DNA of 64,000 nucleotides from Candidatus Woesearchaeota archaeon (lineage in GTDB: Archaea > Nanobdellota > Nanobdellia > SCGC-AAA011-G17 > ARS1403). This document shows, in pieces, positions 1-64,000 of this stretch. Location of the stretch: NCBI GenBank assembly GCA_016188065.1, contig JACPIN010000005.1, positions 13,646 through 77,645 of the forward strand, given 5' to 3'. Each line of letters opens with the position of its first letter. Positions within the stretch are counted from its first letter, which is position 1. The position numbers and the translations under genes are program-made. Below the pieces are notes generated by a model that saw only the letters and a program-made list of their open reading frames with translations, was not told the DNA's origin and made no database searches.

Positions 1-131
1 AATACCGTTGCATCTTTCTTTGGATTTTGAGCAACAACATTTCCTGTAGTTCCTTCAGAGTTTGTAAATACGAATCCTCCTGCTAGAAAAACTATTATAA
101 TTACAATGACTAAAATTGTTAAATTTTTCAT
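1..131 (-). CDS. Partial CDS running off the window start; N-terminal signal/TM segment of a secreted or membrane protein
   Basis: ATG at 129-131 on the minus strand opens a frame reading MKNLTILVIVIIIVFLAGGFVFTNSEG... to position 1; hydrophobic N-terminus. Confidence 0.3.
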   Translation of the reverse strand, partial: MKNLTILVIVIIIVFLAGGFVFTNSEGTTGNVVAQNPKKDATV

Positions 132-162
132 ATTATTTTATTTGTATTTCATTTATTTAAAG

Positions 163-849
163 TTATCCGAAAATCCCACTCCTAGGACCAAACACGATAA
201 TCCCTGTTGTTATCGACATTAAAATAAAGGATATAACTATTGTGGAAAAATGATCTTCTTTTCTTTTTCTCTCTTCCCTGTTCATTTCTTTATATATCAT
301 ATAATTAAGACTAAATAATATAATTGCTGAAATTAAAAACACAATAAATGTAGCTGCTCTTAAATTGTCATTGAAAAGCATGAAAGCAGTCATTGCCCCC
401 ATTAACCCCCCCATGAAGCCGGCCATTATTCCCTCCATAATCCCCATTATCCCGCAACATTTTCCATTCCATATTCCGAGAATTATTCCGATGCTCATTC
501 CAAAAATACTTCCGTAGAACATTCCGTTTGTAGAGGCCACAAAGAATCCTGGCAAAAATCCTGCAATCATTCCAATAGTCATTCCAATCATCATTCCAGA
601 CATGCATGGAAACTCTCTGTATGCTCTAACCTGTCGGATTGTAGGGATAATCAAGGCATAACTCAGGGCTGCAAAAAATAAAAAAAATCCTTGCGCAGTT
701 ACAAAACCTTCTCTAAACCTGAACTCAAAAAAATATAAAACTCCTAGAAATATTAAAGACGTTGCAAGTGAATAAAATATTGTTTTAATCATCTCGCCTT
801 CAACCCTTTCATTTTTATTTATCTCTTTAAAAAATTCTTTTAATGACAT
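163..849 (-). CDS. Gly/Met-rich polytopic membrane protein (hypothetical)
   Basis: 228 aa ORF; several TM helices with GxxxG-type glycine zippers (GMMIGMTIGMIAGF, GIMGIMEGIMAGFMGG); no recognisable catalytic motif. Confidence 0.4.
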   Translation of the reverse strand: MSLKEFFKEINKNERVEGEMIKTIFYSLATSLIFLGVLYFFEFRFREGFVTAQGFFLFFAALSYALIIPTIRQVRAYREFPCMSGMMIGMTIGMIAGFLPGFFVASTNGMFYGSIFGMSIGIILGIWNGKCCGIMGIMEGIMAGFMGGLMGAMTAFMLFNDNLRAATFIVFLISAIILFSLNYMIYKEMNREERKRKEDHFSTIVISFILMSITTGIIVFGPRSGIFG

Positions 850-1343
850 TAGCCATCCTCCTTCATCATGTTTAATCCTAAAAAGATAATTAATATAAAT
901 GCTGTCATTGCCATCATCGGTATTGTGATATAACTATGGCTTAAAAAAAATGTTTCAGAGCAAGATGAAGAATAACCAATCACATCGCAATTACTTGTTT
1001 TTAATATAACAGGATAGTTAAACATTTTGTTACCTTTTTTTATTAATGCAAAACCAAAAAATAAAACCTGAGGATACATAAAAATTCTCTGCCACCAGCA
1101 TAAAATACAAGGAGTATATTTTAAAATCTCGGAATAAAATAAGCTGCCAAGAGTTGCAACCAAGGAGACGATAAATCCAAAAAGCAGATACCTTTTCTTA
1201 AAAAATAATCTAATCTTTTCAAGCTTGTAATTATTATTTATGATTTTGAATAAAAACCACAAAACCACAAATACAATAATAATGTCGCTTATTAAAGTAA
1301 GTGTTTTAAGCGTTTCAGGGATTATCTCCAAGGACATGTTCAA
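849..1343 (-). CDS. DsbB/BdbC-like membrane thiol-disulfide oxidoreductase
   Basis: 164 aa, 4 TM; motif TPCILCWWQRIFMYP matches the DsbB/BdbC CxxCxxQR signature; second Cys pair SNCDVIGYSSSC in a later loop. Confidence 0.5.
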   Translation of the reverse strand: MNMSLEIIPETLKTLTLISDIIIVFVVLWFLFKIINNNYKLEKIRLFFKKRYLLFGFIVSLVATLGSLFYSEILKYTPCILCWWQRIFMYPQVLFFGFALIKKGNKMFNYPVILKTSNCDVIGYSSSCSETFFLSHSYITIPMMAMTAFILIIFLGLNMMKEDG

Positions 1344-1433
1344 TTCTAGATATGTATTTTATATAAAAGTCCTTTTGTGAAACTAGTTTCAGTTACCGAA
1401 AACTTATTAAAAACAATAATTATTTGATAGATT

Positions 1434-1937
1434 ATGGAAAATAAAAATGTTGGATATCTAATTATGGGGATTTCTATATTAATCATATTTATTATCTTTC
1501 TGTTCAATAATGCAATGAAAGAAATAGTTACACAAGGTTGCCCGGCTGCACATCTAGGAATCTATTGCCCGGCATATAGAACAATAACGCAGCAAACTTA
1601 CTTATCCTTGAGTATAGTAGGACTGCTTATCACTGTCGGGTTAGTTTTGATATTCTCTAAACCTCAGAAGGAAATCCAGAAAGAGATAATTGTTCAGACA
1701 AAAACTATTGAAAAGAAACTTCCTAAGAAAAAAATTGACACTAGCGATCTTAAACCTGAGGAAAAACAAGTTTTTGAAATGATTCAAAATAATAAAGCAA
1801 TCTTTCAAGCAGACTTAATTGAAAAAACAGAGTTTGGAAAGGCAAAGATGACAAGGATAATTGACAGGTTAGAGGGTAAAAGTTTTGTGGAAAGAAAAAG
1901 GAGAGGAATGACTAACGTTGTGGTGCTGAAGGAATAA
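1434..1937 (+). CDS. Membrane-anchored winged-helix (MarR/TrmB-like) DNA-binding protein
   Basis: 167 aa; N-terminal TM helix plus a Cys pair (CPAAHLGIYCP), a second TM, and a C-terminal wHTH-like segment (QVFEMIQNNKAIFQADLIEKTEFGKAKMTRIIDRLEGKSFVERKRRG). Confidence 0.45.
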   Translation: MENKNVGYLIMGISILIIFIIFLFNNAMKEIVTQGCPAAHLGIYCPAYRTITQQTYLSLSIVGLLITVGLVLIFSKPQKEIQKEIIVQTKTIEKKLPKKKIDTSDLKPEEKQVFEMIQNNKAIFQADLIEKTEFGKAKMTRIIDRLEGKSFVERKRRGMTNVVVLKE

Positions 1938-1948
1938 TTTTTGCAAGT

Positions 1949-2620
1949 TTATCCAAAAATTCTGAAGACAAAGATTAAATAATATAAAGAGATCCCAAGC
2001 ATTAAAATTCCTGCTAACCTATTGATTGCTGATTTATGCTGAACTGCAAATCCTATAATTTTATCATTCCATTTTGAGGATAGTAATGAAAATATTAGAA
2101 GGGGGAAACCTAGACCTAGTCCAAATAATAAAAAATTAATCATGCTTGAGAAAAAGTTATCGATGATTAATGCCCTTGCAAAAAAGGCTGCTATGAAAGC
2201 TGGATTACAGGGGATTACGATAGCTCCGAAGAAGAAGCCGTATAGAAAAGCATTTAGTTTCGGATTCTTGCTTGTCGGTGTTTTTGGTTTTGGTATAAAC
2301 CTTGAAATGTCAAAATCAAATAAAAGCAAAATGCTTACAATCCCAAGAATTGAGAATGCTATTGGAGAAATTATTCCGATTATTTTTGTCAAAGAAATTT
2401 GAAATATTGTCGTGAATATTAATCCCAGCAGCAACATGAAAACTATCACGCCCAAAGTTATAGTCGCGCCGAACAATGCATAAATTTTTTTATTTCTTTC
2501 TTCTGAGGAGAACTGATTTGCAATGTATGCTAAGAAAGCGGGGTAAAGGGGAAGAACGCATACTGCTGTCAATGGTGTTAACAAACCCAAAACAAAAGAT
2601 GAAAAATCAACTAGTGCCAT
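1949..2620 (-). CDS. ccdA: CcdA/DsbD-family transmembrane thiol-disulfide electron transporter
   Basis: 223 aa, 6 TM; conserved CVLPLYPAFLAY (CcdA motif spCvlPllP) and a second Cys in IPCNP. Confidence 0.6.
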   Translation of the reverse strand: MALVDFSSFVLGLLTPLTAVCVLPLYPAFLAYIANQFSSEERNKKIYALFGATITLGVIVFMLLLGLIFTTIFQISLTKIIGIISPIAFSILGIVSILLLFDFDISRFIPKPKTPTSKNPKLNAFLYGFFFGAIVIPCNPAFIAAFFARALIIDNFFSSMINFLLFGLGLGFPLLIFSLLSSKWNDKIIGFAVQHKSAINRLAGILMLGISLYYLIFVFRIFG

Positions 2621-2621
2621 T

Positions 2622-3176
2622 TTAGCTGCATGAATTTATTGCCTCTTTTAATTCTGAGACAGATTTTACTCCTCTCCCCAACATCTTTGCTGATTGATCC
2701 TGACATATTAAAATTACAGGTGCTTGAGGTGCGTTTATTACCGAAGTGCCAAATTCTTCTATCAATTCTTTAGTCAGTTCTGCTGGTGAAATTGCATAGT
2801 ACCAGTCGAATTTGTTTCTTTGCAAATGCTCTCTTACTTTTTCTTCATCTTCATTTGAGTCTGTGTCTAGAGATATTGAAACTACAGAGTCCCCTATTTC
2901 TTCATGAAGCTCTTTTATTTTTCCTTGCTGCTTTGTACATACAGGACACCATACTGCAAAACTCTCCAGTAAAATCGGCTTGCCATTGAAATCGTTAATC
3001 GTAAATATTTTCTGAGAATTAATATCTTTTAATTGTGCATTTAAGATTGTTTCTGATAATTTTCCACTCGTTGGCTCTCTATCTGGAAGGGATGAATCTG
3101 TTGGAATTTCTGTGTGAGAGCAGCCAACTAAGAAAACTGAAAATGCTATGAATAAAAAATAAAATGATTTTTTCAT
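2622..3176 (-). CDS. Thioredoxin-fold lipoprotein (TlpA/ResA-like thiol-disulfide oxidoreductase)
   Basis: 184 aa; lipobox-like signal peptide (LVGCSH); WCPVC thioredoxin active site. Confidence 0.7.
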   Translation of the reverse strand: MKKSFYFLFIAFSVFLVGCSHTEIPTDSSLPDREPTSGKLSETILNAQLKDINSQKIFTINDFNGKPILLESFAVWCPVCTKQQGKIKELHEEIGDSVVSISLDTDSNEDEEKVREHLQRNKFDWYYAISPAELTKELIEEFGTSVINAPQAPVILICQDQSAKMLGRGVKSVSELKEAINSCS

Positions 3177-3218
3177 ATTTAGAGTATAAAGATATTTTTA
3201 TATAAACTTTTCTGACAA

Positions 3219-4514
3219 TTATTTCCTACAGACTAATGAATACATCGCATATCCTATTGCTGTCAAGATTATCCCGCCAATAACAACTTTTGAATTTAAG
3301 TGGAACAACATGAACAAGGAGCTTATAATTCCAAGAAAAGCAAGCACTGGAAACTTTCCAATGTTGCATGGAGATCTGAAAGTTCTTTTAAGCTTGGGAT
3401 ACTTATACCTAGAAACAATCAAAGCTGCATTAACAGTAATGAATGTTCCATAAATCGTGAAATCCGTTATTGAAGCAACTAAAGTTATATCTTTGAACAA
3501 AGTGAAAATCATTGTAAACAACATGACAAGAATAACTGCTATCCACGGTGTTTTTCTCTTTTCATGCACCCTCGATAAAAATCTTAATTTCCTGTATTCA
3601 TGACCCATCCCGTAGGTTAATCTAGACGTTGTTAAAAGCAATAACAAAACTGTATTTCCTGTAGAAAATAATGCAATCACGGATAAAATAAAGAAAGCTT
3701 TATCTCCAAAAACTGATGCCGCAACATCTGCCAGAGGAGCTTTGCTCTCCCCTAATACTTTATAATCAAGTATGCTGACTGCTGTAACTGCAACTAATAT
3801 GTAGATTATTGTTGTGATGATAATAGACAACACCAATGCTTTTGGAATAACTTTTTTTGCTGACTTTGTTTCTTCTGCCAGCTTTATAACGGCTTCAAAA
3901 CCTATAAATGCAAAAAAGATTAATGCTGCTGCAGCTGAAACCCCTGCAAACCCATTTGGCATCTCGAGAAGATTAACTGATCCTATTTTTGGTATTCCTA
4001 TAAAAATTATGAAAAGCAATCCAATGGTTTCTATAGCCGTGAAAAATACATTCAGCCACGAGCTCTGCTCAAGACCGTAATAATTGATGAATGAAAGAAT
4101 AACAACTAAAAGAATGGCAACAAGAAAAACAGGGATTGTAACAATGTTGGCGAATAAAGAAGAGAAATAACCTCCAAAGCCAAGAGCGACTGCAGCTGCT
4201 GAAATAACGCCTTCAAAGAAAATTAACCAAACAACTAAAAATCCTATGCGCTTTGAAAATGATTTTTCTGCATAAATATATTCACCTTCATCTTTTGAAT
4301 AAAGTGAAGAAAATTCAGCATAACTTAATCCTGTAAAAGCTGCAACGAAAGCTGCCAATAGAAAAGAGAGCCAAACTGCATTTCCAGCCATTCCTGCTGC
4401 TGATCCAATTAAGACATAAATTCCTGCTCCTAAAATAATTCCAACACCTGCAAATGTTGTCTGCCAGAGTGAAAGCCCTTTCTTAAGCCTTATTCCATCT
4501 TTAGATATTGTCAT
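3219..4514 (-). CDS. APC-superfamily amino-acid permease; possible arginine/ornithine or citrulline transporter given the context
   Basis: 431 aa, about 12 TM, Gly-rich helices typical of the APC fold; adjacent to the ornithine carbamoyltransferase gene. Confidence 0.7.
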   Translation of the reverse strand: MTISKDGIRLKKGLSLWQTTFAGVGIILGAGIYVLIGSAAGMAGNAVWLSFLLAAFVAAFTGLSYAEFSSLYSKDEGEYIYAEKSFSKRIGFLVVWLIFFEGVISAAAVALGFGGYFSSLFANIVTIPVFLVAILLVVILSFINYYGLEQSSWLNVFFTAIETIGLLFIIFIGIPKIGSVNLLEMPNGFAGVSAAAALIFFAFIGFEAVIKLAEETKSAKKVIPKALVLSIIITTIIYILVAVTAVSILDYKVLGESKAPLADVAASVFGDKAFFILSVIALFSTGNTVLLLLLTTSRLTYGMGHEYRKLRFLSRVHEKRKTPWIAVILVMLFTMIFTLFKDITLVASITDFTIYGTFITVNAALIVSRYKYPKLKRTFRSPCNIGKFPVLAFLGIISSLFMLFHLNSKVVIGGIILTAIGYAMYSLVCRK

Positions 4515-4532
4515 TTTATCTTTAAAGTAATT

Positions 4533-5393
4533 TTATTTTAATAGTTTTAATAATATGGCCTTTTCTATATGCAATCTGTTTTCTGCCTGATCATAAACTA
4601 AACTCTGCTTTGAATCAATGACCTCATCTGTTACCTCCTCATTTCTTGAAGCTGGAAGGCAGTGCATAAATTTCGCTTTTCCTAATAATTTTTTGTTTAC
4701 TTGAAACGGCTTGAGAAGGTTTTTTCTTTTTGCATATTGGGACTTCGGAACATGATAAGAATACCATGTATCTGTATAGACTATATCTCCTTTTGCATCT
4801 TTCGAACTAAATGAAAGAGAATATCTTCCAGAAATTTTGGTCTTCAATTCTTTTGGACAAACAATGTTCAACTTAATTCCTACCTTAGGACATGCATAAA
4901 TCAAGGAAGTTGTTATATTATTATCCGCATCTCCAATGAAAGTCAATTTTATTCCGTCTAATTTTCCAAAGTGTTCTTTTATCGTTAACAAATCTCCTAA
5001 TATCTGACATGGGTGGGAGAAATTTGTAAGCGCATTAATAACTGGGATTAAAGAATACTTTGCTAACTCTTCTAACTGCTTATGTTCATATAGTCTTGCC
5101 ATAATTACATTTACATATCTTGAAGTCACTTTTGAAAAATCCTTGATGGATTCTTTCTCTCCTAGAACTGAATGAGATAGATCATAGAAAATGGCATGCC
5201 CTCCTAATTGGTACATTGCTATATCGAAAGATAGATGTGTTCTTAATGAAGGCTTTGCAAACAGCATCAGCAAAGTTTTTCCTAATAATTTTTTAGAGAA
5301 TTTTTTTGGTTTTCTTTTTATTTTTTCTGCTAATGAGATAAAATCCAGAATTTCCTCTTTTGAAAAATCTTTTATGGATAAGAGATGTTTCAT
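4533..5393 (-). CDS. arcB: Ornithine carbamoyltransferase (catabolic type likely)
   Basis: 286 aa; SLRTH (STRTR-like carbamoyl-phosphate site), HPCQ and HCLP motifs of the OTCase family; clustered with carbamate kinase. Confidence 0.75.
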   Translation of the reverse strand: MKHLLSIKDFSKEEILDFISLAEKIKRKPKKFSKKLLGKTLLMLFAKPSLRTHLSFDIAMYQLGGHAIFYDLSHSVLGEKESIKDFSKVTSRYVNVIMARLYEHKQLEELAKYSLIPVINALTNFSHPCQILGDLLTIKEHFGKLDGIKLTFIGDADNNITTSLIYACPKVGIKLNIVCPKELKTKISGRYSLSFSSKDAKGDIVYTDTWYSYHVPKSQYAKRKNLLKPFQVNKKLLGKAKFMHCLPASRNEEVTDEVIDSKQSLVYDQAENRLHIEKAILLKLLK

Positions 5394-6712
5394 TTTTTAA
5401 TTTTGAAATTTTTTAGCAACTTTTTTAGATTTAACTTACCGACTTCATGCAGTTCATAATCTACATTCACAATTGGCTTGTTTATTTTTAATAATTTAGA
5501 TAAATCAAATGGGCTACCATCAATAACAACATCACATTTTGCTCTATTTATGGTATCTCTCAAATCCTTCATTTGTTTGTGACTATAACCCATTGCAGGT
5601 AGAATTTTTTTTAAATGACTATATTTTTTATAAACTTCTTTTATCGAGCCAACTGCATATTTCTCAGCATCAATAATTACTTTTGCTTTATACATTTTTG
5701 CTGCAACAGTTCCTGCACCGAATTTCATTTCTCCATGTGTTAAAGTTGGACCATCTTCAACAACTAAAACTCTCTTGTTTTTTATCATCTCGGGCTTGTC
5801 AACAATTATCTTGGATTTTGCCATGATCACTTTAGCTTGAGGATTATATTGCTTAATATTGGCTAAAACGGTTTTAATACCTCCTTTTGGTGCAGTATCT
5901 ATTTTGTTAACAACAAAGACATCAGCCATTAGAAAATTAGCTTCTCCTGGATGATATTTTAGCTCGTGTCCTGCTCTATGCGGATCAACTACAACTATAT
6001 GCATGTCTGGTTTATAGAAGGGCAGATCATTGTTCCCCGAATCGAAAATTACAACTTGCGCTTCTTTCTCTGCTCTTTTTATTATCTTTTTATAATCAAC
6101 ACCTGCATAGATTGGAATTCCTAATTTTATCCATGGCTCATATTCCTCTCTTTCTTCAATTGTTACATCTGCTTTCTTTAAATCATCATAAGATGAAAAT
6201 CTTTGAACTTCTTCTTTTAATAAATCTCCATATGGCATGGGATGTCTGATAGCTACTACCTTGTAACCTTTTTCTCTTAGAATAATCCCAATTTTCCTTG
6301 ATGTTTGTGATTTTCCTGCACCAGTCCTTACTGCGCATACTGCAATAATTGGAATATTGTTTGTAATCATGGTCGAGCTAGGTCCCAGTAGATAAAAATC
6401 AGCTCCTGCTGCCAGGCACATAGAAGCCTTGTGCATTACATATTCATGTGAAACATCCGAGTAAGCGAAAATAACCTTATCTACTCTTAATTTTTTAATT
6501 AAGTAAGTTAATTGTGATTCTGGATAGAAAGGAATATCCATTTTATATAACCTTCCAGCTAATTTCTTTGGAAAACTCCTATTTTCTATTCCCGGAATCT
6601 GGTTTTGTGTAAAAGCTACAACATCATAATATGGGTTGTCTTTGAAATATTGTAAGAATACATGGTAGTCCCTTCCTGCAGCTCCGAGGATGAGCACACG
6701 TTTTTTATCCAT
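5390..6712 (-). CDS. P-loop NTPase with N-terminal Rossmann-like domain; resembles the cyclic 2,3-diphosphoglycerate synthetase-like family (uncertain)
   Basis: 440 aa; N-terminal VLILGAAGRDYH; central Walker-A-like AVRTGAGKSQTS; translationally coupled between the OTC and carbamate kinase genes. Confidence 0.35.
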   Translation of the reverse strand: MDKKRVLILGAAGRDYHVFLQYFKDNPYYDVVAFTQNQIPGIENRSFPKKLAGRLYKMDIPFYPESQLTYLIKKLRVDKVIFAYSDVSHEYVMHKASMCLAAGADFYLLGPSSTMITNNIPIIAVCAVRTGAGKSQTSRKIGIILREKGYKVVAIRHPMPYGDLLKEEVQRFSSYDDLKKADVTIEEREEYEPWIKLGIPIYAGVDYKKIIKRAEKEAQVVIFDSGNNDLPFYKPDMHIVVVDPHRAGHELKYHPGEANFLMADVFVVNKIDTAPKGGIKTVLANIKQYNPQAKVIMAKSKIIVDKPEMIKNKRVLVVEDGPTLTHGEMKFGAGTVAAKMYKAKVIIDAEKYAVGSIKEVYKKYSHLKKILPAMGYSHKQMKDLRDTINRAKCDVVIDGSPFDLSKLLKINKPIVNVDYELHEVGKLNLKKLLKNFKIKK

Positions 6713-6813
6713 TAAATCACCTCTTTGTCACAAGCTTAAAGATAAGTATTGTTCTTTATATAACTTTTTATAATTTTTACTTTATAAACTAACAAATAAT
6801 TAATAAGATTCTC

Positions 6814-7332
6814 TCAGAAATATCTAAAAACATTCCCTTCAGTCATAAATACTAATACTATTATGCCTATAAGACTTAAGATTATACCCATTATGCTTAA
6901 TAGTACTATTTTATTTTTTGAATTTTTGTAAGAGATTAGCAGTCCGATAAGAGTTGATATAAAGAAGCTTAATGTACTAAAAACGATTAGAAATATCAGG
7001 AAAAAAATCCCTGAAAGACCAGCCATATCATATGAGCCTCCGCCTGATTTAAAGAGGTTCTGATTCATCCAACCTATAAGCAAGGTGAGAAATAAAAGTA
7101 TTATCGGCAAGGCAATTCCTATTAGAATCCCGATGTAAATAGGTTTTAGTACCTTGCTATTTAAGAAAAATCTTGAACTAAACAATAAGCTTAGCATGAC
7201 TACCATAAAAGGTATGAATATTAAAAAGGGCCATTCTTCGACTTCAAAAATCCCCCAGAAGATACCAACTAACCCTATAATAATTGTTGCAATCATTGCA
7301 ATTTTTACAGATTTGGAATAATCTTCTAGCAT
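6814..7332 (-). CDS. Small polytopic membrane protein (hypothetical)
   Basis: 172 aa, 5 hydrophobic helices, no motif recognised. Confidence 0.35.
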   Translation of the reverse strand: MLEDYSKSVKIAMIATIIIGLVGIFWGIFEVEEWPFLIFIPFMVVMLSLLFSSRFFLNSKVLKPIYIGILIGIALPIILLFLTLLIGWMNQNLFKSGGGSYDMAGLSGIFFLIFLIVFSTLSFFISTLIGLLISYKNSKNKIVLLSIMGIILSLIGIIVLVFMTEGNVFRYF

Positions 7333-7333
7333 T

Positions 7334-8248
7334 TTACTTTGTTATTATTGTAGCTGAGCTTCCTTTTAAAGCCTTCTGTAAATTTTCCGGAGAACAGATT
7401 ATAACTTTTTTTCCTTTTTTTTCTAGGAAATTAATTGCTGCCTCTATTTTCGGTCCCATTGATCCTGGGGGGAAATGTTCTTGCATATAATAATCCCTAA
7501 GACTATCAAGATGAACCTTCTTTATTGGTTTTTGTTGCTTTGTTCCATAATTTAAATATGCATAAGGAACTGATGTGATCATTATTAACACCTCGGCTTT
7601 GATAGAATTAGCTAAACATGCTGAAGCCAGATCTTTATCTATTACTGCTTCCACACCTTTTAATTTTCCATTCTCTTCTATGACTGGAATCCCCCCTCCG
7701 CCTGCTGCAATTATTGTTGTAGATTTTAGCAATTTTTGAATCGTTTTTGCCTCTAAAACTTTTATAGGTTTTGGCGATGGAACAACTCTTCGATAACCCC
7801 TGTCTGCATCTTTCCTTAGCTTATATTTATTTTTTAACTTATCCGCACGGAGTTTTGTGTAAAAAGGTCCAATGAATTTTGTTGGATCTCTGAATGCGGG
7901 ATCATTTTTATCCACTAAGACCTGGGTTAATATTGTTGCAACGTCTCTTTTATGACTTCTTAATGAATTGATTAGTTGTGCTTCTAAAGGATAACCGATT
8001 AAACCTTGAGACTCAGCTCCGAGAATATCCAACGGCATTGGAGGAATTTTCTTTTTTGCTAATTCATTCTGAAGAGCAAGGTATCCGATCTCAGGACCAT
8101 TTCCAAAAGAAATTACTACTTTATGTTTTTTGATTATCGGAGCTAGAACTTTACAAGTTTTTTTAATATTATTAATTAAATTATAATAAGTCTGCTTTTC
8201 ACCTTTCTTGATTAATGCATTCCCACCAAGAGCGATAACTAGTTTCAT
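7334..8248 (-). CDS. arcC: Carbamate kinase
   Basis: 304 aa; N-terminal MKLVIALGGNAL hallmark; amino-acid kinase fold motifs (IAAGGGGIPV). Confidence 0.9.
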   Translation of the reverse strand: MKLVIALGGNALIKKGEKQTYYNLINNIKKTCKVLAPIIKKHKVVISFGNGPEIGYLALQNELAKKKIPPMPLDILGAESQGLIGYPLEAQLINSLRSHKRDVATILTQVLVDKNDPAFRDPTKFIGPFYTKLRADKLKNKYKLRKDADRGYRRVVPSPKPIKVLEAKTIQKLLKSTTIIAAGGGGIPVIEENGKLKGVEAVIDKDLASACLANSIKAEVLIMITSVPYAYLNYGTKQQKPIKKVHLDSLRDYYMQEHFPPGSMGPKIEAAINFLEKKGKKVIICSPENLQKALKGSSATIITK

Positions 8249-9526
8249 TTAGGTATGGCTTTCTCCGCAAGTTAGATAGTTGCAGATTTTTCCCGTATGC
8301 TTAAATCCAGATTCGTTTATTTTTTTATTGACAACTTCAATGATTCCTAATGCCTGATCAATCTCATTTTTAGAAACAATATAAGGAGGGATAATACGAA
8401 TTCCTTTTTCACCGCAGCCAAGCAGCACTAATCCATGCTTTAATGATTCTATAATAAAGTTATTTCTAATGCCTTTATCAGCCAAATCAAAAGCTAACAT
8501 TAATCCTTTTCCGCGAACATTTTCCAGATTTAAATCATTAAGCCCCTTTTTTAGAGAGTATCCCCTCCTTGTTATATTGCTTAATAATTTTCTTTTTTTG
8601 ATTATCTCTATGGTTTTTAATCCGACTGCCATGTCCAAGATATGTCCTCCTCCCCACGTTGAAGAAATGCTTCCAGATTCTACTGAGAATTTTTTGCTTG
8701 CAATTGCTGCTCCTACCTGCAATGCCTTTGCTGAGCTCATTATATCTGGAGTTATATTAAAATGCTGATGCGCCCACCATTTTCCTGTCCTGCCCATGCC
8801 AGATTGGACTTCATCGATAATAAATGGAATGTTGTAAGATTTAGTTATTTTTCTAATACCTTTCACTAATTTTTCTGGAGCTACATTATAACCCCCTTCA
8901 CCTTGAATTGCTTCCATCAAAACAAAAGCTATTTTTTGAGCTCCATCCTGCTTGATTATTTTTCTTAATTTTTCAATAGCATCTTCTGAAAACGGAAGTG
9001 TTTTATTTTGCAATGAAAAAAAATTCTGCTTATGAATTGGTTTTGAATGTGTGTATGACAATGCCCCCAAAGTACGACCATGAAAATCATTCTGAAAAGA
9101 GATTCCGAATTTGGCTTTTTTCTGTCTTCTCATTGCAAGTTTAATACAATTCTCGACAGCTTCTGCTCCTGAGTTTACTAAGAATGCCTTGTCTAAATTT
9201 TTTGGAACTATTGTCAATAATTCTTCCAGCAGATCTGCATGTTCTTTTACATTAAAATCCTGGCCTGCATATTTTATCGGATGCTTTTTGTAACTTTTTA
9301 CAACTTTATTTAACTCGCGATTATTGTAGCCTAGTGGATTTGAAGCTATCTGGGATGCAAAATCCAAAAACCAGTTTCCGTCTATGTCTTTGAAATAACA
9401 TCCATCTCCTTTTTTGGAATGAACATAAGGATAAGGATCAGAATATGCAATGTTTAATTTTTTTATTTTCTTGATTATTATTTCTGATTTTGGTCCTGGA
9501 AGTTGTGTTTTTATTTTAAGGTTCAT
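8249..9526 (-). CDS. Class III PLP-dependent aminotransferase (ornithine/acetylornithine/GABA aminotransferase family)
   Basis: 425 aa; GAEAVENCIKLA; IIDEVQSGMGRTGKWW (the DEVQTGxGRTG motif with the Schiff-base Lys region). Confidence 0.8.
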   Translation of the reverse strand: MNLKIKTQLPGPKSEIIIKKIKKLNIAYSDPYPYVHSKKGDGCYFKDIDGNWFLDFASQIASNPLGYNNRELNKVVKSYKKHPIKYAGQDFNVKEHADLLEELLTIVPKNLDKAFLVNSGAEAVENCIKLAMRRQKKAKFGISFQNDFHGRTLGALSYTHSKPIHKQNFFSLQNKTLPFSEDAIEKLRKIIKQDGAQKIAFVLMEAIQGEGGYNVAPEKLVKGIRKITKSYNIPFIIDEVQSGMGRTGKWWAHQHFNITPDIMSSAKALQVGAAIASKKFSVESGSISSTWGGGHILDMAVGLKTIEIIKKRKLLSNITRRGYSLKKGLNDLNLENVRGKGLMLAFDLADKGIRNNFIIESLKHGLVLLGCGEKGIRIIPPYIVSKNEIDQALGIIEVVNKKINESGFKHTGKICNYLTCGESHT

Positions 9527-9863
9527 CTTTTCCTAGTACTTCTTTTATTTCTGCTATATATTTTTTCATATAGATTATTTCTTTTCTGATATCGCCTGTG
9601 CCCACTTTTATCTCATTAACATCACTCTTTATATGGCTTATATCATTACTTACTCTACTAAAAGAATATATTGTTTTTATCTTAAACTCGCCAAATTCTC
9701 TGTTTAAATTATATAATAATCCGCCTAAGAAAGTAAAGATGCTAATTGTAATTGCTAAATCTGTAGCAGAATGCCCTATAATTCTAGTTAAAACAAGATA
9801 AACTGATAACAAAAATAAAATTATTAACAAAATCTTCAACCAATCTATTTTTTTTATAGCCAT
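9516..9863 (-). CDS. Small two-TM membrane protein (hypothetical)
   Basis: 115 aa ORF overlapping the aminotransferase start by 11 nt; hydrophobic core. Confidence 0.3.
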   Translation of the reverse strand: MAIKKIDWLKILLIILFLLSVYLVLTRIIGHSATDLAITISIFTFLGGLLYNLNREFGEFKIKTIYSFSRVSNDISHIKSDVNEIKVGTGDIRKEIIYMKKYIAEIKEVLGKDEP

Positions 9864-9993
9864 GGAAACCCCTCTTTTATCAAGACTATAACTAATAAGA
9901 TTAAAAACGTTATTAGAACTATCAACAAAAAATAATCAAACCATCCTTTTTTCATATAATCTAAGAAGGATATTACAAAATATATAAAACTTG

Positions 9994-11379
9994 TTAATCT
10001 ATCCCCTGAGCTTTTTGTAAATGACCGCTGAAGTCAATGTAAACTGCCTTTTCCTCGCTAAATTCATCCAAACTCCATCCTGCCTCTTTCCCCCATCCAG
10101 TATCTTTTGTTCCTCCAAATGGAAGATGAACTTCTGCTCCTATTGTTGAAGAGTTGATGTAAGTAATTCCAAATTCTAATTCATTAATTGCTCTGAATGC
10201 ATATTGCATATTTTCTGTGTAAATTGCCGAGGATAAACCGTACTTTATCCCGTTACAAACCTTTATTGCTTCATCTATGTTTTTTATTTTTATTAAAACA
10301 GTGATCGGACCGAAAATTTCTTCCTGTGCAATCCTGAAATTTGGTTTAACATCTGAGAAAATAGTTGGCTTGAAAAAGAAACCTTTTCCTTTAATTCCCT
10401 CTCCTCCGCACAATAACTTTGCTCCTTCATTTTTTCCTATGTCAATATATTTGTAAGATTTTTCCAACGCTGCTTTGTTGATTAACGGACCAATATCTGT
10501 CGCTTTTGACAACCCATTTCCTAATTTTAATTTCCTTGTCTTATTCACCAAGATCGTTTCAAATTTCTTGAAGACTTTCTCATGAATAATAACCCTCGAA
10601 GCGGCTGTGCATCTTTGACCTGTAGTTCCAAATGCCCCCCATAGAACCCCTTCTAAAGCAAGATTAAGATTTGCATCCTCCATTATAATTATAGCGTTCT
10701 TGCTACCTAGCTCGAGATTTACTTTTTTCAGCCCTGCATTTTCTCTGATAAATTTTCCTGTCTCGCGAGATCCTGTGAAGGATAAACCGCGTATTCTCGG
10801 ATGCCTGATTATTGGATTCCCGACCTTGTTTCCTGAGCCAGTTACCAGATTCAGAACTCCTTTTGGGAGCCCGGTTTTTTCTATTATTTTTACTAATTCA
10901 ACTGCACATAATGGAGTGTCTGAAGACGGCTTGAATACGATAGTGTTCCCACAAATTAGTGCCGGAGCTATTTTCCATGCTGGGATTGCTATTGGAAAGT
11001 TCCATGGAGCAATTAAACCAACTACCCCAATTGGGATTCTGACTGTTGCATTGAATTTATTTTTTAATTCACTTGGAGTTGTTCTGCCAAATAACCTTCT
11101 ACCTTCTCCAGCCATGTATTCAAAAATATCTATTGCTTCCTGGACATCTCCTGCTGCTTCCTTGTAGACCTTGCCCATTTCTTTTACTTCTAATTTTGCC
11201 AGCTTATCTTTCTCTTTTTTTAACAAATCACGAATCTTGAAGAGAATTTCAGCTCGTTTTGGTGCTGGTGTGTCTCTCCATGATGAAAATGCTTTTTCTG
11301 CTGCCTGAACAGCGAGCTCAACATCATGCTCATCTGAATCCTGGAATTTTCCTAATGGCTGCTCAGTTGCTGGATTCAA
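9994..11379 (-). CDS. NAD(P)-dependent aldehyde dehydrogenase (candidate glutamate-5-semialdehyde/P5C or succinate-semialdehyde DH)
   Basis: 461 aa; ELGSKNA (ELGGK motif), catalytic GQRCTAASR, NAD-binding GSxxxG. Confidence 0.85.
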   Translation of the reverse strand: MNPATEQPLGKFQDSDEHDVELAVQAAEKAFSSWRDTPAPKRAEILFKIRDLLKKEKDKLAKLEVKEMGKVYKEAAGDVQEAIDIFEYMAGEGRRLFGRTTPSELKNKFNATVRIPIGVVGLIAPWNFPIAIPAWKIAPALICGNTIVFKPSSDTPLCAVELVKIIEKTGLPKGVLNLVTGSGNKVGNPIIRHPRIRGLSFTGSRETGKFIRENAGLKKVNLELGSKNAIIIMEDANLNLALEGVLWGAFGTTGQRCTAASRVIIHEKVFKKFETILVNKTRKLKLGNGLSKATDIGPLINKAALEKSYKYIDIGKNEGAKLLCGGEGIKGKGFFFKPTIFSDVKPNFRIAQEEIFGPITVLIKIKNIDEAIKVCNGIKYGLSSAIYTENMQYAFRAINELEFGITYINSSTIGAEVHLPFGGTKDTGWGKEAGWSLDEFSEEKAVYIDFSGHLQKAQGID

Positions 11380-11519
11380 AGAAAAGAAAGTTTTTCCTGT
11401 TTGTGAAGAAGTCCATTTTCCATCAATGTAATTCTTATAAGTTTCTATCTTAACTACCTCTTTATTATATAGATATTAACTGGCAAAGATTTTTATATAC
11501 CTTTCGATTATATCTAATT

Positions 11520-12884
11520 ATGATTTATGACCTAGTTGTTATTGGCGGCGGAAGTGCCGGCTATAGTGCTGCTAAACTTGCTGCTTCTTATAAAAAAAAT
11601 GTCTGTATTATTGAGAAAGGGCCTTTTGGCGGATTGTGTATATTGAGGGGGTGCATGCCGAGCAAGACATTATTGTGGAGTGCGAGAATTGCTGAGCTAA
11701 TAAGGAATGCTAAAGAATTTGGGATTCATGTAGATCAAAACATTAAAATTGATGCCAAACATATTGTTGAAAGAAAAAATAAAATAATAAAAGGATTTGC
11801 AGATTATAGACTAGATAGTGTTAAGAAAAACAAACATATTGATTTGATTTATGGAAAAGCAAGCTTCATTTTTAAAAACAAAGTTCAAGCCGGAGGAAAA
11901 GTAATTGAAGGAGAGAATTTTTTGATTTCTACCGGGAGCAAAATATCTATTCCAAATATTCCTGGATTGAAAGAAGCGGGTTATCTTACTAGCGACGAGG
12001 CATTGGAGCTTAAAAAGTTTCCAAAATCGTTGATAGTTTTAGGGGGAGGCCCTGTTACTTTAGAGTTAGCTTATTATTTTTTTAATCTTGGGGTTGAAGT
12101 CATAATAATTCAAAGAAGCGATCATGTTATGAGCGATAATGATGAAGATTTGGCTGAAGTCATTGAAGAGAGCTTTAGAAAAGAAGGAATTAAAGTTTAC
12201 ACTGGAACTTTCTTGAAAAAAGTTTCTAAAGTTGGAAACATAAAAGCAGTTGAGTTTGAGCATGGTAAGAAAAACGTTAATGTTAAAGCTGAAGAAATAT
12301 TAGTTGGATTAGGAAGAATACCTGATTTTGACGGATTAAATTTGCAAAGGACTGGAATGAAACTAGATGGTAAGGGAATTCCTATATTAAATGAATACCT
12401 TCAAACTTCTGTTAAAAATATTTATGTTGCTGGTGATGCTAGCAAAATTTTAGAGGTTGTTAACGTTGCTGTTGAGCAAGGGAGAGTTGCTGCTGAAAAT
12501 ATGTTTGGGAAAAAAGAGAAACTTGATTATCATAAATTCCCCGCTGCTGTTTTTACACATCCAGAAGTTGCTTGGATTGGAGTTACTGAAAAAGAAGTTA
12601 AAGAGAAAAATATGAACGCTGAAACTGCAAAATTGCCTTATGAAGACTTGGGAAAAGCTATGTGCCTTGGTGAAACTGAAGGTTTTATCAAAATGATTAT
12701 GGATAAGAAAAGCAAAAGAATCTTAGGTGTGGCTATTGTCGGGCATTTAGCAAGTGATATAATTCATGAAGCTGTTCCTTTGCTTTATAACAAAAATACT
12801 ATTTATGATTTAGCTAAAATGCAGCATATTCACCCTACCTTTGGAGAGATTTACAGTTACTTAGTTGAGGATTGTTGCGATTAA
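11520..12884 (+). CDS. Class I FAD-dependent pyridine nucleotide-disulfide oxidoreductase (Lpd/MerA-like) with a C-terminal Cys-Cys
   Basis: 454 aa; GGGSAGYSAA FAD site, redox-active GGLCILRGCMPSK, C-terminal HIHPTFGE dimer-interface His, and a terminal EDCCD. Confidence 0.8.
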   Translation: MIYDLVVIGGGSAGYSAAKLAASYKKNVCIIEKGPFGGLCILRGCMPSKTLLWSARIAELIRNAKEFGIHVDQNIKIDAKHIVERKNKIIKGFADYRLDSVKKNKHIDLIYGKASFIFKNKVQAGGKVIEGENFLISTGSKISIPNIPGLKEAGYLTSDEALELKKFPKSLIVLGGGPVTLELAYYFFNLGVEVIIIQRSDHVMSDNDEDLAEVIEESFRKEGIKVYTGTFLKKVSKVGNIKAVEFEHGKKNVNVKAEEILVGLGRIPDFDGLNLQRTGMKLDGKGIPILNEYLQTSVKNIYVAGDASKILEVVNVAVEQGRVAAENMFGKKEKLDYHKFPAAVFTHPEVAWIGVTEKEVKEKNMNAETAKLPYEDLGKAMCLGETEGFIKMIMDKKSKRILGVAIVGHLASDIIHEAVPLLYNKNTIYDLAKMQHIHPTFGEIYSYLVEDCCD

Positions 12885-13885
12885 AGGATAATCTTTTAAA
12901 TTTAATTTTGTATGACGGAGATATGAACACTGTTAAGATTTCTGCTAATGATGTTGAAAGAATAGCTAGCAATCTTCCTATGAAGGAGATTGTGAATTTT
13001 TTGGAAGATATACTTAGGGCAAGCCATGACGGGAAAATTAAAGTTACCGACAAAAAAGTTGTCCCCCCAGAGAGCAATGAGCCATATCATTTTCATCTTG
13101 AGCTAGAAACAGAGGATGAAAGAGAAGTTAAGGTCAGAAAAGTGATTGACGAAAGCAGGCCCGATGGTGTCAATGTTAAGAAAAATACTTTAATAACTCT
13201 GATAAATTCCGATAGGATATATGAAATTTTTGGTGACTTTATAACTGATACACGGACTGGAGCTTCCGGTGCCCTGGCTGCAAAGTATTTGACGGAAAAT
13301 CCGAGTGTTATCGCAATTGTTGGAGCTGGTAAAGTTCCAAGACAGTTTGCTTTAATTGCTGATTATCTTTTTAACCCTAGGGAGATTAGGTTTGCTACGA
13401 GAAGTGAAAAATCTAGAATTGAATTTTACGAATTTCTTAAAAATAATACTGATGCAGAGATTCAAGCATATGATATATTTAACTTCGATCATAGGAAGAG
13501 GCTGTTGAAAGATGCAGACATATTGTTTGAAGCAGCTCCTTTGTATAAAGATGGAGAAGACGTAAAATTTAAATTAAAAGAGATAATGTTGATGAGATCT
13601 GGCGCTCATATTTCTTCTATGACCGGTGATGGAAACCAGCATAATTTCCATGAGGATGTTTTGTTAAAAAGTGTTATTGTCGTTGATGATGAAAACTCTG
13701 CAAGGAAAAATTCTGAATTAAGGCACCTTGCTGAGAATGAAGGTAATGTTATTGGAACATTATTCGATGCTGCAGCCGGCAAACTTGAGATATATAAACA
13801 TCAGCTAACATTTTATGATTCAAGCGGAAATGCTCCTATGGATAGACTAGTGGAATTAGTTGTTAAAGAATATAATAAAGATTAA
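12872..13885 (+). CDS. Ornithine cyclodeaminase/mu-crystallin family protein (ornithine cyclodeaminase or archaeal alanine dehydrogenase type)
   Basis: 337 aa; TDTRTGASGALAAKYL and IAIVGAGKVPRQFA Rossmann motif typical of OCD/mu-crystallin. Confidence 0.65.
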   Translation: MLRLKDNLLNLILYDGDMNTVKISANDVERIASNLPMKEIVNFLEDILRASHDGKIKVTDKKVVPPESNEPYHFHLELETEDEREVKVRKVIDESRPDGVNVKKNTLITLINSDRIYEIFGDFITDTRTGASGALAAKYLTENPSVIAIVGAGKVPRQFALIADYLFNPREIRFATRSEKSRIEFYEFLKNNTDAEIQAYDIFNFDHRKRLLKDADILFEAAPLYKDGEDVKFKLKEIMLMRSGAHISSMTGDGNQHNFHEDVLLKSVIVVDDENSARKNSELRHLAENEGNVIGTLFDAAAGKLEIYKHQLTFYDSSGNAPMDRLVELVVKEYNKD

Positions 13886-14991
13886 ATCTTGACTGCGCAT
13901 ATTTTGCATTTTTCTAGAACTCTTTTTCTTGCTATCTCCAACGCTGCTGCTCGGGGATATGTTTTTTTCTTTTCTGCTTGCGTTAAAACCAAATCTGTAT
14001 TCTTTCTAACTTTCTCCTCAACCATCCTGAACATTTTTTTTTCATTTCCGCCAGTGTATTCCACATAACTGCTTATAACTCCGCCAGCATTTGCAACGAA
14101 ATCGGGAACAACGAGGATTCCTTTTCTATGCAAGAGCTCTTCAATTTGTTCGGTCATTGGAATATTGGAACCTTCAACAATCAGCTTTGCCCTTACAGAA
14201 TTTATATCGCCTGATTTTATAATATCTGGAATTGCTGCGGTTATTAAAACATCTACTGGAGATTGGATAATATCCCTGCACGAATCTTTTTTTCCATTGT
14301 AATTTACAACAGAGCCTGTTTCTTCTTTTATTTTCATTAATTTCTCGTAATCAATTCCTTTTTCTACAAAGATGCAACCTTTAGAATCTGAAACAGCTTT
14401 CAATGTTGCACCTGCTTCAGTCAGAAATTTCACTGTAAAGGTTCCTACATTGCCGAAACCTTCAACTGCGAAAGAAACATTTTTTACATCTTTTTTCATG
14501 TGCTTTAAAGCTACAAGAGTAGAGTGCGCAACTCCGAATCCTGTGCTGCCTAATTCATGAGGGATGCCTCCCATTTTCTTCGGCTTGCCAGTACACGCTT
14601 TTTTATTCCCGTTGGCTTTTGCAAACCACTCCATTTCCTGCTCAGCAGTATTTATATCAGGAGCTGCAATATAATATTCCGGGCAGATTACTTTTAACGC
14701 TTTTGAAAAAGCTTCAATGATTTCTTTTTTCTTCTCAAGCGAAAATTGCCTAGGGTCAGCAATGATTCCTGATTTCCCACCACCGAAAGGCAAATCGGCC
14801 ATAGCATTTTTCCATGTCATTGTTCTTGCTAACTTTGCAACTTCATTCATTGAAACTGTTGGCGTCATCCTAATCCCACCTTTAGCAGGACCTAATGCAA
14901 GATTATCGAGAATGACGTAACCCCTCATTCCCACTTTTGGATTATAAACTTCAATTATTTTTTCAGGCCCGTAGGCATCAAATTCTACCAT
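13882..14991 (-). CDS. Glu/Leu/Phe/Val dehydrogenase-family amino-acid dehydrogenase (glutamate dehydrogenase-like)
   Basis: 369 aa; AKGGIRM and LPFGGGKSG GDH signatures; C-terminal NAD-binding GFGNVG. Confidence 0.85.
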   Translation of the reverse strand: MVEFDAYGPEKIIEVYNPKVGMRGYVILDNLALGPAKGGIRMTPTVSMNEVAKLARTMTWKNAMADLPFGGGKSGIIADPRQFSLEKKKEIIEAFSKALKVICPEYYIAAPDINTAEQEMEWFAKANGNKKACTGKPKKMGGIPHELGSTGFGVAHSTLVALKHMKKDVKNVSFAVEGFGNVGTFTVKFLTEAGATLKAVSDSKGCIFVEKGIDYEKLMKIKEETGSVVNYNGKKDSCRDIIQSPVDVLITAAIPDIIKSGDINSVRAKLIVEGSNIPMTEQIEELLHRKGILVVPDFVANAGGVISSYVEYTGGNEKKMFRMVEEKVRKNTDLVLTQAEKKKTYPRAAALEIARKRVLEKCKICAVKI

Positions 14992-15392
14992 TTAATTTTC
15001 CTTTTGTTATAGATTAACTTTTTCTTTATTAAGTTTTTTACCAACTCTCTGTTAAACCTTTTTTTATTTCTTAAATCTGGATTATATCTCAAGTTATTGA
15101 TGCTTGAGAATAATTTAAGAAAGACTTGTTCCTGCTCAACTACAAGCCTGCCAACTATAGAACCAAGCACGTACAGCATTACACTAACACCGAAGATAGC
15201 ATATATTGAAATAAATATCTTTGAAGAGTCTTTGGTCGGAACCAAATCCCCATAGCCAACAGTAGTAATTGTTATGGTTGAAAAATAGAAAGAGTCTACG
15301 TACGACCATGACTCGTTGTTATGCAGATAAACAGTGCCAATAGTTAAAAGAACCACGATTACCGATATTGGATAGATAAGTTTTAGCACCAT
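14985..15392 (-). CDS. Two-TM potassium channel (KcsA-like pore protein)
   Basis: 135 aa; selectivity filter TITTVGYGD between two TM helices. Confidence 0.8.
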   Translation of the reverse strand: MVLKLIYPISVIVVLLTIGTVYLHNNESWSYVDSFYFSTITITTVGYGDLVPTKDSSKIFISIYAIFGVSVMLYVLGSIVGRLVVEQEQVFLKLFSSINNLRYNPDLRNKKRFNRELVKNLIKKKLIYNKRKIKW

Positions 15393-15428
15393 AAATCGAT
15401 AACCCTCTTTTAATATAAAAAACTATTG

Positions 15429-15695
15429 CTACTTTATCCCCAATATTTTTCTTAAACCCTTTTCATCAAAGCCTATGACTGCATCATCCCATTTACCATC
15501 TATAACAATTACAGGAACACCGTGCTGACCTGTTTTTTCCACCATTTCTTTTGCAGCATTTTTATTGTCTTGGACATTAATATCCTGGTATTTCACATTA
15601 TGCTTTTTAAAGAATTCTTTTGTGTGGTTGCAGTGAACACATGTAGGCAGACTATAGACTTTCACTTCATGCTGTTTTTTTGATTTTTCTACCAT
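15429..15695 (-). CDS. Glutaredoxin-like small thioredoxin-fold protein
   Basis: 88 aa; VKVYSLPTCVHC CxxC site near the N-terminus, Grx/NrdH-like length. Confidence 0.75.
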   Translation of the reverse strand: MVEKSKKQHEVKVYSLPTCVHCNHTKEFFKKHNVKYQDINVQDNKNAAKEMVEKTGQHGVPVIVIDGKWDDAVIGFDEKGLRKILGIK

Positions 15696-15739
15696 GTTAA
15701 TTTAAGTACTTGCACATTTATTATTAAATCTTTCTTTGC

Positions 15740-16783
15740 TTAAAAAGTATGTTTCTTTGGCGGGTTTTTTAGAAATTCATACAGTATTTTTATAGTTCCT
15801 TCTATATCGCGCATATCTGAAATTCCAATTGTTGAGTGAATGTTTCTAACTGCCACTCCTATCGCTGTTGAAGGCGTCCCACCTTTTGACAACATTATAT
15901 TAGTTGCATCAGTTGTGCCGAATGAAGAAACATCTTTTTGTAAGTTAACTTTTAATTTCTTAGATATCTTCTCCAGCATATTATTTAGGTGCTTGTCTGC
16001 AATCATCTCTGCATCCTTTACAGTTATTACCGGACCATTGCCTAGCATCCTTGTAGAGCCAACTGCCCCATCTCTTGCTGAAACAACATCTATAGCTATC
16101 CCCCATTCAGGCTTTAGATTATAAATTGAAGTCTTTGCTCCGTATAACCCAATCTCTTCCTGCACTGTAAATATAAAATAGATATCTGCTCTTGCCATTT
16201 TTAGCCTTCTTGCCAGCTCTATAAGAATATAACAACCAGTTCTGTCATCAAGGGCTTTTCCCGATATTACATTCTTGTCACCGAGATATTCAAAATGATG
16301 AAGCGGAATTATATAACAGCCAACATCAATGCCTTTTTTCTTACAACCTTCTTTAGTAAGCCCTACGTCTACATAAAGCTCTGAAATCGGAGGGATATCT
16401 TTCCTATCTAGGGATCTGCCGTCATGAATTTCTTCGAATGTAATAACTCCATGGCAAATTACTTTATTCTTTTCATTCATGATTTGAACTTTCTGGCCAA
16501 CTAGCGCGATAGTATCAACGCCACCGATAGCAGTGATCTTAAGATAGCCGTCGGCATCTACCTTGCTAACCATCAATCCGATTTCATCCATGTGAGCGGC
16601 TAGAACTATTACAGGCCCTTTTCCTTTTTTCCTGCAAATTAAATTTCCCAAGCTATCTGTTTCGATCTTGTTTACATACCTCTTCATCTCTTTTTTAATT
16701 AAGTTTCTTACTAGGTCCTCATCTCCACTTGGACTGACTGTGTTAATTAATTTCTGCAGAAGAGCTGTTGATATTTTATTCAC
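15740..16783 (-). CDS. M42-family metallo-aminopeptidase (TET/FrvX-like)
   Basis: 347 aa; AHMDEIGLMV and DDRTGC metal-binding motifs of peptidase M42. Confidence 0.85.
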   Translation of the reverse strand: MNKISTALLQKLINTVSPSGDEDLVRNLIKKEMKRYVNKIETDSLGNLICRKKGKGPVIVLAAHMDEIGLMVSKVDADGYLKITAIGGVDTIALVGQKVQIMNEKNKVICHGVITFEEIHDGRSLDRKDIPPISELYVDVGLTKEGCKKKGIDVGCYIIPLHHFEYLGDKNVISGKALDDRTGCYILIELARRLKMARADIYFIFTVQEEIGLYGAKTSIYNLKPEWGIAIDVVSARDGAVGSTRMLGNGPVITVKDAEMIADKHLNNMLEKISKKLKVNLQKDVSSFGTTDATNIMLSKGGTPSTAIGVAVRNIHSTIGISDMRDIEGTIKILYEFLKNPPKKHTF

Positions 16784-16801
16784 CTCTTAATTTTAGATGA
16801 T

Positions 16802-18016
16802 TTATTTCTTTAATAATCTTTTTCTTTTTATTTTTGCTAGTAGTTTTGCTTTTGTTCTGTAATATCCCAAGTCTTCTATAACCCCTTGCCTATAACCATG
16901 GTCTAATTTTCTTATTTCTTTCTGTATCTTTTTTATCTCATTCCCAGACAGCTCTTTAAAGTTGAAACATCTTTTTAATTTAAAGACAATCTCTGCTAAT
17001 TTCAATCTTAGTTTTCCTTCTTTTATCTTTTTAATTGATTTTTTTTCGATTAATATTAATACAGCCAGGATAACTGCGATAATTAGCTTGAGGTATTTAT
17101 TTGAAAAGATATTAGATTCTGCTATTTCTATTTCCTTTTCAAATGATGTTGTTTTATCTTTATACTTAACAAGCATAACAACTTTATAACTTCCTGCTGG
17201 CAATTCACTTGTTTTAAAAGGCAATTTGAGAGTATTTGAAACAATAAACCTGCCTTCATTTTTTATGACTACCTCACTATTCCTGATTAATAAATTTGTA
17301 ATTGATACGGATTTTTCCTCGTCTGTGTTTGAAAATATATAAAAGTTAAGATCTGCTTTGCCAGACAAACTTTTTTCCTCCATGTAAATATTGAAAGAAA
17401 TCATTTCATCAACTTGTGTTCCTACTTTTAGAATTTCAATTGTCTGAGACGCTGTTGCTGAGTAGTCCAGGTAATGCACTTTAATATTTAACTTGTATAA
17501 TCCCTGTATCGATGATGGAATCCATAACCTAGAATTCAAAACCTTATCTTCATTTCTTGCTATAAAGATTGTTTCTTCTCCTGTTGAAAAGGCCTTTCCA
17601 GTCTTAAAATCTTCTAAAGAGTAACTTATGATTACATCATCGGAAATTTGGCTCATTTCTTTAATCAGATAAGAAAAATCAAGAAACTCTCCTGCGATCA
17701 TTGGAGAGTCTGCGTGGATTAATTTAATATCAAAAAGTCTTAAGCAATCTCCATCACGACAGATCAAACCAGGGGAGCAATCATTATTGGATAAACATCC
17801 TGAAAAGCTTTTTCCGCCACTACCTCCGCCGCCACTTGTAGCCGTAGTTGTTGTCGATGTTTGCACTGCTTCTTCTCCCACTCCATAACTTCCTTTTCCA
17901 TAATCCCCCTCTCCATAATTTGCTGCTTGCACTAATTGTAAAGAAATAAAAAATAACACAATTAAACAAAGAAAAATATTTCTTCTATAATTTTTTCTTT
18001 TATCAATATGCGGCAT
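16802..18016 (-). CDS. Secreted cell-surface protein with C-terminal TM anchor and basic cytoplasmic tail
   Basis: 404 aa; signal peptide, Gly/Thr/Cys-rich linker (TSTTTTATSGGGGSGG, CLSNNDCSPGLICRDGDC), beta-rich body, C-terminal TM (LKLIIAVILAVLILI) then KRKRLLKK. Confidence 0.45.
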   Translation of the reverse strand: MPHIDKRKNYRRNIFLCLIVLFFISLQLVQAANYGEGDYGKGSYGVGEEAVQTSTTTTATSGGGGSGGKSFSGCLSNNDCSPGLICRDGDCLRLFDIKLIHADSPMIAGEFLDFSYLIKEMSQISDDVIISYSLEDFKTGKAFSTGEETIFIARNEDKVLNSRLWIPSSIQGLYKLNIKVHYLDYSATASQTIEILKVGTQVDEMISFNIYMEEKSLSGKADLNFYIFSNTDEEKSVSITNLLIRNSEVVIKNEGRFIVSNTLKLPFKTSELPAGSYKVVMLVKYKDKTTSFEKEIEIAESNIFSNKYLKLIIAVILAVLILIEKKSIKKIKEGKLRLKLAEIVFKLKRCFNFKELSGNEIKKIQKEIRKLDHGYRQGVIEDLGYYRTKAKLLAKIKRKRLLKK

Positions 18017-19760
18017 TTTCTAGAATTTCTATCCTGTTATTTAACTCTTCTATTTGTTTTTGCTGATCTTGGATAGCTTTTGTTAGTAACGCTGTCAGTC
18101 TCGAGTATTCTACATTTAAAGGCTCACCATTTTCATAAAGAACAAATAAACTAGAAACATTTGCCACTTCCTCTGCAATAAATCCGGCTTGTCTCGGAGC
18201 ATTAGGCAGGTAACTTTCTTTATAATCAAACTCAACAGGATGTAATTCCATTACTTTACCTATCCCTAACTCTAATGATGAGATATTTTCTTTCACTTTT
18301 AAAGTAGACAAAGTGCAATCGGTAGCAGAGCTGGATTCTATAATTGTGTTATTTGATGTGATACAAACAGCCGTCCCTGAATTTTCTGCATTTAATCCTT
18401 CAAATATAACCTGTTTAGAAATATTCATGCTTCCACCAATGTTTAAAGTGTTTGACGGAGAAGTTGTACCTATACCCACGTTTCCATTTTGATCAATTTT
18501 AACCCTGTCAGAGCCTGCTGTAACAAAGCTTATTGCTCCATTTTCATTGTTGACAAAATAAAAACCACCATCAGTAGATCCAAAATTTGTCAGCTGTCCA
18601 CCTATGTTTGAAACGAAACTGGAACTTTTAACTACGCTTCCGGCTGATGCTGTGGTAGAGATATTCCCATTTACTTCAAGCTTATCTCCCGGGGTTGATG
18701 TACCGATGCCGACATTACCTCCTGATTTCATCAACAATAAATCGCTTAAACCGCTTGCTACATTTTTAACTTCAACAGCGGAATACCAGCTAGATCCATT
18801 ATAATAATAAAAACCAACACTTTCCCCTGCTGCTCCTCCCCCTTCTGATAATATTGAAAAGTTGCTTCCTGTAGGTATGATAAATACGCCTGCTGGAAGT
18901 TCTCCGGTTGCTGCCCCATTAGGTCTCACTGAAAGAACATAAGTGTCATTAATTGAGAGAGTTTCATCTGGACTATTTGTTCCGATTCCAACTTTGTCTG
19001 CACCTTTCAAAGTTAAAATGTCTATTGGAGTTCCATCGGTTTTTAGCCTGAAGAATATATCTCCGGCATCATTGTCCCATTTATTGTCAAAAAATGTATC
19101 TCCTCCATCGTTATCATAAAGTATTTGGAAACCTGCTCCATCTGCAGTATCTCTAAAATAGAGTCTGGGGTCTACTGTAGTGGAAGTCCCTGGATTAATT
19201 ACAACTGATGGATCTGTTTCACTTCCGACATTTAGAGTTCCATTTGTATTTGTAGTTCCCACAAGTACTTTTCCCCCCATCAACGCTATGTTGGATGTTG
19301 ATCCGGGATAAATAAAATCTGTTAAGAGAGAATCTGAAATGGATAAATTTCCTGCTACAAAGACATCATTGCTTACGGATAAATTATTAATTAGGATTGA
19401 AGGTAAGGTGTTAGCATAAAGATAATCTGAGATTAAAGAATCTACGATTGTTAAATTGGCCTGAGAGGTTATGTTATCTGTTACTGATAAATTTGCAAGA
19501 AGGAATTCGGAAGTTGCTAAAATATCATCTCCTGAGATTGTTGCATCTAAAATCTGAGTTGTATTGACAATACTTTGACGAAGGTTTCCTCCATCATCAA
19601 TGCTTACATTGAGATAATTGTTTAAAATTGTCCCCCATCCATCATCATCGCTGTTTACCGTTGGAAGCCTTTCTGCATCGACATTTGTTAGATGAATTGT
19701 AAATAGCAGCATCATAAAGAGGATTCTTCTTAACATTGTACAAGATTTATTGTACATCAA
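18003..19760 (-). CDS. Secreted tail-fibre-like protein with C-terminal peptidase-S74 intramolecular chaperone (auto-processing) domain
   Basis: 585 aa; signal peptide; repeated VGIGT(N/S/T)SP and SDSLLTDFIY beta-helix-like repeats; C-terminus HPVEFDYKES...RQAGFIAEEVANVSSLFV...coiled coil (QDQQKQIEELNNRIEILEN) matches the S74 self-cleaving chaperone domain of phage tail spikes and endosialidases. Confidence 0.6.
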   Translation of the reverse strand: MMYNKSCTMLRRILFMMLLFTIHLTNVDAERLPTVNSDDDGWGTILNNYLNVSIDDGGNLRQSIVNTTQILDATISGDDILATSEFLLANLSVTDNITSQANLTIVDSLISDYLYANTLPSILINNLSVSNDVFVAGNLSISDSLLTDFIYPGSTSNIALMGGKVLVGTTNTNGTLNVGSETDPSVVINPGTSTTVDPRLYFRDTADGAGFQILYDNDGGDTFFDNKWDNDAGDIFFRLKTDGTPIDILTLKGADKVGIGTNSPDETLSINDTYVLSVRPNGAATGELPAGVFIIPTGSNFSILSEGGGAAGESVGFYYYNGSSWYSAVEVKNVASGLSDLLLMKSGGNVGIGTSTPGDKLEVNGNISTTASAGSVVKSSSFVSNIGGQLTNFGSTDGGFYFVNNENGAISFVTAGSDRVKIDQNGNVGIGTTSPSNTLNIGGSMNISKQVIFEGLNAENSGTAVCITSNNTIIESSSATDCTLSTLKVKENISSLELGIGKVMELHPVEFDYKESYLPNAPRQAGFIAEEVANVSSLFVLYENGEPLNVEYSRLTALLTKAIQDQQKQIEELNNRIEILENAAY

Positions 19761-19853
19761 TCTTCCCTCTTTTTATAATAAAAATGCTTGAGATTATTTA
19801 AAGATTTGGGTTATTTTTCAGATAAAGGAGATATAATGATAAACTTTAGCCTT

Positions 19854-21002
19854 CTATTTCAGATATTTTTCAATCCTTTCCAGAGCTTTTTTTATCAGAA
19901 ATAATTTTGTTGCATATGAAAATCTAATATAACCTTCTCCATATTCCCCGAATTCTGTCCCTGGAACGACTGCAACTTTTGCTTTTTTTAAAAGATCTTG
20001 AGAGAATTTATAGCTGGATTTCTTTGTTACATACTTTATATTTGAGAATGCATAAAATGCGCCTTTTGGCTCTTTTGTAATTAGATTTATTTCATTCAAT
20101 CTTTTTACAAGATATTTTCTTCTTCTGTTGTATGCTCTGACCATCCTGTTTATATACCGATTTGGCAAGGATAAGGCCTTGATTGCCATTAGCTGAGATA
20201 TGTGGGTAGGAGATATTGTCAGGAAATGCGAAGATTCTATTATTGATTCTGATAAATTCTTGGGGGATACTACATAGCCTACTCTAAAACCACACATAGC
20301 ATAACTTTTTGAAAACGTGTAAAGAGAGATGACATATTCTTTCATTCCGTTTAGTGATGCTATGGATACATGCTTTTCACCATCGTAAATTAATCTTTCA
20401 TAAGCTTCGTCTGAAAGTATGTAAAGATTTTTTTCTCTTGCAATGCCCGCAATTTCTTCAAGTAATTTTCTTGAATAGATCTGTCCTGTTGGATTGGAGG
20501 GGGAGTTGACTATAATCGCTTTTGTTTTTTTGTTTACTAGCTTTTTTATTTGATCTGGATCTGGCTGAAAATTATTTTCTTCAGAAAGCTTGTATGAAAT
20601 TGGTTTTCCATCGCTTAGTTCAATTGCTGGGAGATAAGCTAAATATCCTGGATTTGGAATCAATACTTGGTCTTTTGGATCTGTTGTTGTTAACAATGAT
20701 GCGAAAATAGCTTCTTGGCTTCCTGTTGTTACAATTACATTTTCAGGAATTGCATTTATCTTATTCTCTTTCTTTAATTTTTTACAGATTGCTTCTCTCA
20801 ATTCCTTTAAGCCTTGAGTCGGAGTGTAATGGGTGGATTTATGGATTATACTTGCTCCGTATCTTAACAAAGGCCGAGGCGTTGTGAAGTCTGGCTCCCC
20901 AGCTGAGAGTGAAATGATGCTTTTAGATTCGTACATTATCCTCAATAGTTCAGGAAGTGTAAAATTAGGCAGATGTTTTTCGCGTTCAGAAATCCCTCTC
21001 AT
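19854..21002 (-). CDS. Class I/II PLP aminotransferase (aspartate aminotransferase family)
   Basis: 382 aa; YTFSKSYAMCGFRVGY (the SxSKxxxxxGxRxG Lys motif); NPSNPTG. Confidence 0.85.
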   Translation of the reverse strand: MRGISEREKHLPNFTLPELLRIMYESKSIISLSAGEPDFTTPRPLLRYGASIIHKSTHYTPTQGLKELREAICKKLKKENKINAIPENVIVTTGSQEAIFASLLTTTDPKDQVLIPNPGYLAYLPAIELSDGKPISYKLSEENNFQPDPDQIKKLVNKKTKAIIVNSPSNPTGQIYSRKLLEEIAGIAREKNLYILSDEAYERLIYDGEKHVSIASLNGMKEYVISLYTFSKSYAMCGFRVGYVVSPKNLSESIIESSHFLTISPTHISQLMAIKALSLPNRYINRMVRAYNRRRKYLVKRLNEINLITKEPKGAFYAFSNIKYVTKKSSYKFSQDLLKKAKVAVVPGTEFGEYGEGYIRFSYATKLFLIKKALERIEKYLK

Positions 21003-21014
21003 AATTCTTTTAAA

Positions 21015-22139
21015 TTAATCTTGATTTATATATCTTTTTACGGTTTTTATAACATCCATATTAAACCGGGTTTGATATTTCGATAAAATTCTTTCCGAGA
21101 TTTCTTGAATTCCGATACCATTCTTTAACATAACTTTAATTTCTTCTCTAATTTTTTGTTTTGTTTCTTTATCTGTTTTCTGGAAAGTTTTAGATTTTAC
21201 AAAAGATTCCAGCAGTTTATATCTATAAGAGTTGACATATGGATTGAATATTGGGATTTCAAAAATGTCTTCTATTTTCTTAGTATTTCTAATCCAGACA
21301 ATATTCACCATTTTCCCCATCTTAGGAATCTTCCTTAATTTAATCCCTTTTGAGGTTCCAATTAACTCTATCAATATTTCTCTAATTAGTCCTGAATTAG
21401 GGTATGAAAATATCCTTAGATATCTACCTGGAAGATGTATTTTTGATCCGTCGCTATCACAAACACCTTGTATAAATCCGATCTTAAGCCATTTGGGTGA
21501 CTTCTTCATCCATTTTAGATTAACTTGATCATAAGTTGTAAGATCTTTTTCTTTTAATCCTAATATCTTTTCAAAAATGTAATCTGCCAAAAGAGAGTTT
21601 TTTGATCTCCAAAAGTACTCTAATCTATCCTTCTTTATTCGGTCTCTTCTACGAATCATTCTTATACCAAGAAGATTTGTTGTAAGTGAAAAGAAATCTC
21701 CGAATCTTTCATTACAGTCATGTTTTTTTGATAGTCCAAGACTTATTGTTCTAGACGATGTATGTAATTTGTCTTTACTACTATCTCCAATTAATACTCC
21801 AATAAAATAACCAAATAGATAGTCTTTATTCTTTTTTGAAAAATCATTAGGAAGATTAAATTTTTTCAGAAAGATACTAGTTTCTTTTGTTGGTTCTAAC
21901 TTACTAATAACTCTCTTAATATTTTTGAAATTGGTTATTTTCTTAGGTACTTGTATGAATCTTCCTATTGGAACTCCTCCACTTCCAAGTTTTAGGTTTA
22001 TCCATAAGAACCCTTTTTCAGGTTTTCCAATCTTTTTTAATGATTCGCCCCATTTTTTTGGGAGATTTCTGTTTCTATTGAAAAACCTTCTAGGTAGGTA
22101 AAAATATTTCATATCTCCATTAATATAGATATTTTTCAT
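21015..22139 (-). CDS. Free-standing double-motif LAGLIDADG-like homing endonuclease homolog with basic C-terminal extension
   Basis: 374 aa, very basic; two motifs about 120 aa apart, YLFGYFIGVLIGDSS (PI-SceI/I-DmoI type LLGLxIGDG) and WLKIGFIQGVCDSDGS; not embedded in an intein host or intron. Confidence 0.45.
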   Translation of the reverse strand: MKNIYINGDMKYFYLPRRFFNRNRNLPKKWGESLKKIGKPEKGFLWINLKLGSGGVPIGRFIQVPKKITNFKNIKRVISKLEPTKETSIFLKKFNLPNDFSKKNKDYLFGYFIGVLIGDSSKDKLHTSSRTISLGLSKKHDCNERFGDFFSLTTNLLGIRMIRRRDRIKKDRLEYFWRSKNSLLADYIFEKILGLKEKDLTTYDQVNLKWMKKSPKWLKIGFIQGVCDSDGSKIHLPGRYLRIFSYPNSGLIREILIELIGTSKGIKLRKIPKMGKMVNIVWIRNTKKIEDIFEIPIFNPYVNSYRYKLLESFVKSKTFQKTDKETKQKIREEIKVMLKNGIGIQEISERILSKYQTRFNMDVIKTVKRYINQD

Positions 22140-22288
22140 AATAAAACAAGAATATATTCATTTTTAAATGGTGTGAGGGTGTATGGCACATGTCATGTGA
22201 ATTTTAGAAATGAGATATTTTAGTTGTTGTTGAAACTTATGATTATATCTAGAGATAAACTACTTAGATTTTTTAGCAAAACTTTGCA

Positions 22289-22738
22289 TTATCTCTTTAT
22301 GCCTTGCATTCCTCCACATAGGTACTCGTGAAGAGTCATTCCAGTTAATTTCATACTTGGAAGTTGTATTAATAGTATATTTACTAAGAATAAATCAAAT
22401 GGGAAGAATATCCAAAATAATAGGGTACTAAAACTTGCGGTATAAAGAACTGCATGAATAACCTGTTGTTTTATTTTATATTTCTTCTTCCAATATGTTT
22501 TTGTTATCATCATTCCAAAAGTGCGGTTTTTATTAAAGAAAACAAAAATTAGTTTATATAATAGGAATAATGAAATGAAGATTAGTTTTTTAATTAAAGA
22601 ATTATTTACAATTAAGAAAAAAGGAAGGAATGCTATTGAGACAACAGCAACATTAATAACTGAATTAATTAGCTTTTCTATAGAAGATACTTGTCGCATA
22701 TACTTTACAGAATTATCTAATTTATATATGCTTCGCAA
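22289..22738 (-). CDS. Small membrane protein (hypothetical)
   Basis: 149 aa, 4 hydrophobic segments. Confidence 0.3.
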   Translation of the reverse strand: MRSIYKLDNSVKYMRQVSSIEKLINSVINVAVVSIAFLPFFLIVNNSLIKKLIFISLFLLYKLIFVFFNKNRTFGMMITKTYWKKKYKIKQQVIHAVLYTASFSTLLFWIFFPFDLFLVNILLIQLPSMKLTGMTLHEYLCGGMQGIKR

Positions 22739-23315
22739 AATTTTCTATAACTTCTTTATTAAAAACTTCAGGATGAAACAACACCCCGTAATGGTTATTT
22801 ATTTTAATTGCCTGTATTGATTTTGAAGACTCAGCTAATAGGTCAAATCCTCCCGGCAAAGTAACTGAAAATTGATGCAGTGAATAAACTTTTGTTATGT
22901 CTTTGATTAATTTATTTTCTTTTAAAATTTTAATTTCTGTTTGACCAATTTCTTTTGCCTTTTTTAATCTTGATCCATTTGCCAAAGCTAAGATCTGCAT
23001 GCCTGCACATATTCCTAAAATTGGTTTTTTGTAATCTTTAATCCAAGAAAATTTTTCTAAATCTTTTAGATATTCATCATCTTTTAGAGATGTTCCTGCA
23101 ATTATTATTTTTTCAGCTGAATCTAAGTCTTTTTGCTTTAAATCTTTATAATGAATTACTTTAGATTTTTTTAATAAATCCGTGATTGGTTTTATAAATT
23201 CTAAATCATGCAGCCTGTCTTTGCTAACATTAATTATTAGAATCATCTTTGAATAGCGGGCAGTAAACAATTTCTGTTTCTGCTTCACCTCCCTCGAATG
23301 CCGGATTAAATCCAT
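22722..23315 (-). CDS. Class I glutamine amidotransferase (GMP synthase subunit A-like)
   Basis: 197 aa; GICAGMQIL catalytic Cys motif and C-terminal LFHPE; the true start is probably an internal Met that shortens the overlap. Confidence 0.65.
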   Translation of the reverse strand: MDLIRHSREVKQKQKLFTARYSKMILIINVSKDRLHDLEFIKPITDLLKKSKVIHYKDLKQKDLDSAEKIIIAGTSLKDDEYLKDLEKFSWIKDYKKPILGICAGMQILALANGSRLKKAKEIGQTEIKILKENKLIKDITKVYSLHQFSVTLPGGFDLLAESSKSIQAIKINNHYGVLFHPEVFNKEVIENFAKHI

Positions 23316-23838
23316 ATTTTTTGCTTAGTTCAATTAATTTTGGAAGAGACTCTTTATCTATAACCCTTCCAATCCAAGAATCATCTAATCCGTCTGTCGC
23401 TACTTTTATTATTTTAAACCTAAAATGATTTGCCACAAGCTCATTTAACAATTCAATTTGATTTTTCTGCCAGAGAGGATTGAAACAATAGAGATCTAAT
23501 TCGTTGCAGATTTTTTGTATTCTTGACGCTTGGTATGTTGAAGCTACTGCCCCTGTAACAATCCCCTCAACCTGATATTTTTCTATTGCTGCTTTGATTG
23601 CTCTTTTTAAATCTGCTAATTCTTTTTCTTTCTCTCCAGCTGTTGAAAACTTTATCAATGGTAAATTCATTTTTTTAGCTATTTCATCAACTTTATCTAT
23701 AGGCGTGTGGAACATATAACTGTCTTTATTTTTTGAATCCATGGTTATTAAGCAGACTATTTGATGATCGAATTTTTTGGCTAGATAAAGTGCATATGTA
23801 GAATCCTTCCCTCCTGAGAATAAGGATGCTAGTCTCAT
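23230..23838 (-). CDS. PP-loop ATP pyrophosphatase of the MJ0570/Dph6 (diphthine-ammonia ligase-like) family
   Basis: 202 aa; N-terminal ASLFSGGKDS PP-loop. Confidence 0.55.
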   Translation of the reverse strand: MRLASLFSGGKDSTYALYLAKKFDHQIVCLITMDSKNKDSYMFHTPIDKVDEIAKKMNLPLIKFSTAGEKEKELADLKRAIKAAIEKYQVEGIVTGAVASTYQASRIQKICNELDLYCFNPLWQKNQIELLNELVANHFRFKIIKVATDGLDDSWIGRVIDKESLPKLIELSKKYGFNPAFEGGEAETEIVYCPLFKDDSNN

Positions 23839-24233
23839 GAGGATTTTTTGAGATTGACTTGCTTATTTTTTAATCTCAATGGCAGAAGGTTTAAAAGAGA
23901 GGCTTGATTTAATCTCCTTGACATTTTATCAGGTCCTCTTTGCCCTCTGCTTTTTTTAATCTCTTTTCTTAGCTCCCCTGATAGCGGACTAAAAGTCATA
24001 AAAAACCCTTCTCTTTTATTCTCCCTTAAATTATGAACGTAAACTACTTCATCTCTTTCTTCTATGTATACTTCTAAATTTCTTATAGATGATCCTGGCT
24101 CACTGCTTCTTCTCAAATACCTTTCTATGTGGTAATATACTGCCTGCCTTGTCAGGCTCTTCATTTCTGCATACTGCTTGATTGAAAAAGTTTGATTTCC
24201 TTCTACTTCTATGGGGAGATATAATTTTGACAT
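23835..24233 (-). CDS. Hypothetical small protein with putative HTH
   Basis: 132 aa; SIKQYAEMKSLTRQAVYYHIERY HTH-like segment. Confidence 0.3.
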   Translation of the reverse strand: MSKLYLPIEVEGNQTFSIKQYAEMKSLTRQAVYYHIERYLRRSSEPGSSIRNLEVYIEERDEVVYVHNLRENKREGFFMTFSPLSGELRKEIKKSRGQRGPDKMSRRLNQASLLNLLPLRLKNKQVNLKKSS

Positions 24234-24289
24234 ATAATTTAGTATAAAATTTGTTTTATAAATGTTACTTATTTAGAGTCATGAAAAGG

Positions 24290-24298
24290 TTTATATAA
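24290..24298 (+). promoter_or_regulatory. Archaeal TATA box for tRNA-Leu
   Basis: TTTATATAA centred about 27 bp upstream of the tRNA 5' end at 24321. Confidence 0.45.
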
Positions 24299-24320
24299 GA
24301 TTTTCTAAAGGATACATTTA

Positions 24321-24437
24321 TGCGGGAGTGCCGGAGTGGCCAAACGGGGTAGAAATTCCAAAATTGCCCGACCTCAAGAATTTGGCTAAGAAAGCTACTG
24401 GCTTAGTGCCTACGCAGGTTCGAATCCTGTCTCCCGC
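24321..24437 (+). tRNA. tRNA-Leu(CAA), class II, with two predicted introns (19 nt at 30/31 and 14 nt at 37/38)
   Basis: Acceptor GCGGGAG/CTCCCGC; 3-bp D stem with 11-nt loop; T arm GCAGG-TTCGAAT-CCTGT. Removing 24352-24370 and 24379-24392 gives anticodon arm GTAGC-CTCAAGA-GCTAC; variable arm GGC-TTAGT-GCC; mature length 85. Confidence 0.6.
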
Positions 24438-24478
24438 AGTTTGGATAAGCATATAAGCCTTAAGATATTTATTTTTAT

Positions 24479-24703
24479 ATGGAGAAAAGTATAGAAATAT
24501 TCTGCTATTATAGTGAATGCGGAAGAGGGAATAATTTGGGTGATAGAAATTATGTTATTGACGAAAAAGAAAAATACTATTTCTGTGATTCGGGATGCAA
24601 AGCAATGTGGGCTGTTGAGAATTCTCCAGATATATTAATGTTAGGACTACGTGAAAAGGGGATAGAATATTTAGTTACTAGAAATAGGATAGTTGAGGTA
24701 TGA
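24479..24703 (+). CDS. Small Cys-rich zinc-ribbon/TRASH-like protein
   Basis: 74 aa; CYYSEC...YFCDSGC pattern of YHS/TRASH-type metal-binding domains. Confidence 0.35.
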   Translation: MEKSIEIFCYYSECGRGNNLGDRNYVIDEKEKYYFCDSGCKAMWAVENSPDILMLGLREKGIEYLVTRNRIVEV

Positions 24704-24764
24704 CCTTCGGAGTTTTTAAATTTAAATTGGGAAATTTTAAATAACCCATCATTATTAGTTTTTT

Positions 24765-25331
24765 ATGGAAGAAAGATTTCTTGAAAAGCTGAAAAAAATA
24801 AAAAGGGGACCTGCAATTATCCTGCAGAAAGATGCGGGCGTTATTTTAGCTAATACTAGCATCGACAAAAATTCAGTTGTGTTAGATGCAGGATCTGGAT
24901 GCGGGGTTTTAACTGCCAATCTTGCAAGATTTGTAAAAAAAGTTTACAGCTATGATAACAGAAAAGAGTTTTTGGAGATAGCTAAAGAAAATGCAAAAAT
25001 GCTTGGGCTAAAAAATATTGTTTTTAGGAACAAAGATATCTTTGAAAACATTAAAGATAAAAACTTGGATTTAATAACCTTGGATTTGAAAGATTCTTGG
25101 AGGGCTTTGGAAAACTGCAAAAAAGCATTGAAAGAAAATGGCGAGCTTGCTGTTTATTTTCCGAATATTACTCAAGTGCATGAATTTGTGAATAAGCTAG
25201 GAGAAGATTTTAAACTCTTAAAAGTTATTGAGGATATTCAGAGAGAATGGATCGTTGATGAGAGAAGAGCAAGACCCGAAAACATCGGGATTTTGCATAC
25301 GGGATTCTTAGTATTTGTTAAGAAAAATTAG
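24765..25331 (+). CDS. Class I SAM-dependent methyltransferase (TrmI/GCD14-like or small RNA MTase)
   Basis: 188 aa; VLDAGSGCGVLT motif I. Confidence 0.55.
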   Translation: MEERFLEKLKKIKRGPAIILQKDAGVILANTSIDKNSVVLDAGSGCGVLTANLARFVKKVYSYDNRKEFLEIAKENAKMLGLKNIVFRNKDIFENIKDKNLDLITLDLKDSWRALENCKKALKENGELAVYFPNITQVHEFVNKLGEDFKLLKVIEDIQREWIVDERRARPENIGILHTGFLVFVKKN

Positions 25332-25377
25332 TTGTTTTCTTTCTTAAAAAGCATTACGAAAAGTTTTTTAATCTGAG

Positions 25378-26886
25378 TTGAATTTTGTTGTGGCGATGGC
25401 AAAGAAAAAAGGCGTGATTGCTCAGAGCTTGCAGAACTCAATTAAGGATGCAGGCGCTGTTTCTGTGATGGACGGGGCTGGAACTAATTTCGTCAGTCCT
25501 TTTGCTATTGCCATGCAGGCGACTCCTCTGCAAATAGGATTACTGACCTCTATAGCTAATCTTCTTGCACCGTGGTTCCAGATATTTGCAAACAAGCTAA
25601 TGAGAGTTAGAAGCAGAAAATTTATTGTAAGCAGAGCAGTTCTATTCCATGCTTTATTATGGATACCACTAGCTTTGATTCCATTTTTATTTAAAGACTT
25701 ATCGTTGAGAACTTGGAGCGTTGTTTTTTTGTTTGCCTTAATTGCTATTGTCGGCGGCTTTGCAAGCCCTGCCTGGAATTCATGGATAGGGGACCTTGTC
25801 AAAAAAGAAGAGAGGGGAAGATATTTCAGCAGGAGAAATAAGATTGCCGGCGCTGTTGTGCTGATAAGCAGCTTATTTGCGGCGTGGTTTCTGAATTTGT
25901 TCAACGGAGAAAAAAATAATTTAAGTGGGGAAGAGGTTTTAATAGGATTTAGCATTTTATTTTTTATAGCTTTTTTAGCAAGACTAATCTCGAGATATTA
26001 TCTCAACAGACAGTATGAACCTAAATTTAAATATGATCCTGAGAGTTATTTTTCTCTTGGCAGTTTCATGAAAAGATTGAGAAACAGCAACCTGGGAAGA
26101 TTTGTTTTATACAGCGCTTTGCTCAGGGCTGCTGTAACTATCTCTGGCCCTTTTTTTGCTGTCTACATGCTGAGAGAATTGAATTTTAGCTATCCTGCTT
26201 ATATTTCCATGACGGTTGCAAGCTCTTTGGGAAGCATTGCTATCCTTTCTATTTGGGGAAGATTAGTTGATAGATTTGGAACAGTTAAAGTAATTATCAT
26301 AAGCGGAATTATGCTCAGTTTTATCCCTTTATTGTGGCTGGTCAGCAGAAACTGGTATTATCTACTGCTGGTGAATGCTTTTGGCGGCGCAGCTTGGGGA
26401 GGATTTGGGTTGAGCGGCGGGAATTTTATTTTCGACGTTGTTCCAAGGGAAAAAAGATCATTTGCGTTTGCATATTATAATATTTTCATCGGTGCAGGAA
26501 TCTTCATTGGCGCTTCCATCGGCGGATTGATTGCAACACACAGCAGCTTAAAGATTTTGGGAAGTGTTTATCTATTTTTGTTTACTATTAGCGGACTGGC
26601 AAGATTGTTTTTTACCTTGATTTTTGTTTTTGGCTTAAGAGAAGAAAGGAAAGTTGAAGACAAGCCTATTGTGGAAATTGCCGGCACAGAATTGATGGGA
26701 GGCTTTGTCGACGATGTTTTTGTCTTTGTGAACAATGCCTTGCCTAGAAGAGAAGCTATTGAAGAAGCATTGAAAGTGAACAGCATAAAGTTGAAAGAGA
26801 AGAGAAAAATCCTGAGAAGAAGAATATTAAAGTTCAACAGAAAATTCAGCGATAAAAAAGAAAAAAGCTTCTTTACAAAAATTTAA
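25378..26886 (+). CDS. MFS transporter
   Basis: 502 aa, 12 TM in a 6+6 arrangement with a basic central loop; C-terminal K/R-rich tail. Confidence 0.65.
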   Translation: MNFVVAMAKKKGVIAQSLQNSIKDAGAVSVMDGAGTNFVSPFAIAMQATPLQIGLLTSIANLLAPWFQIFANKLMRVRSRKFIVSRAVLFHALLWIPLALIPFLFKDLSLRTWSVVFLFALIAIVGGFASPAWNSWIGDLVKKEERGRYFSRRNKIAGAVVLISSLFAAWFLNLFNGEKNNLSGEEVLIGFSILFFIAFLARLISRYYLNRQYEPKFKYDPESYFSLGSFMKRLRNSNLGRFVLYSALLRAAVTISGPFFAVYMLRELNFSYPAYISMTVASSLGSIAILSIWGRLVDRFGTVKVIIISGIMLSFIPLLWLVSRNWYYLLLVNAFGGAAWGGFGLSGGNFIFDVVPREKRSFAFAYYNIFIGAGIFIGASIGGLIATHSSLKILGSVYLFLFTISGLARLFFTLIFVFGLREERKVEDKPIVEIAGTELMGGFVDDVFVFVNNALPRREAIEEALKVNSIKLKEKRKILRRRILKFNRKFSDKKEKSFFTKI

Positions 26887-26924
26887 AAACTGTTTTTCTT
26901 TGTGTAAATCTTAGTATAGTATTT

Positions 26925-27365
26925 TTAATGCATTTGCTTTAATTTAGAATAAATGCGTTTTGTAAAATATATTACTTTTTCTGCATATGACTTATCTAAA
27001 ATTGTACCGTAGTAGAGCATTCCATTTCTGAAAAACCTCATCTGATCAGCGAATTGCACATCCTTCTCATCAAATTCTAAAACCCTCATATAAGATACTT
27101 CAGCTTCATGCGCCCCAAACCCAGAAGCATTATATCCAGCTAAAAGCATCTTTGCTCTTATTAACTCCATTAATATATCATAACAAGATTTTACAAAATC
27201 ATTGGCATTAGCATCATTCAATTTTATCTTTTGTATTTTCTCCAATAGATTAGTATAACTGTTTTCAGATTCCTTAATCAAAAATTCTGCTCGAGATTTG
27301 TCTGCAGATTGCTTTTTAACAACATTATCTTTTATGAATTCATCAAATTTTCGTATTGCTCTCAT
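26925..27365 (-). CDS. HEPN-like partner protein of the upstream nucleotidyltransferase
   Basis: 146 aa all-alpha; overlaps the NTase gene stop by 4 nt (ATGA), the classical MNT-HEPN arrangement. Confidence 0.4.
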   Translation of the reverse strand: MRAIRKFDEFIKDNVVKKQSADKSRAEFLIKESENSYTNLLEKIQKIKLNDANANDFVKSCYDILMELIRAKMLLAGYNASGFGAHEAEVSYMRVLEFDEKDVQFADQMRFFRNGMLYYGTILDKSYAEKVIYFTKRIYSKLKQMH

Positions 27366-27910
27366 AGCTCAATTCCTCCTGCAAGGACAATTCCATTGTA
27401 CAAGTTTTCTTTCAAATTCTTATGGATATTTTTAAATGAAATGTAAAAATTTATATTTATTTTTCTCTCTAACAATTTTTCATAATTTGTTGTATCAATT
27501 ATTTTATCTTTCCTGCCGATTACTGCAAAATCTATGTCTGAATTTATTGTATCTTCGCCTCTTGAATAGCTTCCGAATAAAATTATTGCAGCTCCTGCAA
27601 ATTCTTTTTCAAGAAAATCTGCAAGCCCGGTTTCATATATCTGTTTTAAGTTGTCTACCATTTTTAGCTGCATTACTTTGTGATTATCCCTGTTCAATTC
27701 TATTGACCACCTTTTTGTTTCTTTGTCCTGATGTATTTTGATTAACTTTTCTTTTTCCAACGCTGGAAGCGCTTTCATTACTGCTGGCTGTGTAACCCAC
27801 AAAAAATTTGATATCTGTCTTTGATTTAGCAGAATTCCTACCTTTACAAATAGGAGCCTTAAAATCTCCTGCTGTAGACTTGTTAACTTTAGTTTATAGA
27901 TATTTACCAT
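27362..27910 (-). CDS. HTH plus minimal nucleotidyltransferase (MNT) fusion
   Basis: 182 aa; N-terminal wHTH; ILFGSYSRGEDTINSDIDFAV (GSxxxGxxxxxSDxD NTase motif). Confidence 0.7.
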   Translation of the reverse strand: MVNIYKLKLTSLQQEILRLLFVKVGILLNQRQISNFLWVTQPAVMKALPALEKEKLIKIHQDKETKRWSIELNRDNHKVMQLKMVDNLKQIYETGLADFLEKEFAGAAIILFGSYSRGEDTINSDIDFAVIGRKDKIIDTTNYEKLLERKININFYISFKNIHKNLKENLYNGIVLAGGIEL

Positions 27911-28015
27911 AGTTAATATATATTAACTTTAGTTTATATATCTTTTGGTTTTGTTTCTAAAATCGAAAATTTTAGCAATATTTAAAAGAAGCTTTTTCTT
28001 TAAAGTTTTCATAAT

Positions 28016-28176
28016 GCCCGGGTAGCTCAGCCTGGAAGAACCCTTTTGGAAAAAGCGTTCACGGAAAATTAAGCTTCACCAAAGAAAGCGGTTCTGGGTA
28101 AATAGAGCACAGATCTTAGCAAAAGAGTGCGACACTCCTAATGCTGGGGCCGGGGGTTCGAATCCCCTCTCGGGCG
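28016..28176 (+). tRNA. tRNA-Arg(CCU) with two predicted introns (67 nt in the D loop at 20/21 and 20 nt at 29/30)
   Basis: Acceptor GCCCGGG/CTCGGGC. Removing 28036-28102 restores the canonical D arm GCTC-AGCCTGGTA-GAGC. Removing 28113-28132 gives anticodon arm CAGCA-CTCCTAA-TGCTG. T arm GGGGG-TTCGAAT-CCCCT. Mature length 74. Confidence 0.55.
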
Positions 28177-28177
28177 A

Positions 28178-28834
28178 TTATTCATTTTTCGAAGTTTTTC
28201 TTCTATGCTTGATATATTCCATGATTGCCGGAATGAACGAGATAATTACAATTATTGCAATTACAAGAGTAAGATTCTCTTTTATATACGCAATGTTGCC
28301 GAAGTAAAATCCTGAAAAAATAAATATTGCAACCCATGCTATTCCTCCAATTACGTTATAAATTAAAAAAGTAAGATAATCCATCTTTCCTATTCCTGCG
28401 ATGAATGGTGCAAATGTCCTAATAATCGGAATAAAGCGTGCAAGCACAATTGTTTTCTTGCCGTGATGATGAAAAAATAATTTTGTTCTTTCGATATGCT
28501 CTTTCTTGATAAATTTTGAAAAAAATTTTTCTCCGAAGTGATAGCCAATCCAATAATTAATGGTGTCTCCTAAAATCGCTGCAATTGAAAGCAATAAAAA
28601 TAACAGATAAACATTTAATGCGCCTGCTGCTGCTAGCGCCCCTGCAATAAAAAGCAAAGAATCTCCTGGAAGGAATGGAGTCAAAACAAATCCAGTTTCC
28701 ATAAAAATGATGAGGAAAAGCAGAAGATAAACAAAGTCTCCATAGCTTTGGATAAGCACAGTGAGAGAAGTGTCTAAGTGAAGAATAAAGTTGATGATGG
28801 ATTTAATCATTTTCCAATTATAAAAAAACACCAT
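28178..28834 (-). CDS. DedA/TVP38-family membrane protein
   Basis: 218 aa; FLPGDSLLFIAGALAA DedA signature. Confidence 0.75.
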   Translation of the reverse strand: MVFFYNWKMIKSIINFILHLDTSLTVLIQSYGDFVYLLLFLIIFMETGFVLTPFLPGDSLLFIAGALAAAGALNVYLLFLLLSIAAILGDTINYWIGYHFGEKFFSKFIKKEHIERTKLFFHHHGKKTIVLARFIPIIRTFAPFIAGIGKMDYLTFLIYNVIGGIAWVAIFIFSGFYFGNIAYIKENLTLVIAIIVIISFIPAIMEYIKHRRKTSKNE

Positions 28835-28931
28835 TAATAAATGTTCAGTTGCTAAAAAAAGAGAACAAATAGCTTTATATATAAGTTCTGCTACTATTTT
28901 GATTTAAGAAGCCGAGAGGTGTAAAAAGAGG

Positions 28932-29669
28932 ATGACTACTCCTTCAAAAATTGTTCAGGGAATGGGTATTAATTTTGAAGAGCCTGTAATTAGGGAAAAA
29001 GAGCAAAAGCAGGATCTTAATAGGTTTAGTAAAATGGTTCCTTTTCTTATGCAAAAAGGCATTGACAAGCTTAACTTAACCATGTTCAGCCCAGAGCTTA
29101 GAAAAGATTTACTGCTTGCAATGGGTGATGAGTATAGGAAAAAAGGAGACTTGTATGATGCTGCAAGAGCGTACCTTTTAGCTGATCATAAAGAAAATTT
29201 AAACCTTATCGGAGAGGATTATGAAGTGTTGATGCAGTGGGATAATTGCGTTGAAGTCTATAAAATGGCTGGAAATAGGTCAAAATTATTGAAGATTGGC
29301 AGGAAATGCATCCAAGATGGAAATTTGAAACAGGCTGCCAAGGCTTTTATGGCTGCAGATGACTCTGATAATCTGCTTATTGTTGGAGAGAAATGCATGG
29401 ACTGCTACAGGTTTGATCAGGCTTTTGAGGTTTTTTCATTCTTACATGACAAGCATAAATTAGTCACACTTGGGATGAGGTGCTTGGAGCACAATGAATA
29501 CCATTATGCAATTAAATCATTTAATGCTGCTGAAGACAAGGAAAAATTAAACTTGACTGGTGATCAATTACTTAAAGAAGAAAAAATAGAGATGGCTTTA
29601 GAGGCATACAAGCTTGCGGACAATCAGCCAATGGTTGCTTTTATCAAGCAGAACTTTATTAATTTTTAA
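28932..29669 (+). CDS. Soluble tandem-repeat protein (four ~38-aa alpha-helical repeats), unknown function
   Basis: 245 aa; repeats with the pattern G-x-x-Y-D/K-A-A-x-A-Y/F-x-x-A-D-x-x-x-N-L-x-x-x-G-E. Confidence 0.35.
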   Translation: MTTPSKIVQGMGINFEEPVIREKEQKQDLNRFSKMVPFLMQKGIDKLNLTMFSPELRKDLLLAMGDEYRKKGDLYDAARAYLLADHKENLNLIGEDYEVLMQWDNCVEVYKMAGNRSKLLKIGRKCIQDGNLKQAAKAFMAADDSDNLLIVGEKCMDCYRFDQAFEVFSFLHDKHKLVTLGMRCLEHNEYHYAIKSFNAAEDKEKLNLTGDQLLKEEKIEMALEAYKLADNQPMVAFIKQNFINF

Positions 29670-29708
29670 TTTCTAAAGATTTTTATATTTGAAAGTTTTT
29701 TACATTAT

Positions 29709-30155
29709 ATGCCAGCAGATATTATTATCCTTTTATACATCCTTGGAATTTTTGCTGCGATTGCTTTTTGGGAGGCTTATATTGAGGGGAAAAATGGGTG
29801 GGCTGCAAATCAAGTTGGCTGGAGGATTAATTTCAAAGTTGGTTTTCTGAAAAGGCCATTGGATGCATATCACTTTTGGAGCTGGCTTGTGATGATTCCT
29901 GCTTTCTTGATGCTTCCGTTTTTGATGTTTGGATTTGACAGGCATTTATTCTGGCTAGTTATAATTGGCCTCTTGCTCGGAACTGTTTTAGAAGATTTTT
30001 TATGGTTTGTTGTGAATCCCAAATTTCCTTTAAGTGATTTTAACCCCAAGAAAGTTTGGTGGCATTACTGGATTGGATTTGGAAGATTTAAAGTACCTGA
30101 GATTTACGTTGTTTATCCTGTTGTTGCTTTGCTGATAGGAATTTTTCTATTATAG
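29709..30155 (+). CDS. Small Trp-rich membrane protein (hypothetical)
   Basis: 148 aa, 4 TM. Confidence 0.3.
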   Translation: MPADIIILLYILGIFAAIAFWEAYIEGKNGWAANQVGWRINFKVGFLKRPLDAYHFWSWLVMIPAFLMLPFLMFGFDRHLFWLVIIGLLLGTVLEDFLWFVVNPKFPLSDFNPKKVWWHYWIGFGRFKVPEIYVVYPVVALLIGIFLL

Positions 30156-31212
30156 ATGCTGCCTGCTCTGCTCCATTAGTTTCAATATTTAATTTATCAA
30201 AATTCTTTTCCAAATCTGGCATTATGGTTATGAACTCCTCAATTATCGACGATAACTGCTGCTTTATCAAGTTTTTTTTCCTTTCAACTAATGAAATCCT
30301 GCTCTTTTCTGCGAAATGCGCGTTTAATTCCTGCTCGATAAAATTAGGTATTGGAAATATCAATGAAGGCTTCTTTAAGGCGATGCATTCTGAAAGCGTT
30401 GAGTGGCCTGCTTGGGTTATTATCCCCTTTGAGGCTTTTAAATACTCCAAAAAATTTTCCTTGAACTGGAGGAAGGTTATATTTCCTTTTGATTCTCCTG
30501 AAATCCCGTATGTAAAAATTATAAATTCCTCTTTTATTTCCGGCAAGATCTCCTGAAGGTTATAGAGAAGCTCTGTTGAAAAATGAGACCCTCCAAACAT
30601 TATAATTATCGGCGGCTTTTCTAGCTTCAATTTTTCCATGAGTTCATGCTTAGACGCCTTCGGCAGCTTCCTTAATACGGGATTTACAAAATTGTAGCCT
30701 CCTGTTAAATGTTCCTCAAAAGTTGGAATTATAATCGGTGTGTTTGATTTTCTTGCTTTGTTGTAAATTAACGAGATGTACTTGTACTGCGCCCAGTATC
30801 TTCTCTTCTTTGACTTAACATATTCCTTGTATTGCAATGGATCGAAGTTAAAAATTACAAAGTGCTGCTTTTTTTTATTCATGTAGAGCGGGAGAGGCTC
30901 AAAATCGCAGATTATAGCGTCGGGATTGAATACTTTAAACAGCCTTCTTAATTTAAAATAATTTTTAAGGCAGAGTATTGGAAGCTTTAGGTTCATAAAA
31001 ATGGTCTTCATCGTCGAGAATCTTGAATCTTTTTCTGGAAATTTCGGACCATCGATTTTTAACGTGGTATATGTGTGCTCGAAATACTCTAATGCATTGC
31101 CATAAGAAGCTACAACGATCTCAGCTCCTTTCTTTTCCAATTCAGACAGGATTGCTGCCTGCCTGATCGCATGGCCATAACCTATTCCAGTTATAACTGA
31201 AACAACTTTCAT
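30088..31212 (-). CDS. GT-B fold glycosyltransferase (GT1/GT28-like)
   Basis: 374 aa; N-terminal VITGIGYGHAIRQAAILSEL resembling the GxGxGH motif of the MurG/MGT families; C-terminal nucleotide-sugar-binding half. Confidence 0.5.
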   Translation of the reverse strand: MKVVSVITGIGYGHAIRQAAILSELEKKGAEIVVASYGNALEYFEHTYTTLKIDGPKFPEKDSRFSTMKTIFMNLKLPILCLKNYFKLRRLFKVFNPDAIICDFEPLPLYMNKKKQHFVIFNFDPLQYKEYVKSKKRRYWAQYKYISLIYNKARKSNTPIIIPTFEEHLTGGYNFVNPVLRKLPKASKHELMEKLKLEKPPIIIMFGGSHFSTELLYNLQEILPEIKEEFIIFTYGISGESKGNITFLQFKENFLEYLKASKGIITQAGHSTLSECIALKKPSLIFPIPNFIEQELNAHFAEKSRISLVERKKNLIKQQLSSIIEEFITIMPDLEKNFDKLNIETNGAEQAASIIEKFLSAKQQQDKQRKSQVL

Positions 31213-31850
31213 TATCTTACCTTCTCAAATTTTTCTGCATACCTGCATTTGTTCTTTATGCCATAATATCTTGCTCTAAATATTACCGGGAGAAACTGCA
31301 GATAAATTGAAAACCATTGGCTTCTGTGCTGTTTTAGTATTTTCATTTTTTTCCAGAAATAATTTGAAATGTCAACATATATTATTGGCCTTTGCGCCAG
31401 CCTTGGCCTTGTCCAAATGCTAAAAGCATAAACCGGATATTTTTTCTTAAGTGAGTCTGCTACTGCCAATACTGCCTCGTTTACAGCCCTATGGTCTGGA
31501 TGCGTTTCTGAATCGGAGACTGTAATAATTTTTTCCGGCTTGTGCATTTCTATTAATTCTTTTATCTTGCCTCTTATGTTTTTCTCCTCTATCTCTTCCT
31601 TAATGCTCATGTCCTTTAAATCAAAATAGATTAGTTTCTTTAGTCCTATTTTTTTTGCTACCTTTTCAGTTTCTTTTTCCCTTATATCTTTAATAACTTC
31701 TTCTTTAAAATGGGGATGCGACATCGCTCCCTTTGAGAAAACTACCTGAATGACTGACTTGCCCTCGTCGATTAGTTTCAGGGCAAAGCCCAGCCCCCCG
31801 ATAGTGAGATCGTCGTCGTGCGGACAGAAAAATATCACATTTTTTGTCAT
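31212..31850 (-). CDS. PIG-L/LmbE-family N-acetylglucosaminyl deacetylase
   Basis: 212 aa; FFCPHDDDLTIGG (HPDDE-type zinc site) and HPDHRAV. Confidence 0.8.
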   Translation of the reverse strand: MTKNVIFFCPHDDDLTIGGLGFALKLIDEGKSVIQVVFSKGAMSHPHFKEEVIKDIREKETEKVAKKIGLKKLIYFDLKDMSIKEEIEEKNIRGKIKELIEMHKPEKIITVSDSETHPDHRAVNEAVLAVADSLKKKYPVYAFSIWTRPRLAQRPIIYVDISNYFWKKMKILKQHRSQWFSIYLQFLPVIFRARYYGIKNKCRYAEKFEKVR

Positions 31851-31873
31851 TTTTATTTTTGGATTGTGTTGAA

Positions 31874-31989
31874 TGCGTCGGCCGGGATTCGAATTTCCGA
31901 ACCTATAAAGGCTTCCCGGATCATCGCCTTGGAAGGGCGAAATTTCAGCCCGTTTGTTTTATGACGCCTGGCCATTGAACTACCGACGC
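31874..31989 (-). tRNA. tRNA-Gly(UCC) with two predicted non-canonical introns (D-loop and T-loop)
   Basis: On the minus strand: acceptor GCGTCGG/CCGACGC; intact anticodon hairpin TCGCC-CTTCCAA-GGCGA; T stem CCGGG...CCCGG interrupted by about 21 nt before TTCGAAT; about 22 nt of extra sequence in the D loop. Exact splice boundaries are uncertain. Confidence 0.45.
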
Positions 31990-32022
31990 TCATTATGCTG
32001 GAAGAATTTTTAGTTTTTAAAA

Positions 32023-34605
32023 TTATTGTTTCTTGCTGTTTAATTTACTGAATGCATATTCTACCTGCTGCCTGCTCCACCCTCTTTCCAGCAAAGAATC
32101 AGCAATCTTCTCCTCATCGTATCCTTTATCCAGTGCTGATTTTATGTATGACCTGACTTTTGCCAACTCTACTCCTGACTTGAACGGAGATTTCTTGAAT
32201 CTTGAAGAAAGTAAATTTATCACTTCGTATAATTTTAGCTTCTGATAGAGCTTAAATTTATAAAATGCAAATCCGAGCCCTAAAATTAAAATTACTGTGA
32301 CTATAAATGGAATCCATGGAAATCCAGATACAACTACTTTTTCTTCTCTGCAATCCTCTGGGCAGGAGATAATGTCCTCTGCTGGATTGCAAACTCCATC
32401 GCCGCAGTTGAAGGGGATTAAGCTTGGAGAAAGCTCTTTTGGAATTACAACCAATACAGCATCTTTAACACTATTAATATTGTTGGAATGCAGCTTGTAG
32501 GAAAATGAAAATGAGTCTTTTAAAACTGGTATTGTGAACTTTGCACTTTGATAATCCTGCAGCCTTGTTATTTCTGGAAATGAATCTGTGAACTCAATTT
32601 TGTCTTGCGAAGATGCCAGCGAAGTTGGAATTAACTCAATTATGATTGCTTCCCTTATTTCCAGCGGAGTTGTTATAGTTTTCTTTACTAAAATAAAGCT
32701 TTCCTGCTTATTTGGATATGATAATGAAACTGCTGTTGCCGCCACTTCTTTCTGAAGCCTTGAATTTAATTCCTGCAATGTAGCCTTGTAGCTTTCTGTC
32801 TCAAGACCATATAACTTGTTAGTTTCTTCAACTGAAAGATAGGGTGTTATCGTTATTTTATTTACAGCTGTTATTGACGTCGGTATTGAATTTATGAGGT
32901 CATTAACTTCCTCTTCTGTCAATGTTGTTGACGATGACAGCGTTGAAATAGAACTATCTATTTTTTTACCTAAAGCAAGGCTTTCAAAAATCTCTTTTGT
33001 TGCCGGCATGGATAATTTATCTTTAATTGACTGCAGCCTTGAGATTGCTTCCTGAACTAACTCTGTTTTTGCCTTCTCTGAAAATATTTCTACCTGCAGC
33101 GTTTTTTCATCTGATATTCCATTTTCGTCTGTGACTATTAATTTAACTAAATAAACTTTTGGAAGTAGATATGAATGCGTTGTTGTCTTTGCATTAGCTG
33201 TAGTGTTGTCGCCAAAATCCCAGCTGTATGCCAGTTTGGAATCTGATTTTGAGCTTGATGCGTCGAATGTTATTGGCGTCAGCGTTGGTGCAAATTGCTG
33301 TGATATGTTAAAACCTGCTGCTGGCGCTGAGACTACTTGTATGTTTGCAGTTGCTGCTTCAGCCCCATACTCGACTTTTAATGTATAATTTCCAAGGTTT
33401 TTAGGAGCAAAAAGATCAAATTTTGAAACGGGAATTACTGCTTTTGATGATAGTTTATAATATGGCTTTTCTCCTTGTGAGTTCACTCCCAGCAAAAACT
33501 TATTTCTATTATAGGATTGCCCATCTTCAAGAGTTTCTGTGTAAGACAAATCATGGATCTTTACATTGTTTCCATTTTTAGCTGTCACATTAATTGGGAT
33601 TATACAGAAATCATCTTGATATGTACATGCCTGCAGGAAATTTGCGATTGCGTCTTTGAAATATTTTTCTTGAATTGTGTTTGATTCGAAATATTCCAGA
33701 GATTCTTGCAGCGTTGTTATGAAATTTGAAGATTTTGCCTTTATTGCATAATCTGTGTTTTGTATTTTGCTGCATGACGAAGCTGTGCATCTATATCCTT
33801 GTGAGTTAGATACAGAGTCATTTACAGCTAAAACAATTCCTGCTGAAGGCGCTGTCAGGCATATTTTATAATCTCCTTCATTAATTGGAGCAGAAGTTGA
33901 AATCGTACATTCTATTTCGGTAAATGTTTGCTGCAAAGAACTGCATGATTGCAGATTTGTTTCTATTCCTTGTATATATATTCCTAAACTTGGTGGGGCG
34001 GTTATTGATTTTTTTATTGCTGAGCTAATTCTGAATGTGTCTGATTTGTTCAAAAATATTTGCTGGCAGGTTCCTGTAGAATCCAAATTCAATTCTGTTG
34101 CATCGGCTGCATTAATTTCTGCTCCTTTATATTGATTCACATTCCAATCGATAACTGCCGGTGATTTTCCCTGGAATTCCCAGTCTATTATCCCATCATT
34201 GCCTACATCCACTCTTGGAGTGTCTGGATAATTTGCATCCGAATTTGATATATTGAATTTTGCATCAATGCCAATTGTCGAACCTTTTTTTATCCTGATT
34301 CCCGTTAGAAAGTTTGACGAGTTTATTTCTGTTGCTGTTGCTCCTGTGTAAACAAAATACTCTGAAGACTTTTCCTCGCATCCAGATGTGCAATTTATTA
34401 CTTGCTGTATCTGCTTTTCTTTTGAAACTGAATTTATTGAAACCTTTATTGTAGAATCTTTGCTGTAAGCCCCTTCCTGCAAGATAAGATTTCCCGATAA
34501 TTGCTTTTCCTTTCCTGCTTTTGACTCGTTGAAATCAAATGAAACAGCCATAGCCGTGCTTGCAAAAGCTATTAAGACAATCAAAAAGACTAGTTTCTTT
34601 AGCAT
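32023..34605 (-). CDS. Large secreted cell-surface protein with PKD domain and C-terminal TM anchor
   Basis: 860 aa; signal peptide; PKD-like segment (PITFDASSSKSDSKLAYSWDFGDNTTANAKTTTHSYLLPKVYLVKLIVTDENG); C-terminal TM (IPFIVTVILILGLGFAFY) plus cytoplasmic tail. Confidence 0.55.
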   Translation of the reverse strand: MLKKLVFLIVLIAFASTAMAVSFDFNESKAGKEKQLSGNLILQEGAYSKDSTIKVSINSVSKEKQIQQVINCTSGCEEKSSEYFVYTGATATEINSSNFLTGIRIKKGSTIGIDAKFNISNSDANYPDTPRVDVGNDGIIDWEFQGKSPAVIDWNVNQYKGAEINAADATELNLDSTGTCQQIFLNKSDTFRISSAIKKSITAPPSLGIYIQGIETNLQSCSSLQQTFTEIECTISTSAPINEGDYKICLTAPSAGIVLAVNDSVSNSQGYRCTASSCSKIQNTDYAIKAKSSNFITTLQESLEYFESNTIQEKYFKDAIANFLQACTYQDDFCIIPINVTAKNGNNVKIHDLSYTETLEDGQSYNRNKFLLGVNSQGEKPYYKLSSKAVIPVSKFDLFAPKNLGNYTLKVEYGAEAATANIQVVSAPAAGFNISQQFAPTLTPITFDASSSKSDSKLAYSWDFGDNTTANAKTTTHSYLLPKVYLVKLIVTDENGISDEKTLQVEIFSEKAKTELVQEAISRLQSIKDKLSMPATKEIFESLALGKKIDSSISTLSSSTTLTEEEVNDLINSIPTSITAVNKITITPYLSVEETNKLYGLETESYKATLQELNSRLQKEVAATAVSLSYPNKQESFILVKKTITTPLEIREAIIIELIPTSLASSQDKIEFTDSFPEITRLQDYQSAKFTIPVLKDSFSFSYKLHSNNINSVKDAVLVVIPKELSPSLIPFNCGDGVCNPAEDIISCPEDCREEKVVVSGFPWIPFIVTVILILGLGFAFYKFKLYQKLKLYEVINLLSSRFKKSPFKSGVELAKVRSYIKSALDKGYDEEKIADSLLERGWSRQQVEYAFSKLNSKKQ

Positions 34606-34656
34606 TAATATCCCTCTTTATTGCTGTAGAAAATATATTTCTTTTTATATAAATAT

Positions 34657-35178
34657 TTACTTTTTGAATTCTTTTCCTTTTGCTGACGGGATGATTTGGA
34701 TTTTTGCATTGCTGAATTTCGCATTCAGTTCTTCCCCCCTTAAAATCACGTGAAGGAAAACTGCCAGTGCTGAAACTTCTGAAATCGGCTGTTGAGTAAC
34801 TGAAACATTGTAATCTGATTCTTTAAAAATTTCAGGAGGTACTTTTTCTCCTCCAACAATGACTAGAATATCTTTCTGGACTTTTATTTTTTTTAAAATG
34901 GAATTTAATGTTAAGCCATAAACAGATAAATGGATTATTAAAAATTCTTCATCCTTTTTTTCATTAATCAGCTTTACTGGATCTTCAATGTGCTCTATTT
35001 TGAAATTCCCTCCAAACTGGCTTGTTACTTTATTTATTGTTGCCTCTAAAGAAGAATCTTTATCTCCAGAATAATATATTTTTGAAGCCAAGAATGCCCT
35101 TGCTGTTAGTGCTAGATGCGTTGATAATCTTGGATCTCTTCTAATCCTATGAGATAAGCGAAGAATTTCTATTTGCAT
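34657..35178 (-). CDS. tRNA (cytidine56-2'-O)-methyltransferase aTrm56 (SPOUT)
   Basis: 173 aa; LRLSHRIRRDPRLSTHLALTARAF and VGGEKVPPEIF...TQQPISEVSALAVFL closely parallel Pyrococcus aTrm56. Confidence 0.85.
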   Translation of the reverse strand: MQIEILRLSHRIRRDPRLSTHLALTARAFLASKIYYSGDKDSSLEATINKVTSQFGGNFKIEHIEDPVKLINEKKDEEFLIIHLSVYGLTLNSILKKIKVQKDILVIVGGEKVPPEIFKESDYNVSVTQQPISEVSALAVFLHVILRGEELNAKFSNAKIQIIPSAKGKEFKK

Positions 35179-35230
35179 TTTAATTTAATAAAGGATAGTT
35201 ATTTAAATATATTTAGCAGATTTTTTTATA

Positions 35231-36124
35231 ATGAATTGGGAAGAATTTTTAGAGAAGCACTATAAGAAACTTTTTGTAGTTCCTGCAATCATGCTGATAT
35301 TTAGTCTGATTGTTGTCGGAATTTTTTTAAACAAAACTGGAGAATTGTTCTACAGAGATGTTAGCTTGAAGGGCGGGATCAGCGCAACGGTTTATGAGAA
35401 AGGCATTGATGCTGAGAAGCTTGAAAAATTTCTTGAAGATGAGCTGGGGACAGATGTGTTTGTCAGGAAGCTTGGAGACATTGCGACAGACAGCGACATC
35501 GGCGTTGTCGTCGAGATTGGCGATGAAGCCACTGGTGAATTGAAAAAACTTATAGAGGAAAATATTGGAAGAGGATTGAATGAAAAAAATTTCAGCATTG
35601 AGCAGGTTAGCAGCAGCCTCGGAGAGAGCTTCTATAACGGCCTGCTTAAGGCAGTGGTGATTTCTTTTGCATTAATGGGGCTTGTTATTTTTGTCGCCTT
35701 CAGAAGCTTTGTCCCAAGCGCTGCGGTGCTATTAAGCGCTTTTCTTGATATAGTATTTCCGCTTTCCATTATGGAGCTGGCGGGAGTAAAGATAAATGCT
35801 GCCGGCATTGCTGCTTTCCTGCTTGTCATAGGATATAGTGTAGACACAGATATACTACTAACAGTTAAAGCATTAAAAAGAAAAGAAGGCAATATTTATC
35901 AGAGGATCATTGATTCTGCAAAGACTGGCTTAACTATGACTTTAGCTACTGTCTGCGCTTTAGGTATTGCTTACTTTATCACAACCAGCTTTGTGCTGAA
36001 GCAGATGTTTATGATTATTGTGATTGCCTTGCTTGTAGACATTGTTTCAACTTATTTCATGAACTCTGGAATATTAATCTGGTATTGCAAGAAACGAGGA
36101 GAAAATGAAAAGTTTTGGGGTTAG
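35231..36124 (+). CDS. secF: Protein-export membrane protein SecF
   Basis: 297 aa; N-terminal TM; DVSLKGGIS (the LDFxGG-type motif); six C-terminal TM helices of the SecDF fold. Confidence 0.7.
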   Translation: MNWEEFLEKHYKKLFVVPAIMLIFSLIVVGIFLNKTGELFYRDVSLKGGISATVYEKGIDAEKLEKFLEDELGTDVFVRKLGDIATDSDIGVVVEIGDEATGELKKLIEENIGRGLNEKNFSIEQVSSSLGESFYNGLLKAVVISFALMGLVIFVAFRSFVPSAAVLLSAFLDIVFPLSIMELAGVKINAAGIAAFLLVIGYSVDTDILLTVKALKRKEGNIYQRIIDSAKTGLTMTLATVCALGIAYFITTSFVLKQMFMIIVIALLVDIVSTYFMNSGILIWYCKKRGENEKFWG

Positions 36125-37832
36125 GATTAACTTGCTTATATTTATGCTGATCTTGTCTTTCATAGCAATAGCTCCCAGACTTAGTGTTGACGGCGTTGAG
36201 ATAAAAAGCTTGGACGTTGTAAGCAAAAGCCAGGGGCTTGGCATCGGAGAGGTTGTAAAGAGCATTGGTGATGCAAATGTGGATAGCCCTGAGAAATTTG
36301 CTGAACTTCTGAAGGATGCCAGTTCTGTCAAGCCTGTGAAGATAAATATTGTTACTGATAAGAATAATGCAAGCTATTTTGCACAAGATGATTTATTGTT
36401 CGAGCTTGATAATTTGACTATCAAGAATTCTAAAATTGGAAACATTAGAGACGGAGAGATGCTGAAAGAGATAAATAATGTTAAGATTGAAAGCATTGAT
36501 GATTGGGAGAGGATTAGATACGAGCTACTGCCAAGCAAAATTGTGAGGATTAAAACCGACAAGAAAGAGTATGTTTTTCAAGTGAACAAGGAAATTGAAA
36601 TAAATGTAAAAGAAGTAAGCAGAAGCAATATCAGGAAAGGCTTGGACCTTGAAGGTGGAACTAGAGTTTTATTAAAGCCTGTTGGGGAGACCAAAGCAAG
36701 CGATCAAGACATTAGAAATTTAATCGATGTCATTTCTGACAGGCTTGACATTTATGGATTAGCAGACAAGAGGATAAGGGCTGCTGATGTCGGCGAGGAT
36801 AAATTAATTCTGATTGAAATTGCAGGCATATCCAAGGAACAGGTTGAAGACTTTATTGCGACACAAGGAAAGTTTGAAGCCAAAATCGGGAATGAAACTG
36901 TTTTTACCGGAGGCAATGATGTTCCATTTGTGTGCAAAGATGATGGAACCTGCTCTGGAGTCAGGAGCTGCAGTTCAGTGAGTGAAGGACAATATGGATG
37001 CAGGTTTGAGTTCAGCATTAAGCTAAGCATTGAAGCTGCCAAAAGGCATGCTGAAATAACAAAAAAATTGGACGTTGTAAGCGGAAGCGGAGTTAGCGGC
37101 GAGGGGTATTTGAGCAAACCACTTGAATTATATCTTGATAATGAGCTGATTGACAGCCTGCAAATCTCCTCCAGCTTGAAGGGCAGCGAGACGACTGATA
37201 TTCTTATTTCTGGAAGCGGGTTTGGCGAGAATCAGGATGCTGCACTGAATGATGCTTTGTTAAATATGGAAAAGCTGCAGACGGTTTTAATTACGGGAAG
37301 CCTTCCATTCCAATTAGAGATTGTAAAAATTGACAGCATCAGCCCAATATTCGGAGAGGAGTTTTTGAAGAACGCGGTCCTTTCCGGCGCTGTTGCAGTG
37401 GTTGCTGTTTTAATTGTAGTGTTTATCCGCTATAGAAATTTCAAAATTATCTTTCCTATGATGATCACTCTATTAAGCGAGATATTTATCATACTTGGAT
37501 TTGCCGGGCTATTCAAATGGAACTTGGATTTAGCTGCGATCGCGGGAATAATTGCTTCTGTCGGCACTGGAGTAGATGACCAGATAGTGATTGCAGATGA
37601 AATATTAAGAGGGAAAGAGCAGTATTTCAACTGGAAAGAAAAATTAAAACGGGCTTTCTTTATAATCCTCGTTGCTTATGCTGCTACATTTGCTGCAATG
37701 CTTCCTTTGATATGGGCTGTTGCCGGCTTATTGAGGGGATTTGCAATTGCAACCCTTGTTGGAGTTACAATTGGAGTATTTGTTACTCGCCCTGCATTTG
37801 GTGCAATGCTTGAAAAACTCATGAACAAATAA
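36105..37832 (+). CDS. secD: Protein-export membrane protein SecD
   Basis: 575 aa; large periplasmic-type domain; GLDLEGGTRVLL motif; C-terminal 6-TM SecDF domain; overlaps secF by 20 nt. Confidence 0.75.
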   Translation: MKSFGVRINLLIFMLILSFIAIAPRLSVDGVEIKSLDVVSKSQGLGIGEVVKSIGDANVDSPEKFAELLKDASSVKPVKINIVTDKNNASYFAQDDLLFELDNLTIKNSKIGNIRDGEMLKEINNVKIESIDDWERIRYELLPSKIVRIKTDKKEYVFQVNKEIEINVKEVSRSNIRKGLDLEGGTRVLLKPVGETKASDQDIRNLIDVISDRLDIYGLADKRIRAADVGEDKLILIEIAGISKEQVEDFIATQGKFEAKIGNETVFTGGNDVPFVCKDDGTCSGVRSCSSVSEGQYGCRFEFSIKLSIEAAKRHAEITKKLDVVSGSGVSGEGYLSKPLELYLDNELIDSLQISSSLKGSETTDILISGSGFGENQDAALNDALLNMEKLQTVLITGSLPFQLEIVKIDSISPIFGEEFLKNAVLSGAVAVVAVLIVVFIRYRNFKIIFPMMITLLSEIFIILGFAGLFKWNLDLAAIAGIIASVGTGVDDQIVIADEILRGKEQYFNWKEKLKRAFFIILVAYAATFAAMLPLIWAVAGLLRGFAIATLVGVTIGVFVTRPAFGAMLEKLMNK

Positions 37833-38010
37833 ATTTATAAATGATAAGAGATATATATTGAAAGAGGTGATTATTTAATGGTTGATGCTAATACAATTAT
37901 GCTTTATGTTATTGTTGGAGCAGTTTTCGGCATTGTTTACGGCTTGAGAAGGATCTATGTTATTGAGAGAAAAATAGATGCTATCGATAAAAGAATTGCA
38001 CAAGTATTGG

Positions 38011-38766
38011 TCAAGAAGAGGAAGAGATAAATTCCTTTCTTGCTTTTTCTAAGGTTTCTGGTGTGCCTATATCGAAATATTTCCCTCCAATCTTAACTCC
38101 ATAAATCGTATCTTTTTTATAAAGCCACTGTAAAAAATACCCGGGGGCATCTGGATTATTACCTTCGTTCAAATACAATTTAATTTTATTAATTGATTTT
38201 TTCTTTAGGAGATAAACTACATGCGCAATGAGTTTTGATTTTGGATTCTCTGGCTTTTCTATCAATGAAATAATTTTAGAGTCTCTGTCCAAATCTACTA
38301 CCCCATGTTTTTTTGCTTGCTCTAATGTAGGCAATTCGACTATTACTATAACATTTTCATTTTTTTCTTTGAAATAATCGTAAACCGGATTTAGGCTTGA
38401 ACTGAACAAATTATCTCCGGCGATAATAAGAACATCTGAATTAATATTTTCTGAACTCAAAACAAGATTTATATCTCCTATAGCTCCAAGCTTATCTTCT
38501 TCATGCAGTGTACCATCATTAATTATCTTTATATCTAATTTTGTTTTCAAATTATCTTTCCATCTGACAAAATGATTACAGTAGCGATTATTTGTCACGA
38601 CATAAACTTTGTTTATTTCTTTAATAGGCTCTAATTTCTCGACGATGTTTGTTATCACTGGCTTTCCTCCCACCTCCAGCAACGGCTTTGGGAAATTTTT
38701 TGTTAATGGATATAATCTAGTACTGTATCCTGCTGCCAGTAAAATTACATCTATATCCTTTTTCAT
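38011..38766 (-). CDS. Sugar-phosphate nucleotidyltransferase (NDP-sugar pyrophosphorylase)
   Basis: 251 aa; ILLAAGYSTRLYPLT (the GxGTRLxPLT signature). Confidence 0.8.
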   Translation of the reverse strand: MKKDIDVILLAAGYSTRLYPLTKNFPKPLLEVGGKPVITNIVEKLEPIKEINKVYVVTNNRYCNHFVRWKDNLKTKLDIKIINDGTLHEEDKLGAIGDINLVLSSENINSDVLIIAGDNLFSSSLNPVYDYFKEKNENVIVIVELPTLEQAKKHGVVDLDRDSKIISLIEKPENPKSKLIAHVVYLLKKKSINKIKLYLNEGNNPDAPGYFLQWLYKKDTIYGVKIGGKYFDIGTPETLEKARKEFISSSS

Positions 38767-39632
38767 CTTATTTTCAACCCTCCGTTTAAAATTAGCTGAA
38801 TTATTTTTATATTATTCTCTTCGAATACTGGCTTTAATTTATTTTCCAGATCCAGAACTATGGCTGCCCCTCCAGACCCTGTTTGATTTGCAAACCCTTT
38901 ATTTTTCAATATTAAATCCTTTACGAGCTTATCCTCTTTTGTCAACCCGAGAGTTGATTCCCTGATTTCCCAGTTGTTATTCATCAGCAACCCTAACCTT
39001 TTCCAATCCATTTTTTGGAGTGCTGCATGCGCATCTAGTGTTATCTCCCTTGTTTTTTTCATGAGAGAGATAAATTCTTCACTGCCCTTTTTCTTTCCAT
39101 TATTATGGATGTCTTTTGAAGTGTTATTTTTTCCATAATAGACTATGTACATTCCCTGAGGGATTGATGTTAGCTTTTGGCAGGTAAAATTTTTACAGTC
39201 AATCAATGAGGAGCCAAAAACTGCAACGGCCCTGTCCTGCCATCCTGCATTTATTTTTAATTCTCTTTCTATCTGCAGTGCATGCTTTGAGATATCTGTC
39301 AGGGAAAGATTCAAATTGAATCTCTTATTCAAACATGCTATTAATGAAACTAGAATTGCTGCTGACCCTCCAAGACCGCACTTGAATGGAATATCCGACG
39401 AATAATCTATTTTTAAAGGCGCAGCTATATTGAAATGCTTTAGTGCCTGATGTATAAGCTTATGAGTTGAGTCTAGATTAGTTTCAGAATTAATTATGAG
39501 CTTATTTGAATCATCTAATTTCACTATGGCTTTGTTTTTTATTGAATAAGCAAGGACTAGCGCATCTTCCAAGTAAACATCTCCTGGATTTCCTGTAACT
39601 GCTGCCCTTCCTGTCGCCTCTGCCTCTATCAT
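38763..39632 (-). CDS. GHMP-family sugar kinase
   Basis: 289 aa; PFKCGLGGSAAILVSL GHMP ATP-binding motif; coupled to the downstream NDP-sugar pyrophosphorylase, consistent with a sugar-1-kinase. Confidence 0.7.
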   Translation of the reverse strand: MIEAEATGRAAVTGNPGDVYLEDALVLAYSIKNKAIVKLDDSNKLIINSETNLDSTHKLIHQALKHFNIAAPLKIDYSSDIPFKCGLGGSAAILVSLIACLNKRFNLNLSLTDISKHALQIERELKINAGWQDRAVAVFGSSLIDCKNFTCQKLTSIPQGMYIVYYGKNNTSKDIHNNGKKKGSEEFISLMKKTREITLDAHAALQKMDWKRLGLLMNNNWEIRESTLGLTKEDKLVKDLILKNKGFANQTGSGGAAIVLDLENKLKPVFEENNIKIIQLILNGGLKIR

Positions 39633-39685
39633 CGAAAATTTTTCTTAAAGATATGTTTAAATAACTTTTCTTTAATTTTTATTTT

Positions 39686-40096
39686 ATGCAACAAGTTTAT
39701 TTACATGCTTTATTTGCTTTTGCATTAGCAGCAATATTGTATCCTTTTATCGGCAATTACAGCATTGTTGTTTTCCTGAGCGGATTTGTCTTTGACATTG
39801 ACCACTACATCTATTACGCTGCCAAAAAAAGAGATTATAATCTTATGAACGGGTATTTTTATCACGTCCCCGGAAGCAAGGTTCATGAGGAGCACAGCGA
39901 TTCACTTCATATCTTTCATACTTGGGAGATGTGGCTGCTGCTTTTTATTCTTGGTCTTTTGATACACGAGATATTTCTATTCACATTAATAGGAATTATA
40001 TTTCACATGATTTTTGACTGGGGATATTTGCTTTTCAACAGCGATGCACTAGGCGAGAGAGCTTGGTCATTAATCGGATGGATTTCAAGAAACTAA
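39686..40096 (+). CDS. Small His-rich membrane protein (possible membrane-bound metal-dependent hydrolase, DUF457-like)
   Basis: 136 aa, 4 TM; His-rich loops (HYIYY, HEEHSDSLH, FHMIFDWGY). Confidence 0.3.
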   Translation: MQQVYLHALFAFALAAILYPFIGNYSIVVFLSGFVFDIDHYIYYAAKKRDYNLMNGYFYHVPGSKVHEEHSDSLHIFHTWEMWLLLFILGLLIHEIFLFTLIGIIFHMIFDWGYLLFNSDALGERAWSLIGWISRN

Positions 40097-40097
40097 A

Positions 40098-40106
40098 TTT
40101 TATAAA
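40098..40106 (+). promoter_or_regulatory. Archaeal TATA box for tRNA-Ser
   Basis: TTTTATAAA about 27 bp upstream of the tRNA start at 40129. Confidence 0.45.
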
Positions 40107-40128
40107 GCGGGATTTCTTGTTTTCTTAT

Positions 40129-40248
40129 GCCGAGATCGCATAATCTGGTATTGCGCAGGTCTTGAATGAAACTTTTAGAAAAAGCTTCACCAAAAATAAG
40201 ATAACCTGTTCCCGAGAGGGTATCTGGGTTCAAATCCCAGTCTCGGCG
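40129..40248 (+). tRNA. tRNA-Ser(UGA), class II, with a 36-nt canonical (37/38) intron
   Basis: Acceptor GCCGAGA/TCTCGGC; 3-bp D stem with 11-nt loop; anticodon arm CAGGT-CTTGAA[intron 40167-40202]A-ACCTG; variable arm TCCCGAGAGGGTA; T arm TCTGG-GTTCAAAT-CCCAG. Confidence 0.75.
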
Positions 40249-40290
40249 CGCCATCAAAAAGATTTATATAGAGGTGGATAATAATTATAT

Positions 40291-40731
40291 TTGATGAAAA
40301 AGAGTGTGGCAAGAGCTGAAAGGAAAGACAAAGGGGTAATTTTCGTGTTTTCTATCATTGCATTATTCATTGTAGCTTTGGTTGGATTTAATCTTGAAAA
40401 CGTTACTGCCGGAGCAATAAGGAGTACCAAGACAACTGTAGATGTATCTCCAAAGTTTTTAAATGCGGGAGAGTATGTTACTGTAACTGTAAATCCTGGA
40501 AAGTATTGCGTTAACAGCGTAGTCGGATTCTATGATGATTCTGGATTGAGAAGGGCAACTGCAAGGACTGAAATTGGGAGCCCTAAAAAAGTCTGCCAAC
40601 AGTTCAGCGTCAAATATAAAACAAGCTCTGACTGGAAACCTGATGAAGAAGAGTCTGGAGTGTTTTTAGTAAAAGTATTTGATTACGGAAAGGAAGATTA
40701 TATTACAACTGCTTTCACAATAAATGAGTGA
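40291..40731 (+). CDS. Small secreted/anchored Cys-containing protein, paralog 1 of 3
   Basis: 146 aa; N-terminal TM/signal; conserved block VGFNLENVTAG...VDVSPKFLNAGEYVTVTVNPGKYCVNSVVGFYDD shared with the next two ORFs; stop overlaps the next start. Confidence 0.5.
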   Translation: MMKKSVARAERKDKGVIFVFSIIALFIVALVGFNLENVTAGAIRSTKTTVDVSPKFLNAGEYVTVTVNPGKYCVNSVVGFYDDSGLRRATARTEIGSPKKVCQQFSVKYKTSSDWKPDEEESGVFLVKVFDYGKEDYITTAFTINE

Positions 40732-41191
40732 GGAAATGGAAAAAAATAAATTAATCATCGGTGTTATTGCAGTTATATTGATTGCAGTGATAGGGTTTAA
40801 TTTCGGTAATTTAACTGGGAAGGTTACTAAGAATCTATCTCCGGATGCAACCGTATACCCAAATGTTGTTAAGGCTGGCGAAAAGATAAATGTAAAAGTG
40901 AAGCCAAATAATGGGTGTGTTGATCCTGAAATAGGATTTTATTTTTCTGGAAAATTGAGTGACGGCAGCATTACAAGCAGCGGCGGAAGGAAAGGTGTTG
41001 TGTCGCATAAAGGCGGATATAAGGTATGCAAAAATGATGGATTAATATTAGACAGGGATGGAACATTTACTGTGAGCTATAAGACCGAGCCTGGCTGGGA
41101 TGGAGAGCATTTTGCCAAGGTTTATTATTGGAAGAATAGAAATACAAAAGATTCTGTAAATGCATACTTCAATGTTTTGCCGAAAGAATGA
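40724..41191 (+). CDS. Small secreted/anchored Cys-containing protein, paralog 2 of 3
   Basis: 155 aa; IGFNFGNLTGKVTKNLSPDATVYPNVVKAGEKINVKVKPNNGCVDPEIGFYF; overlaps both neighbours (translational coupling). Confidence 0.5.
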   Translation: MSEEMEKNKLIIGVIAVILIAVIGFNFGNLTGKVTKNLSPDATVYPNVVKAGEKINVKVKPNNGCVDPEIGFYFSGKLSDGSITSSGGRKGVVSHKGGYKVCKNDGLILDRDGTFTVSYKTEPGWDGEHFAKVYYWKNRNTKDSVNAYFNVLPKE

Positions 41192-41649
41192 TGAAAATAA
41201 GCAATATTTTAATAGCTGCAGTTTTTTTAGTATTGATATCTTTATTTTCTTTAAATTTTGAAGAGCTAACCGGATATGTCCCTAAGCAAAGAATTCCTGA
41301 TGTCAGTGTAATTCAGCAGGTTGTTGATGCTGGCGAATACATTGATATTAGAGTTAAAATAAACGGATTCTGCATCGACCCTAAATTTGAAATTTTAACT
41401 AATGTAGATCTGCATAAAGACTATAAGACATATTTACCGACGGAAGATGATTGCGCCAAGCAGAATTTTAGGACGTGCAAGAGCCATAAGTACTGCCCTG
41501 GAGATATTAAAGACGATATCTTGGAATTGAGCTATAAAACACAGCCTGACTTTTATGGAGACTATAAAGTTAGAGTGAAATACATAGAGAAACCTGGACA
41601 GGATGAGTTCTACATGCCTTATATTGAAGCTGGATTCAAAGTTGTGTGA
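41188..41649 (+). CDS. Small secreted/anchored Cys-containing protein, paralog 3 of 3
   Basis: 153 aa; LFSLNFEELTGYVPKQRIPDVSVIQQVVDAGEYIDIRVKINGFCIDP; extra Cys cluster CAKQNFRTCKSHKYC. Confidence 0.5.
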   Translation: MMKISNILIAAVFLVLISLFSLNFEELTGYVPKQRIPDVSVIQQVVDAGEYIDIRVKINGFCIDPKFEILTNVDLHKDYKTYLPTEDDCAKQNFRTCKSHKYCPGDIKDDILELSYKTQPDFYGDYKVRVKYIEKPGQDEFYMPYIEAGFKVV

Positions 41650-41723
41650 AAAGATTTATTAATCCCCTATGAAATCCTTTTTCCTTTAGTTCTTTTTCAG
41701 CTTTATTCAAACACCATTTAACT

Positions 41724-42320
41724 TTATTGGAGGCTTGTGACATTTTCGATTATTTTTACTAATTTTTCATATCCTTGTAAAACATAACAATTTTTAATAA
41801 TATTCAGAACAACCTCATCTTTTTTCTTTAAGTTTTTAATTAAATCGTCTGGAGTCTGCTTCACTATATGCATGATTTTAGCAGATATTCCTCTTCTTTG
41901 GTTAATCTCTTTTTCTATCATACTATATCTCTCCTTTTTAAAAACAATTAATAAATCAATGTCGTTAGCGGTTTTAGGATTTCTTATAATAGATCCAAAT
42001 ATTATTGCAATCTCAATACATTCAAGCAATTCTTTGAATTCTGACAACCATCTTGATGCCTTCTCTCTTGCCTCTTCCATGAGAAGTATAGACATTAACT
42101 TGATTGTATATTCATCACTAAAATTTATTTTATAAAAAACAGCTTTCCCAAACTCTCTGCTGGTAAGGATATTCTGCGATTTAAGATTCTTGAGCATCTT
42201 TAAAGCCCCCCTCGGAGTTATCCCTATTTTTTTTGAAAGAGAATTGGCGTTATAATTATTAGTAAAATCTTTAAACAAAGTTAATAGTATTTCACTTTCC
42301 TTCTTTGTTAACCTTTTCAT
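41724..42320 (-). CDS. HTH plus minimal nucleotidyltransferase fusion (paralog of 27362..27910 and 46226..46744)
   Basis: 198 aa; N-terminal wHTH (GALKMLKNLKSQNIL); AIIFGSIIRNPKTANDIDLLIVF NTase motif. Confidence 0.65.
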   Translation of the reverse strand: MKRLTKKESEILLTLFKDFTNNYNANSLSKKIGITPRGALKMLKNLKSQNILTSREFGKAVFYKINFSDEYTIKLMSILLMEEAREKASRWLSEFKELLECIEIAIIFGSIIRNPKTANDIDLLIVFKKERYSMIEKEINQRRGISAKIMHIVKQTPDDLIKNLKKKDEVVLNIIKNCYVLQGYEKLVKIIENVTSLQ

Positions 42321-42362
42321 ATATCGGAACTATTTGTTCATATATCGGAACTATTTGTTCAT
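42321..42362. repeat. Perfect tandem duplication of a 21-bp unit (ATATCGGAACTATTTGTTCAT x2) between a TATA-like element and the start codon of the HTH-NTase gene
   Basis: Copies at 42321-42341 and 42342-42362; a TATA-like ATATATAAA follows at 42361-42369; the gene start codon is at 42318-42320 on the minus strand. Confidence 0.8.
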
Positions 42363-42431
42363 ATATAAATCTTTGCATAATTTTTGAATCTAAGTACTTG
42401 AATTTAGTATTGTTTATTTGATGAGACTTAA

Positions 42432-42653
42432 GATACTGCAAAAGAAAAAATAAGTAGAGAATTTATTGTTAAAGAAACTAAATACTATGTCCATGTTTCG
42501 GCATTAGTTAATAGAAAATTAGGCGTGTTAGAATCAGTTATAGAATACCTGAAAGAAAATTATGACTTGAATTATTCTGAGATTGGAAGACTGCTGGGAA
42601 GAGACCCGAGGACGATTTTGACTGCTTATAATCGAACTAGAAAAAAAGAATAA
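42432..42653 (+). pseudogene. ATG-less (5'-truncated) paralog of the small HTH protein encoded at 44005..44235
   Basis: Open frame from the stop at 42429 to the TAA at 42651-42653 encodes ...YYVHVSALVNRKLGVLESVIEYLKENYDLNYSEIGRLLGRDPRTILTAYNRTRKKE, about 80% identical to the 44005 protein but with no in-frame ATG/GTG start. Confidence 0.45.
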
Positions 42654-42665
42654 TTTTCTTTGATT

Positions 42666-43931
42666 TTATTTTAGTAACCATTTCCATAAGGGAATATATT
42701 TTATTTTTTTATTTTTGATTTTTTCTTCTCCTTCTTTGTCTTCTGTTATAACAAGAAGATTAGAGCATTTTAATTCTTTTGAGGCTTTTAGCAATGCTCT
42801 TAATTCTCTTTTTTTTGTATCGATATCAGAGATATCATAACATACCTGAATTAATTGTCCGACTTTTAGTTTTTCTTTTACGACAAAGTCCACTTCTTCA
42901 TGTTGGATATTTTTCCAGTAATAAAACTCAAGATTTGGATTGAAAGATTTTTTCCTTAGAAATTCTAAAGCAACTAAATTTTCATAGAGTCTTCCATAAT
43001 CCTGCGAATGCTTTATCGATACATTATTTATAATTCCAGTGTCTATAGCATAGATTTTTTTCTCGCTTTTTTCAATTTCTACTGGTTTAAAGGAAAACCT
43101 GTTTAGTAAAAAAATCATATAAGCTTCTTCTAGATAAGAAATATAATTTTTTATAGTATGTTCACTTTTAATATTGAATTGCTTCTTTATTTTGTTATAA
43201 CTAATCTTTCTTCCCGGGTTGCTTAGTAAAACTATAGCAATTTCTCTAAATGTTTTCTTATATGCTATGTCATATCTACTAATTATATCTCTCTCCACTA
43301 TCCTTCCGTATAGTTCTCTTAAATATCTCTTTGGATCTTCTTTTTCTACAACAACTTCAGGAAAGCCCCCGTTATTAAGATAGTTTTCAAGTTCCCTCTT
43401 TATAGCACCTTTGCCAATCGTGGTTTCGGTATCTTCTTTGAAATCCATCGCTTTTAAATATTCTTTAAAACTAAACGGAAATAATTCTATTGTTATGTGC
43501 CTGCCTGTTAAATGTGTAGCTAATTCTTTACTTAGTAACCTTGAATTACTACCAGTGATATAAATATTAAATCCTTGCCTTTTTAGCCTGTTGGAGAAGA
43601 GCTCCCACTTATCCAAATTTTGAATTTCATCAAAGAGAATATTTTTGACATTTTTCCCGTAAATTTCCTGGAAGGAGGATAATATCTCATCAGTATCAAA
43701 TTTGGTTAGCCTTTCATCATCAAAGTTCATATAAGCAAATTTTTCATTTTGTAGAAAGGCGTAAGATAATACTGATTTCCCACATCTTCTTGCTCCGATG
43801 ATTACTTTTATTAATTTAGAGGCTACTACATCTTTAAATGATTCATGAGCTTCCCTTTCAACAATCTTCTTTTTTTTTAACCAATCATCTAATTCTCTTT
43901 TCTGATCTCTTAATAAAAGCGTTAATTCCAT
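42666..43931 (-). CDS. AAA+ ATPase of the AAA_14 + DUF4143 family (COG1373-like), copy 1
   Basis: 421 aa; Walker A GARRCGKS, Walker B ILFDEIQ, DUF4143-like C-terminal half; the last ~40 aa are near-identical to copy 2. Confidence 0.75.
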   Translation of the reverse strand: MELTLLLRDQKRELDDWLKKKKIVEREAHESFKDVVASKLIKVIIGARRCGKSVLSYAFLQNEKFAYMNFDDERLTKFDTDEILSSFQEIYGKNVKNILFDEIQNLDKWELFSNRLKRQGFNIYITGSNSRLLSKELATHLTGRHITIELFPFSFKEYLKAMDFKEDTETTIGKGAIKRELENYLNNGGFPEVVVEKEDPKRYLRELYGRIVERDIISRYDIAYKKTFREIAIVLLSNPGRKISYNKIKKQFNIKSEHTIKNYISYLEEAYMIFLLNRFSFKPVEIEKSEKKIYAIDTGIINNVSIKHSQDYGRLYENLVALEFLRKKSFNPNLEFYYWKNIQHEEVDFVVKEKLKVGQLIQVCYDISDIDTKKRELRALLKASKELKCSNLLVITEDKEGEEKIKNKKIKYIPLWKWLLK

Positions 43932-44004
43932 AGATTTATGGCGTATTTTAACTATATAAATCTTTGTTTTTATAATACGTAAAAATTATAAATTTTACGC
44001 ATTT

Positions 44005-44235
44005 ATGGTTTTTATGATAATTAACTGTAATGGGTTAATTTTAGACGACTACAAAAACCTCCCAACCTTTTCTGTTCCTGTTTCTGCATTGACCGATAGA
44101 AAACTTGGTGTTCTTGAGAGTGTTGTGAAATTCTTGAAGGAAAATTACGAGCTGAATTATTCTGAGATTGGAAGATTATTGGGAAGAGATCCAAGAACTG
44201 TTTGGACTGCTTATTCGAGAGGGAAGAAGAATTAG
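44005..44235 (+). CDS. Small HTH protein with a DnaA-domain-IV-like motif
   Basis: 76 aa; LNYSEIGRLLGRDPRTVWTAYSRG resembles the DnaA C-terminal (F)GGRDHTTV(IHA) DNA-binding signature. Confidence 0.5.
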   Translation: MVFMIINCNGLILDDYKNLPTFSVPVSALTDRKLGVLESVVKFLKENYELNYSEIGRLLGRDPRTVWTAYSRGKKN

Positions 44236-44254
44236 ATATTATAGTAGAATAGAT

Positions 44255-45550
44255 TCATACTTGTAATAGCCACTTCCATAAGGGAATAAATTTTATCTTT
44301 TTATTTTTGATTTTTTCTTCCCCTTCTTTGTCTTCGGTTATAACTAAAAGATTATTACATTTTAGTTCCTTTGAAGCTTTTAATAGGGATTTCAATTCCC
44401 GTTCTTTTGTGCTAAGCTCTTCCAAGGAACAGCATACCTGAATTAGTTCCTTTACCTTTTTATTTTCAATAACAACGAAATCAGTTTCTTTTGCATTAGA
44501 GGATTTGTGATAGTAAACCTCTTTATTCTTTCTCAACAATTCAATAAAAACCAGATTTTCCATAAGTTTGTCCATGTCTTTGATCCCATTAATTGTCAAT
44601 AAACCATTATCTATAATATACATCTTTGGCAGAGATTGCTCTTTTTCCCTGTAAGAATATGAGAATTTCCTTAATGGGAAAGCGAAGAAAACATCATTTA
44701 AAGCATCAACATAATTATAAAGGGCATCTTTACTTGCTTTAATTCCTTGAGACTTTACAAAATTGTAAAATTTATGGACAGAAAATTCTCTTGCAATGGA
44801 ATTTATTAAAGTATTTATGAGTATCCTCAAAAGCTTTATATTTCGAATCTTATATCTTTCAATTACATCTCTAACAATTGTTGTTTCAACTATATCACGA
44901 TGAATTTTTTCTCTCTCTTTTTCATATAAAGCCACTTCAGGATATCCCCCTTTTTCAAGATAGTTTCTGAAATGGCTAAGAAGATTCCTCTTCCCTGATT
45001 TGGAAAGATATTTTTCGATTTTGAAACTCTTAAAGTGCAGATACTCTAAGAAAGAAAGGGGAAAAATTGTATAGGTTAGAGTTCTTCCTCTCATAGAGGT
45101 GGCAATTTCTCGGCTTAGGAGTTTTGAGGAAGAGCCTGAAAGAAATAGCTGTAATCTTTCATTGTCAATCAGGGTTCTTACTGAATTTTCCCATCCATCA
45201 ACCACTTGTATTTCATCAAAAAAAACCCAGCATTTCTTTTTTTCATTGTCAGGATATATCTCGAAAAAGGTATCAATTAAAACCAAGATGTCCTTCCCAG
45301 TGATCCCTTCAAGCTCTGCTCTTTCGAAGTTAATATACAATAATCTCGTTTTTTCAATTCCGTTGTTAATAAGTTCTGTTATGACTTGGAATAACCTAAA
45401 AGTTTTCCCGGACCTTCTAGGGCCAATGAGAGATATTGACCTCCTTAAGGGGATATAATCGGGGATATTTAAACTTCTTTTAATTAGATGGGGCAAATCC
45501 TTTTCATGAAAATCCTTTATAATTTCTCCGAGATTGGATTTAGTTATCAT
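44255..45550 (-). CDS. AAA+ ATPase of the AAA_14 + DUF4143 family, copy 2
   Basis: 431 aa; Walker A GPRRSGKT, Walker B VFFDEIQ; C-terminus LKASKELKCNNLLVITEDKEGEEKIKNKKIKFIPLWKWLL nearly identical to copy 1. Confidence 0.75.
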   Translation of the reverse strand: MITKSNLGEIIKDFHEKDLPHLIKRSLNIPDYIPLRRSISLIGPRRSGKTFRLFQVITELINNGIEKTRLLYINFERAELEGITGKDILVLIDTFFEIYPDNEKKKCWVFFDEIQVVDGWENSVRTLIDNERLQLFLSGSSSKLLSREIATSMRGRTLTYTIFPLSFLEYLHFKSFKIEKYLSKSGKRNLLSHFRNYLEKGGYPEVALYEKEREKIHRDIVETTIVRDVIERYKIRNIKLLRILINTLINSIAREFSVHKFYNFVKSQGIKASKDALYNYVDALNDVFFAFPLRKFSYSYREKEQSLPKMYIIDNGLLTINGIKDMDKLMENLVFIELLRKNKEVYYHKSSNAKETDFVVIENKKVKELIQVCCSLEELSTKERELKSLLKASKELKCNNLLVITEDKEGEEKIKNKKIKFIPLWKWLLQV

Positions 45551-45670
45551 GGTATTTCATAGAAGGAAATTATTTATAAATGTTTCCTTTTATAAAATCT
45601 GTAATTTATTGTAATGTCTTCCTTAATTTTTAAGTGGATTAATTCCTTCTTCAGAATCATTTCAACAACT

Positions 45671-45688
45671 ATTTCCATAGGGAATATA
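45671..45688. repeat. Decayed third copy of the 3' end of the AAA_14/DUF4143 ATPase gene
   Basis: ATTTCCATAGGGAATATA matches CATTTCCATAAGGGAATA(T/A)A at the stops of both ATPase genes (42669-42690 and 44268-44290), but no ORF follows. Confidence 0.4.
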
Positions 45689-45714
45689 GATTATCAAGGT
45701 TTTAAAAAGACGAA

Positions 45715-46131
45715 GTGTTGACCGTAAGCGTTGATTTATTAATTGGTGGAATGGGACTAAGGCAGACAGATTCATCTTTAAGTTTTGATATTATGAATAA
45801 GAATTCCACCCAGAAAGTTATAAATGGTCTGGAGAAAGAAATTAAAATTAAGATTCCTTCAAAAGAATTGTTAATTGCCATGAAATTTCATTCTGGAAGA
45901 TGATCCGATATTAGAGATATTATAGCCTTGATGCCATGCAATGAGGAAAAACTAAAAGTGCACATAGCAAAAGGAAATATAAAATTGCTAAAAGAAAATG
46001 TAGACAGGCAGAAAAAGTTCTTGGAAAAACCACAATTTGATGACAGCTTTAAGGTAATTTTTGGAATCAAAAGTTATAATGAGAAGAAGGTAAAGGAGGC
46101 AAAAAAAATTAATAAATACAGAGTATATTAA
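45715..46131 (+). pseudogene. Single reading frame interrupted by an in-frame TGA (45901-45903); unknown small protein, possibly a decayed partner of the adjacent NTase
   Basis: ORFs 45715..45903 and 45928..46131 are in the same frame (offset 213 nt) with an open frame between them except for one TGA. Confidence 0.3.
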
Positions 46132-46225
46132 AGTTATAAATATGCAGCAGAAGACTAAATCCTCAAATTTTTATCAGGATTCTGTTTTTTAACATCGCCC
46201 TTTTTTAAAAAAATTTCAAAATCTT

Positions 46226-46744
46226 TTACCATGATCCTTCCAGCACAATTCCATTAGTAAGACTTGCTTTAAATTCATTACTTATTTTATTTAAATCGAA
46301 TTCATGCAGATTTATGTGTTTTCTTAAAATCTTTTCATATTTTCCCATATTTAAGTCAATTTTTTTCTTTGTAAATACTGCTATATCTATATCAGACTTT
46401 TCTATATCATCCCCCCTGGAGAAACTTCCAAATAATATTATATTTTTTGGATGGTTGTATAAATTTGAGATATAATCTATAACACCTGATTTATAAATAT
46501 TTTCAAGATTGTGTAGACGCTTGAACCTTATAAAATTCATATTTTCCCTATCTGCCTGCACTTTAGTTATTACCTTTCCCTTAGTTTTTATAATCAATTT
46601 TTCTCTCGATAAAATATCTGTAGAAGCAACTATTGTAGGCATAGAAAACTTCAACAACCTAGAAAGTTCCCTAAGATGAAATTCTTTAGCGGGATTATCA
46701 AAAAATATATCTAATACCTTCTGAATGGTAGATTTTTCTATCAT
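46226..46744 (-). CDS. HTH plus minimal nucleotidyltransferase fusion (third paralog)
   Basis: 172 aa; wHTH N-terminus (FHLRELSRLLKFSMPTI); IILFGSFSRGDDIEKSDIDIAVF. Confidence 0.65.
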   Translation of the reverse strand: MIEKSTIQKVLDIFFDNPAKEFHLRELSRLLKFSMPTIVASTDILSREKLIIKTKGKVITKVQADRENMNFIRFKRLHNLENIYKSGVIDYISNLYNHPKNIILFGSFSRGDDIEKSDIDIAVFTKKKIDLNMGKYEKILRKHINLHEFDLNKISNEFKASLTNGIVLEGSW

Positions 46745-46916
46745 ATGATATATAAAACTGACAGATGGTATATAAATCTATCTATTTGTGTGTAATGTGT
46801 GTTTGTGCTATCCCGAAGCTATGTTGTGTAATCCTGAAATTATCCCCATCGATAGATGTTTTGAGCTCTCTTAATGTGAGGAAAAGTATTTAAATTTCAA
46901 AGAAAAACTAAAAGCA

Positions 46917-47765
46917 ATGGTTATTGAAAATCTTGTAAACCCTGCCAAGGCTGAAGGCCGGCCGTGGGAGATGTTCTTCCTTGGGTTTTTATATTCTTCA
47001 GTTGCTGTTTTCCTGAGCTTGTGGATATTTCAGGATTATTCTAGTTTAGTAATGGTGTTCCTGACTGTTTTTGCAAGTGTTCCGGTTGTATATACCTTAA
47101 TTGCTATTGAAGAAAAAAAAGATACTAGTAATAAGAGTGAAAGATTTTTGCTGAAGGAGCATAGCAAAGCGCTTGCTGTCCTAATCTTTCTTTTTTTGGG
47201 ATACACCGTCGCTTTTTCTCTATGGTTTGTTGTCCTTCCTGAAAACACTGTGCAAAACATGTTCAATGTCCAGCTTGAAACAATTAGAAGCATAAATGCG
47301 GGAGTTACAAGCTTTAGCACTGGAACTGGCTTTGTGATGCAGATTTTTAGCAATAACATTAAAGTTATGATCTTCTGCATAATGTTTGCCTTCTTATTTG
47401 GTGCCGGAGCGATCTTTATCCTGACCTGGAATGCTTCTGTTATTGCTGCTGCCATTGGAACTTTTATCAGGAGCAATGTTGCCAGCTATGCCGAAGCTGC
47501 CGGGCTTGGAAAATTAACCGGATACTTTCATATTGGAAGCATTGGACTGATGAGATATATGATTCACGGGATTCCGGAAATACTTGCTTACTTCGCTGCT
47601 GGCCTTGCAGGGGGAATAATTTCTGTTGCTGTAATAAGGCATGATTTTGGAAGCAAGAATTTTAACAAGATTTTGTACGACTCAATGGATTTAATTGTCA
47701 TAGCGATATTAGTTTTGTTTATCGCTGCCCTGATTGAAGTGTTTATCACTCCTGTTTTATTTTAG
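46917..47765 (+). CDS. SpoIIM/DUF95-like polytopic membrane protein
   Basis: 282 aa, 6-7 TM, topology and length typical of the DUF95 family; weak assignment. Confidence 0.35.
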   Translation: MVIENLVNPAKAEGRPWEMFFLGFLYSSVAVFLSLWIFQDYSSLVMVFLTVFASVPVVYTLIAIEEKKDTSNKSERFLLKEHSKALAVLIFLFLGYTVAFSLWFVVLPENTVQNMFNVQLETIRSINAGVTSFSTGTGFVMQIFSNNIKVMIFCIMFAFLFGAGAIFILTWNASVIAAAIGTFIRSNVASYAEAAGLGKLTGYFHIGSIGLMRYMIHGIPEILAYFAAGLAGGIISVAVIRHDFGSKNFNKILYDSMDLIVIAILVLFIAALIEVFITPVLF

Positions 47766-48730
47766 TCGTAATCATTTTTTAACTTTAATAATTCAAGAGA
47801 GATTGCCAGAATTAAAGGGCCTATTATTAATCCTATAAATCCCAGAAGATTTAAGCCGCCCAGAATTCCAAGAAGGATTATTGTTGGATGGATGTTTGCT
47901 TTTCTTCCAATTAACTTCGGCTTGATTAAATTATCTACGGTTCCTACTACTAAAGCCCCGAAGATAATAATCCCTACTCCGGAAAAATAATCCTGCTGGA
48001 TAATTTGAATAATTCCCGCTGGAAGCCAGATAAGTGCAGTGCCTGCAAAGGGGATTAAAGAAGCGAATGCCATGACAAAGCCCCATAATATTGGAGAAGG
48101 AATGTTGAAGATAGCAAAGCCTATTCCGCCTAAAACCCCCTGTATTATTGCTGTGAGGATTATGCCGTAGATTAGTGCGCCAGTTATTGACTTGAATTTT
48201 TCCAGGATCAATGTTTTTTTTCTCTCGTCTAGAGGGAGGTGTTTTTTTACAAAACTAACTAATGAAGAAGATTCTTTTAACAGATAATAAGTCAGGAAGA
48301 CAATTATGAATAAATTCAATGCCCTTTGCGGGATTGAAAGAATAAAATTTGAAGCGGACTTTGCTATGAATAATAATGTATTATTAGCTATGCCTGAAAT
48401 GTATTTCTGGAAATCGGATTCTAGATACTTTGTTGCTATCTGCAGCAGATTCTTTTCCTTCACTTTTTGGTAGACTGCGACTGACTCGTGCGCCAGCGAA
48501 TTTGCTATTATTAAAGAGGGGATTATTGCTAAAAACAAGATGATTAGGAGTGTGAATGCTGAGCTGATGCTTTTACTGTTAATCTTGCTGTTTAATTTTG
48601 CATATAATGGGGAGAAAACAAATGCCAGGACGAAACTGAATAATATTGCTGATATAAACGGCTTGACTGTTAAGAAGATTAAATAAGCTAACAGCAGAGA
48701 GATTAAGATTGAGAAAGATTGCCTTTTCAT
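47762..48730 (-). CDS. AI-2E (PerM/UPF0118) family transporter
   Basis: 322 aa, 8 TM; conserved C-terminal block DNLIKPKLIGRKANIHPTIILLGILGGLNLLGFIGLIIGP typical of UPF0118. Confidence 0.7.
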   Translation of the reverse strand: MKRQSFSILISLLLAYLIFLTVKPFISAILFSFVLAFVFSPLYAKLNSKINSKSISSAFTLLIILFLAIIPSLIIANSLAHESVAVYQKVKEKNLLQIATKYLESDFQKYISGIANNTLLFIAKSASNFILSIPQRALNLFIIVFLTYYLLKESSSLVSFVKKHLPLDERKKTLILEKFKSITGALIYGIILTAIIQGVLGGIGFAIFNIPSPILWGFVMAFASLIPFAGTALIWLPAGIIQIIQQDYFSGVGIIIFGALVVGTVDNLIKPKLIGRKANIHPTIILLGILGGLNLLGFIGLIIGPLILAISLELLKLKNDYD

Positions 48731-48750
48731 GCTATTATGATTGATTACTT

Positions 48751-48785
48751 TTTTATAAACATTGCTTTTTTAATCGCTTTGCTCT
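48751..48785. repeat. Left copy of an about 35-42 bp imperfect direct repeat flanking the DUF433/DUF5615 pair
   Basis: TTTTATAAACATTGCTTTTTTAATCGCTTTGCTCT; the partner at 49439-49480 differs by a 7-nt insertion and one substitution. Confidence 0.7.
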
Positions 48786-48816
48786 CATGGACAACTACGT
48801 TTTCCATTGCCTTTCC

Positions 48817-49173
48817 TTAATCGATTTTTCTCATCCTAATTCCTGCTTCTGAGATAACTAAAAATTTACCACTTAATTCAACCCCCAGTTTTTCTATGAC
48901 ATATAATAAAAGCTTTAGCCTGTTTTCTGGATTGTCTATGTTTAACCTTAAAAGAATGACTCCTTTTGAATGCTTTTTTCTTCTGAAAACTATCTCTCCG
49001 AAGTCTTTATCATTTGTTATCAAAATCCTGTCATCTTTTAATGCCTCCTCTAGAACAATCTCATCATCTGCACCAAGCAAATCTTCACTAATGTATTCCG
49101 TGTCATATCCTTTTTCCCTGAGCGATGAAACTAATTTTCTACCAGTACTTTCATCAACTAGAAACTTTAGCAT
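48817..49173 (-). CDS. DUF5615-like PIN-related putative nuclease (toxin-like partner of DUF433)
   Basis: 118 aa; LKFLVDESTG...ILITNDKDFGEIVF pattern of DUF5615/Mut7-C-like proteins; overlaps the DUF433 gene by 20 nt. Confidence 0.6.
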   Translation of the reverse strand: MLKFLVDESTGRKLVSSLREKGYDTEYISEDLLGADDEIVLEEALKDDRILITNDKDFGEIVFRRKKHSKGVILLRLNIDNPENRLKLLLYVIEKLGVELSGKFLVISEAGIRMRKID

Positions 49174-49417
49174 ATCTCTTTTTTTCTAAGAAGGGCAATA
49201 CTGTTTCTGAACCGACAATTTCAGCACCATACATTAATGCTGCCTTAATGTCCTTCTTATTTATATGAGGATAATCTTCCAATATTTCTCTTTCAGTCAT
49301 TCCTTGTGCAACTAACTTAATAAGTAGGTCCACCGGAATCCTTGTGCCTTTTATTACCGGTTTTCCTACCATAATCTTTGGATTGACAACGATCCTATTT
49401 AATAAGCCTTGATCCAT
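49154..49417 (-). CDS. DUF433-family small protein (antitoxin-like partner)
   Basis: 87 aa; PVIKGTRIPVDLLIKLVAQGMTEREILEDYPHINKKDIKAAL matches the DUF433 signature. Confidence 0.65.
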   Translation of the reverse strand: MDQGLLNRIVVNPKIMVGKPVIKGTRIPVDLLIKLVAQGMTEREILEDYPHINKKDIKAALMYGAEIVGSETVLPFLEKKRYAKVSS

Positions 49418-49438
49418 ATTATTTTATGAAACCTTTAA

Positions 49439-49480
49439 TTTTATAAACATTGCTTTTTACTTTTTTAATCGCTTCGCTCT
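49439..49480. repeat. Right copy of the direct repeat flanking the DUF433/DUF5615 pair
   Basis: TTTTATAAACATTGCTTTTTACTTTTTTAATCGCTTCGCTCT. Confidence 0.7.
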
Positions 49481-49524
49481 AATAAGACACCTGCGGTTTC
49501 TTATGAAAACTTCCCATCTTCCTT

Positions 49525-49700
49525 TTTCTTTCAGAAAGAAACACTAATTGAACAAAGTTCAATTGTGCGCCATTGAGTTTCACTCAATTAGCGAATCAAG
49601 CCCGAAAAGAAACATTTTAGCTTCCAATTTTTCTTTGGACACGATTTCTTTTTCCTAAAAAGAAAGTGTGATGGAAGGCAGATGGAAACCTTGGTGTCCA
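49525..49700. promoter_or_regulatory. Cluster of AT-rich palindromes in the divergent intergenic region between the TA-like pair and the retropepsin/RimK operon
   Basis: P1 TTTCTTTC-A-GAAAGAAA (49525-49541); P2 AATTGAAC-AAA-GTTCAATT (49546-49564); P3 ATTGAGT-TTC-ACTCAAT (49572-49588); P4 TTTCTTTTT-CCT-AAAAAGAAA (49645-49665); outer inverted repeat TGGACAC/GTGTCCA (49636-49642 and 49694-49700). Confidence 0.6.
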
Positions 49701-49755
49701 TGTTTTCCTAAACTTTTGTGGAAAAATTTAAATAAGATTTTATCAATCAAAAGTT

Positions 49756-50085
49756 ATGTTAAAAGACAATGAAATTCTTGGATTGGTTGAAAAAGTGAAA
49801 ATAAAAGGCAGGGAGATTTTAGCAAGAGTGGATACTGGGGCCAGAAGATGCAGCATTGACAAGAAGCTTGCAAATGAGTTGAAGCTAGGCCCTGTCATTG
49901 GGAATCGGAAATATAGAAGCGCCCATGGGAAAAGTATTAGGCCTGTTGTTATCGAGGAGATTGAGCTGAAAGGAAAGAAATTAATTGTAAAGATAAACTT
50001 AAGCGATAGGAGAGAGATGAAATACAACTTTTTAGTGGGAAGGGAAGCTTTAAAAAAAGGTTTTCTGATTGACCCTAGCAGATGA
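49756..50085 (+). CDS. Retropepsin-like aspartic protease (the so-called ATP-dependent zinc protease family commonly paired with RimK)
   Basis: 109 aa; ARVDTGARRCSI with a DTGA catalytic motif; immediately upstream of, and overlapping, the RimK-like gene. Confidence 0.55.
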   Translation: MLKDNEILGLVEKVKIKGREILARVDTGARRCSIDKKLANELKLGPVIGNRKYRSAHGKSIRPVVIEEIELKGKKLIVKINLSDRREMKYNFLVGREALKKGFLIDPSR

Positions 50086-51161
50086 GATTGGCTATAATAA
50101 GCTTGGGGGGGACAAGCAGCGAGCTCATTGGGAAAGAGGCTGGAAATTTTTTCAAAAGCGTTGACTTGCTTGACATCAGGAAGATTGAGATTGCTGCCGG
50201 CTCTAAGGAATCAGAGATTTTATATGAAAAAAATCCCTTGAAGGAGTATGACTGCGTTTATATCAGAGGGAGCTTTAATTATGCACTGCTGCAGAGGAGC
50301 CTGACTTTTATTCTTCAAAGCAAGAATGTTTACATGCCATTTAACCCGGATACGTTTACAATTGCGCATGATAAATTCTTAACAACTTTATCTCTGCAGA
50401 AAGCGGGAATTAAAATTCCAAAGACTTATCTTGCTGCGACTATGAAGGATGCTAAGAAGCTGCTTGAAGAGGTGAATTTCCCAATCATAATGAAAGTGCC
50501 TACAGGGACTCAGGGAAAGGGGGTGATGAGCGCTGATTCGCTTGCAAGCGCAAGATCAATGCTTGATACCTTAGAGAGCTTGAGGCAGCCAGTTATTCTG
50601 CAGGAGTATATAGAAACTGATGCTACTGATATAAGAGCAATAGTTGCTGGAAAAAAAGTAATTGCGAGCATGAAGAGAAAGGGAATGAGCGGAGAGATAA
50701 GGAGCAACATACATCAAGGAGGGATTGGAGTTGAATATGAATTAGACTATGACACTGAGAATATTGCAGTTAAAGCTGCTAAATCTGTGAATGCGGAGAT
50801 ATGCGGGGTTGACATCCTTGAAAGCGTTAGAGGTAATGTTGTTATAGAGGTTAACTTAAGCCCGGGGTTGAGAGGGATAATGAATGCTACTAAAAAGAAT
50901 GTTGCCAAATCCATTGCTGAATATTTATTTAAAAAAACTGCTGAATTTAAAAAAACCGAGAAGGATAATGGATATAATGAGATTATGAAGGGGATAAAAG
51001 CTAAAAGCGACAAAGAAGTGCTCACTAACTTAGAGATTAAAGCTGGGAAGATAAGGCTGCCTGAATTGATGACTAAGATGAGCGGGTTTGAAAATGAAGA
51101 GGAGGTTGTTCTAGTTGCTGAGAACGGGAAGATAGAGATAAAGAAGCAGGACATTAAATAA
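50082..51161 (+). CDS. RimK-like ATP-grasp ligase (alpha-L-glutamate ligase family) with C-terminal extension
   Basis: 359 aa; ATP-grasp motifs FPIIMKVPTGTQGKGV and EICGVDILES; about 70-aa extra acidic C-terminal tail. Confidence 0.7.
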   Translation: MRLAIISLGGTSSELIGKEAGNFFKSVDLLDIRKIEIAAGSKESEILYEKNPLKEYDCVYIRGSFNYALLQRSLTFILQSKNVYMPFNPDTFTIAHDKFLTTLSLQKAGIKIPKTYLAATMKDAKKLLEEVNFPIIMKVPTGTQGKGVMSADSLASARSMLDTLESLRQPVILQEYIETDATDIRAIVAGKKVIASMKRKGMSGEIRSNIHQGGIGVEYELDYDTENIAVKAAKSVNAEICGVDILESVRGNVVIEVNLSPGLRGIMNATKKNVAKSIAEYLFKKTAEFKKTEKDNGYNEIMKGIKAKSDKEVLTNLEIKAGKIRLPELMTKMSGFENEEEVVLVAENGKIEIKKQDIK

Positions 51162-51489
51162 TTATTTACTTGATTCTTTAATTACAAGAAAAAGAAAACT
51201 ATCACGCTAAATAAAGCCAATAGAAAATAAATTAATACCTTTTTTTTGATGATATAAAAAGGATAAATGCCTCTAACAATAAAATCCAGTTTTGAACACT
51301 TATTATTTCAGGCATATTTTGCTCCTGCGATTAATCCAAATCCAACTGTTGCCAAGACCCCTGCAAGATAGAGATTCCTTGCTTATCCATCATTATAATG
51401 TAGGTTAGCCTGTATTTATTATTTTTGGCCTTTGCCAATTATTTTATCTTAAGAAAGATATTTAAAGTTTTGTCTGGGCTGTTAAGGCA

Positions 51490-54189
51490 ATGGAAGAGAG
51501 TTCTGCTAAAGAGGCCTTGAAAAACGATTTCGGAGATAAGGCTTTAGAGGAAAGAAAACAGAAGATTTTTGCTTATTTTAAGAAAGACAAGAAATGGATA
51601 ATCTGGCTGGCTTTTGCTTTTATTGCCTGGTTTGGGTTTTGGATAAGGACCAGGAATATTCCTCTGTTGAAAGATGTTACTACGGGCGATTTTATCCAGG
51701 CAGATCCTGATGCTACTGCTTTCCTGAGATATGCAAAATACATTGTTGAGAATGGAAGATTGATGGATATTGACTTGATGAGGTATTACCCTTGGGGATA
51801 CGGAAACATGGTTGAATTTAAATTACTGAGTTATGCAATTGCTTACTTCTACAAATTCTTGCATTTCTTTAACTCCGATGTTACTGTTGGGTATGCGCAT
51901 GTTCTTTATCCACCTGTAGCTTTTGTAATTGGATTGATATTTTTCTTTTTGCTTGTTAGAAAACTATTTGATTATAGAATTGCTTTGCTTTCTAGTTTAT
52001 TATTGACAATAATTCCCCCGTATCTTTTTAGGACGATAGCCGGCGTGGGGGACAAAGAAGCATTTGGCATGATATTCTTTTTTGCTGCTTTATATTTTTT
52101 TGTTTGCGGCTGGAAGTCAGAAACTCTAAAGAAAAACTTAATTTTTGGAGCACTAGCTGGATTATCGACAGGCGTTATGGGACTTATTTGGGGCGGATTT
52201 GCCTTCGTAGTTACGATAATTGCCATTTTTTGCTTGATAGCTTTTACCTTTCTTGAATTTAACAGGCAAAGATTTTTTTCTTATGCTGTGTGGTATTTTA
52301 TTTTTTATCTAATCATGATTATTTTCAGAGGTTATAGATTAAATACCATAATCGGCGGCTATTATCATGCATTAGCCTTATTTACTTTATTAATTGGGGT
52401 AATTATTTATCTATCTTTAAAATATAACCTCAAAAACCTTATTGAAAAAAAATCCAAATTGCCTTACACAATTTCTATATCCATTTCTGTTATAATTATT
52501 GGGACCATTATTTCGCTGATTGTCATAGGAGGAGAGTTTGTATTTGGGCATATCGAGCAGGTATATGATACCTTAACAAGCCCATTTGGAAACGACCGAT
52601 GGCAATTAACTGTTGCTGAGGCGCATCAGCCATACTTGATTGAATTCATTAACTTTGTGAGCTGGAAATTTTTCTGGATTTATTTCATTGGCTCTATACT
52701 GATGGTTTATTTCTTGTTAAACAAAATAGATAAAAAGACAAGGAGTTGTGGTTTAATTATCTATACTTTATTCATTGTTGGATTTAGCTTTAGCAGATTT
52801 TCTCAGAATTCGAAAATTCTAAACGGAGAAAGCTTCTTTTCACTCAACATTATGTATCTAGGGGGTATTTCTATTGTGATGGTTTCATTCTTAGCCTACT
52901 ATCTTTATACTTACTATAAAAATAAAGAAGTTTTTGAAAAATTAAAGACCTTAGATGATAAATATTTATTTGTATTGATATGGCTGGTTGTCTTGCTTGT
53001 CGGCTCTAGAAGTGCAATAAGATTATTATTTATTTTCTCTACAATCGCATCTTTATTAGCAGCTTACTTTTGCATTAAGCTCTTTGATATTTCGCTTAAA
53101 TTTAAAAAAGATATTTACAAAATTTCAATTTGGATATTTCTAATTCTTGTTTTAGTAAATCCTTTTGCAATTGCCGGAAGTTTTGCTTATGGATTATTTA
53201 ATAAAGGCATCATTCTCGAGCATTCCCAGATAACCTATAATCAGGCAAGATATACTGGAACTGGATATGGCCAGCAATGGCAGATAGCTGGAAAATGGGT
53301 CAGAGAAAATGTGCCTGAAGATGCAATTTTTGCCCACTGGTGGGATTATGGTTATTGGGTGCAAACAAATTTTAATAGAGTAACAGTTACAGATGGGGGG
53401 AATGCTAAAGCTAGTTTAAACCACTATATGGGGAGATATGGGTTAACAGGACAAAATGAATTAGAAGCATTGGAATTTTTCAAAGCCCATAATGTTACCA
53501 ATTTCTTAGCTGTTTCTGATGAAATTGGAAAGTATCCTGCTTTTTCATCAATTGGAAGCGATGAGAATTGGGACAGATATTCCTGGCTGCCCCCCTTCCA
53601 AATGGATACAAGCAAGACTCAAGAAACAAGAGAGTATACTGTTTATGTTTACGGAGGGGTAAGCCCTCTTGATTATGATTTCAGATTCAATGGAGCATTA
53701 TACCCTAAAGGCGGCTCTGCCATAATCGGTTTCTTTATTCCTACAAAAGAAGAGAATGGAACCTTGAAGATAGAAACACCAGCTGCTGCCGTAATAAATC
53801 AAGGACAGCAAAGACAGATTCCACTTGAATGTATTTTTTTCAATGGACAGGAGATTTATTTCAATCAAAAAGGCTTGAAGGGGTGTTTCCATATCTTCCC
53901 TAGTGTTGATGGGCAAAAAGTTAATAATATTGGAGCAGGGATATATGTTTCTGAAAAAGTTAAGAAAACAATATTTGCCCAGCTTTATTTGTTTGGCAAG
54001 CCAGGAAAATATTTTAAATTGGCTTATAGCGATGAAAACCAGATACCCTTGGCACTTTATAACGGAAGATTAATAGGGCCGTTGAAAATCTGGGGGGTTA
54101 CATATCCTGAAAACCTAGGGGTTCCGGAGCATTACTATGAAGATGTGTTGATAAATCCAAATGTAACAAGCTTGGAAGGAAGGTATTAA
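51490..54189 (+). CDS. aglB: Oligosaccharyltransferase AglB (STT3 homolog)
   Basis: 899 aa; 13 TM N-terminal domain; WWDYGYW motif (HWWDYGYWVQ) and downstream DGG/DK-type motif region (TVTDGGNAKAS). Confidence 0.9.
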   Translation: MEESSAKEALKNDFGDKALEERKQKIFAYFKKDKKWIIWLAFAFIAWFGFWIRTRNIPLLKDVTTGDFIQADPDATAFLRYAKYIVENGRLMDIDLMRYYPWGYGNMVEFKLLSYAIAYFYKFLHFFNSDVTVGYAHVLYPPVAFVIGLIFFFLLVRKLFDYRIALLSSLLLTIIPPYLFRTIAGVGDKEAFGMIFFFAALYFFVCGWKSETLKKNLIFGALAGLSTGVMGLIWGGFAFVVTIIAIFCLIAFTFLEFNRQRFFSYAVWYFIFYLIMIIFRGYRLNTIIGGYYHALALFTLLIGVIIYLSLKYNLKNLIEKKSKLPYTISISISVIIIGTIISLIVIGGEFVFGHIEQVYDTLTSPFGNDRWQLTVAEAHQPYLIEFINFVSWKFFWIYFIGSILMVYFLLNKIDKKTRSCGLIIYTLFIVGFSFSRFSQNSKILNGESFFSLNIMYLGGISIVMVSFLAYYLYTYYKNKEVFEKLKTLDDKYLFVLIWLVVLLVGSRSAIRLLFIFSTIASLLAAYFCIKLFDISLKFKKDIYKISIWIFLILVLVNPFAIAGSFAYGLFNKGIILEHSQITYNQARYTGTGYGQQWQIAGKWVRENVPEDAIFAHWWDYGYWVQTNFNRVTVTDGGNAKASLNHYMGRYGLTGQNELEALEFFKAHNVTNFLAVSDEIGKYPAFSSIGSDENWDRYSWLPPFQMDTSKTQETREYTVYVYGGVSPLDYDFRFNGALYPKGGSAIIGFFIPTKEENGTLKIETPAAAVINQGQQRQIPLECIFFNGQEIYFNQKGLKGCFHIFPSVDGQKVNNIGAGIYVSEKVKKTIFAQLYLFGKPGKYFKLAYSDENQIPLALYNGRLIGPLKIWGVTYPENLGVPEHYYEDVLINPNVTSLEGRY

Positions 54190-54190
54190 A

Positions 54191-54829
54191 ATGCCGGAAA
54201 TTTACGAAGAAGATTATCATAGGATTATACATAAACATTTATTACAAGATGAAAAATATTATCTATTTAGAGCAAAACATGCTACTAAAAGCTATTGGAA
54301 GCATTTAAACGGGAAAGTTTTGGAATTTGGGTGTGGAATTGGACAGAATATTTATCTTCAAAAAGATAAAGCAATTGGGCTAGACATCAGTAACTTTTGC
54401 AAAAATGAATGTGAGAAAAGAGGAATTAAGATAGTTCAAGATTCTAGGAAAATAAAAGATAATTCTTTTGATAGCATATTAGCCTGCCATGTGTTGGAGC
54501 ATATGGAGAATCCTGCTGAGATATTAAGAGAATTTCATAGGCTGCTTAACGATAGTGGCAGATTAGTTTTGGTTCTGCCGGTATCTTGCCATAACAAACC
54601 TTATAGAAACTGGAAGTCAGATAGATCAAAACACTTATTTCAATGGAATTTTGCTGCCATTAATGAGCTTCTGCATTTCATTGGATTTAAAATAAAATTA
54701 AATAGCTTTAATTACGCTTATGGCTATTCTATTTTTTATAAATTGCCTTTTTTTATTGGATATAATTCTCTTCAGCTATCTGGATTTTTGAGAAATAGAA
54801 AAGAGATGATTATTGTTGCAGATAAATAA
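54191..54829 (+). CDS. Class I SAM-dependent methyltransferase (Methyltransf_11-like)
   Basis: 212 aa; VLEFGCGIGQN motif I and ILACHVLEHMENP motif. Confidence 0.65.
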   Translation: MPEIYEEDYHRIIHKHLLQDEKYYLFRAKHATKSYWKHLNGKVLEFGCGIGQNIYLQKDKAIGLDISNFCKNECEKRGIKIVQDSRKIKDNSFDSILACHVLEHMENPAEILREFHRLLNDSGRLVLVLPVSCHNKPYRNWKSDRSKHLFQWNFAAINELLHFIGFKIKLNSFNYAYGYSIFYKLPFFIGYNSLQLSGFLRNRKEMIIVADK

Positions 54830-54864
54830 ATTTAAATACGTTAACTATTGTTAATTTAAATAAG

Positions 54865-55959
54865 ATGAATCTTGCCAGAATTGCCTTAAATTCGTATGTG
54901 TTAAAAAAAGAACCTATCAGTTTGATACACTTTGTTACAAATAAATGCAATGCCAGATGCAAGCACTGTTTTATAGATTTTGATCATCCTGATGTTTTCA
55001 AAGGCGAGCTTACATTAGAAGAGATAGATAAACTTACTAAGAGTTTTGGAAGGTCTATGCTTAATGTTAATCTTACAGGTGGAGAGCCGTTTTTGAGGAA
55101 GGATTTTTTTGAGATCGTGAAGATGTATTTTGAAAATGCAGGCATCAGGTCTGTTTACATAACAACAAACGGGATGTTTACACAATTAACAAAGAACTTT
55201 ATTGATAAATTCATTGAATCTGGAATAAAGGGAAATGTAATACTTTCATTTTCTATTGATAATTTTGAGGAAGGACATGATGAAAACAGGAGAGTTAAAG
55301 GACTATATCAAAACACATTAAAGACTTATGAGCTTGTGAAGAGCTATCATCTGCCAAATATAATGGCTAATATCTCGATAACTGTAACAGACCATAATTA
55401 TGATAGGGTTATAGATTTATACCATTATTTAAAAGATGTAAAAAAAGTAGATGCATTCACAGCAATTGCCATGCGTGAAGAGGGAGTTATTAAAAAAATA
55501 GACCCAGCAGTTAAACAAAATATTGGGATAGCTTATGCGAGACTGACTAATCTTATAAAAGAAGGCATGCTGAAAGATGAGATTGACGGCTATAAAAAAG
55601 AAGGTCTCCAGGGAACTTTGCTTAATTCTAAAAATATGATCATGTATAAAAACATAGCTGAATCTTATATTAAGCCGCATTATATATCTCATTGCCCTGC
55701 CGGCGCATTATTTGGAGTTATCTGGGCAAATGGAATGGTCTATCCCTGTGAAGTCCTTAATAAGCCACTTGGGAACTTAAGGGATTATAATATGAATTTC
55801 ATGGAACTATGGAAAAATGAAAAGACTAAAGATGTTAAGAAGTTTATTAAAGATACGGACTGTAACTGTACCTTTGAATGCGCATGGGCAATAAATATTA
55901 TCTCAAATAAAAGATATATCCCCTCTTTGATAAAAAATTCTATTAAACAAAAAATCTGA
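54865..55959 (+). CDS. Radical SAM enzyme with C-terminal SPASM-like Cys cluster
   Basis: 364 aa; CNARCKHC (CxxxCxxC); C-terminal CPAG...CEV...CNCTFEC auxiliary cluster pattern. Confidence 0.75.
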   Translation: MNLARIALNSYVLKKEPISLIHFVTNKCNARCKHCFIDFDHPDVFKGELTLEEIDKLTKSFGRSMLNVNLTGGEPFLRKDFFEIVKMYFENAGIRSVYITTNGMFTQLTKNFIDKFIESGIKGNVILSFSIDNFEEGHDENRRVKGLYQNTLKTYELVKSYHLPNIMANISITVTDHNYDRVIDLYHYLKDVKKVDAFTAIAMREEGVIKKIDPAVKQNIGIAYARLTNLIKEGMLKDEIDGYKKEGLQGTLLNSKNMIMYKNIAESYIKPHYISHCPAGALFGVIWANGMVYPCEVLNKPLGNLRDYNMNFMELWKNEKTKDVKKFIKDTDCNCTFECAWAINIISNKRYIPSLIKNSIKQKI

Positions 55960-56899
55960 TAATTCCACTAATCATTCCAGTTGTCCACGACATATTTCTG
56001 AGGATTATGACAAACATTGATTTTACAGAAGATATAATCCCTTCTTTCTTAGATATATAATTAATAAGGCTAAAATCGAGGAGCAAGATTATTATGAGCA
56101 GAAATGGAATGAGATAAACAATTGTAGAATAAAAAAAACTTAAAACTATATTTAACTCTAAAATAGCTGTATAAAATATTACAAACTTGTTTTTTTCTTC
56201 CTGATAGGTCTTTATTTTTTTTAAATTTGGTTTTCTTAAATAGAGATAGATTGTGTCTCTTGCAAACCTATACTGCTGCTTAATGTATTTTTTAAGCCCT
56301 TTATGGAAGTGGTGCTTTATACCTAAATTCTTGTCCCAAAATATTTTATATTTTCTTCCAACTTCCAAGCTAAATTCTAAATCTTCAGCTACGTAATTTT
56401 TTTGCTCAGAAAATCCTTTTTCTTTAATGAAGATTTCTCTGTTGCATGCGAAATTATTTGATGGAAAAGAGGTTATAGGATTTGAGAGGTTTTTTCTCCG
56501 TATTAATAACTCATAGAAAGCATATTTTTCTAAAAAGGTATTTCCTACTGAGCCTGAATATCCGTCGCATATAAATTCTGCTTTTCTATTTTTGAAATCT
56601 GCCATGATTTTTGACAGCCAATCTTTAGGAAGAATGCAATCTGAATCTGTAAATGCCAGATATTTTGTTAAAGCCTGCTGTGCGCCGATGTTTCTTGCTT
56701 TGCCTTGTCCTGAACGCTGATTTAGTTTTATTATTTTATATCCATATTCTTGAGTTACCTGTGCTGAGTTATCTGTCGAGCAATCGTCGATTAAAATAAC
56801 ACCATAGTTTTTATAATTTTGCGCTTTTACTGAATCAAGGCATTTCCTTAAAGTTTTTTCTGCATTATACATGGGGATTATAATTGTTATTTCAGCCAT
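55943..56899 (-). CDS. Family 2 glycosyltransferase with C-terminal TM helices
   Basis: 318 aa; IIIPMYNAEKTL...LIDDCSTDNS and DSDC (DxD) motifs. Confidence 0.8.
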   Translation of the reverse strand: MAEITIIIPMYNAEKTLRKCLDSVKAQNYKNYGVILIDDCSTDNSAQVTQEYGYKIIKLNQRSGQGKARNIGAQQALTKYLAFTDSDCILPKDWLSKIMADFKNRKAEFICDGYSGSVGNTFLEKYAFYELLIRRKNLSNPITSFPSNNFACNREIFIKEKGFSEQKNYVAEDLEFSLEVGRKYKIFWDKNLGIKHHFHKGLKKYIKQQYRFARDTIYLYLRKPNLKKIKTYQEEKNKFVIFYTAILELNIVLSFFYSTIVYLIPFLLIIILLLDFSLINYISKKEGIISSVKSMFVIILRNMSWTTGMISGIIRFFV

Positions 56900-56951
56900 C
56901 TTAAAGAAGCCACTAAGTTAATCTTATAAATATTCTTACTAAATAAACGTT

Positions 56952-57662
56952 ATGAAAAGTGTTGACATTGTTATCCCTATCTACTATAATAACATTGATG
57001 AAATTGAGCCGAGTGTTAGAGAACAAATTGATTTCTATAAAAAAAATCTGAAAGAGTATAGATGGAAAATTGTAATCGGTATTAACGGACTTGATAAAAA
57101 TGGCATCGTTGAAAAGGTAGAAGACCTTTCTAAGAGATATGAAAATGTTGCCTATGATTATACTGATCAAGCAGGAAGGGGGGCTTCTTTGAATAGGACT
57201 TTTGTCAACAGCAAGGCTGATTTTGTTTGTTACATGGATGTTGATCTTGCCACTGGGTTGGATGCTGTTCCCAGAATGCTAAAAGAGCTAGAATATTACG
57301 AAGTTGTTGTTGGCTCAAAATATATTAAGGATGCAAAATATAATCGGACACCCCTAAGATTTGTACTTTCTAAAATCTACAACTTAATTATCACAAAGTT
57401 AATTTTAAATGCTAAGTTCAGTGATGCTCAATGTGGTTTTAAGGGGATGCACACTTTAATAGCTAGAGAGATTATGCCACTTGTAGAGGACAAGGGGTGG
57501 TTTTTAGATACCGAGATTTTATATATTGTTCAGAAAAAAGGATACAAATTTAAGGAGATCCCTGTCCACTGGATTGAAAGAGAAAATAGTGGTGTTAAGC
57601 TGCTCAAAACTGTAAAAGATTTTACTGTTAAAACAATTAGATTGAGATATAGAAATCTTTAA
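56952..57662 (+). CDS. GT2 dolichyl-phosphate glycosyltransferase (DPM1/AglD/AglJ-like)
   Basis: 236 aa; VDIVIPIYYN..., MDVDLATG DxD-type motif; soluble DPM1-like size. Confidence 0.7.
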   Translation: MKSVDIVIPIYYNNIDEIEPSVREQIDFYKKNLKEYRWKIVIGINGLDKNGIVEKVEDLSKRYENVAYDYTDQAGRGASLNRTFVNSKADFVCYMDVDLATGLDAVPRMLKELEYYEVVVGSKYIKDAKYNRTPLRFVLSKIYNLIITKLILNAKFSDAQCGFKGMHTLIAREIMPLVEDKGWFLDTEILYIVQKKGYKFKEIPVHWIERENSGVKLLKTVKDFTVKTIRLRYRNL

Positions 57663-57684
57663 AATAAGTTCTTTCAGTTTAATT

Positions 57685-58716
57685 TTGATGAAATATTTGA
57701 AAGATGCATATTCCGGCAAGAGAATATTGATTACTGGTGGTCTGGGATTTATGGGTAGCAATCTTGCACACAAACTTGTAGAATTTGATTCGGATGTTGT
57801 GATATTTAATAGAGAGATATGCACTCAACCCTATGGGGCAAATGCTTACAATATTGAAGGCATAAAAGATAAGGTAAAATTAAGAATAGGGGATATTAGA
57901 GATGATCAAATAAAAGAACTGATTACGGGACAGGATATCATTTTTCATCTGGCTGGCCAGGTTGGGCATTATAATAAATCTGACCCATTATTCCAAACTT
58001 ATATCAAAGATGCTGAAAGCATTAACATTGATGGAACATTTAATCTGCTTTCTTTATGTAGAGATTCCAATCCTGGTGCCAGAATTATTTATGCAGGGTC
58101 TAGTTTTCAATATGGAAATCCGAAATATGTTCCTGTCGATGAGAAACATCCAGCAAATCCTGATAGGAATAACCTTTATGCAACTTCAAAACACCAAGCC
58201 GATATCTTGTTTGAGACTTTTCATAATAGATTCGGGTCAGATACCGTAAGACTAAGAATAGCAAATCCATATGGTCCAAGAGCTCAGATGAAACATCCTA
58301 ATTATGGATTTTTAAATTGGTTTATAAGAAGAGCAATTGATGGACAGCCCATAGAAATTTTTGGAAGCGGTGAACAAAAGAAGGATATGATATACATAGA
58401 TGACCTTGTTGATGCTTTCTTGTTTGTTTCTGCAGATCAAAAAACAAATGGAGAAGTTTTTAATGTTGGCTCCGGAATTGGGCATAGCATTAAAGAATTA
58501 GCTGAAATTGTTGTTGACACTGTTGGTAGCGGTGAAGTTAAATTCATTGGAAATGCATGTATCCCTGAAAAATATAAAAACACTGGCATGCCCAGTTATA
58601 TTTCTGATATAAGCAAGATCAAAACTATGACGGGTTGGGTTCCTTTAATTGACATTGCCGAAGGAATAAAGCGAACAATTGAATTTTACAGAGAAAATAG
58701 AAAATACTATTGGTGA
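57685..58716 (+). CDS. NAD-dependent nucleotide-sugar epimerase/dehydratase (SDR)
   Basis: 343 aa; ITGGLGFMGSNL Rossmann motif, catalytic YATSKHQAD (YxxxK). Confidence 0.85.
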   Translation: MMKYLKDAYSGKRILITGGLGFMGSNLAHKLVEFDSDVVIFNREICTQPYGANAYNIEGIKDKVKLRIGDIRDDQIKELITGQDIIFHLAGQVGHYNKSDPLFQTYIKDAESINIDGTFNLLSLCRDSNPGARIIYAGSSFQYGNPKYVPVDEKHPANPDRNNLYATSKHQADILFETFHNRFGSDTVRLRIANPYGPRAQMKHPNYGFLNWFIRRAIDGQPIEIFGSGEQKKDMIYIDDLVDAFLFVSADQKTNGEVFNVGSGIGHSIKELAEIVVDTVGSGEVKFIGNACIPEKYKNTGMPSYISDISKIKTMTGWVPLIDIAEGIKRTIEFYRENRKYYW

Positions 58717-60197
58717 ATTTTATGAAGAAGGTTCCTGATAAATGGCTTTACTTGCCTGCCTTAATACTTTGGGCATATCTTATAATAAGATTGATAGATC
58801 AATCCAAACTTCTCTTTTACTTCCCTCTAGATTATACTAATGATATAAGCTCTTACATGGCTCAGCTATTTTTTCTAGATAAATGTGGCTTTCATCAATT
58901 TTGTCCATATTGGTACAATGGATTTACTGCTTTCCAGTTTACTCCTCCTGCCTGGTTTTTTTTTACTTTACCATTATACTGGATGTTTAATGATGTTAAG
59001 ATTGCAACTTATGTCTCGATGATTTTGGTATTTATAATCGGCTTAGTATCGTTTATTTTATTTGGTCGATTATTTAACCTTTCTTTTGTAAAAAGATTAG
59101 CTTACTTCATATTCTTTTTCGGTAATGCTATTGCCATTGGGAATTTCATAAGGCTAGGAGACTTGCATCAACTCTTTGGATGGGTTAATCTTGCGATCCT
59201 ATCATTTATTGTTCTCTATTATAAGGACAGAGAAATCAAAACAAGATTTTATTGGAGTATTTTGTTTTTAAGCATTGTAATTTTATCTCATCAAACAACT
59301 TCCATTTTAGCTCCATTTATCTTAGTCGGCTTATTTTTTATAAAAAATAGTAAAGAAAAACTAAAAATTTTTGCTGTCGGCTTACTCTCTTTGATAATCA
59401 CTAGTTTTTGGTGGGTCCCCTATGTTACTGGGTTCTGGAAAACCTCTGGGAGCAGCCACCTTCTTACTAAAAGTTTGCTTTCTTTAGACATAAGAGATTT
59501 ACCCCAAAATATTGCTACAGTTATCATCCCATTGGCTTTTCTAGTTATATTTTATTTTTACTGGAATACATATAATAGACGAAGGAGTGAACTTCTATTT
59601 TTTACTCCCATTATTTTTCTGTCTTTAATTCTGCTTCTCAGAGTCGCCTATTTTATCCCTATATTGAAATACGTTTATCCAGATTCCTATCTCCATTTAT
59701 TTATTTTTTTTACACTGTTCATGTTTTTTCAGCTGGATGTGGAACTTATTAAATTAAAAAAATTTATTCCAGCTACCCTGATAATCCTCTCACTAATTAG
59801 TGCCTCCATAGGGCTATTTTATACTCCAAATTTCGTGACACCAAATAATGTTGGAGATAGAACTATCGAAATTCTCGATGATGTTGACGATAAGTTTATA
59901 ATTTTCGGAAAAGGAACTGAAGTATATAACAAGGCAGTATATTCTTATGCACCAATCTATTTGAATTTGTCAACGCCTGAAGGATGGTATTTTATTTTTG
60001 ATGAAGAACAACTGGAACTTTCCCGTAAAACTCGAATTGATTTGGAAAATGAAAACTGTGCTGAGCTGGATAATGATTTGAATCTTATAGGAGCCAAATA
60101 TACTATTGCATATGATGAACAATGTGAAATCCTCGACAAATGCGATTTTGCTGAAAAAGGAAGCCTAGAAAATGTTTGCTTATATTATGCTGATTAG
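58710..60197 (+). CDS. Large polytopic membrane protein with soluble C-terminal domain; possible GT-C glycosyltransferase or polymerase
   Basis: 495 aa, more than 10 TM; location inside the glycosylation locus; no firm motif. Confidence 0.3.
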   Translation: MVNFMKKVPDKWLYLPALILWAYLIIRLIDQSKLLFYFPLDYTNDISSYMAQLFFLDKCGFHQFCPYWYNGFTAFQFTPPAWFFFTLPLYWMFNDVKIATYVSMILVFIIGLVSFILFGRLFNLSFVKRLAYFIFFFGNAIAIGNFIRLGDLHQLFGWVNLAILSFIVLYYKDREIKTRFYWSILFLSIVILSHQTTSILAPFILVGLFFIKNSKEKLKIFAVGLLSLIITSFWWVPYVTGFWKTSGSSHLLTKSLLSLDIRDLPQNIATVIIPLAFLVIFYFYWNTYNRRRSELLFFTPIIFLSLILLLRVAYFIPILKYVYPDSYLHLFIFFTLFMFFQLDVELIKLKKFIPATLIILSLISASIGLFYTPNFVTPNNVGDRTIEILDDVDDKFIIFGKGTEVYNKAVYSYAPIYLNLSTPEGWYFIFDEEQLELSRKTRIDLENENCAELDNDLNLIGAKYTIAYDEQCEILDKCDFAEKGSLENVCLYYAD

Positions 60198-60239
60198 GCT
60201 TTAGAAATCTTTTTATAAGGATTCATTGATAAACGAAAT

Positions 60240-61262
60240 ATGAGATTTGTGCTGATAACAAGCATGCTAGTATCTTTCTTTACTGTAATTTACATCACTC
60301 CCTGGCTGATTCGCTATCTGATAAGAATAGGACTCATTGTCAAAGATCAGAATAAAGATGGAAAACCTTTAGTCCCAATTTCCGGTGGGATGGCTGTCTT
60401 ATCTGGATTTTTTACCGGGTTGATGTGTTTTATTTTTCTTACTACTTTCTTTCCTGATGGAAATAAATTAGTTTTAGACAATAAAGTACTTATGTTTCTT
60501 TTGAGCAGCACTATCTCAATAATCATGATTACTTTTGTAGGTTTCATTGATGATTTGATAATTCGCAGAGATAATGAAAGTTCGTCTGGATTGAAACAGT
60601 GGCAAAAGCCTTTACTGACTTTAGCTGCAGCTATTCCACTCATGGTCGTGAATTCTGGCGTCAGTACGCTTTCTGTTCCTGTTTTTGGCAGAGTGGACAT
60701 TGGATTGATCTATCCATTAATCTTTATTCCCATTGGTGTTGTAGGTGCTGCCAACATGGTAAATATGCTGGCTGGTTTCAATGGTCTTGAGACTGGAATG
60801 GGGATTATCTATACAGGAATGCTTGGAGTTTATGCATATTTTAATATGGAAGGCTTATTTTTAGCAGAAAGAACTTCTGCTGTAATCATATCTGCTGTTG
60901 TGTTTTCATCTTTAATCGCTTTTTATATCTTTAACAGGTATCCTGCTAGGATCCTTCCTGGTGATTCTCTCACTTATCTTCTAGGAGGAATCTTGGCAAG
61001 TATTGCAATCGTTGGGAATTTGGAGAAGGCTGCTTTAATCCTGTCTATTCCATTTTTAATAGAACTAATTTTGAAAATGAGGGGAAGGTTTAAGAAACAG
61101 AGTTACGGATATTATCTCAATGGTAAGGTTAAGTCACACTATGATAAAATTTATTCCCTCCCACATATTTTTACTAAAACCGGAAGATTCACAGAAAAAC
61201 AAATAGTCTATTTTTTCGTAGTACTGGAGCTGATCTTTGGCGGCTTGATATGGATTGTTTAA
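60240..61262 (+). CDS. GT4-family polyprenyl-phosphate hexosamine-1-phosphate transferase (MraY/WecA/AglH-like)
   Basis: 340 aa; DDLIIRRD, VNMVNMLAGFNGLETG motifs of the MraY/WecA superfamily. Confidence 0.75.
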   Translation: MRFVLITSMLVSFFTVIYITPWLIRYLIRIGLIVKDQNKDGKPLVPISGGMAVLSGFFTGLMCFIFLTTFFPDGNKLVLDNKVLMFLLSSTISIIMITFVGFIDDLIIRRDNESSSGLKQWQKPLLTLAAAIPLMVVNSGVSTLSVPVFGRVDIGLIYPLIFIPIGVVGAANMVNMLAGFNGLETGMGIIYTGMLGVYAYFNMEGLFLAERTSAVIISAVVFSSLIAFYIFNRYPARILPGDSLTYLLGGILASIAIVGNLEKAALILSIPFLIELILKMRGRFKKQSYGYYLNGKVKSHYDKIYSLPHIFTKTGRFTEKQIVYFFVVLELIFGGLIWIV

Positions 61263-62537
61263 ATGTTAAATCTTATAAAACTTCATTTGAATAAGAATAA
61301 AAGATTAATTAAAGAAAATCTAATACTCTTTTTGGCTATTACTTTTGCTAATCTGCTCAATTATTTATTCCATTTTTATGTTGGTAGAATTCTAGGTCCT
61401 GAAGAGTACGGTGTTTTTGGCGTTCTGCTTTCGATAGTTTACCTTCTTGTTATGCCTTTGATGGCGGTTCAAACAATCTTTTCCAAATATGTTGCTGAAT
61501 TGAAAGTTGATAGTAATGAAAAGAAAATATCCTATTTATTTTATCGTTCTTTTAGAAAGATTTTATTTGTTGGGATAATCTTCAGCATTATTTTTCTTAT
61601 GATAAGCCCTTTTTTGTCTCATTTCTTAAAAATTGGAAGCGTCACTCCATTAATTATTTTGGGGATATCAATTACTTTTATTTTTTTGATTCCTCTTCTG
61701 CGCGGCTTCATTCAAGGACTGCAGAACTTTCCTTTGCTTGGCGCGACATTTATAAGCGAAGGTCTGACAAAAGTCATTCTTGGTGTTCCATTAGTATTGT
61801 TAGGCTTTGGTATTACCGGTGCTATTGGTGCATTCGCCATTAGCTTTTTCCTACCATTCATCATCCTATCTTATTTTCTAAGAAAGATGCTTACAAGGGA
61901 TAGGGAAAAGTTTGATACCTCTAAAATTTACGGTTATTCTTTTCTCGTAATTATTATGCTAGTAAGCCTAACTGGATTTTATACTACGGATTTAATTCTT
62001 GTAAAATTATTCCTTGATCCTATAGAGGCAGGCTATTATGCAGCCTTAAGTTTATTTGGAAAGATAATATTTTTTGCTTCCATGTCTATAAGTATGGTCA
62101 TGTTTCCTAAACTTTCTGAACTTAATCTGCAGAAGAAGGATACTAGAACTTTATTATTGAAATCAGTTTTAATTGCAGTTGTTTTGGGAGGGATAATTAG
62201 CTTATTTTATTTTTTAATTCCTACATTTATTATTGGCTTGTTATTTGGAGGAGGATACTTATTAATATCGAATCTACTGTGGATCTTTGGGATAATGATG
62301 ACAATCTATTCGATTGTCTATTTGCTTTCTTACTATAATATGGCCCTTCATCGAGAAAGTTTCCTCTATCTGCTATTTTCTTTTAATTTGCTTCAGACAA
62401 TCTTGATTATTCTATTTCATAAAACAATAACGCAAGTTGTAGTAAGCTTAATAATCGTTATGTCTTTGCTATTTTTAGGGATGGTTGTATATACTTTAAA
62501 AAATGAGAAATCTATCGATAATTATTCCGGCATATAA
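61263..62537 (+). CDS. MOP-superfamily oligosaccharide flippase (Wzx/AglR-like)
   Basis: 424 aa, about 12-14 TM, typical flippase size and position next to the GT4 phosphotransferase. Confidence 0.55.
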   Translation: MLNLIKLHLNKNKRLIKENLILFLAITFANLLNYLFHFYVGRILGPEEYGVFGVLLSIVYLLVMPLMAVQTIFSKYVAELKVDSNEKKISYLFYRSFRKILFVGIIFSIIFLMISPFLSHFLKIGSVTPLIILGISITFIFLIPLLRGFIQGLQNFPLLGATFISEGLTKVILGVPLVLLGFGITGAIGAFAISFFLPFIILSYFLRKMLTRDREKFDTSKIYGYSFLVIIMLVSLTGFYTTDLILVKLFLDPIEAGYYAALSLFGKIIFFASMSISMVMFPKLSELNLQKKDTRTLLLKSVLIAVVLGGIISLFYFLIPTFIIGLLFGGGYLLISNLLWIFGIMMTIYSIVYLLSYYNMALHRESFLYLLFSFNLLQTILIILFHKTITQVVVSLIIVMSLLFLGMVVYTLKNEKSIDNYSGI

Positions 62538-63195
62538 TGAAGGTAAAAGAATAAGCTCGGTGCTGGAGTCTATTCTTAGATTCTTTGGGGAGGATGTAAA
62601 TGTACTAGTTGTTTCAAATGGGAGTAAAGATGATACTGTAAAAATCCTTATAGATTGGAAAACCAAACATAAAAATCTTAATTTCTTAGAGTTTTCTGAA
62701 AAACTTGGCAAGGGCGGAGCGATAGTTGAGGGATTAAAGATTGTTAATAGTGATCTTATCGGATTCATAGATGCTGATGATGCATTTGATCTCGGATATA
62801 TAAAAAAAATACTGGATGAATCAAATGATAGGTTTGATTGTATTATTGCATCCAAGTGGAAAGGAAGAAACTTTTTTCAAGTTAATGAGCCTAAATTAAG
62901 AAAAATATTGAGTAGGGGCTGGAATCTTTTTGTTAGGATTTTTTTAAATTTGGAGTATAGGGATACGCAGGCAGGCGCAAAATTTTTTAAGAAAAAAGTC
63001 AAGGATTCTATCGGATTTAATTTTATCTCGACTGGTTTTGCTTTCGATGTTGAATTATTAAAGAAAATCCAGAATAAGAAATTTCATATAGAAGAGGTTT
63101 ACGTCCCCAGTAAACATATAGAAGGAAGTACTTTTAAAATTCGGCATTGCTCTAATATGCTTAAAGACTTAATAAATATCTGGAGACATGGATGA
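62503..63195 (+). CDS. GT2 dolichyl-phosphate glycosyltransferase
   Basis: 230 aa; LSIIIPAYNEGKRI, FIDADDAFD DxD motif. Confidence 0.8.
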   Translation: MRNLSIIIPAYNEGKRISSVLESILRFFGEDVNVLVVSNGSKDDTVKILIDWKTKHKNLNFLEFSEKLGKGGAIVEGLKIVNSDLIGFIDADDAFDLGYIKKILDESNDRFDCIIASKWKGRNFFQVNEPKLRKILSRGWNLFVRIFLNLEYRDTQAGAKFFKKKVKDSIGFNFISTGFAFDVELLKKIQNKKFHIEEVYVPSKHIEGSTFKIRHCSNMLKDLINIWRHG

Positions 63196-63986
63196 AATAT
63201 TGCTTGTTAACCTTTGACTTAGAGGAATTTGATCTACCCTTGGAATATGGTAAAGACATAAAATCTGTTGAGATGTTTCATATCAGTTACTTCGGCTGCA
63301 GAAAAGTATTGGAAATTTTGGAGAAGAATAAGGTTAAAGGTACATTTTTTGTGAGTGCTTTGTTTGCATTGAAGTATCCGGAATTGATAAAAGAAATTTC
63401 TTTACATCATGAGATTGGATTGCATTGCTTTGAACATAAAGATAATTATAAAAAGATGGATAATGATGGGGTTTTTGAAAAATTAAGCAAAGCAAAAGAT
63501 AGTATTGAAAAGATCACGAAGAAAAAAATTCTGGGCTTTAGGGCGCCGAGATTTCAAGTCCCTAGTTATAAGATATTAAGGGATATCGGTTTTGGATATG
63601 ACAGCTCCTACCATCCTACGTATATCCCAAAAAGATATAATAACTTCTTTAAAACTAGGAAGGGCTTCAATAAAGAAGGCGTTAATATTTTACCTTTGTC
63701 AGTATCCCCCATATTAAGGCTCCCATTATTCTGGCTAGCCTTTAGAATTTTACCTCTCTCTTATTCAAAAGTAGTTACAAGAATTTGTCTTATGGCTGAT
63801 GGTTATGCATCCCTGATTTTTCATCCTTGGGAATTCGCAGATATCAAAAGAGATGATCTCCCAATGATTGTCAAAAGGAATTCTGGCAATGACCTTTGTT
63901 TGAAACTTGATAGGTATATAGGATGGAACCTAAAAAATAAAATTTCGTTTATAACTATGTCAGATTATCTATCTAAAAATTTATAG
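63192..63986 (+). CDS. Polysaccharide deacetylase-like (CE4/DUF3473-like) protein
   Basis: 264 aa; N-terminal LLTFDLEEFD resembles the TFDVEDYF start of DUF3473/CE4 deacetylases; His-rich segments. Confidence 0.4.
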   Translation: MKYCLLTFDLEEFDLPLEYGKDIKSVEMFHISYFGCRKVLEILEKNKVKGTFFVSALFALKYPELIKEISLHHEIGLHCFEHKDNYKKMDNDGVFEKLSKAKDSIEKITKKKILGFRAPRFQVPSYKILRDIGFGYDSSYHPTYIPKRYNNFFKTRKGFNKEGVNILPLSVSPILRLPLFWLAFRILPLSYSKVVTRICLMADGYASLIFHPWEFADIKRDDLPMIVKRNSGNDLCLKLDRYIGWNLKNKISFITMSDYLSKNL

Positions 63987-64000
63987 ACGACCAGTATTGG

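Follow-up and report, generated by a model that had tools for sequence, protein, structure and literature searches.

The window analysed here, a stretch of 64 kb of DNA, contains four tRNA genes, for Leu(CAA), Arg(CCU), Gly(UCC) and Ser(UGA). These are very probably functional archaeal tRNA genes of Candidatus Woesearchaeota, single-copy-looking within the 64-kb window, whose transcripts carry seven short protein-spliced introns of the bulge-helix-bulge (BHB) class. The introns measure 14-66 nt each and amount to 1.75 per gene (n=4), with two each in the Leu, Arg and Gly genes (3/4) and one in the Ser gene. Five of the seven are located outside the canonical 37/38 position, namely in the D loop (19/20), the D stem (22/23), the anticodon stem (29/30 and 30/31) and the T loop (53/54). 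Multiple-intron genes, defined as having at least two introns of which at least one is outside 37/38, are those for Leu (30/31 and 37/38), Arg (19/20 and 29/30) and Gly (22/23 and 53/54); all four genes are collinear, none being split or permuted. In the perfect cloverleaves that result from removing the introns in silico, U33 is present, the D loop has GG, the T loop has TTCRA, and Leu and Ser have the expected class II variable arms. The features, in positions of the window, are the following.

24290..24298, plus strand: TATA-box-like A/T-rich element TTTATATAA, 24-32 nt 5' of the Leu gene, recognised by eye
24322..24438, plus strand: tRNA-Leu(CAA) gene with two introns; exons 24322-24352, 24372-24378 and 24393-24438
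24353..24371, plus strand: Leu intron 1, 19 nt, anticodon stem 30/31, relaxed BHB of HBh' type
24379..24392, plus strand: Leu intron 2, 14 nt, canonical 37/38, weak BHB
27978-27988: TATA-like element 5' of the Arg gene, read from the sequence
28016..28176, plus strand: tRNA-Arg(CCU) gene with two introns; exons 28016-28035, 28102-28112 and 28133-28176
28036..28101, plus strand: Arg intron 1, 66 nt, D loop directly 3' of G18G19 (19/20), HBh' type
28113..28132, plus strand: Arg intron 2, 20 nt, anticodon stem 29/30, HBh' type
31874..31989, minus strand: tRNA-Gly(UCC) gene with two introns; exons 31968-31989, 31915-31944 and 31874-31893
31945..31967, minus strand: Gly intron 1, 23 nt, D stem 22/23 on the 3' side, full hBHBh'
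31894..31914, minus strand: Gly intron 2, 21 nt, T loop 53/54, full hBHBh'
32012-32023, minus strand: TATA-like element 5' of the Gly gene, read from the sequence
40095-40107: TATA-like element 5' of the Ser gene, read from the sequence
40129..40248, plus strand: tRNA-Ser(UGA) gene with one intron; exons 40129-40166 and 40203-40248
40167..40202, plus strand: Ser intron, 36 nt, canonical 37/38, hBH type

The window codes for archaeal-host markers (aTrm56, SecDF and a mevalonate-pathway kinase), the genomes nearest to it are Candidatus Woesearchaeota MAGs, and one of its proteins is 100% identical to an NCBI Woesearchaeota protein. The same tRNA genes recur in independent assemblies (JGI, ENA, NCBI, Logan). 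The host is a mesophilic groundwater DPANN archaeon with a small, A/T-rich genome (34% GC).

The BHB motif is described, together with the specificity of the splicing endonuclease EndA, as a 4-bp helix between two 3-nt bulges, with the relaxed forms hBH and HBh' (PMC5829648). Inspection of the junctions for this motif, as recommended in a first-pass annotation of this DNA, was done with a strict test requiring four of four pairs in the 4-bp helix (H) and 3 bp or more in a flanking helix, which random positions pass at a rate of about 0.3%. Six of the seven junction pairs pass (binomial P ~5e-15, or 4e-12 when three registers are allowed per junction), two as full hBHBh' (Gly), three as HBh' (Leu intron 1 and both Arg introns) and one as hBH (Ser); Leu intron 2, with H paired at 3/4, is the sole exception. 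Local folding places H in the minimum free energy (MFE) structure of the same six introns, with pair probabilities of 0.5-0.99; unconstrained MFE folding of whole precursors gives a BHB for just one of the seven.

The junctions were also read directly from related metagenomic contigs, in which intron-free orthologs of all four genes are continuous across every predicted junction. These are L004, L010 and L030 for Gly, L031, L032 and L035 for Leu, L035 (and L034 at the D-loop site) for Arg, and L012 for Ser. After splicing, the Leu, Arg and Ser orthologs have the same isoacceptor identity in 17 of 17 cases. The first-pass annotation had proposed introns in all four genes and two each in three of them, and this reading holds up against the BHB motifs, the orthologs without introns and the covariation. 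Both of its Leu introns (19 nt, and 14 nt at 37/38) stand, with the gene ends moved from 24321-24437 to 24322-24438; its ends of the Arg gene and the 20-nt second intron were recovered, the D-loop intron being 66 nt and not 67. For Gly the T-loop intron held, and the supposed 26-nt D-loop intron became one of 23 nt at 22/23 in the D stem: the D arm is defective under the earlier boundary, and the cloverleaf is perfect under the corrected one. The 36-nt canonical Ser intron was called, with its gene, independently by ARAGORN -i and by Rfam RF00005 (44.6 bits).

The tRNA-Leu gene ends with A73 at 24438 and does not encode CCA; the spliced product folds as a cloverleaf of class II, long in its variable arm, and equals the intron-free orthologs L031/L032 except for three D-loop substitutions. 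Intron 1 has H paired at 4/4 (GGGT/GCCC), also seen in the local MFE fold, an h' of 4 bp and bulges AG|A and GA|C. It is carried by L033, L034 and L036 and missing in L031, L032 and L035, and its orthologs covary in h' (AATT/AATT vs GATC/GATT). The weaker intron 2 keeps the C34.A mismatch of its H in four of four intron-bearing orthologs, and local folding does not predict this H, the motif being bulge-helix-loop-like; its boundary is fixed because the intron-free orthologs read across the junction. Its outer helix h, 6 bp long, is the anticodon stem and exists only once intron 1 is out, so that the order of splicing is probably fixed, with the anticodon-stem intron removed first. Multi-intron genes and sequential BHB formation have been described (PMC8450103). 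The closest relative has neither of the two Leu introns.

The spliced tRNA-Arg folds as Arg(CCU) and is identical to what the orthologs L032-L035 and L038 give, whether after splicing or as intron-free genes. In intron 1, H (GCCT/GGGT) is paired at 4/4 with an h' of 6 bp, and the BHB appears in both global and local MFE folds with P(H) of 0.92-0.95. This intron is missing in L034 and L035, both of which read CTGG|ATAGA, and it is this junction, together with the BHB register, that fixes the length at 66 nt. Intron 2 has H (GCAC/GTGC) paired at 4/4 and an h' of 4 bp, in both the BHB test and local folding; it is carried by L038 and L034 (17 nt in the latter) and missing in L032, L033 and L035. 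The Arg locus is further characterised by a 5' tRNA-Arg fragment of 16-19 nt, duplicated beyond a 1.1-kb two-gene module (L038, L036) and ending 1-4 nt from the D-loop intron site. The module encodes a 146-aa protein and a nucleotidyltransferase, and no recombinase. In L031/L036 the 5' fragment stands isolated, and the complete Arg gene lies 1.1 kb further on (L038); L033 has the D-loop intron and no module.

For tRNA-Gly, whose spliced product of 72 nt has the architecture of the intron-free orthologs, an ortholog set of 29 genes (23 distinct) could be compared at three sites, D (22/23), A (37/38) and T (53/54). Six of the eight possible combinations occur: D and T in 8 genes, D and A in 6, D alone in 6, A alone in 4, none in 3, and A and T in 2. 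In the window gene, intron 1 has H paired at 4/4 with h and h' of 3 bp each, and intron 2 has H (TCCG/CGGA) at 4/4, h of 3 bp, h' of 5 bp and P(H) of 0.94-0.99 in local folding. Among the orthologs practically every variant has a paired H, and both H and h' show two-sided compensatory changes. For intron 1 pairing is kept at every position in 14 of 14 distinct variants, with compensatory changes at H4 (CG/TG/TA), h'1 and h'2, and for intron 2 in eight of eight, with compensatory CG<->TA changes. The T-loop intron is present in the window gene and in L008 and absent from the near-identical gene of L009, the exons of which are identical to those of the window. In the spliced intron-containing genes (14 distinct) pairing holds in 293 of 294 stem cells, and compensatory changes are seen at 8 of the 21 stem pairs; in these genes purifying selection acts on the cloverleaf that splicing yields, which lends indirect support to excision of the introns.

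The Ser intron has H (CTTG/TAAG) paired at 4/4 and an h of 6 bp in both the BHB test and local folding. Among its orthologs, L003 has a 29-nt homolog, and L002, L026 and L001 have an unrelated 12-nt intron, L001 with an additional 26-nt intron at 29/30. The Ser intron belongs to the only transposed intron family found: the 5' 33 nt of Arg intron 1 are homologous to the Ser intron and to an intergenic spacer in L035, which abuts a tRNA-Leu (33-nt stretch, 88-94% identical), and the family is also similar to the Gly 37/38 intron of L021. The score of the Arg D-loop intron against the Ser intron was reached by 0/5000 shuffles and by 3/5000 random window fragments; the homology consists of a single strong pair plus several that are weaker, in sequence that is rich in A/T and partly palindromic. 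The other five window introns have no cross-similarity. The introns are evolutionarily unstable in this clade, the same sites being filled or precisely empty in close relatives. By what is established for such introns, empty and filled sites and a family in several tRNA genes and a spacer would suggest that introns are gained when DNA is transposed or inserted and lost when it is precisely deleted.

As the first-pass annotation had warned, standard tools miss or mis-call such genes, at least in the ARAGORN and Rfam runs made here, and the introns therefore matter for annotation. Default ARAGORN and Rfam at gathering score found none of the four window genes, and the intron mode of ARAGORN mis-called two of the four. 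A fifth tRNA gene was not found in the window by brute-force removal of up to two BHB-like introns, by permissive Rfam or by a T-loop motif scan, though genes may have slipped through if their acceptor stem is imperfect or itself holds an intron, or if they have three introns. Group I and group II self-splicing introns have a ribozyme core of hundreds of nucleotides, recognisable by covariance models; they are ruled out by the size of 14-66 nt and because no window intron matches an Rfam intron family even at E<=1.

The route from gene to mature tRNA would follow established archaeal knowledge. Each gene would be transcribed from its own upstream A/T-rich promoter, for which the TATA-like elements are candidates by position and composition, and exon-intron pairs would fold as strict or relaxed BHBs with an outer and/or inner flanking helix. 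The archaeal tRNA-splicing endonuclease EndA would then cleave inside both bulges, an RtcB-type ligase would join the exons, and CCA would be added after splicing, since the window genes do not encode it. The genes for EndA and RtcB are absent from the 64-kb window.

At two of the loci ARAGORN -i reports single-intron genes of other identity, Trp(CCA) in place of Leu and Ala(AGC) in place of Arg. They need "introns" of 20 and 68 nt that have no BHB support, and they come from a program that gives contradictory identities (Pro, Phe, Stop, ???) for the orthologs of one Gly gene. We give them practically no credence, because L031, L032, L035 and the partly spliced L034 match only multi-intron Leu(CAA)/Arg(CCU); the first-pass annotation had named simpler single-intron solutions or other anticodons as the outcome that would overturn it, and the multi-intron reading stands. 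That the loci are decaying pseudogenes with accumulated insertions, and with functional intron-free copies elsewhere in the genome, is highly improbable. Intron-free versions of all four genes do occur in related genomes, and with a view limited to the 64-kb window intact paralogs elsewhere are conceivable, but the insertions sit precisely where BHB motifs form, the Gly exons keep their stem pairs as described above, and a TATA-like element still lies upstream of each gene. The ortholog positions are syntenic, so that the forms with and without introns represent allelic states of one locus, found in different genomes, and are not paralogs.

Another reading concerns the origin of the insertions and is compatible with functional, protein-spliced introns at present: they may derive from mobile DNA directed at tRNA genes, as its remnants or as ends that are still active, and be tolerated as spliceable. 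The present picture would then reflect DNA that continues to be inserted and excised, and not a set of introns that is old and stable. We consider this possible, though we lean against it. The same-site presence and absence of the Gly T-loop intron between near-identical genes, the family that links the Arg D-loop intron with Ser, with Gly 37/38 and with spacers between genes, the duplicated Arg fragment across the module and the parallel with the Caldiarchaeum model (PMC3293823) would fit it; against this, no integrase or transposase adjoins the window tRNA genes, an IMG/VR search for the element gave no match, and the D-loop intron of L033 occurs without the module. There is little likelihood that the introns are kept as hosts of small RNAs, such as C/D-box guides, or of internal promoters. 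The shared family does contain a TATA-like palindrome, CTTTTAGAAAAAG, about 25 nt 5' of the Ser 3' exon, which resembles the spacer upstream of the L035 HIT start codon and a promoter-like intergenic stretch in L025, but the TATA-like core is broken by GG or CGG in the Arg introns. The euryarchaeal tRNA-Trp intron is a C/D-box guide host, whereas the window introns are short (14-66 nt), show no C/D boxes on direct reading and match no Rfam family even at E<=1, and relatives lose introns freely. More tentatively, and as a speculation, the clade could represent live birth and death of tRNA introns, in which short stretches of intergenic or mobile promoter-like DNA would enter tRNA genes by insertion or recombination, survive where a BHB forms and later be lost precisely; this is hinted at by the shared family, the Arg fragment beside the D-loop site, the joint absence of the Leu introns and the six Gly configurations.

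Introns of this kind are already known; what is unusual here is their density and their variability among close relatives. The first-pass annotation held them to be known mainly from Thermoproteales and a few other lineages, and to be uniform in this genome. It overrated their novelty, as they are also documented in Thaumarchaeota (PMC8450103), and a raised level of tRNA disruption is on record for DPANN, with one Candidatus Woesearchaeota genome among them (Kaneta et al. 2018, PMC5829648); uniformity holds within the window (n=4) and not across relatives, where each gene has intron-free versions and disruption is polymorphic. Thaumarchaeota, a different phylum, are likewise mesophilic and fairly A/T-rich, and finding their many non-canonical BHB introns required a dedicated covariance model, the clade-specific BHB model of tRNAscan-SE 2.0 (PMC8450103). 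For DPANN the Kaneta survey reports increased tRNA disruption, and its results as presented there are per-genome proportions, without Woesearchaeota gene-level structures, ortholog comparisons or turnover; the present loci go beyond these in exact junctions, BHB covariation and presence/absence polymorphism. At the tRNA-Thr(GGU) locus of Caldiarchaeum subterraneum (Sugahara 2012, PMC3293823) the number of introns also varies across the population, and an element is also inserted between a 5' tRNA fragment and a full intron-bearing gene. Unlike that case, the module described here has no recombinase, the link between fragment and D-loop intron is only positional, and the allelic states are far more numerous (six Gly configurations).

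The multiple-intron tRNA genes of Thermoproteales (Sugahara 2008; Fujishima 2010; via PMC4033280 and PMC8450103) share with those of the window the short BHB or relaxed BHB introns, the non-canonical positions, the several introns per gene and, as "intron transposition", similar intron sequences in different tRNA species. They belong to hyperthermophilic crenarchaea, in contrast to the mesophilic, A/T-rich, small-genome DPANN host described here. The expected EndA differs as well, being from the literature presumably alpha4 with an L3 loop, as reported for DPANN lineages (PMC5829648), and not the (alpha-beta)2 form with crenarchaeal loop of Thermoproteales; ARMAN-2, among the DPANN with disrupted tRNA genes, has an epsilon2 EndA (PMC3239211). 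Seven introns in four genes (n=4) compare with a mean of 0.84 per gene in Thermoproteales and a record of 71 in 46 (PMC8450103). If the whole genome had the 1.75 introns per gene of the window, it would lie above this record (~1.5 per gene) among complete archaeal genomes, and such a density, if true, could also account for the small numbers of tRNAs given in recent reports on complete Nanobdellota genomes. To these known systems the four loci add density (n=4), fast turnover and one intron family common to different tRNA genes and an intergenic spacer.

The four tRNA genes of the window carry seven introns. The first-pass annotation, which had described introns in all four, is confirmed in its observation and supported in its interpretation; its boundaries needed slight correction and the novelty is lower than it assumed. 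A scan for bulge-helix-bulge (BHB) motifs recovered six of the introns, all but Leu intron 2. The genes and their introns are the following.

tRNA genes of the window and geometry of their introns (H, central helix; h, outer helix; h', inner helix, in bp)
24322-24438, forward strand, tRNA-Leu(CAA)
Leu intron 1: 19 nt, position 30/31; H 4/4, h 1, h' 4
Leu intron 2: 14 nt, position 37/38; H 3/4 with a C34.A mismatch, the exception among the seven
28016-28176, forward strand, tRNA-Arg(CCU)
Arg intron 1: 66 nt, D loop after G18G19; H 4/4, h 1, h' 6
Arg intron 2: 20 nt, position 29/30; H 4/4, h 0, h' 4
31874-31989, reverse strand, tRNA-Gly(UCC)
Gly D-arm intron: 23 nt, position 22/23; H 4/4, h 3, h' 3
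Gly T-loop intron: 21 nt, position 53/54; H 4/4, h 3, h' 5
40129-40248, forward strand, tRNA-Ser(UGA)
Ser intron: 36 nt, position 37/38; H 4/4, h 6, h' 0

Each precursor was scanned independently of the boundaries proposed earlier, the BHB being defined, as in PMC5829648, by a 4 bp H and 3 nt bulges cut after the second nucleotide, with h outside and h' inside. A strict form, H 4/4 plus a flanking helix of at least 3 bp, occurs at about 0.3% of random window positions and was found in six of the seven introns (P about 5e-15, or 4e-12 with three registers per junction). Three of the seven motifs are of the relaxed HBh' form and one of the relaxed hBH form, and a fifth, also relaxed, is weaker. 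Unconstrained minimum free energy (MFE) folding of whole precursors displays the BHB for one intron in seven; if each intron is folded together with short flanking sequences, the MFE structure contains H in six cases, with pair probabilities of 0.5-0.99. Because local folding recovers six of the seven, we consider whole-precursor folding uninformative rather than contrary.

Spliced in silico, the insertions first proposed for Leu(CAA), Arg(CCU) and Ser(UGA) leave clean cloverleaves. For Gly(UCC) the 26 nt D-loop intron originally suggested leaves a defective D arm, and the BHB-guided removal of 23 nt at 22/23 gives a perfectly folding tRNA. The Arg D-loop intron, earlier given as 67 nt, is 66 nt long, since the Arg gene of L034 (L001-L038 denote related genome or metagenome loci with orthologs of the window tRNA genes) has the uninterrupted D loop AGTCTGG/ATAGAGC, the slash marking the junction.

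The outer helix of Leu intron 2, which is the anticodon stem, forms only once intron 1 has been removed, and ordered splicing, already described for closely spaced introns (PMC8450103), is therefore implied. The C34.A mismatch of this intron (24379-24392) is kept in all four intron-bearing genes (window, L033, L034 and L036). An anticodon UAA would turn it into a perfect U:A pair, so the intron, or the Leu(CAA) gene itself, may descend from a tRNA-Leu(UAA) gene. The two Leu introns of the window are complementary over one stretch (CCAAAATT/AATTTGG). None of L033, L034 and L036 preserves this complementarity, so it is probably due to chance.

Default ARAGORN and Rfam at its gathering score reported a tRNA at none of the four loci, all of which have complementary 7 nt acceptor strands and GGTTCRAATCC T-arm signatures in the raw sequence. 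With introns allowed, ARAGORN found Ser(UGA) with its 36 nt intron, made forced single-intron calls at the Leu locus (Trp(CCA)) and the Arg locus (Ala(AGC)), and missed the Gly gene. A permissive Rfam scan detected the Ser gene alone among the four, scoring it 44.6 bits where the gathering score is 29; since the same model gives this score, the default miss of this gene is a filter artefact caused by its 36 nt intron. In about 295 kb of sequence from the clade, orthologs of one and the same Gly gene received the labels Pro, Phe, Stop or undetermined when ARAGORN was run with default settings. Rfam also gave a weak snoU30-like C/D-box match at 28459-28545 on the forward strand (27.5 bits, E=0.9), antisense within the DedA/VTT ORF, which is probably a chance match.

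A brute-force search of both strands required a perfect 7 bp acceptor stem and a T stem and removed BHB-like candidates singly and in pairs, a design under which a gene could go undetected if it had three introns, an intron in the acceptor stem or imperfect pairing of that stem. ARAGORN was then given the roughly 0.4 million spliced sequences that had the length of a tRNA, and tRNA-like products came from the same four loci only. A T-loop motif scan yielded no further tRNA gene in the window, and none was found in the 10 kb to its right on the source contig; the protein at the left end has no database record.

The gene neighbourhood within the window, whose G+C content is about 34%, is archaeal and includes aTrm56, SecD/SecF, a GHMP kinase and a TrmI/GCD14-like methyltransferase. 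For the latter, an NCBI Candidatus Woesearchaeota protein encoded on an 86 kb contig matches at 100% identity, and a SecD search of species-representative genomes gave three Candidatus Woesearchaeota MAGs at 78-87% identity, with which synteny is kept from about 29.6 kb onward. Two genes lying among the tRNA genes are for T-loop modification, the TrmI/GCD14-like (m1A57/58) methyltransferase (24765-25331) and aTrm56 (Cm56; 34657-35178). Both have the T loop as their target, and since the 53/54 intron splits this loop in pre-tRNA-Gly, these modifications must follow splicing in tRNA-Gly.

In the three MAG loci the exons of the Ser and Gly orthologs are conserved and their intron complements differ. 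A single metagenome scan with the Gly exon pattern added 27 loci, giving 29 complete orthologs with 23 distinct sequences. Near-identical genes are present in samples of 0.1 µm groundwater fractions, among them Hainich H51.

Intron configurations of the 29 tRNA-Gly orthologs (D, 22/23; A, 37/38; T, 53/54; a dash marks an empty site)
8 genes: D-T
6 genes: DA-
6 genes: D--
4 genes: -A-
3 genes: - - -
2 genes: -AT

None of the 29 has all three sites filled and none has the T-loop intron alone, in a sample biased by search pattern and relatedness. The intron-free genes of 72 nt run continuously over the predicted junctions (GGCYAG/AAT and CCGGG/TTCGA), and in L009 the exons equal those of the window, the D-arm intron is near-identical and the T-loop intron is absent. 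H of the Gly introns is paired in essentially all distinct variants, with compensatory changes on both sides at the D site (H4, CG/TG/TA; h'1, CG/GC; h'2, GC/TA/AT) and at the T site (H2, h'3 and h'4, CG/TA). After splicing, the 14 distinct intron-containing sequences pair in 293 of 294 stem cells, with compensatory changes in 8 of 21 stem pairs, which speaks against their being pseudogenes.

Homologs of the methyltransferase adjoining the Leu gene led to the Leu and Arg orthologs. The SecD-syntenic and Gly-pattern loci contained none, because synteny breaks upstream of about 28.9 kb and the Arg gene of those relatives does not adjoin DedA/VTT. Intron-free Leu(CAA) genes are present in L031, L032 and L035 and correspond to the predicted spliced product of the window, from which L031 and L032 have only three differences, all in the D loop. 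Both Leu introns, with covariation in h', are found in L033, L034 and L036. The two are either both there (L033, L034, L036 and the window) or both missing (L031, L032 and L038); the closest relative by neighbouring-protein identity (85%) is without both, and more distant ones (74-83%) have both. This pattern suggests that both were lost at once, for instance via gene conversion or an intermediate in the form of a spliced copy.

The Arg(CCU) gene of L035 has no intron, those of L032 and L033 have the D-loop intron alone, and that of L034 has a 17 nt intron at 29/30 and an 11 nt intron at 37/38. A split or giant-intron tRNA-Arg, considered for L031 and L036, was ruled out by contig extension. 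Ser(UGA) is intron-free in L012, carries a 12 nt intron unrelated to that of the window in L002 and L026, and has a second intron at 29/30 in L001. The same isoacceptors were called for 17 of 17 spliced Leu, Arg and Ser orthologs. Over the four tRNA families, ten distinct intron sites occur in the clade.

Of the seven window introns only the Ser 37/38 intron and the Arg D-loop intron, in its 5' half, are significantly similar to one another (31 alignment columns; score matched by 0 of 5000 shuffles and 3 of 5000 random window fragments). Further matches to the Ser intron family are the Ser intron of L003 and a 33 nt Gly 37/38 intron of L021. In L035, a relative annotated at NCBI as Nanoarchaeota, related sequence lies in a 58 nt spacer (2027-2084) that separates the intron-free tRNA-Leu from the initiation codon of a HIT gene. 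The Arg D-loop introns of four genomes share 88-94% identity with the first 33 nt of this spacer, and its second half is similar to the Ser/Gly 37/38 intron family. The spacer also contains the TATA-like palindrome CTTTTAAAAAAAG; the window counterparts are 28037-28069 and 40179-40201. The shared element (GAACCCTTTT..AAAAAGCGTTCACGGAAAAT) had no match in IMG/VR.

In L038 (6352-6370) and L036 (5075-5093) a 16-19 nt copy of the 5' end of tRNA-Arg(CCU) (AATGCCCGGGTAGCTCAGC..) directly follows an MFS gene. After it come a 1.1 kb two-gene module, encoding a 146 aa protein and an MNT-like nucleotidyltransferase, and the complete two-intron Arg gene (L038 7484-7645). The copy breaks off 1-4 nt from the site of the D-loop intron, and looks like an att-type duplication left by insertion at the tRNA gene. 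The window has the module (26925-27910) and lacks the repeat; L033 has the D-loop intron and lacks the module. The arrangement is similar to the tRNA-Thr locus of Caldiarchaeum, for which intron gain via integration of mobile DNA has been proposed (PMC3293823), the link being here positional only. Elsewhere in the window, 41724-46744 holds two AAA_14/DUF4143 ATPase genes and two further MNT-type nucleotidyltransferase genes at the lowest GC of the window (29-32%), and may be a variable or mobile island. Intein/LAGLIDADG-containing genes adjoin the syntenic block in relatives (L037 3752-5567, L035 5413-5564) and are a further kind of selfish insertion found in these small genomes.

EndA would cut the precursors at each BHB, in both of its bulges, and an RtcB-type ligase would then join the exons. 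As neither enzyme is among the 65 ORFs of the window, we infer the cleavage and ligation step. In characterised systems, relaxed BHB motifs require an endonuclease of broadened specificity. The background to both steps is found in PMC4033280 and in PMC5829648, the latter of which, for DPANN EndAs, including that of one Woesearchaeota genome analysed there, describes an 'L3' loop going with increased tRNA disruption. The endonuclease of this lineage is expected to be of the 'simple' alpha4 type.

The low tRNA counts of related genomes may be connected to such genes. A 2026 preprint on 208 complete Nanobdellota genomes (10.64898/2026.05.13.725050) gives a median of 35 tRNAs per genome by tRNAscan-SE and a 'missing' tRNA-Trp in 30 of 123 Woesearchaeales; it treats split tRNAs, not multi-intron genes, and leaves missing isotypes unexplained. 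Multi-intron genes are a candidate explanation for both, and as such bear on estimates of completeness and on claims about codon usage and host dependence.

The window introns have the tested features of the archaeal BHB tRNA-intron class, and the window genes lack those of split or permuted tRNAs and of self-splicing introns; they therefore belong to an established class. That archaeal tRNA genes can hold non-canonical BHB introns, as many as three in one gene, is well established. Such introns are known from Thermoproteales, with an average of 0.84 introns per gene and a record of 71 in 46, and from Thaumarchaeota (PMC8450103), as well as from ARMAN (PMC3239211), and PMC5829648 reports a trend toward them in DPANN. 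Their origin is still debated, and shared intron families have been read as transposition (PMC4033280). Against this background the less ordinary features are the local density, seven introns in four genes, which is a small number, and the allelic diversity among close relatives, where alleles with no, one or two introns of the same syntenic gene form an unusually fine-grained natural experiment on BHB intron gain and loss.

Follow-up and report, generated by a model that had tools for sequence, protein, structure and literature searches.

A short hairpin repeat of DPANN archaea within two tRNA introns of a Woesearchaeota genome

The origin of the non-canonical introns of archaeal tRNA genes is debated: transposition has been inferred, and a donor sequence or a vehicle is still lacking. 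In the Thermoproteales, similar introns in different tRNAs were read as transposition in work of 2010, as far as this is summarised in PMC4033280 and PMC3239211. As in the introns covered by those summaries, similar sequences are found here in different tRNA species and at non-canonical positions, in a lineage whose splicing endonucleases have broad specificity and many of whose tRNAs carry more than one intron, and recent intron gain is the conclusion here as there; for DPANN archaea, broad-specificity endonucleases and heavily disrupted tRNA genes have been reported (PMC5829648, PMC3239211). Unlike the Thermoproteales introns as they are summarised, those considered here belong to DPANN/Woesearchaeota, and what they have in common is a well-delimited hairpin of 32 nt. 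Its abundance outside tRNA genes suggests a reservoir of donors and a vehicle at the DNA level. We know of no report of either in the Thermoproteales work.

Bacterial REPs and REPINs resemble the present repeat in being imperfect palindromes of 20-40 nt whose mismatches are conserved and which are present many times per genome, in lying in short intergenic spacers, often right after stop codons, in forming clusters or arrays, in having lineage-specific variants and in their patchy abundance. The short extragenic multi-copy palindrome with a covarying stem is found in relatives and not in the window (i.e. the whole 64-kb stretch of DNA that was analysed), which holds two intron copies only. Unlike REPs, the repeat has no conserved 5′ GTAG-type tetranucleotide, its flanking dinucleotides vary, its arrays are direct rather than inverted doublets, its sense bias is strong and its host is archaeal; the neighbouring genes examined include no RAYT/Y1 transposase, only a TnpB-like ORF at the end of L184. 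REPs are, to our knowledge, not known in tRNA introns.

Other classes fit less well. MITEs have terminal inverted repeats and a target-site duplication and usually span 50-500 bp; the repeat is of ~32 nt and has no flanking direct repeats at intron or intergenic copies, and the 3′ linker that follows it in introns is complementary, not identical, to the upstream exon. Integron attC sites (57-141-nt imperfect palindromes with R''/R' cores of the form GTTRRRY, located behind cassette ORFs close to an integrase) are too long, GTTCACG does not fit GTTRRRY, and the genes flanking the repeat are housekeeping genes (aRF1, ScpB, L31e) rather than cassettes. An intrinsic terminator would have a U-tract behind its hairpin, but what comes there in the sense orientation is an A-rich tail, and the T4-6 run is part of the 5′ arm. 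The box C/D sRNA of the archaeal tRNA-Trp intron is likewise a recognisable RNA module recurring inside tRNA introns, but neither a C box (RUGAUGA) nor a D box (CUGA) is present in the two introns studied here, and the hairpin module is not conserved in orthologous introns and lies mostly outside introns. Finally, mobile DNA integrating at tRNA genes has been described in terms of att-site duplications, the split-tRNA models of Randau and Soll and Sugahara 2012 (PMC3293823). The resemblance lies in repeat copies that adjoin duplicated tRNA 3′ ends (L094, L127/L014) and in a 1.1-kb cassette at the tRNA-Arg gene of the window, and the difference in that the intron copies are tiny, encode no recombinase and are removed as RNA, not excised. 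This cassette is inserted on the 5′ side of the gene, and a duplicated 5′ fragment is seen in relatives.

The features of the window are as follows, with the basis of each in brackets.

24322-24438: tRNA-Leu(CAA) gene with two introns (ARAGORN with introns, in-silico splicing).
28016-28176, forward strand: tRNA-Arg(CCT) gene with two introns (splicing in silico gives a 75-nt cloverleaf, called tRNA-Arg(cct) by ARAGORN).
28036-28101, forward strand: D-loop intron of tRNA-Arg, 66 nt, after G19 (minimum-free-energy folds; 3′ boundary predicted to within 1-2 nt).
28036-28069, forward strand: repeat copy a, subfamily i (covariance model R1, 52.6 bits, E=4e-12).
28071-28083, forward strand: 13-mer of tRNA-Arg, a partial second copy made of 3′ arm and tail in the subfamily ii form (sequence, folds).
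28085-28095, forward strand: distal arm AAAG-C-GGTTCT, a third partial 3′-arm copy (folds, pair counts on 5 orthologues).
28113-28132, forward strand: second intron of tRNA-Arg, 20 nt, position 29/30 (manual reading, then in-silico splicing).
40129-40248, forward strand: tRNA-Ser(TGA) gene with one intron (Rfam tRNA model, 44.6 bits; ARAGORN).
40165-40197, forward strand: repeat copy of tRNA-Ser, subfamily ii, containing the 13-mer at 40182-40194 (covariance model R1, 47.2 bits, E=1e-10).
40167-40202, forward strand: canonical 37/38 intron of tRNA-Ser, 36 nt (ARAGORN with introns, in-silico splicing, folds).

The initial annotation had drawn attention to a 13-mer, AAGCTTCACCAAA, common to the tRNA-Arg D-loop intron (28071-28083) and the tRNA-Ser anticodon intron (40182-40194), and all the strings it quoted, including TTTTGGAAAAAGCGTTCACGGAAAA at 28044-28068 and TTTTAGAAAAAGCTTCACCAAAAA at 40173-40196, are found where it placed them; the 13-mer has no other exact copy on either strand of the window. 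That the motif lies inside introns rather than exons is borne out by in-silico splicing, which gives clean cloverleaves for both tRNAs. With 348 direct 13-mer repeat pairs in the window, a repeated 13-mer as such is ordinary, but the annotation was right that a match of this length between the two introns is unlikely by chance: ~0.002 pairs with both copies within 155 nt of intron are expected, of 5000 shuffles of the intron pair, one yields a shared substring of 13 nt or more, and none of 20 000 reaches the score of their local alignment (33).

The 13-mer is a mere fragment, i.e. 3′ arm plus tail, of a hairpin repeat of ~32 nt, and a better alignment matches the entire Ser intron with Arg copy a (CTTTTGGAAAAAGCGTTCACGGAAAATTAAG versus CTTTTAGAAAAAGC-TTCAC-CAAAAATAAG). 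The unit is an imperfect palindrome with an A-rich tail, GAAC.C.CTTTT-RGA-AAAAG.C.GTTC-AC(GG/CA)AAAA, in which an outer stem of 4-5 bp is followed by a conserved 1x1 mismatch, a C-G pair, T4-6 paired with A4-6, a 3-nt loop and the tail AC(GG/CA)AAAA. In copy a the hairpin spans 28038-28060 (GAAC.C.CTTTT GGA AAAAG.C.GTTC) and the tail ACGGAAAA 28061-28068; in the Ser copy, from which the orthologue in L164 differs by 1 nt, they span 40168-40188 (GAA.A.CTTTT AGA AAAAG.C.TTC) and 40189-96 (ACCAAAAA), respectively. Archaeal instances in a variety of contexts came from pattern scans of genomes and metagenomes. The family is widespread among contigs of DPANN type (Nanoarchaeota/Woesearchaeota and Aenigmatarchaeota): in 292 kb of these, the covariance model R1 detects 90 further copies, with a maximum of 12 on a single contig. 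Pairing in the stem amounts to 92%, and its 36 double-sided changes compare with 9.3 in shuffles, none of 500 of which reach that number. Rfam contains no match to the repeat, either in the window (E<1) or at 14 loci, and no paper describing it was found.

Most of the 90 matches are intergenic: they sit, in sense, right behind stop codons, follow the 3′ ends of tRNAs or form tandem arrays (L143, L154). Multiple stem variants are seen side by side within single contigs. The intergenic copies belong for the most part to other genomes than the window's, and density among relatives ranges from 12 copies in 12.7 kb down to 0 in 21 kb. Within the window's own lineage, of which ~140 kb were covered, strong matches are found solely in tRNA introns; those of the window are the Arg D-loop and Ser introns. 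That the motif might be a common repeat in non-intron contexts, which the initial annotation named as counter-evidence to its reading, therefore holds in part, in related genomes and not within the window.

A sizeable minority of copies form most of a tRNA intron. The 12 intron instances occupy three loop positions (D-loop, anticodon loop and T-loop) in 9 tRNA genes, and in-silico splicing verified those of tRNA-Ser(GGA) in L162 (37/38 and T-loop), tRNA-Ile in L007 (T-loop), tRNA-Met in L038 and L167, tRNA-Arg in 5 orthologues and tRNA-Phe in L130, a D-loop copy in antisense orientation. The L130 copy is almost identical to an intergenic copy of the same contig, both reading GAAACTTTTTAAGAAAAAGTTTCAT.AAAA and both departing from the general consensus, and the 12-nt D-loop intron of L167 resembles the 46-nt intron of L038 minus the hairpin.

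The Arg D-loop and Ser introns are both predicted to be of the archaeal endonuclease-spliced, bulge-helix-bulge type in relaxed forms. In the folds of the Arg D-loop intron, the D-stem is followed by A14 opposite AAATA, a 4-bp central helix H2 (GCCT 28030-33 with GGGT 28096-99), a GGA bulge and a long inner helix H3, so that the 5′ and 3′ bulges are of 3 and 5 nt, respectively. The inner helix, which adjoins the splice sites, arises from pairing between the distal arm and the repeat 5′ arm (28037-28046). The spliced D-arm, GCTCAGCCTGGATAGAGC, matches that of the intron-less tRNA-Arg(CCT) of L094. The Ser intron consists of 1 nt, the repeat and the 6-nt linker TAAGAT, of which TAAG (40197-40200) makes up helix H2 together with CTTG (40161-64); the 3′ bulge (AT/A) is canonical, and the 5′ splice site is folded into an asymmetric 3x8 loop, hence the relaxed form. 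Among Arg orthologues, compensatory changes occur in H2 (C:G to U:A) and in the helix of 5′ arm and distal arm, H3 (U:A to C:G), which supports a role of the repeat in the splicing geometry. As to whether the motif sits in a conserved stem-loop, the CCA of the Arg 13-mer (28079-81) does pair in H3, with TGG 28047-49, but the covariation backs the pairing of the 5′ arm with the distal intron segment and not with the motif.

On these grounds, both introns hold copies of one family of short, dispersed, REP/MITE-like repeats that probably spreads at the DNA level, a reading to which we assign a probability of roughly 0.6. The repeat would spread as DNA, like bacterial REP or MITE elements, and would persist where extra sequence does no harm, i.e. 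in tRNA introns and at the 3′ boundaries of genes. In favour are traits usual for a repeat family, namely near-identical intron and intergenic copies on one contig (L130), stem variants side by side, tandem arrays and the presence or absence of the repeat at orthologous sites, as well as the decay of the motif within introns. In the pre-tRNA, the repeat's 5′ arm would supply the inner helix, adjoining the 5′ splice site, of a bulge-helix-bulge of relaxed form. The exon or the 5′ arm would be paired with a short linker on the 3′ side or with an additional, incomplete 3′-arm copy, so that the splicing endonuclease could remove the entire insert. The identity of the 13-mer in Arg and Ser would then stem from common descent within the family, and possibly also from recent conversion or slippage, since the Arg intron has three partial 3′-arm copies. 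Against this reading, neither a transposase nor a target-site duplication nor a terminal inverted repeat was identified for the repeat, and no strict pair of empty and filled sites was recovered between near-identical genomes.

The repeat may thus be one way in which tRNA introns arise or spread, and the data fit either its having created the introns or its having landed in introns already there. The bolder view, that DPANN archaea gain tRNA introns with this repeat as the vehicle, is offered tentatively: a mobile palindrome would insert into tRNA loops, also colonising gene ends or serving as their punctuation, and the short non-canonical introns would be its decayed copies. Insertion into a loop would yield a spliceable relaxed bulge-helix-bulge intron, because the 5′ arm provides the inner helix and an extension of the palindrome the exon-complementary linker. 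With a consensus, a covariance model and a set of contexts, a concrete searchable unit is now defined. It links introns in three loops of tRNA genes with a family of repeats dispersed between the genes of DPANN archaea, and makes tRNA intron gain testable.

The strong sense bias and the tight abutment on stop codons resemble a selected gene-end signal more than random insertion, and speak against a mobile repeat. The hairpin could accordingly be a functional RNA signal at gene ends (3′-end stabilising, for processing or termination, or intercistronic), read by a conserved factor, the copies in introns and after tRNAs either reflecting the same activity (e.g. a cut or block immediately 5′ of the hairpin) or originating from a gene-end module. 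The 5′ neighbour is co-oriented in 27 of 31 cases and opposite in 4, and the 3′ neighbour co-oriented in 18 and convergent in 11, as expected of a 3′-end element and not of a promoter. The offset from the stop codon is -3 to +1 in 12 of ~19 first-in-array copies, the hairpin overlapping or adjoining the stop codons of aRF1, ScpB and L31e (TAG/AACC, aTGAacc), and its end is often 0-7 nt upstream of the next ATG. It starts exactly after the tRNA discriminator base in L144 and L127/L014 and 0-2 nt after 5′ splice sites. Furthermore, its primary sequence, loop and tail included, is near-identical across contigs of 25-47% GC, which is unusual for a purely selfish repeat. On the other side, the hairpin is dispensable, being absent from all intergenic spacers of the window, from most of ~80 kb of close relatives and, at the aRF1-ScpB synteny sites where L154 and L182 carry it, from L183-L185. 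It lacks a following U-tract, which sets it apart from classical intrinsic terminators; a single genome can hold several stem variants, and one intron copy is antisense. The motif also decays inside orthologous introns while exons stay invariant, which makes a conserved splicing signal unlikely: the Arg motif is mutated in L168 and rearranged in L179, and the 13-mer copy is different, and not kept, in L168 and L139, whereas the exons are near-invariant in the 5 orthologues and show a compensatory change in the anticodon stem. The earlier suggestion of a shared protein-binding or processing signal fares poorly for the same reason and in view of the covariation, which backs pairing of the 5′ arm with the distal segment and not with the motif, and a gene-end signal as the general explanation appears possible but rather unlikely.

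Considerably less probable, and already disfavoured, is classical transposition or duplication from intron to intron between tRNA genes, as for the Thermoproteales, with the intergenic look-alikes unrelated. It has a precedent, to the extent summarised in PMC4033280, and would account for similar introns in different tRNAs and positions (Arg D-loop and Ser 37/38 here) and for the two similar introns of one tRNA in L162 and the two in L038. However, intergenic and post-tRNA copies fit the same model at 40-54 bits, equal to intron copies, genome-specific variants are common to both (L130), and introns share the hairpin unit alone, their splice-junction parts being different; the intron itself as the mobile unit was rejected, as most matches are not confined to introns. 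The initial claim of homology by transposition or duplication thus stands as to homologous sequence, most likely spread at the DNA level, and falls as to the unit, which is the hairpin repeat and not the intron: the two introns are related, as both hold copies of the same repeat, but not via simple intron-to-intron transposition.

Chance similarity of two A/T-rich, low-complexity introns, for which the chance-level 13-mer pairs of the window and an unrelated Acetobacteraceae repeat that happens to have the same 24-mer might be cited, is refuted by the shuffles and by the model search, in which a model built mainly from other genomes gives the two sites 47-53 bits and the runner-up in the window 15.5 bits.

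All three tRNA genes of the window are missed by standard finders, default ARAGORN and Rfam in gathering mode calling no tRNA in it; they were recovered by ARAGORN with introns allowed and in-silico splicing, after which Arg(cct), Ser(tga) and Leu(caa) are called. This fits reports of seemingly incomplete tRNA sets in DPANN archaea, and masking of the hairpin repeat could uncover hidden tRNA genes. The second intron of tRNA-Arg is without the repeat and precisely missing in the orthologues of L178 and L139, and has a clean hBH motif, with H2 GCAC/GTGC and H3 TCTT/AAGA.

Three tRNA genes with introns are present in the window, all on the plus strand, as identified by ARAGORN with introns allowed and by in-silico splicing. 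With default settings ARAGORN returned zero tRNA in the window, as did Rfam in gathering mode, so that intron-aware runs and manual splicing were required. The genes are:

24322-24438, plus strand: tRNA-Leu(CAA), with two introns, 24353-24371 (position 30/31) and 24379-24392 (about position 37/38)
28016-28176, plus strand: tRNA-Arg(CCT), with a D-loop intron, 28036-28101, and a 29/30 intron, 28113-28132
40129-40248, plus strand: tRNA-Ser(TGA), with a 37/38 intron, 40167-40202 (44.6 bits with the Rfam tRNA model)

The 13-mer AAGCTTCACCAAA occurs exactly twice within the 64 kb, both strands counted (28071-28083 and 40182-40194). The strings quoted in the initial annotation are found at the positions assigned to them, and the splicing confirms that the motif lies in introns, not in exon sequence. 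Repeated 13-mers are ordinary in this AT-rich window (348 such pairs), and about 0.002 pairs are expected with both copies inside the 155 nt of intron. With none of 20000 shuffles aligning as well as the two introns, a chance match is as improbable as had been proposed, and the shared intron sequence is real and significant. The best alignment extends beyond the 13-mer alone, matching the whole Ser intron with the first half of the Arg intron (28043-28073).

The unit common to the two introns is an imperfect palindrome followed by a tail (the hairpin repeat), and its model has the consensus AAGAACCCTTTTAGAAAAAGCGTTCACGGAAAA, with variants. The two copies are:

28038-28060, plus strand: Arg copy, GAAC [C] CTTTT GGA AAAAG [C] GTTC, then ACGGAAAA
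40168-40188, plus strand: Ser copy, GAA [A] CTTTT AGA AAAAG [C] TTC, then ACCAAAAA

Beyond its copy, the Arg intron has two more partial copies of the 3' arm: AAGCTTCACCAAAG, containing the 13-mer, and AAAGCGGTTCT. In the predicted folds of both pre-tRNAs, the 5' arm of the unit lies directly 3' of the 5' splice site. In the Arg fold, it forms with the distal arm a long inner helix beside the 4-bp central helix GCCT/GGGT, with bulges of 3 nt (5') and 5 nt (3'); in the Ser fold, CTTG (positions 32-35) is paired with the intron TAAG, the 3' bulge is the canonical AT|A, and the hairpin starts 1 nt past the 5' cut. Neither tRNA-Leu(CAA) intron carries the hairpin repeat; in a related contig (L144, 1240-1324), an intron-less tRNA-Leu, nearly identical to that of the window in its 3' half, is directly followed by two tandem copies.

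A pattern scan of species-representative genomes was flooded by an unrelated palindrome of Acetobacteraceae; among the matches listed, at least six are archaeal MAG loci, from Nanoarchaeota, Aenigmatarchaeota, unclassified archaea and one MAG labelled Thermococcaceae. Metagenome contigs, scanned with a refined pattern, yielded 56 stretches. Since a crude hairpin regex gave nothing informative, a covariance model built from 30 instances was used instead. Within the window it matches the two intron copies alone (52.6 and 47.2 bits; next best 15.5 bits); across 292 kb of matched contigs it finds 90 copies, as many as 12 of them in a single contig of 12.7 kb. Pairing in the stem reaches 92%, and 36 changes are double-sided, where shuffles give 9.3; all slid controls are beaten too. 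The alignment was fitted to the model and is therefore biased towards structure. No Rfam family, box C/D sRNA included, matches the element, and a full-text search of a library of papers with its sequence gave no match. The Acetobacteraceae repeat (genomes L003-L121; Novacetimonas, Komagataeibacter, Gluconobacter and Acetobacter) is a very high-copy palindrome of roughly 70-85 nt, frequent at contig ends and with no Rfam match. It shares with the archaeal element the identical 24-mer TTTTGGAAAAAGCTTCACCAAAAA, a striking identity, which is probably a coincidence between A/T-run palindromes of unrelated families.

The copies inside tRNA introns, checked by in-silico splicing, are distributed as follows:

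D-loop introns: tRNA-Arg (five genomes), tRNA-Met (contig L038) and tRNA-Phe (L130)
37/38 introns: tRNA-Ser(TGA) (two genomes), tRNA-Ser(GGA) (L162) and tRNA-Met (two genomes)
T-loop introns: tRNA-Ser(GGA) (L162) and tRNA-Ile (L007)

Sense copies start 0-2 nt past the 5' splice site; that of tRNA-Phe is antisense. Across the five tRNA-Arg orthologues, the helices important for splicing show compensatory changes, and the 13-mer copy of the Arg intron is found only in the window. The exons are nearly invariant, but the D-loop intron has changed inside through mutation or rearrangement, so that the element is probably not the shared processing or splicing signal that had been put forward as one explanation of the match. 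The short D-loop intron of L167 resembles the longer one of L038 without the hairpin, a comparison that shows loss of the hairpin and nothing more. The 20-nt 29/30 intron of tRNA-Arg (28113-28132) is shared by the window, L168 and L179 and precisely missing in L178 and L139, which still carry the D-loop intron; for a non-canonical intron, this is a clean case of presence/absence variation between close relatives.

Outside tRNA genes, the copies occupy short spacers and either directly follow the stop codon of a gene in the same orientation or overlap it. The gene on the 5' side is co-oriented in 27 cases and opposite in 4, the gene on the 3' side co-oriented in 18 and convergent in 11, and the next ATG is often 0-7 nt from the copy end; these statistics leave out subfamily-ii pattern matches in plain coding sequence (LLEKASPK-type peptides, e.g. 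L176, L149 and L152). Copies also start exactly after tRNA 3' ends (L144, L127/L014), adjoin duplicated tRNA 3' fragments (L094, L127) and form tandem arrays (L143, L154).

The hairpin repeat would, in the reading favoured here, spread at the DNA level. This is suggested by contig L130, where a copy in an intron and one in an intergenic spacer 4 kb away carry the same contig-specific variant, by the co-occurrence of multiple stem variants in single contigs and by the arrays. The altered interiors of the orthologous tRNA-Arg D-loop introns, next to nearly invariant exons, and the compensatory changes in the splicing helices also speak for it. Where gene ends are orthologous (aRF1-ScpB synteny, proteins 67-84% identical), some genomes have the element and others lack it; its density ranges from about 1 per kb down to zero, and in about 140 kb of the window's own lineage, Woesearchaeota-like according to how its closest DedA homologues are named, it occurs only in tRNA introns. 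The main competing explanation, a functional signal at gene ends, draws on the strong sense bias of the copies, their tight abutment on stop codons and tRNA 3' ends and the high conservation of loop and tail sequences across genomes differing in GC content; in the loci and relatives examined, neither a transposase nor a target-site duplication nor a strictly empty site turned up, which also counts against spread at the DNA level.

Other roles were rejected. An mRNA intron splitting a gene was prompted by the element spanning stop to start codon; the flanking ORFs are separate and complete (e.g. L31e, DUF192) and the neighbours are ordinary housekeeping genes in their own right (e.g. aRF1, ScpB, L31e, glycosyltransferases), so that the non-tRNA copies are neither mRNA introns nor integron cassettes. 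Also dismissed was a promoter for leaderless genes, in which TTTTAGAAA would fall about 26 nt upstream of the next ATG in 10 cases; as a general role, a promoter is contradicted by the 11 copies that face a convergent gene, the constant feature being the co-oriented upstream gene. A tRNA-like minihelix with ACCA fits subfamily ii only, the commoner subfamily i having ACGG, and the element lacks the defining features of an integron attC, a MITE or a classical terminator.

Spread of the hairpin repeat at the DNA level bears on the proposal, made in the initial annotation, that the introns are homologous and mobile: the homology is present and mobility is likely, but the unit is the hairpin repeat, not the intron. 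The repeat may either have made these introns or entered existing ones; it is a concrete candidate vehicle for tRNA intron gain. In Thermoproteales, tRNA intron transposition has been inferred (PMC4033280, PMC3239211), likewise from similar sequences in tRNA introns, whereas here similar sequences also occur outside introns. Bacterial REP elements are alike in size, palindromic form, position and patchiness, but the archaeal element has neither the tetranucleotide nor the inverted-doublet organization, and no RAYT is found among the neighbouring genes examined. Broad-specificity splicing endonucleases are reported for DPANN archaea, as are unexplained gaps in their tRNA sets (PMC5829648), which would be consistent with a lineage tolerating such insertions.

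Several further arrangements accompany these loci. Duplicated tRNA-Arg 3' fragments (T-loop to 3' end), 80-100 nt apart with the hairpin repeat between them, occur in L094 (1-200), L127 (1-420) and L014, the block of fragment, repeat and GC-rich hairpins being itself in tandem in L127/L014; they are reminiscent of att-type scars or of serial duplication at the 3' ends of tRNAs. In L122 (7129-7260) and L173 (5040-5140), a larger conserved helix (TTCTGCCAT ... ATGGCAGAA) in non-coding DNA carries the repeat in its loop, antisense to the adjacent genes; possibly an unannotated RNA has an intron-like insert here, and Rfam returned nothing at the helix. In the window, a cassette of roughly 1.1 kb separates tRNA-Arg from its apparently orphaned promoter, which in L139 has a nearly identical counterpart directly upstream of tRNA-Arg:

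26868-26902: apparently orphaned promoter
26903-27990: cassette
26925-27365, minus strand: first cassette ORF
27362-27910, minus strand: second cassette ORF, a nucleotidyltransferase (PF01909)

In L168 and L179, the first 16-19 nt of tRNA-Arg recur at the far end of the cassette. This duplicate, lost in the window, resembles an integration scar.

Among related Woesearchaeota contigs, cysteinyl-tRNA synthetase is called as a pair of overlapping ORFs, 239 aa and 261 aa long, in L180 (16028-17525) and L181 (15985-17482), and is one 450-aa gene in L183 and L185; the split could reflect an assembly error or a frameshift, whether programmed or accidental. Several Woesearchaeota aRF1 homologues (proteins P0126, P0156, P0167 and others) are ~495 aa long, the usual length being 361 aa, and contain the intein-splicing domain PF14890. 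A weak box C/D-like match to snoU30 (28459-28545, plus strand; 27.5 bits, E=0.9), starting UGCCGUGAUGAUGA and antisense within the DedA gene, is probably due to chance.

Follow-up and report, generated by a model that had tools for sequence, protein, structure and literature searches.

The locus lies in the genome of a small groundwater archaeon (Ca. Woesearchaeota, DPANN) and, within the 64,000-nucleotide stretch analysed here (the window), it is a variable patch of defence and toxin-antitoxin (TA) genes between conserved housekeeping genes. The conserved features are as follows.

40129-40249, plus strand: tRNA-Ser(UGA), with an archaeal 36-nt intron at 40167-40202
40291-40731, 40724-41191 and 41188-41649, plus strand: sp1, sp2 and sp3, overlapping small genes encoding Ig-like (MG/CARDB-like) surface proteins anchored in the membrane
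46917-48730: SpoIIM-like gene (plus strand) and AI-2E transporter gene (minus strand), assigned by Pfam
49756-51161, plus strand: Asp-protease (RimB-like) and RimK genes, the conserved right flank by Pfam and synteny

The tRNA gene was found only by ARAGORN in intron mode (-i); default ARAGORN and Rfam at gathering thresholds returned no tRNA in the window. We compared the locus with Ca. Woesearchaeota relatives at 80-96% amino acid identity, all of them MAGs or metagenome contigs, and observed that the order tRNA-Ser, sp1-3, SpoIIM, AI-2E, Asp-protease, RimK, AglB is conserved. Orthologous tRNA-Ser genes occur in L001, L003, L012-14, L114 and L125, with differing intron states. The three small genes are true paralogues, as a preliminary description of this DNA had proposed (29-31% identity, E=4e-15 and 1e-18; E=1e-5 for sp1 and sp3), and they are retained in all relatives at 73-86% identity. 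SpoIIM (79-96% identity in relatives; 3984 homologues at E<=1e-60) and AI-2E (51-64%) are likewise conserved. The same description had placed all five genes in an accessory island beginning at the tRNA; they belong instead to the core, and sp1-3 lie outside the variable segment.

That segment occupies the junction between sp3 and SpoIIM and contains the following features.

41667-46878 (~5.2 kb): variable (accessory) segment proper, bounded by sp3 and the promoter of SpoIIM
41724-42320, minus strand: HTHNT1, a wHTH and minimal nucleotidyltransferase fusion (PDC-M05A-like, MNT antitoxin-like) with no partner gene
42316-42357: perfect 21-nt tandem duplication (two copies; repeat family D16) over the HTHNT1 start codon
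42432-42653, plus strand: hth0, an HTH paralogue in an open frame without ATG, GTG or TTG upstream of a GTG at 42525
42666-43931, minus strand: ATPase1, AAA_14 and DUF4143, PDC-S01 type (Pfam 3.8e-34 and 1.4e-23; PADLOC PDC-S01 3.5e-110)
44005-44235, plus strand: hth1, 76 aa, sigma70-r4/HTH_23-like, convergent with ATPase2 (Pfam Sigma70_r4_2 5.9e-5, a weak match below cutoff)
44255-45550, minus strand: ATPase2, AAA_14 and DUF4143 by Pfam, PDC-S01 type (PADLOC PDC-S01 2e-106)
45660-45694, minus strand: remnant of the 3' end of a third ATPase (..YSLWK*LLK) with a 1-nt deletion, a decayed third junction (repeat family D10)
45715-46131, plus strand: DUF6036/AbiEii-like nucleotidyltransferase pseudogene, C-terminal two-thirds, with one in-frame TGA at 45901-45903
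46155-46232, minus strand: HEPN-like partner remnant of HTHNT2, 25 codons, MVKDFEIFLKKGDVKKQNPDKNLRI*
46226-46744, minus strand: HTHNT2, a wHTH and nucleotidyltransferase fusion (PDC-M05A-like; Polbeta/NTP_transf_2 domain)
46783-46878: GT-rich tract

In L059, L114 and L121 this site is empty, sp3 being followed by 46-56 nt and then SpoIIM, while L012, L052, L057, L115, L119 and L122 carry other cargo. The relatives hold at least six distinct cargo sets here, which include AbiE, PIN/RHH, DUF6036 pairs and MNT/HepT. The GC content of the segment, 0.298, is the lowest in the window, below that of all 242 other 5.2-kb windows. Because many junctions in the neighbourhood vary among relatives, this one may vary at a rate that is not unusual for the genome as a whole.

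A low-GC segment in a MAG contig could also be a chimeric join produced by assembly or binning. The anomalous GC would fit such an artefact, as would the breaks in Logan contigs of the same project at ~40154, 40237, 40610, 42345 and 50028; however, these fall at the tandem repeat or the conserved tRNA and not at the island edges. An independent Logan assembly, L131, recovers the left junction, covering sp2, sp3 and HTHNT1 at 99.8% identity before terminating within the 21-nt duplication. Moreover, the HTHNT2 orthologue is independently linked to SpoIIM in L057, and one L012 contig spans the tRNA, sp1-3, the variable region, SpoIIM and AI-2E. An artefact is thus hardly credible.

The positions of the empty sites bear on the view that site-specific integration into tRNA-Ser made 40249-49755 a genomic island, which later lost its integrase. 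The locus resembles tRNA-linked integrative islands in its nearby tRNA gene, at the left edge of that interval, and in its accessory-like content; in addition, L125 has 7.4 kb between tRNA-Ser and sp1, with an RHH gene and a 320-aa gene (faint rve_3 match), and L012-14 have an extra MNT gene across the tRNA, on its other side. Yet empty sites are found between sp3 and SpoIIM and between AI-2E and the Asp-protease gene, not at the tRNA. No integrase domain was detected among the ORFs scanned, as the preliminary description had itself noted, and the tRNA 3' end has no second copy in the window with up to 3 mismatches allowed. Since integrase and att repeat are both absent and conserved genes separate the tRNA from the variable DNA, we consider the island not to be tRNA-targeted. 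This reading is largely refuted and very unlikely; tRNA-Ser is a conserved landmark, not an island boundary. What stands of the proposed island is a segment of foreign composition, rich in TA and defence-type genes, with duplicated and decayed modules, which differs among relatives in content and length.

The two ATPases are full-length matches to PDC-S01, a PADLOC candidate single-gene system of COG1373-type ATPases, and share its AAA_14-DUF4143 architecture, predicted to be an AAA+ P-loop NTPase fused to a PD-(D/E)xK-superfamily C-terminal domain. The Walker A/B and C-terminal acidic residues are conserved in both, and in ATPase1 the Walker A/B and ExDF..QV..E residues are invariant relative to bacterial plasmid homologues. 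Nuclease activity is uncertain, because the C-terminal motif is ExDF..QV rather than the canonical D..ExK. The window differs from that system in having two divergent tandem copies and a third remnant, with homogenised 3' ends and a small HTH gene opposite each copy. ATPase1 and ATPase2 are 42% identical overall at the protein level, yet 89% across the last 46 residues; their DNA identity is likewise 89% at the 3' end and ~50% elsewhere. The paralogues are therefore mosaic, which points to recombination, although constraint, and not conversion, accounts for part of the similarity at the C-terminus, since WKWLL is conserved there family-wide. PDC-S01 and PDC-M05 are common, archaea-enriched defence candidates, DPANN being enriched in AbiE and PDCs, and antiviral defence by either is without experimental evidence (PMC12988326). 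The enrichment fits this host (PMC12988326).

Each ATPase faces one small HTH gene, and the two modules repeat at a spacing of ~1590 nt. hth0 is 74% identical to hth1 across 54 residues and is probably N-terminally degenerate. The tandem modules, the decayed third junction and the ATG-less hth0 had all been described correctly. One might suppose that each convergent pair is a functional unit and that the hth genes, ATPases and wHTH-nucleotidyltransferases act jointly as an undescribed defence or competition system. Two to three tandem occurrences of the arrangement, whose junction is highly conserved, favour this, as do the hth1 homologues in L012, where one persists beside SpoIIM, and in L015/L120, where a double-hth gene comes after an AAA_14 ATPase on the downstream side of RimK. 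In L052, L055 and L057, however, what follows the ATPase of orthologous type is a basic protein of 74-78 residues, without any hth, and the plasmid homologues have no common neighbour. Furthermore, hth0 has no start codon, several of the supposed components are pseudogenes here, and the relatives' nucleotidyltransferases pair with a HEPN-like gene and not with ATPases. We find a joint system improbable.

The nucleotidyltransferases match PDC-M05A over their full length and keep the GS..DxD catalytic motif, as in PDC-M05/HEPN-MNT (type VII) systems, but both fall below the NCBIfam MntA cutoff of 60 bits (HTHNT1: 20 bits, Pfam Polbeta 3e-8, PADLOC PDC-M05A 3e-13; HTHNT2: 36 bits, Pfam 2.7e-10 and 1.1e-8, PADLOC 7e-13). 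Their paralogy is no more than distant, since BLASTP does not match one directly to the other. Intact pairs, in which the nucleotidyltransferase is translationally coupled to a HEPN-fold partner, occur in L052, L057 and elsewhere in the window (26925-27910), whereas both island copies lack the partner. The partner fold is closest to HEPN proteins (2hsb, TM 0.62/0.70) and to the HEPN toxins of HEPN-MNT complexes, although the family is not recognised by Pfam HEPN or PADLOC M05B profiles. HEPN proteins usually carry Rx4-6H; this partner has RNxxxY. The HTHNT2 orthologue in L057 is 95% identical and is followed by a full 139-aa partner; DNA identity to L057 is 96.3% over 616 nt and stops at ~46165. 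HTHNT2 has thus been orphaned by deletion of its partner after codon 24. In L057 a 674-nt MNT-remnant::HepT gene occupies the position of the GT-rich tract, and we read this tract as a deletion or replacement scar. Decay is also evident in the pseudogene at 45715-46131, which is 40-51% identical to residues 92-222 of an intact 224-aa L012 gene that itself matches DUF6036 at 3.5e-6.

A second, smaller hot spot is the bidirectional promoter between AI-2E and the Asp-protease gene.

48751-49522, minus strand: inserted TA pair region, with DUF433 at 49154-49417 and PIN-like DUF5615 at 48817-49173 (Pfam 2.3e-24 and 5.3e-21)
49484-49710: hairpin-rich non-coding stretch with long-range pairing

The DUF433/DUF5615 pair is present only in the window and missing from all relatives; L122-124 hold another TA pair, PIN_2/RHH_12, at the same site. 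Two copies of the AI-2E promoter box (48751-48804 and 49439-49500) bracket the pair; they form the direct repeat noted previously, which extends over ~62 nt, is 77% identical and contains a perfect 20-nt core. Such a duplication surrounds every insert at this junction, across five occupied states with differing inserts. Makarova et al. (2009, PMC2701414) predicted COG2442/DUF433-PIN as a TA pair, one that is rare in archaea (PMC2701414). The present pair resembles it in gene order, DUF433 lying upstream of the DUF5615/Mut7-C PIN-like gene with a 20-nt overlap, and in its mobile, patchy presence; it differs in the toxin, here of the DUF5615/Mut7-C PIN-like subtype, and in its insertion into a bidirectional promoter with duplication of the promoter box.

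From these observations, we hypothesize, with a probability of a little under four in five, that small, selfish TA and candidate-defence cassettes accumulate at the intergenic junctions of a conserved core block. The main site holds the ~5.2 kb of low-GC cargo between sp3 and SpoIIM: two intact ATPases, each with its convergent small HTH gene, two nucleotidyltransferases that have lost their HEPN toxin partners, and the remnants of a third ATPase, a HEPN-like gene and a DUF6036/AbiEii-like gene; the second holds the DUF433 (antitoxin) and DUF5615 (PIN-like RNase toxin) pair between its promoter boxes. What the sequences show directly is anatomy, synteny, empty sites, decay, mosaicism and family membership. 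We infer that the cassettes turn over through recombination between paralogous copies, homologous as well as illegitimate, with gene conversion, deletion and inversion, and not through tRNA-directed site-specific integration. As for function, the ATPases are putative NTP-dependent, nucleic-acid-targeting effectors of defence or abortive infection, of a family unvalidated as a whole, the DUF433/PIN pair is a putative type II addiction or stress module, and the orphan nucleotidyltransferases are putative leftover antitoxins; such antiviral and TA activities we infer. The concept of defence islands, or TA accretion hot spots, was reportedly set out by Makarova and colleagues in 2011. Like them, the locus groups defence and TA genes that are rapidly gained, lost and degraded, has an anomalous composition and varies in cargo from relative to relative; it differs in its very small size (5 kb), its lack of mobile-element hallmark genes, its reduced DPANN genome and its several adjacent junctions, each a mini hot spot. 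It is an ordinary, fast-turnover defence island whose families are already catalogued, and of low novelty. The earlier suggestion of an undescribed system does not hold, given PDC-S01 ATPases, PDC-M05A-like nucleotidyltransferases without HEPN partners (PADLOC matched two of each) and a DUF433 and PIN-like TA type predicted in 2009. The individual features in the preliminary description, including the TGA-interrupted ORF and the GT-rich tract, are all present at or near the positions it gave.

The palindrome-rich region after the DUF433/DUF5615 pair, also described there, has no Rfam match at 49484-49710. On either strand it folds more strongly than shuffled controls do (z=-3.3 and -3.6), and rearranged fragments of it occur in L055 and L016.

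The window derives from a metagenome-assembled genome of Candidatus Woesearchaeota (DPANN; NCBI protein locus tags HYV89_), and relatives were found in NCBI, ENA, JGI and Logan assemblies by flanking-protein anchors of 80-96% amino acid identity; their contigs and loci carry L-numbers. The features of the window are as follows.

24321-24439, tRNA-Trp(CCA) with a 20-nt intron, reported by ARAGORN -i only
26925-27910 (-), intact pair of a 182-aa wHTH-nucleotidyltransferase and a 146-aa partner (26925-27365), overlapping by 4 nt
28015-28177, doubtful tRNA-Ala(AGC) with a 68-nt intron, reported by ARAGORN -i only
40129-40249, tRNA-Ser(UGA) with a 36-nt intron after the anticodon loop (ARAGORN intron mode)
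40291-41649 (+), sp1, sp2 and sp3, three overlapping paralogous small genes
41724-42320 (-), HTHNT1, wHTH-nucleotidyltransferase
42666-43931 (-), ATPase1 (Pfam AAA_14 and DUF4143), facing a small HTH gene
44255-45550 (-), ATPase2 (Pfam AAA_14 and DUF4143), facing a small HTH gene
46226-46744 (-), HTHNT2, wHTH-nucleotidyltransferase
48817-49173 (-), DUF5615 gene
49154-49417 (-), DUF433 gene, overlapping the former by 20 nt
49484-49710, hairpin-rich stretch

Comparing these loci, we observed that tRNA-Ser, sp1, sp2 and sp3 are kept in every relative covering them, at 73-86% identity, and that the gene order SpoIIM, AI-2E, Asp-protease, RimK, AglB is also maintained; with 3984 homologues at E<=1e-60, SpoIIM ranks as a widespread core gene. 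In three relatives (L059, L114 and L121) both junctions are empty, sp3 being followed by SpoIIM after 46-56 nt and AI-2E by the Asp-protease gene after 64-160 nt, which places the variable segment of the window at ~41667-46878. At its left edge, ~17 nt past the sp3 stop are common to the window and relative L012, and at its right edge the 38 nt 5' of SpoIIM are 100% conserved in relatives L052 and L053. This 5.2-kb segment has a GC content of 0.298, lower than any of the 242 other windows of that size (mean 0.343, minimum 0.310), and the values of sp1-3, SpoIIM and AI-2E are normal or high. On the independent Logan contig L131, sp2, sp3 and HTHNT1 occur together at 99.8% identity, and an HTHNT2 orthologue is independently joined to SpoIIM in relative L057; both linkages are evidence against an assembly chimera. 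Between the window and L012 the SpoIIM orthologues share 96% identity, those of the neighbouring AI-2E only 59% (46917-48730 against L012 904-2722; sp genes 73-86%); strong constraint or a recombination boundary may account for this unevenness.

The junction between sp3 and SpoIIM, empty in the three relatives named, holds different defence or toxin-antitoxin (TA) cargo in six others.

L012: two DUF6036-type pairs, a 141-aa gene with a nucleotidyltransferase (NTase), and an hth gene
L052: a wHTH-NTase with a 131-aa partner, a PDC-S01 ATPase with a 78-aa gene, and MNT
L057: a 75-aa gene, an ATPase 3' remnant, a 139-aa partner with the HTHNT2 orthologue, and an MNT-remnant::HepT gene
L115: AbiEi/AbiEii and a PDC-M05A-like protein
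L119: HerA-like, PIN_2/RHH_12, ParA and a large surface protein
L122: yet other genes

Other junctions vary as well: at SpoIIM|AI-2E, L119 has an AbiEii pair and L114 an AMP phosphorylase gene; in L012-14 an MNT gene lies between the tRNA and a 136-aa gene; and RimK|AglB likewise differs between relatives. The locus is thus a conserved block with insertion-prone junctions, whose cargo comes from catalogued TA and candidate-defence families and is acted on by duplication, deletion, inversion and mosaicism. The low GC content suggests that the cassettes arrive through horizontal transfer, and they may then be reshuffled as paralogous cassettes and promoter boxes recombine, both homologously and illegitimately. 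The preliminary description had raised the prospect of an undescribed defence or competition system. That proposal falls, since the ATPases are PDC-S01, the NTases match PDC-M05A and the DUF433-PIN combination was predicted earlier (PMC2701414); the locus is a small defence/TA island of an already known kind and adds no new system. AbiE and PDCs are enriched in DPANN (PMC12988326). We regard the locus as a clean comparative example of the carriage and turnover of TA and candidate-defence cassettes in reduced DPANN genomes, at the intergenic junctions of a conserved block; both empty sites and dated intermediates of decay are represented. In the marine relative L114, genes for the RuBisCO large subunit, an IF-2B-family protein and a glycosyl-transferase-family-3 (AMP phosphorylase-like) protein stand within the conserved block (5452-8531 and 10836-12293) and are probably AMP-salvage genes. 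On the left flank, a DUF5678 gene and a small ORF lie between a 50-aa gene and SecD in some relatives (L009 5554-6000; L010 and L011 2470-3069) and are absent from the window, marking another mini hot spot.

All of the features listed in the preliminary description were recovered, including the three overlapping small genes and the tRNA-Ser that served as its anchor. Default ARAGORN, and Rfam at gathering thresholds, reported zero tRNAs across the whole window; intron mode was what established the anchor as real, a practical caution that default tools overlook intron-containing archaeal tRNAs. The claim built on that anchor, a variable hot spot at a tRNA gene, stands as to the hot spot, for the content of relatives does differ, and fails as to its location, which is sp3|SpoIIM and AI-2E|Asp-protease. 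No integrase or recombinase domain was detected by Pfam among the ORFs of 38-54 kb. A pattern search of the window with the tRNA 3' end, allowing up to 3 mismatches, for an att-type direct repeat returned only the tRNA itself, and neither blastn-short nor a repeat search of the window found a second copy. Variable DNA does not begin at the tRNA: conserved genes, sp1-3, kept in all relatives, stand between the two, and the empty sites are at sp3|SpoIIM. From these observations, we conclude that the variable segment is not tRNA-targeted, and we stress that accessory genes adjoining a tRNA are not in themselves evidence of tRNA-targeted integration.

The intron configuration of tRNA-Ser(UGA) itself varies, from none in L114 (5197-5280) through ~12 nt in L012 (8967-9064) and L125 (1703-1801) to the 36 nt of the window; L009 (3070-3192) and L121 (~8100-8260) apparently have two introns, in the 5' anticodon stem and at 37/38. 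The sequence AAGCTTCACCAAA occurs inside the tRNA-Ser intron (40182-40194), inside the 68-nt 'intron' of the tRNA call at 28015-28177 (28071-28083), and, in L121 and L114, just 5' of the TATA box of tRNA-Ser; the window holds 2 exact matches against 0.32 expected. A further sequence, GAAAAAGCGTTCACGGAAAA, is common to the 28015-28177 insert and the first intron of the L121 tRNA-Ser. A LAGLIDADG-like ORF adjoins the tRNA in L114. In L125 (Ga0209541_10001687, 1703-9105), 7.4 kb separates tRNA-Ser from sp1 and contains an RHH gene, a gene of 320 aa that matches rve_3 faintly, methyltransferases, and NUDIX and flavoprotein genes; L125 and L055 lie on the same 43-kb contig, where the SpoIIM block lies in inverted orientation with respect to the sp block.

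Both ATPases match the PADLOC PDC-S01 profile over its full length, at 3.5e-110 (residues 21-421 against profile positions 8-408 of 412) and 2e-106. PDC-S01 is described as the fusion of an ATPase with a PD-(D/E)xK-superfamily domain, the fourth commonest candidate system in prokaryotes, enriched in Archaea and awaiting validation (PMC12988326). The Walker A and B motifs are intact, GxRRxGK[ST] and DEIQ being invariant in the alignment with plasmid homologues. In the C-terminal domain, E346, D348 and E376 are family-invariant, together with a Q-V motif, the three acidic residues being kept in both window copies, and ExK is found in 0 of 6 aligned sequences; as to the question of missing nuclease residues, the ExDF..QV motif is family-wide. 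A PDB sequence search detected no solved structure for the ATPase. Homologues turn up often on bacterial plasmids (344 records) but seldom in phage records (22). We propose that these ATPases may act as NTP-dependent nucleic-acid-targeting effectors.

The two tandem convergent modules of HTH gene and ATPase, with a decayed third junction and an ATG-less HTH paralogue, proved to be as first described; repeats between the modules are spaced ~1590 nt. ATPase1 and ATPase2 share 42% identity overall and 89% across the last 46 aa, and at the DNA level 89% at 42683-42782 versus ~50% elsewhere, with 73% in the adjoining hth region. On sequence grounds this mosaicism points to a gene conversion or recombination event at the convergent junction, with the caveat that the WKWLL terminus is conserved across the family too. 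The junction of hth and ATPase 3' end, ~330 nt, is present in three copies that are 75-89% identical, against ~50% for the ATPase bodies. Of a third ATPase 3' end a remnant of ~35 nt is left, and hth0 has no ATG. Neither hth0 nor the pseudogene pieces are recognised by PADLOC or Pfam. In relatives, a conserved basic protein of 74-78 aa (M[RK][VLI]IDWLLKKS.HHKS..IDHKEHKKKTRDSF...) is encoded directly 3' of the PDC-S01-type ATPase (L052 1332-1568, L055 7896-8120, L057 801-1028 and, truncated, L012 2819-2980); it is absent from the window and matches no Pfam or PADLOC model.

The two HTH-nucleotidyltransferase fusions were borne out by Pfam, with Polbeta and NTP_transf_2 above cutoffs; HTHNT1 and HTHNT2 match PDC-M05A in PADLOC (3.1e-13 and 7.2e-13) and score below the cutoff of the NCBIfam MntA equivalog NF047752 (20.3 and 36.3 bits, respectively, versus 60). 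We rejected a recent duplication as their origin because BLASTP gives no direct match between them. PDC-M05 consists of an NTase and a HEPN protein (PMC12988326), and the NTase has a translationally coupled partner of 131-146 aa in L052, in L057 and in the window pair at 26925-27910. In the island both NTases are orphans: no partner ORF adjoins HTHNT1, and a 25-codon partner remnant alone lies downstream of HTHNT2, where the 96.3% DNA identity to L057 stops at ~46165. The pair at 26925-27910, which adjoins the tRNA call at 28015-28177, is the complete version of these orphans. Its partner, with the motif RFFRNGMLYYG, is predicted to have a HEPN-like fold, the structural model (pLDDT 81) being nearest to the HEPN protein 2hsb and the HEPN toxins of HEPN-MNT complexes; the partner goes unrecognised by PADLOC and Pfam, and a PDB sequence search with it was empty.

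Two further features of the first description are traces of loss. The ORF interrupted by TGA is the C-terminal two-thirds of a DUF6036/AbiEii-like gene, intact in L012 and a pseudogene in the window, and the GT-rich tract stands in place of the 674-nt MNT-remnant::HepT gene of L057. Taken together with the orphan NTases, these show that toxin-type genes (HEPN-like, HepT, DUF6036/AbiEii-like) have decayed and were lost first, and that the antitoxin-type NTases persist, intact like the ATPases. The orphans may be relic antitoxins, possibly still neutralising the HEPN-like product of the gene at 26925. The HTHNT1 start codon lies within a perfect 21-nt tandem duplication (42316-42357); the ATG of the upstream copy runs into a stop after 3 codons, and the independent Logan contig ends inside the duplication.

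The bidirectional promoter between AI-2E and the Asp-protease gene is a second hot spot. It is empty in L015, L058, L059, L062, L114 and L121, and holds a small TM-protein gene in L012, L016 and L017, PIN_2/RHH_12 in L122-124 and probably L060, and DUF433/DUF5615 in the window only. The latter genes score 85.4 bits (DUF433, cutoff 23.6) and 75 bits (DUF5615/Mut7-C PIN-like, cutoff 23.8) in Pfam and are arranged antitoxin first; PHROGs yields matches of unknown function only. DUF433 (COG2442) with a PIN-family toxin is a predicted TA pair (PMC2701414), and by domain content we take the two genes to be a putative type II TA pair. The direct repeats said to bracket them are there, ~62 nt long with a perfect 20-nt core. 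In each occupied state, the promoter box TTTATAAAC(A/C)TT lies on both sides of the insert as direct copies, and a single copy is present at those empty sites that carry the box. The duplicated TTTATAAACATTG promoter box surrounds every different insert in five occupied states (window 48752/49440; L016 11830/12214; L119 13350/13735; L122 10333/11190; L012, reverse complement, 16764/17168). One might suppose that such short conserved boundary sequences, the TTTATAAACATTG box and the hth/ATPase-3' junction, are integrase-independent recombination handles for cassettes, and that the small hth is a dedicated PDC-S01 regulator or partner in DPANN archaea. We consider this improbable; the absence of hth beside the orthologous ATPases of L052, L055 and L057 counts against it.

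The palindrome-rich intergenic region reported beyond the pair was likewise found: the stretch at 49484-49710 is non-coding, with long-range pairing, and folds better than shuffled sequences on both strands (z=-3.3 and -3.6). A scan with Rfam covariance models gave best E values of ~0.015-0.09, with scores far below gathering thresholds. A novel ncRNA was dropped as the main reading of this stretch because only rearranged fragments of it recur, at non-homologous sites. Such fragments, one piece inverted, occur at a non-homologous site of L055 (6380-6880), and a 31-nt GGAAGGCAGATGGAAACCTTGGTGTCCATG-like motif is found in either orientation beside AI-2E|Asp-protease inserts in several relatives (L016 12252-12324).
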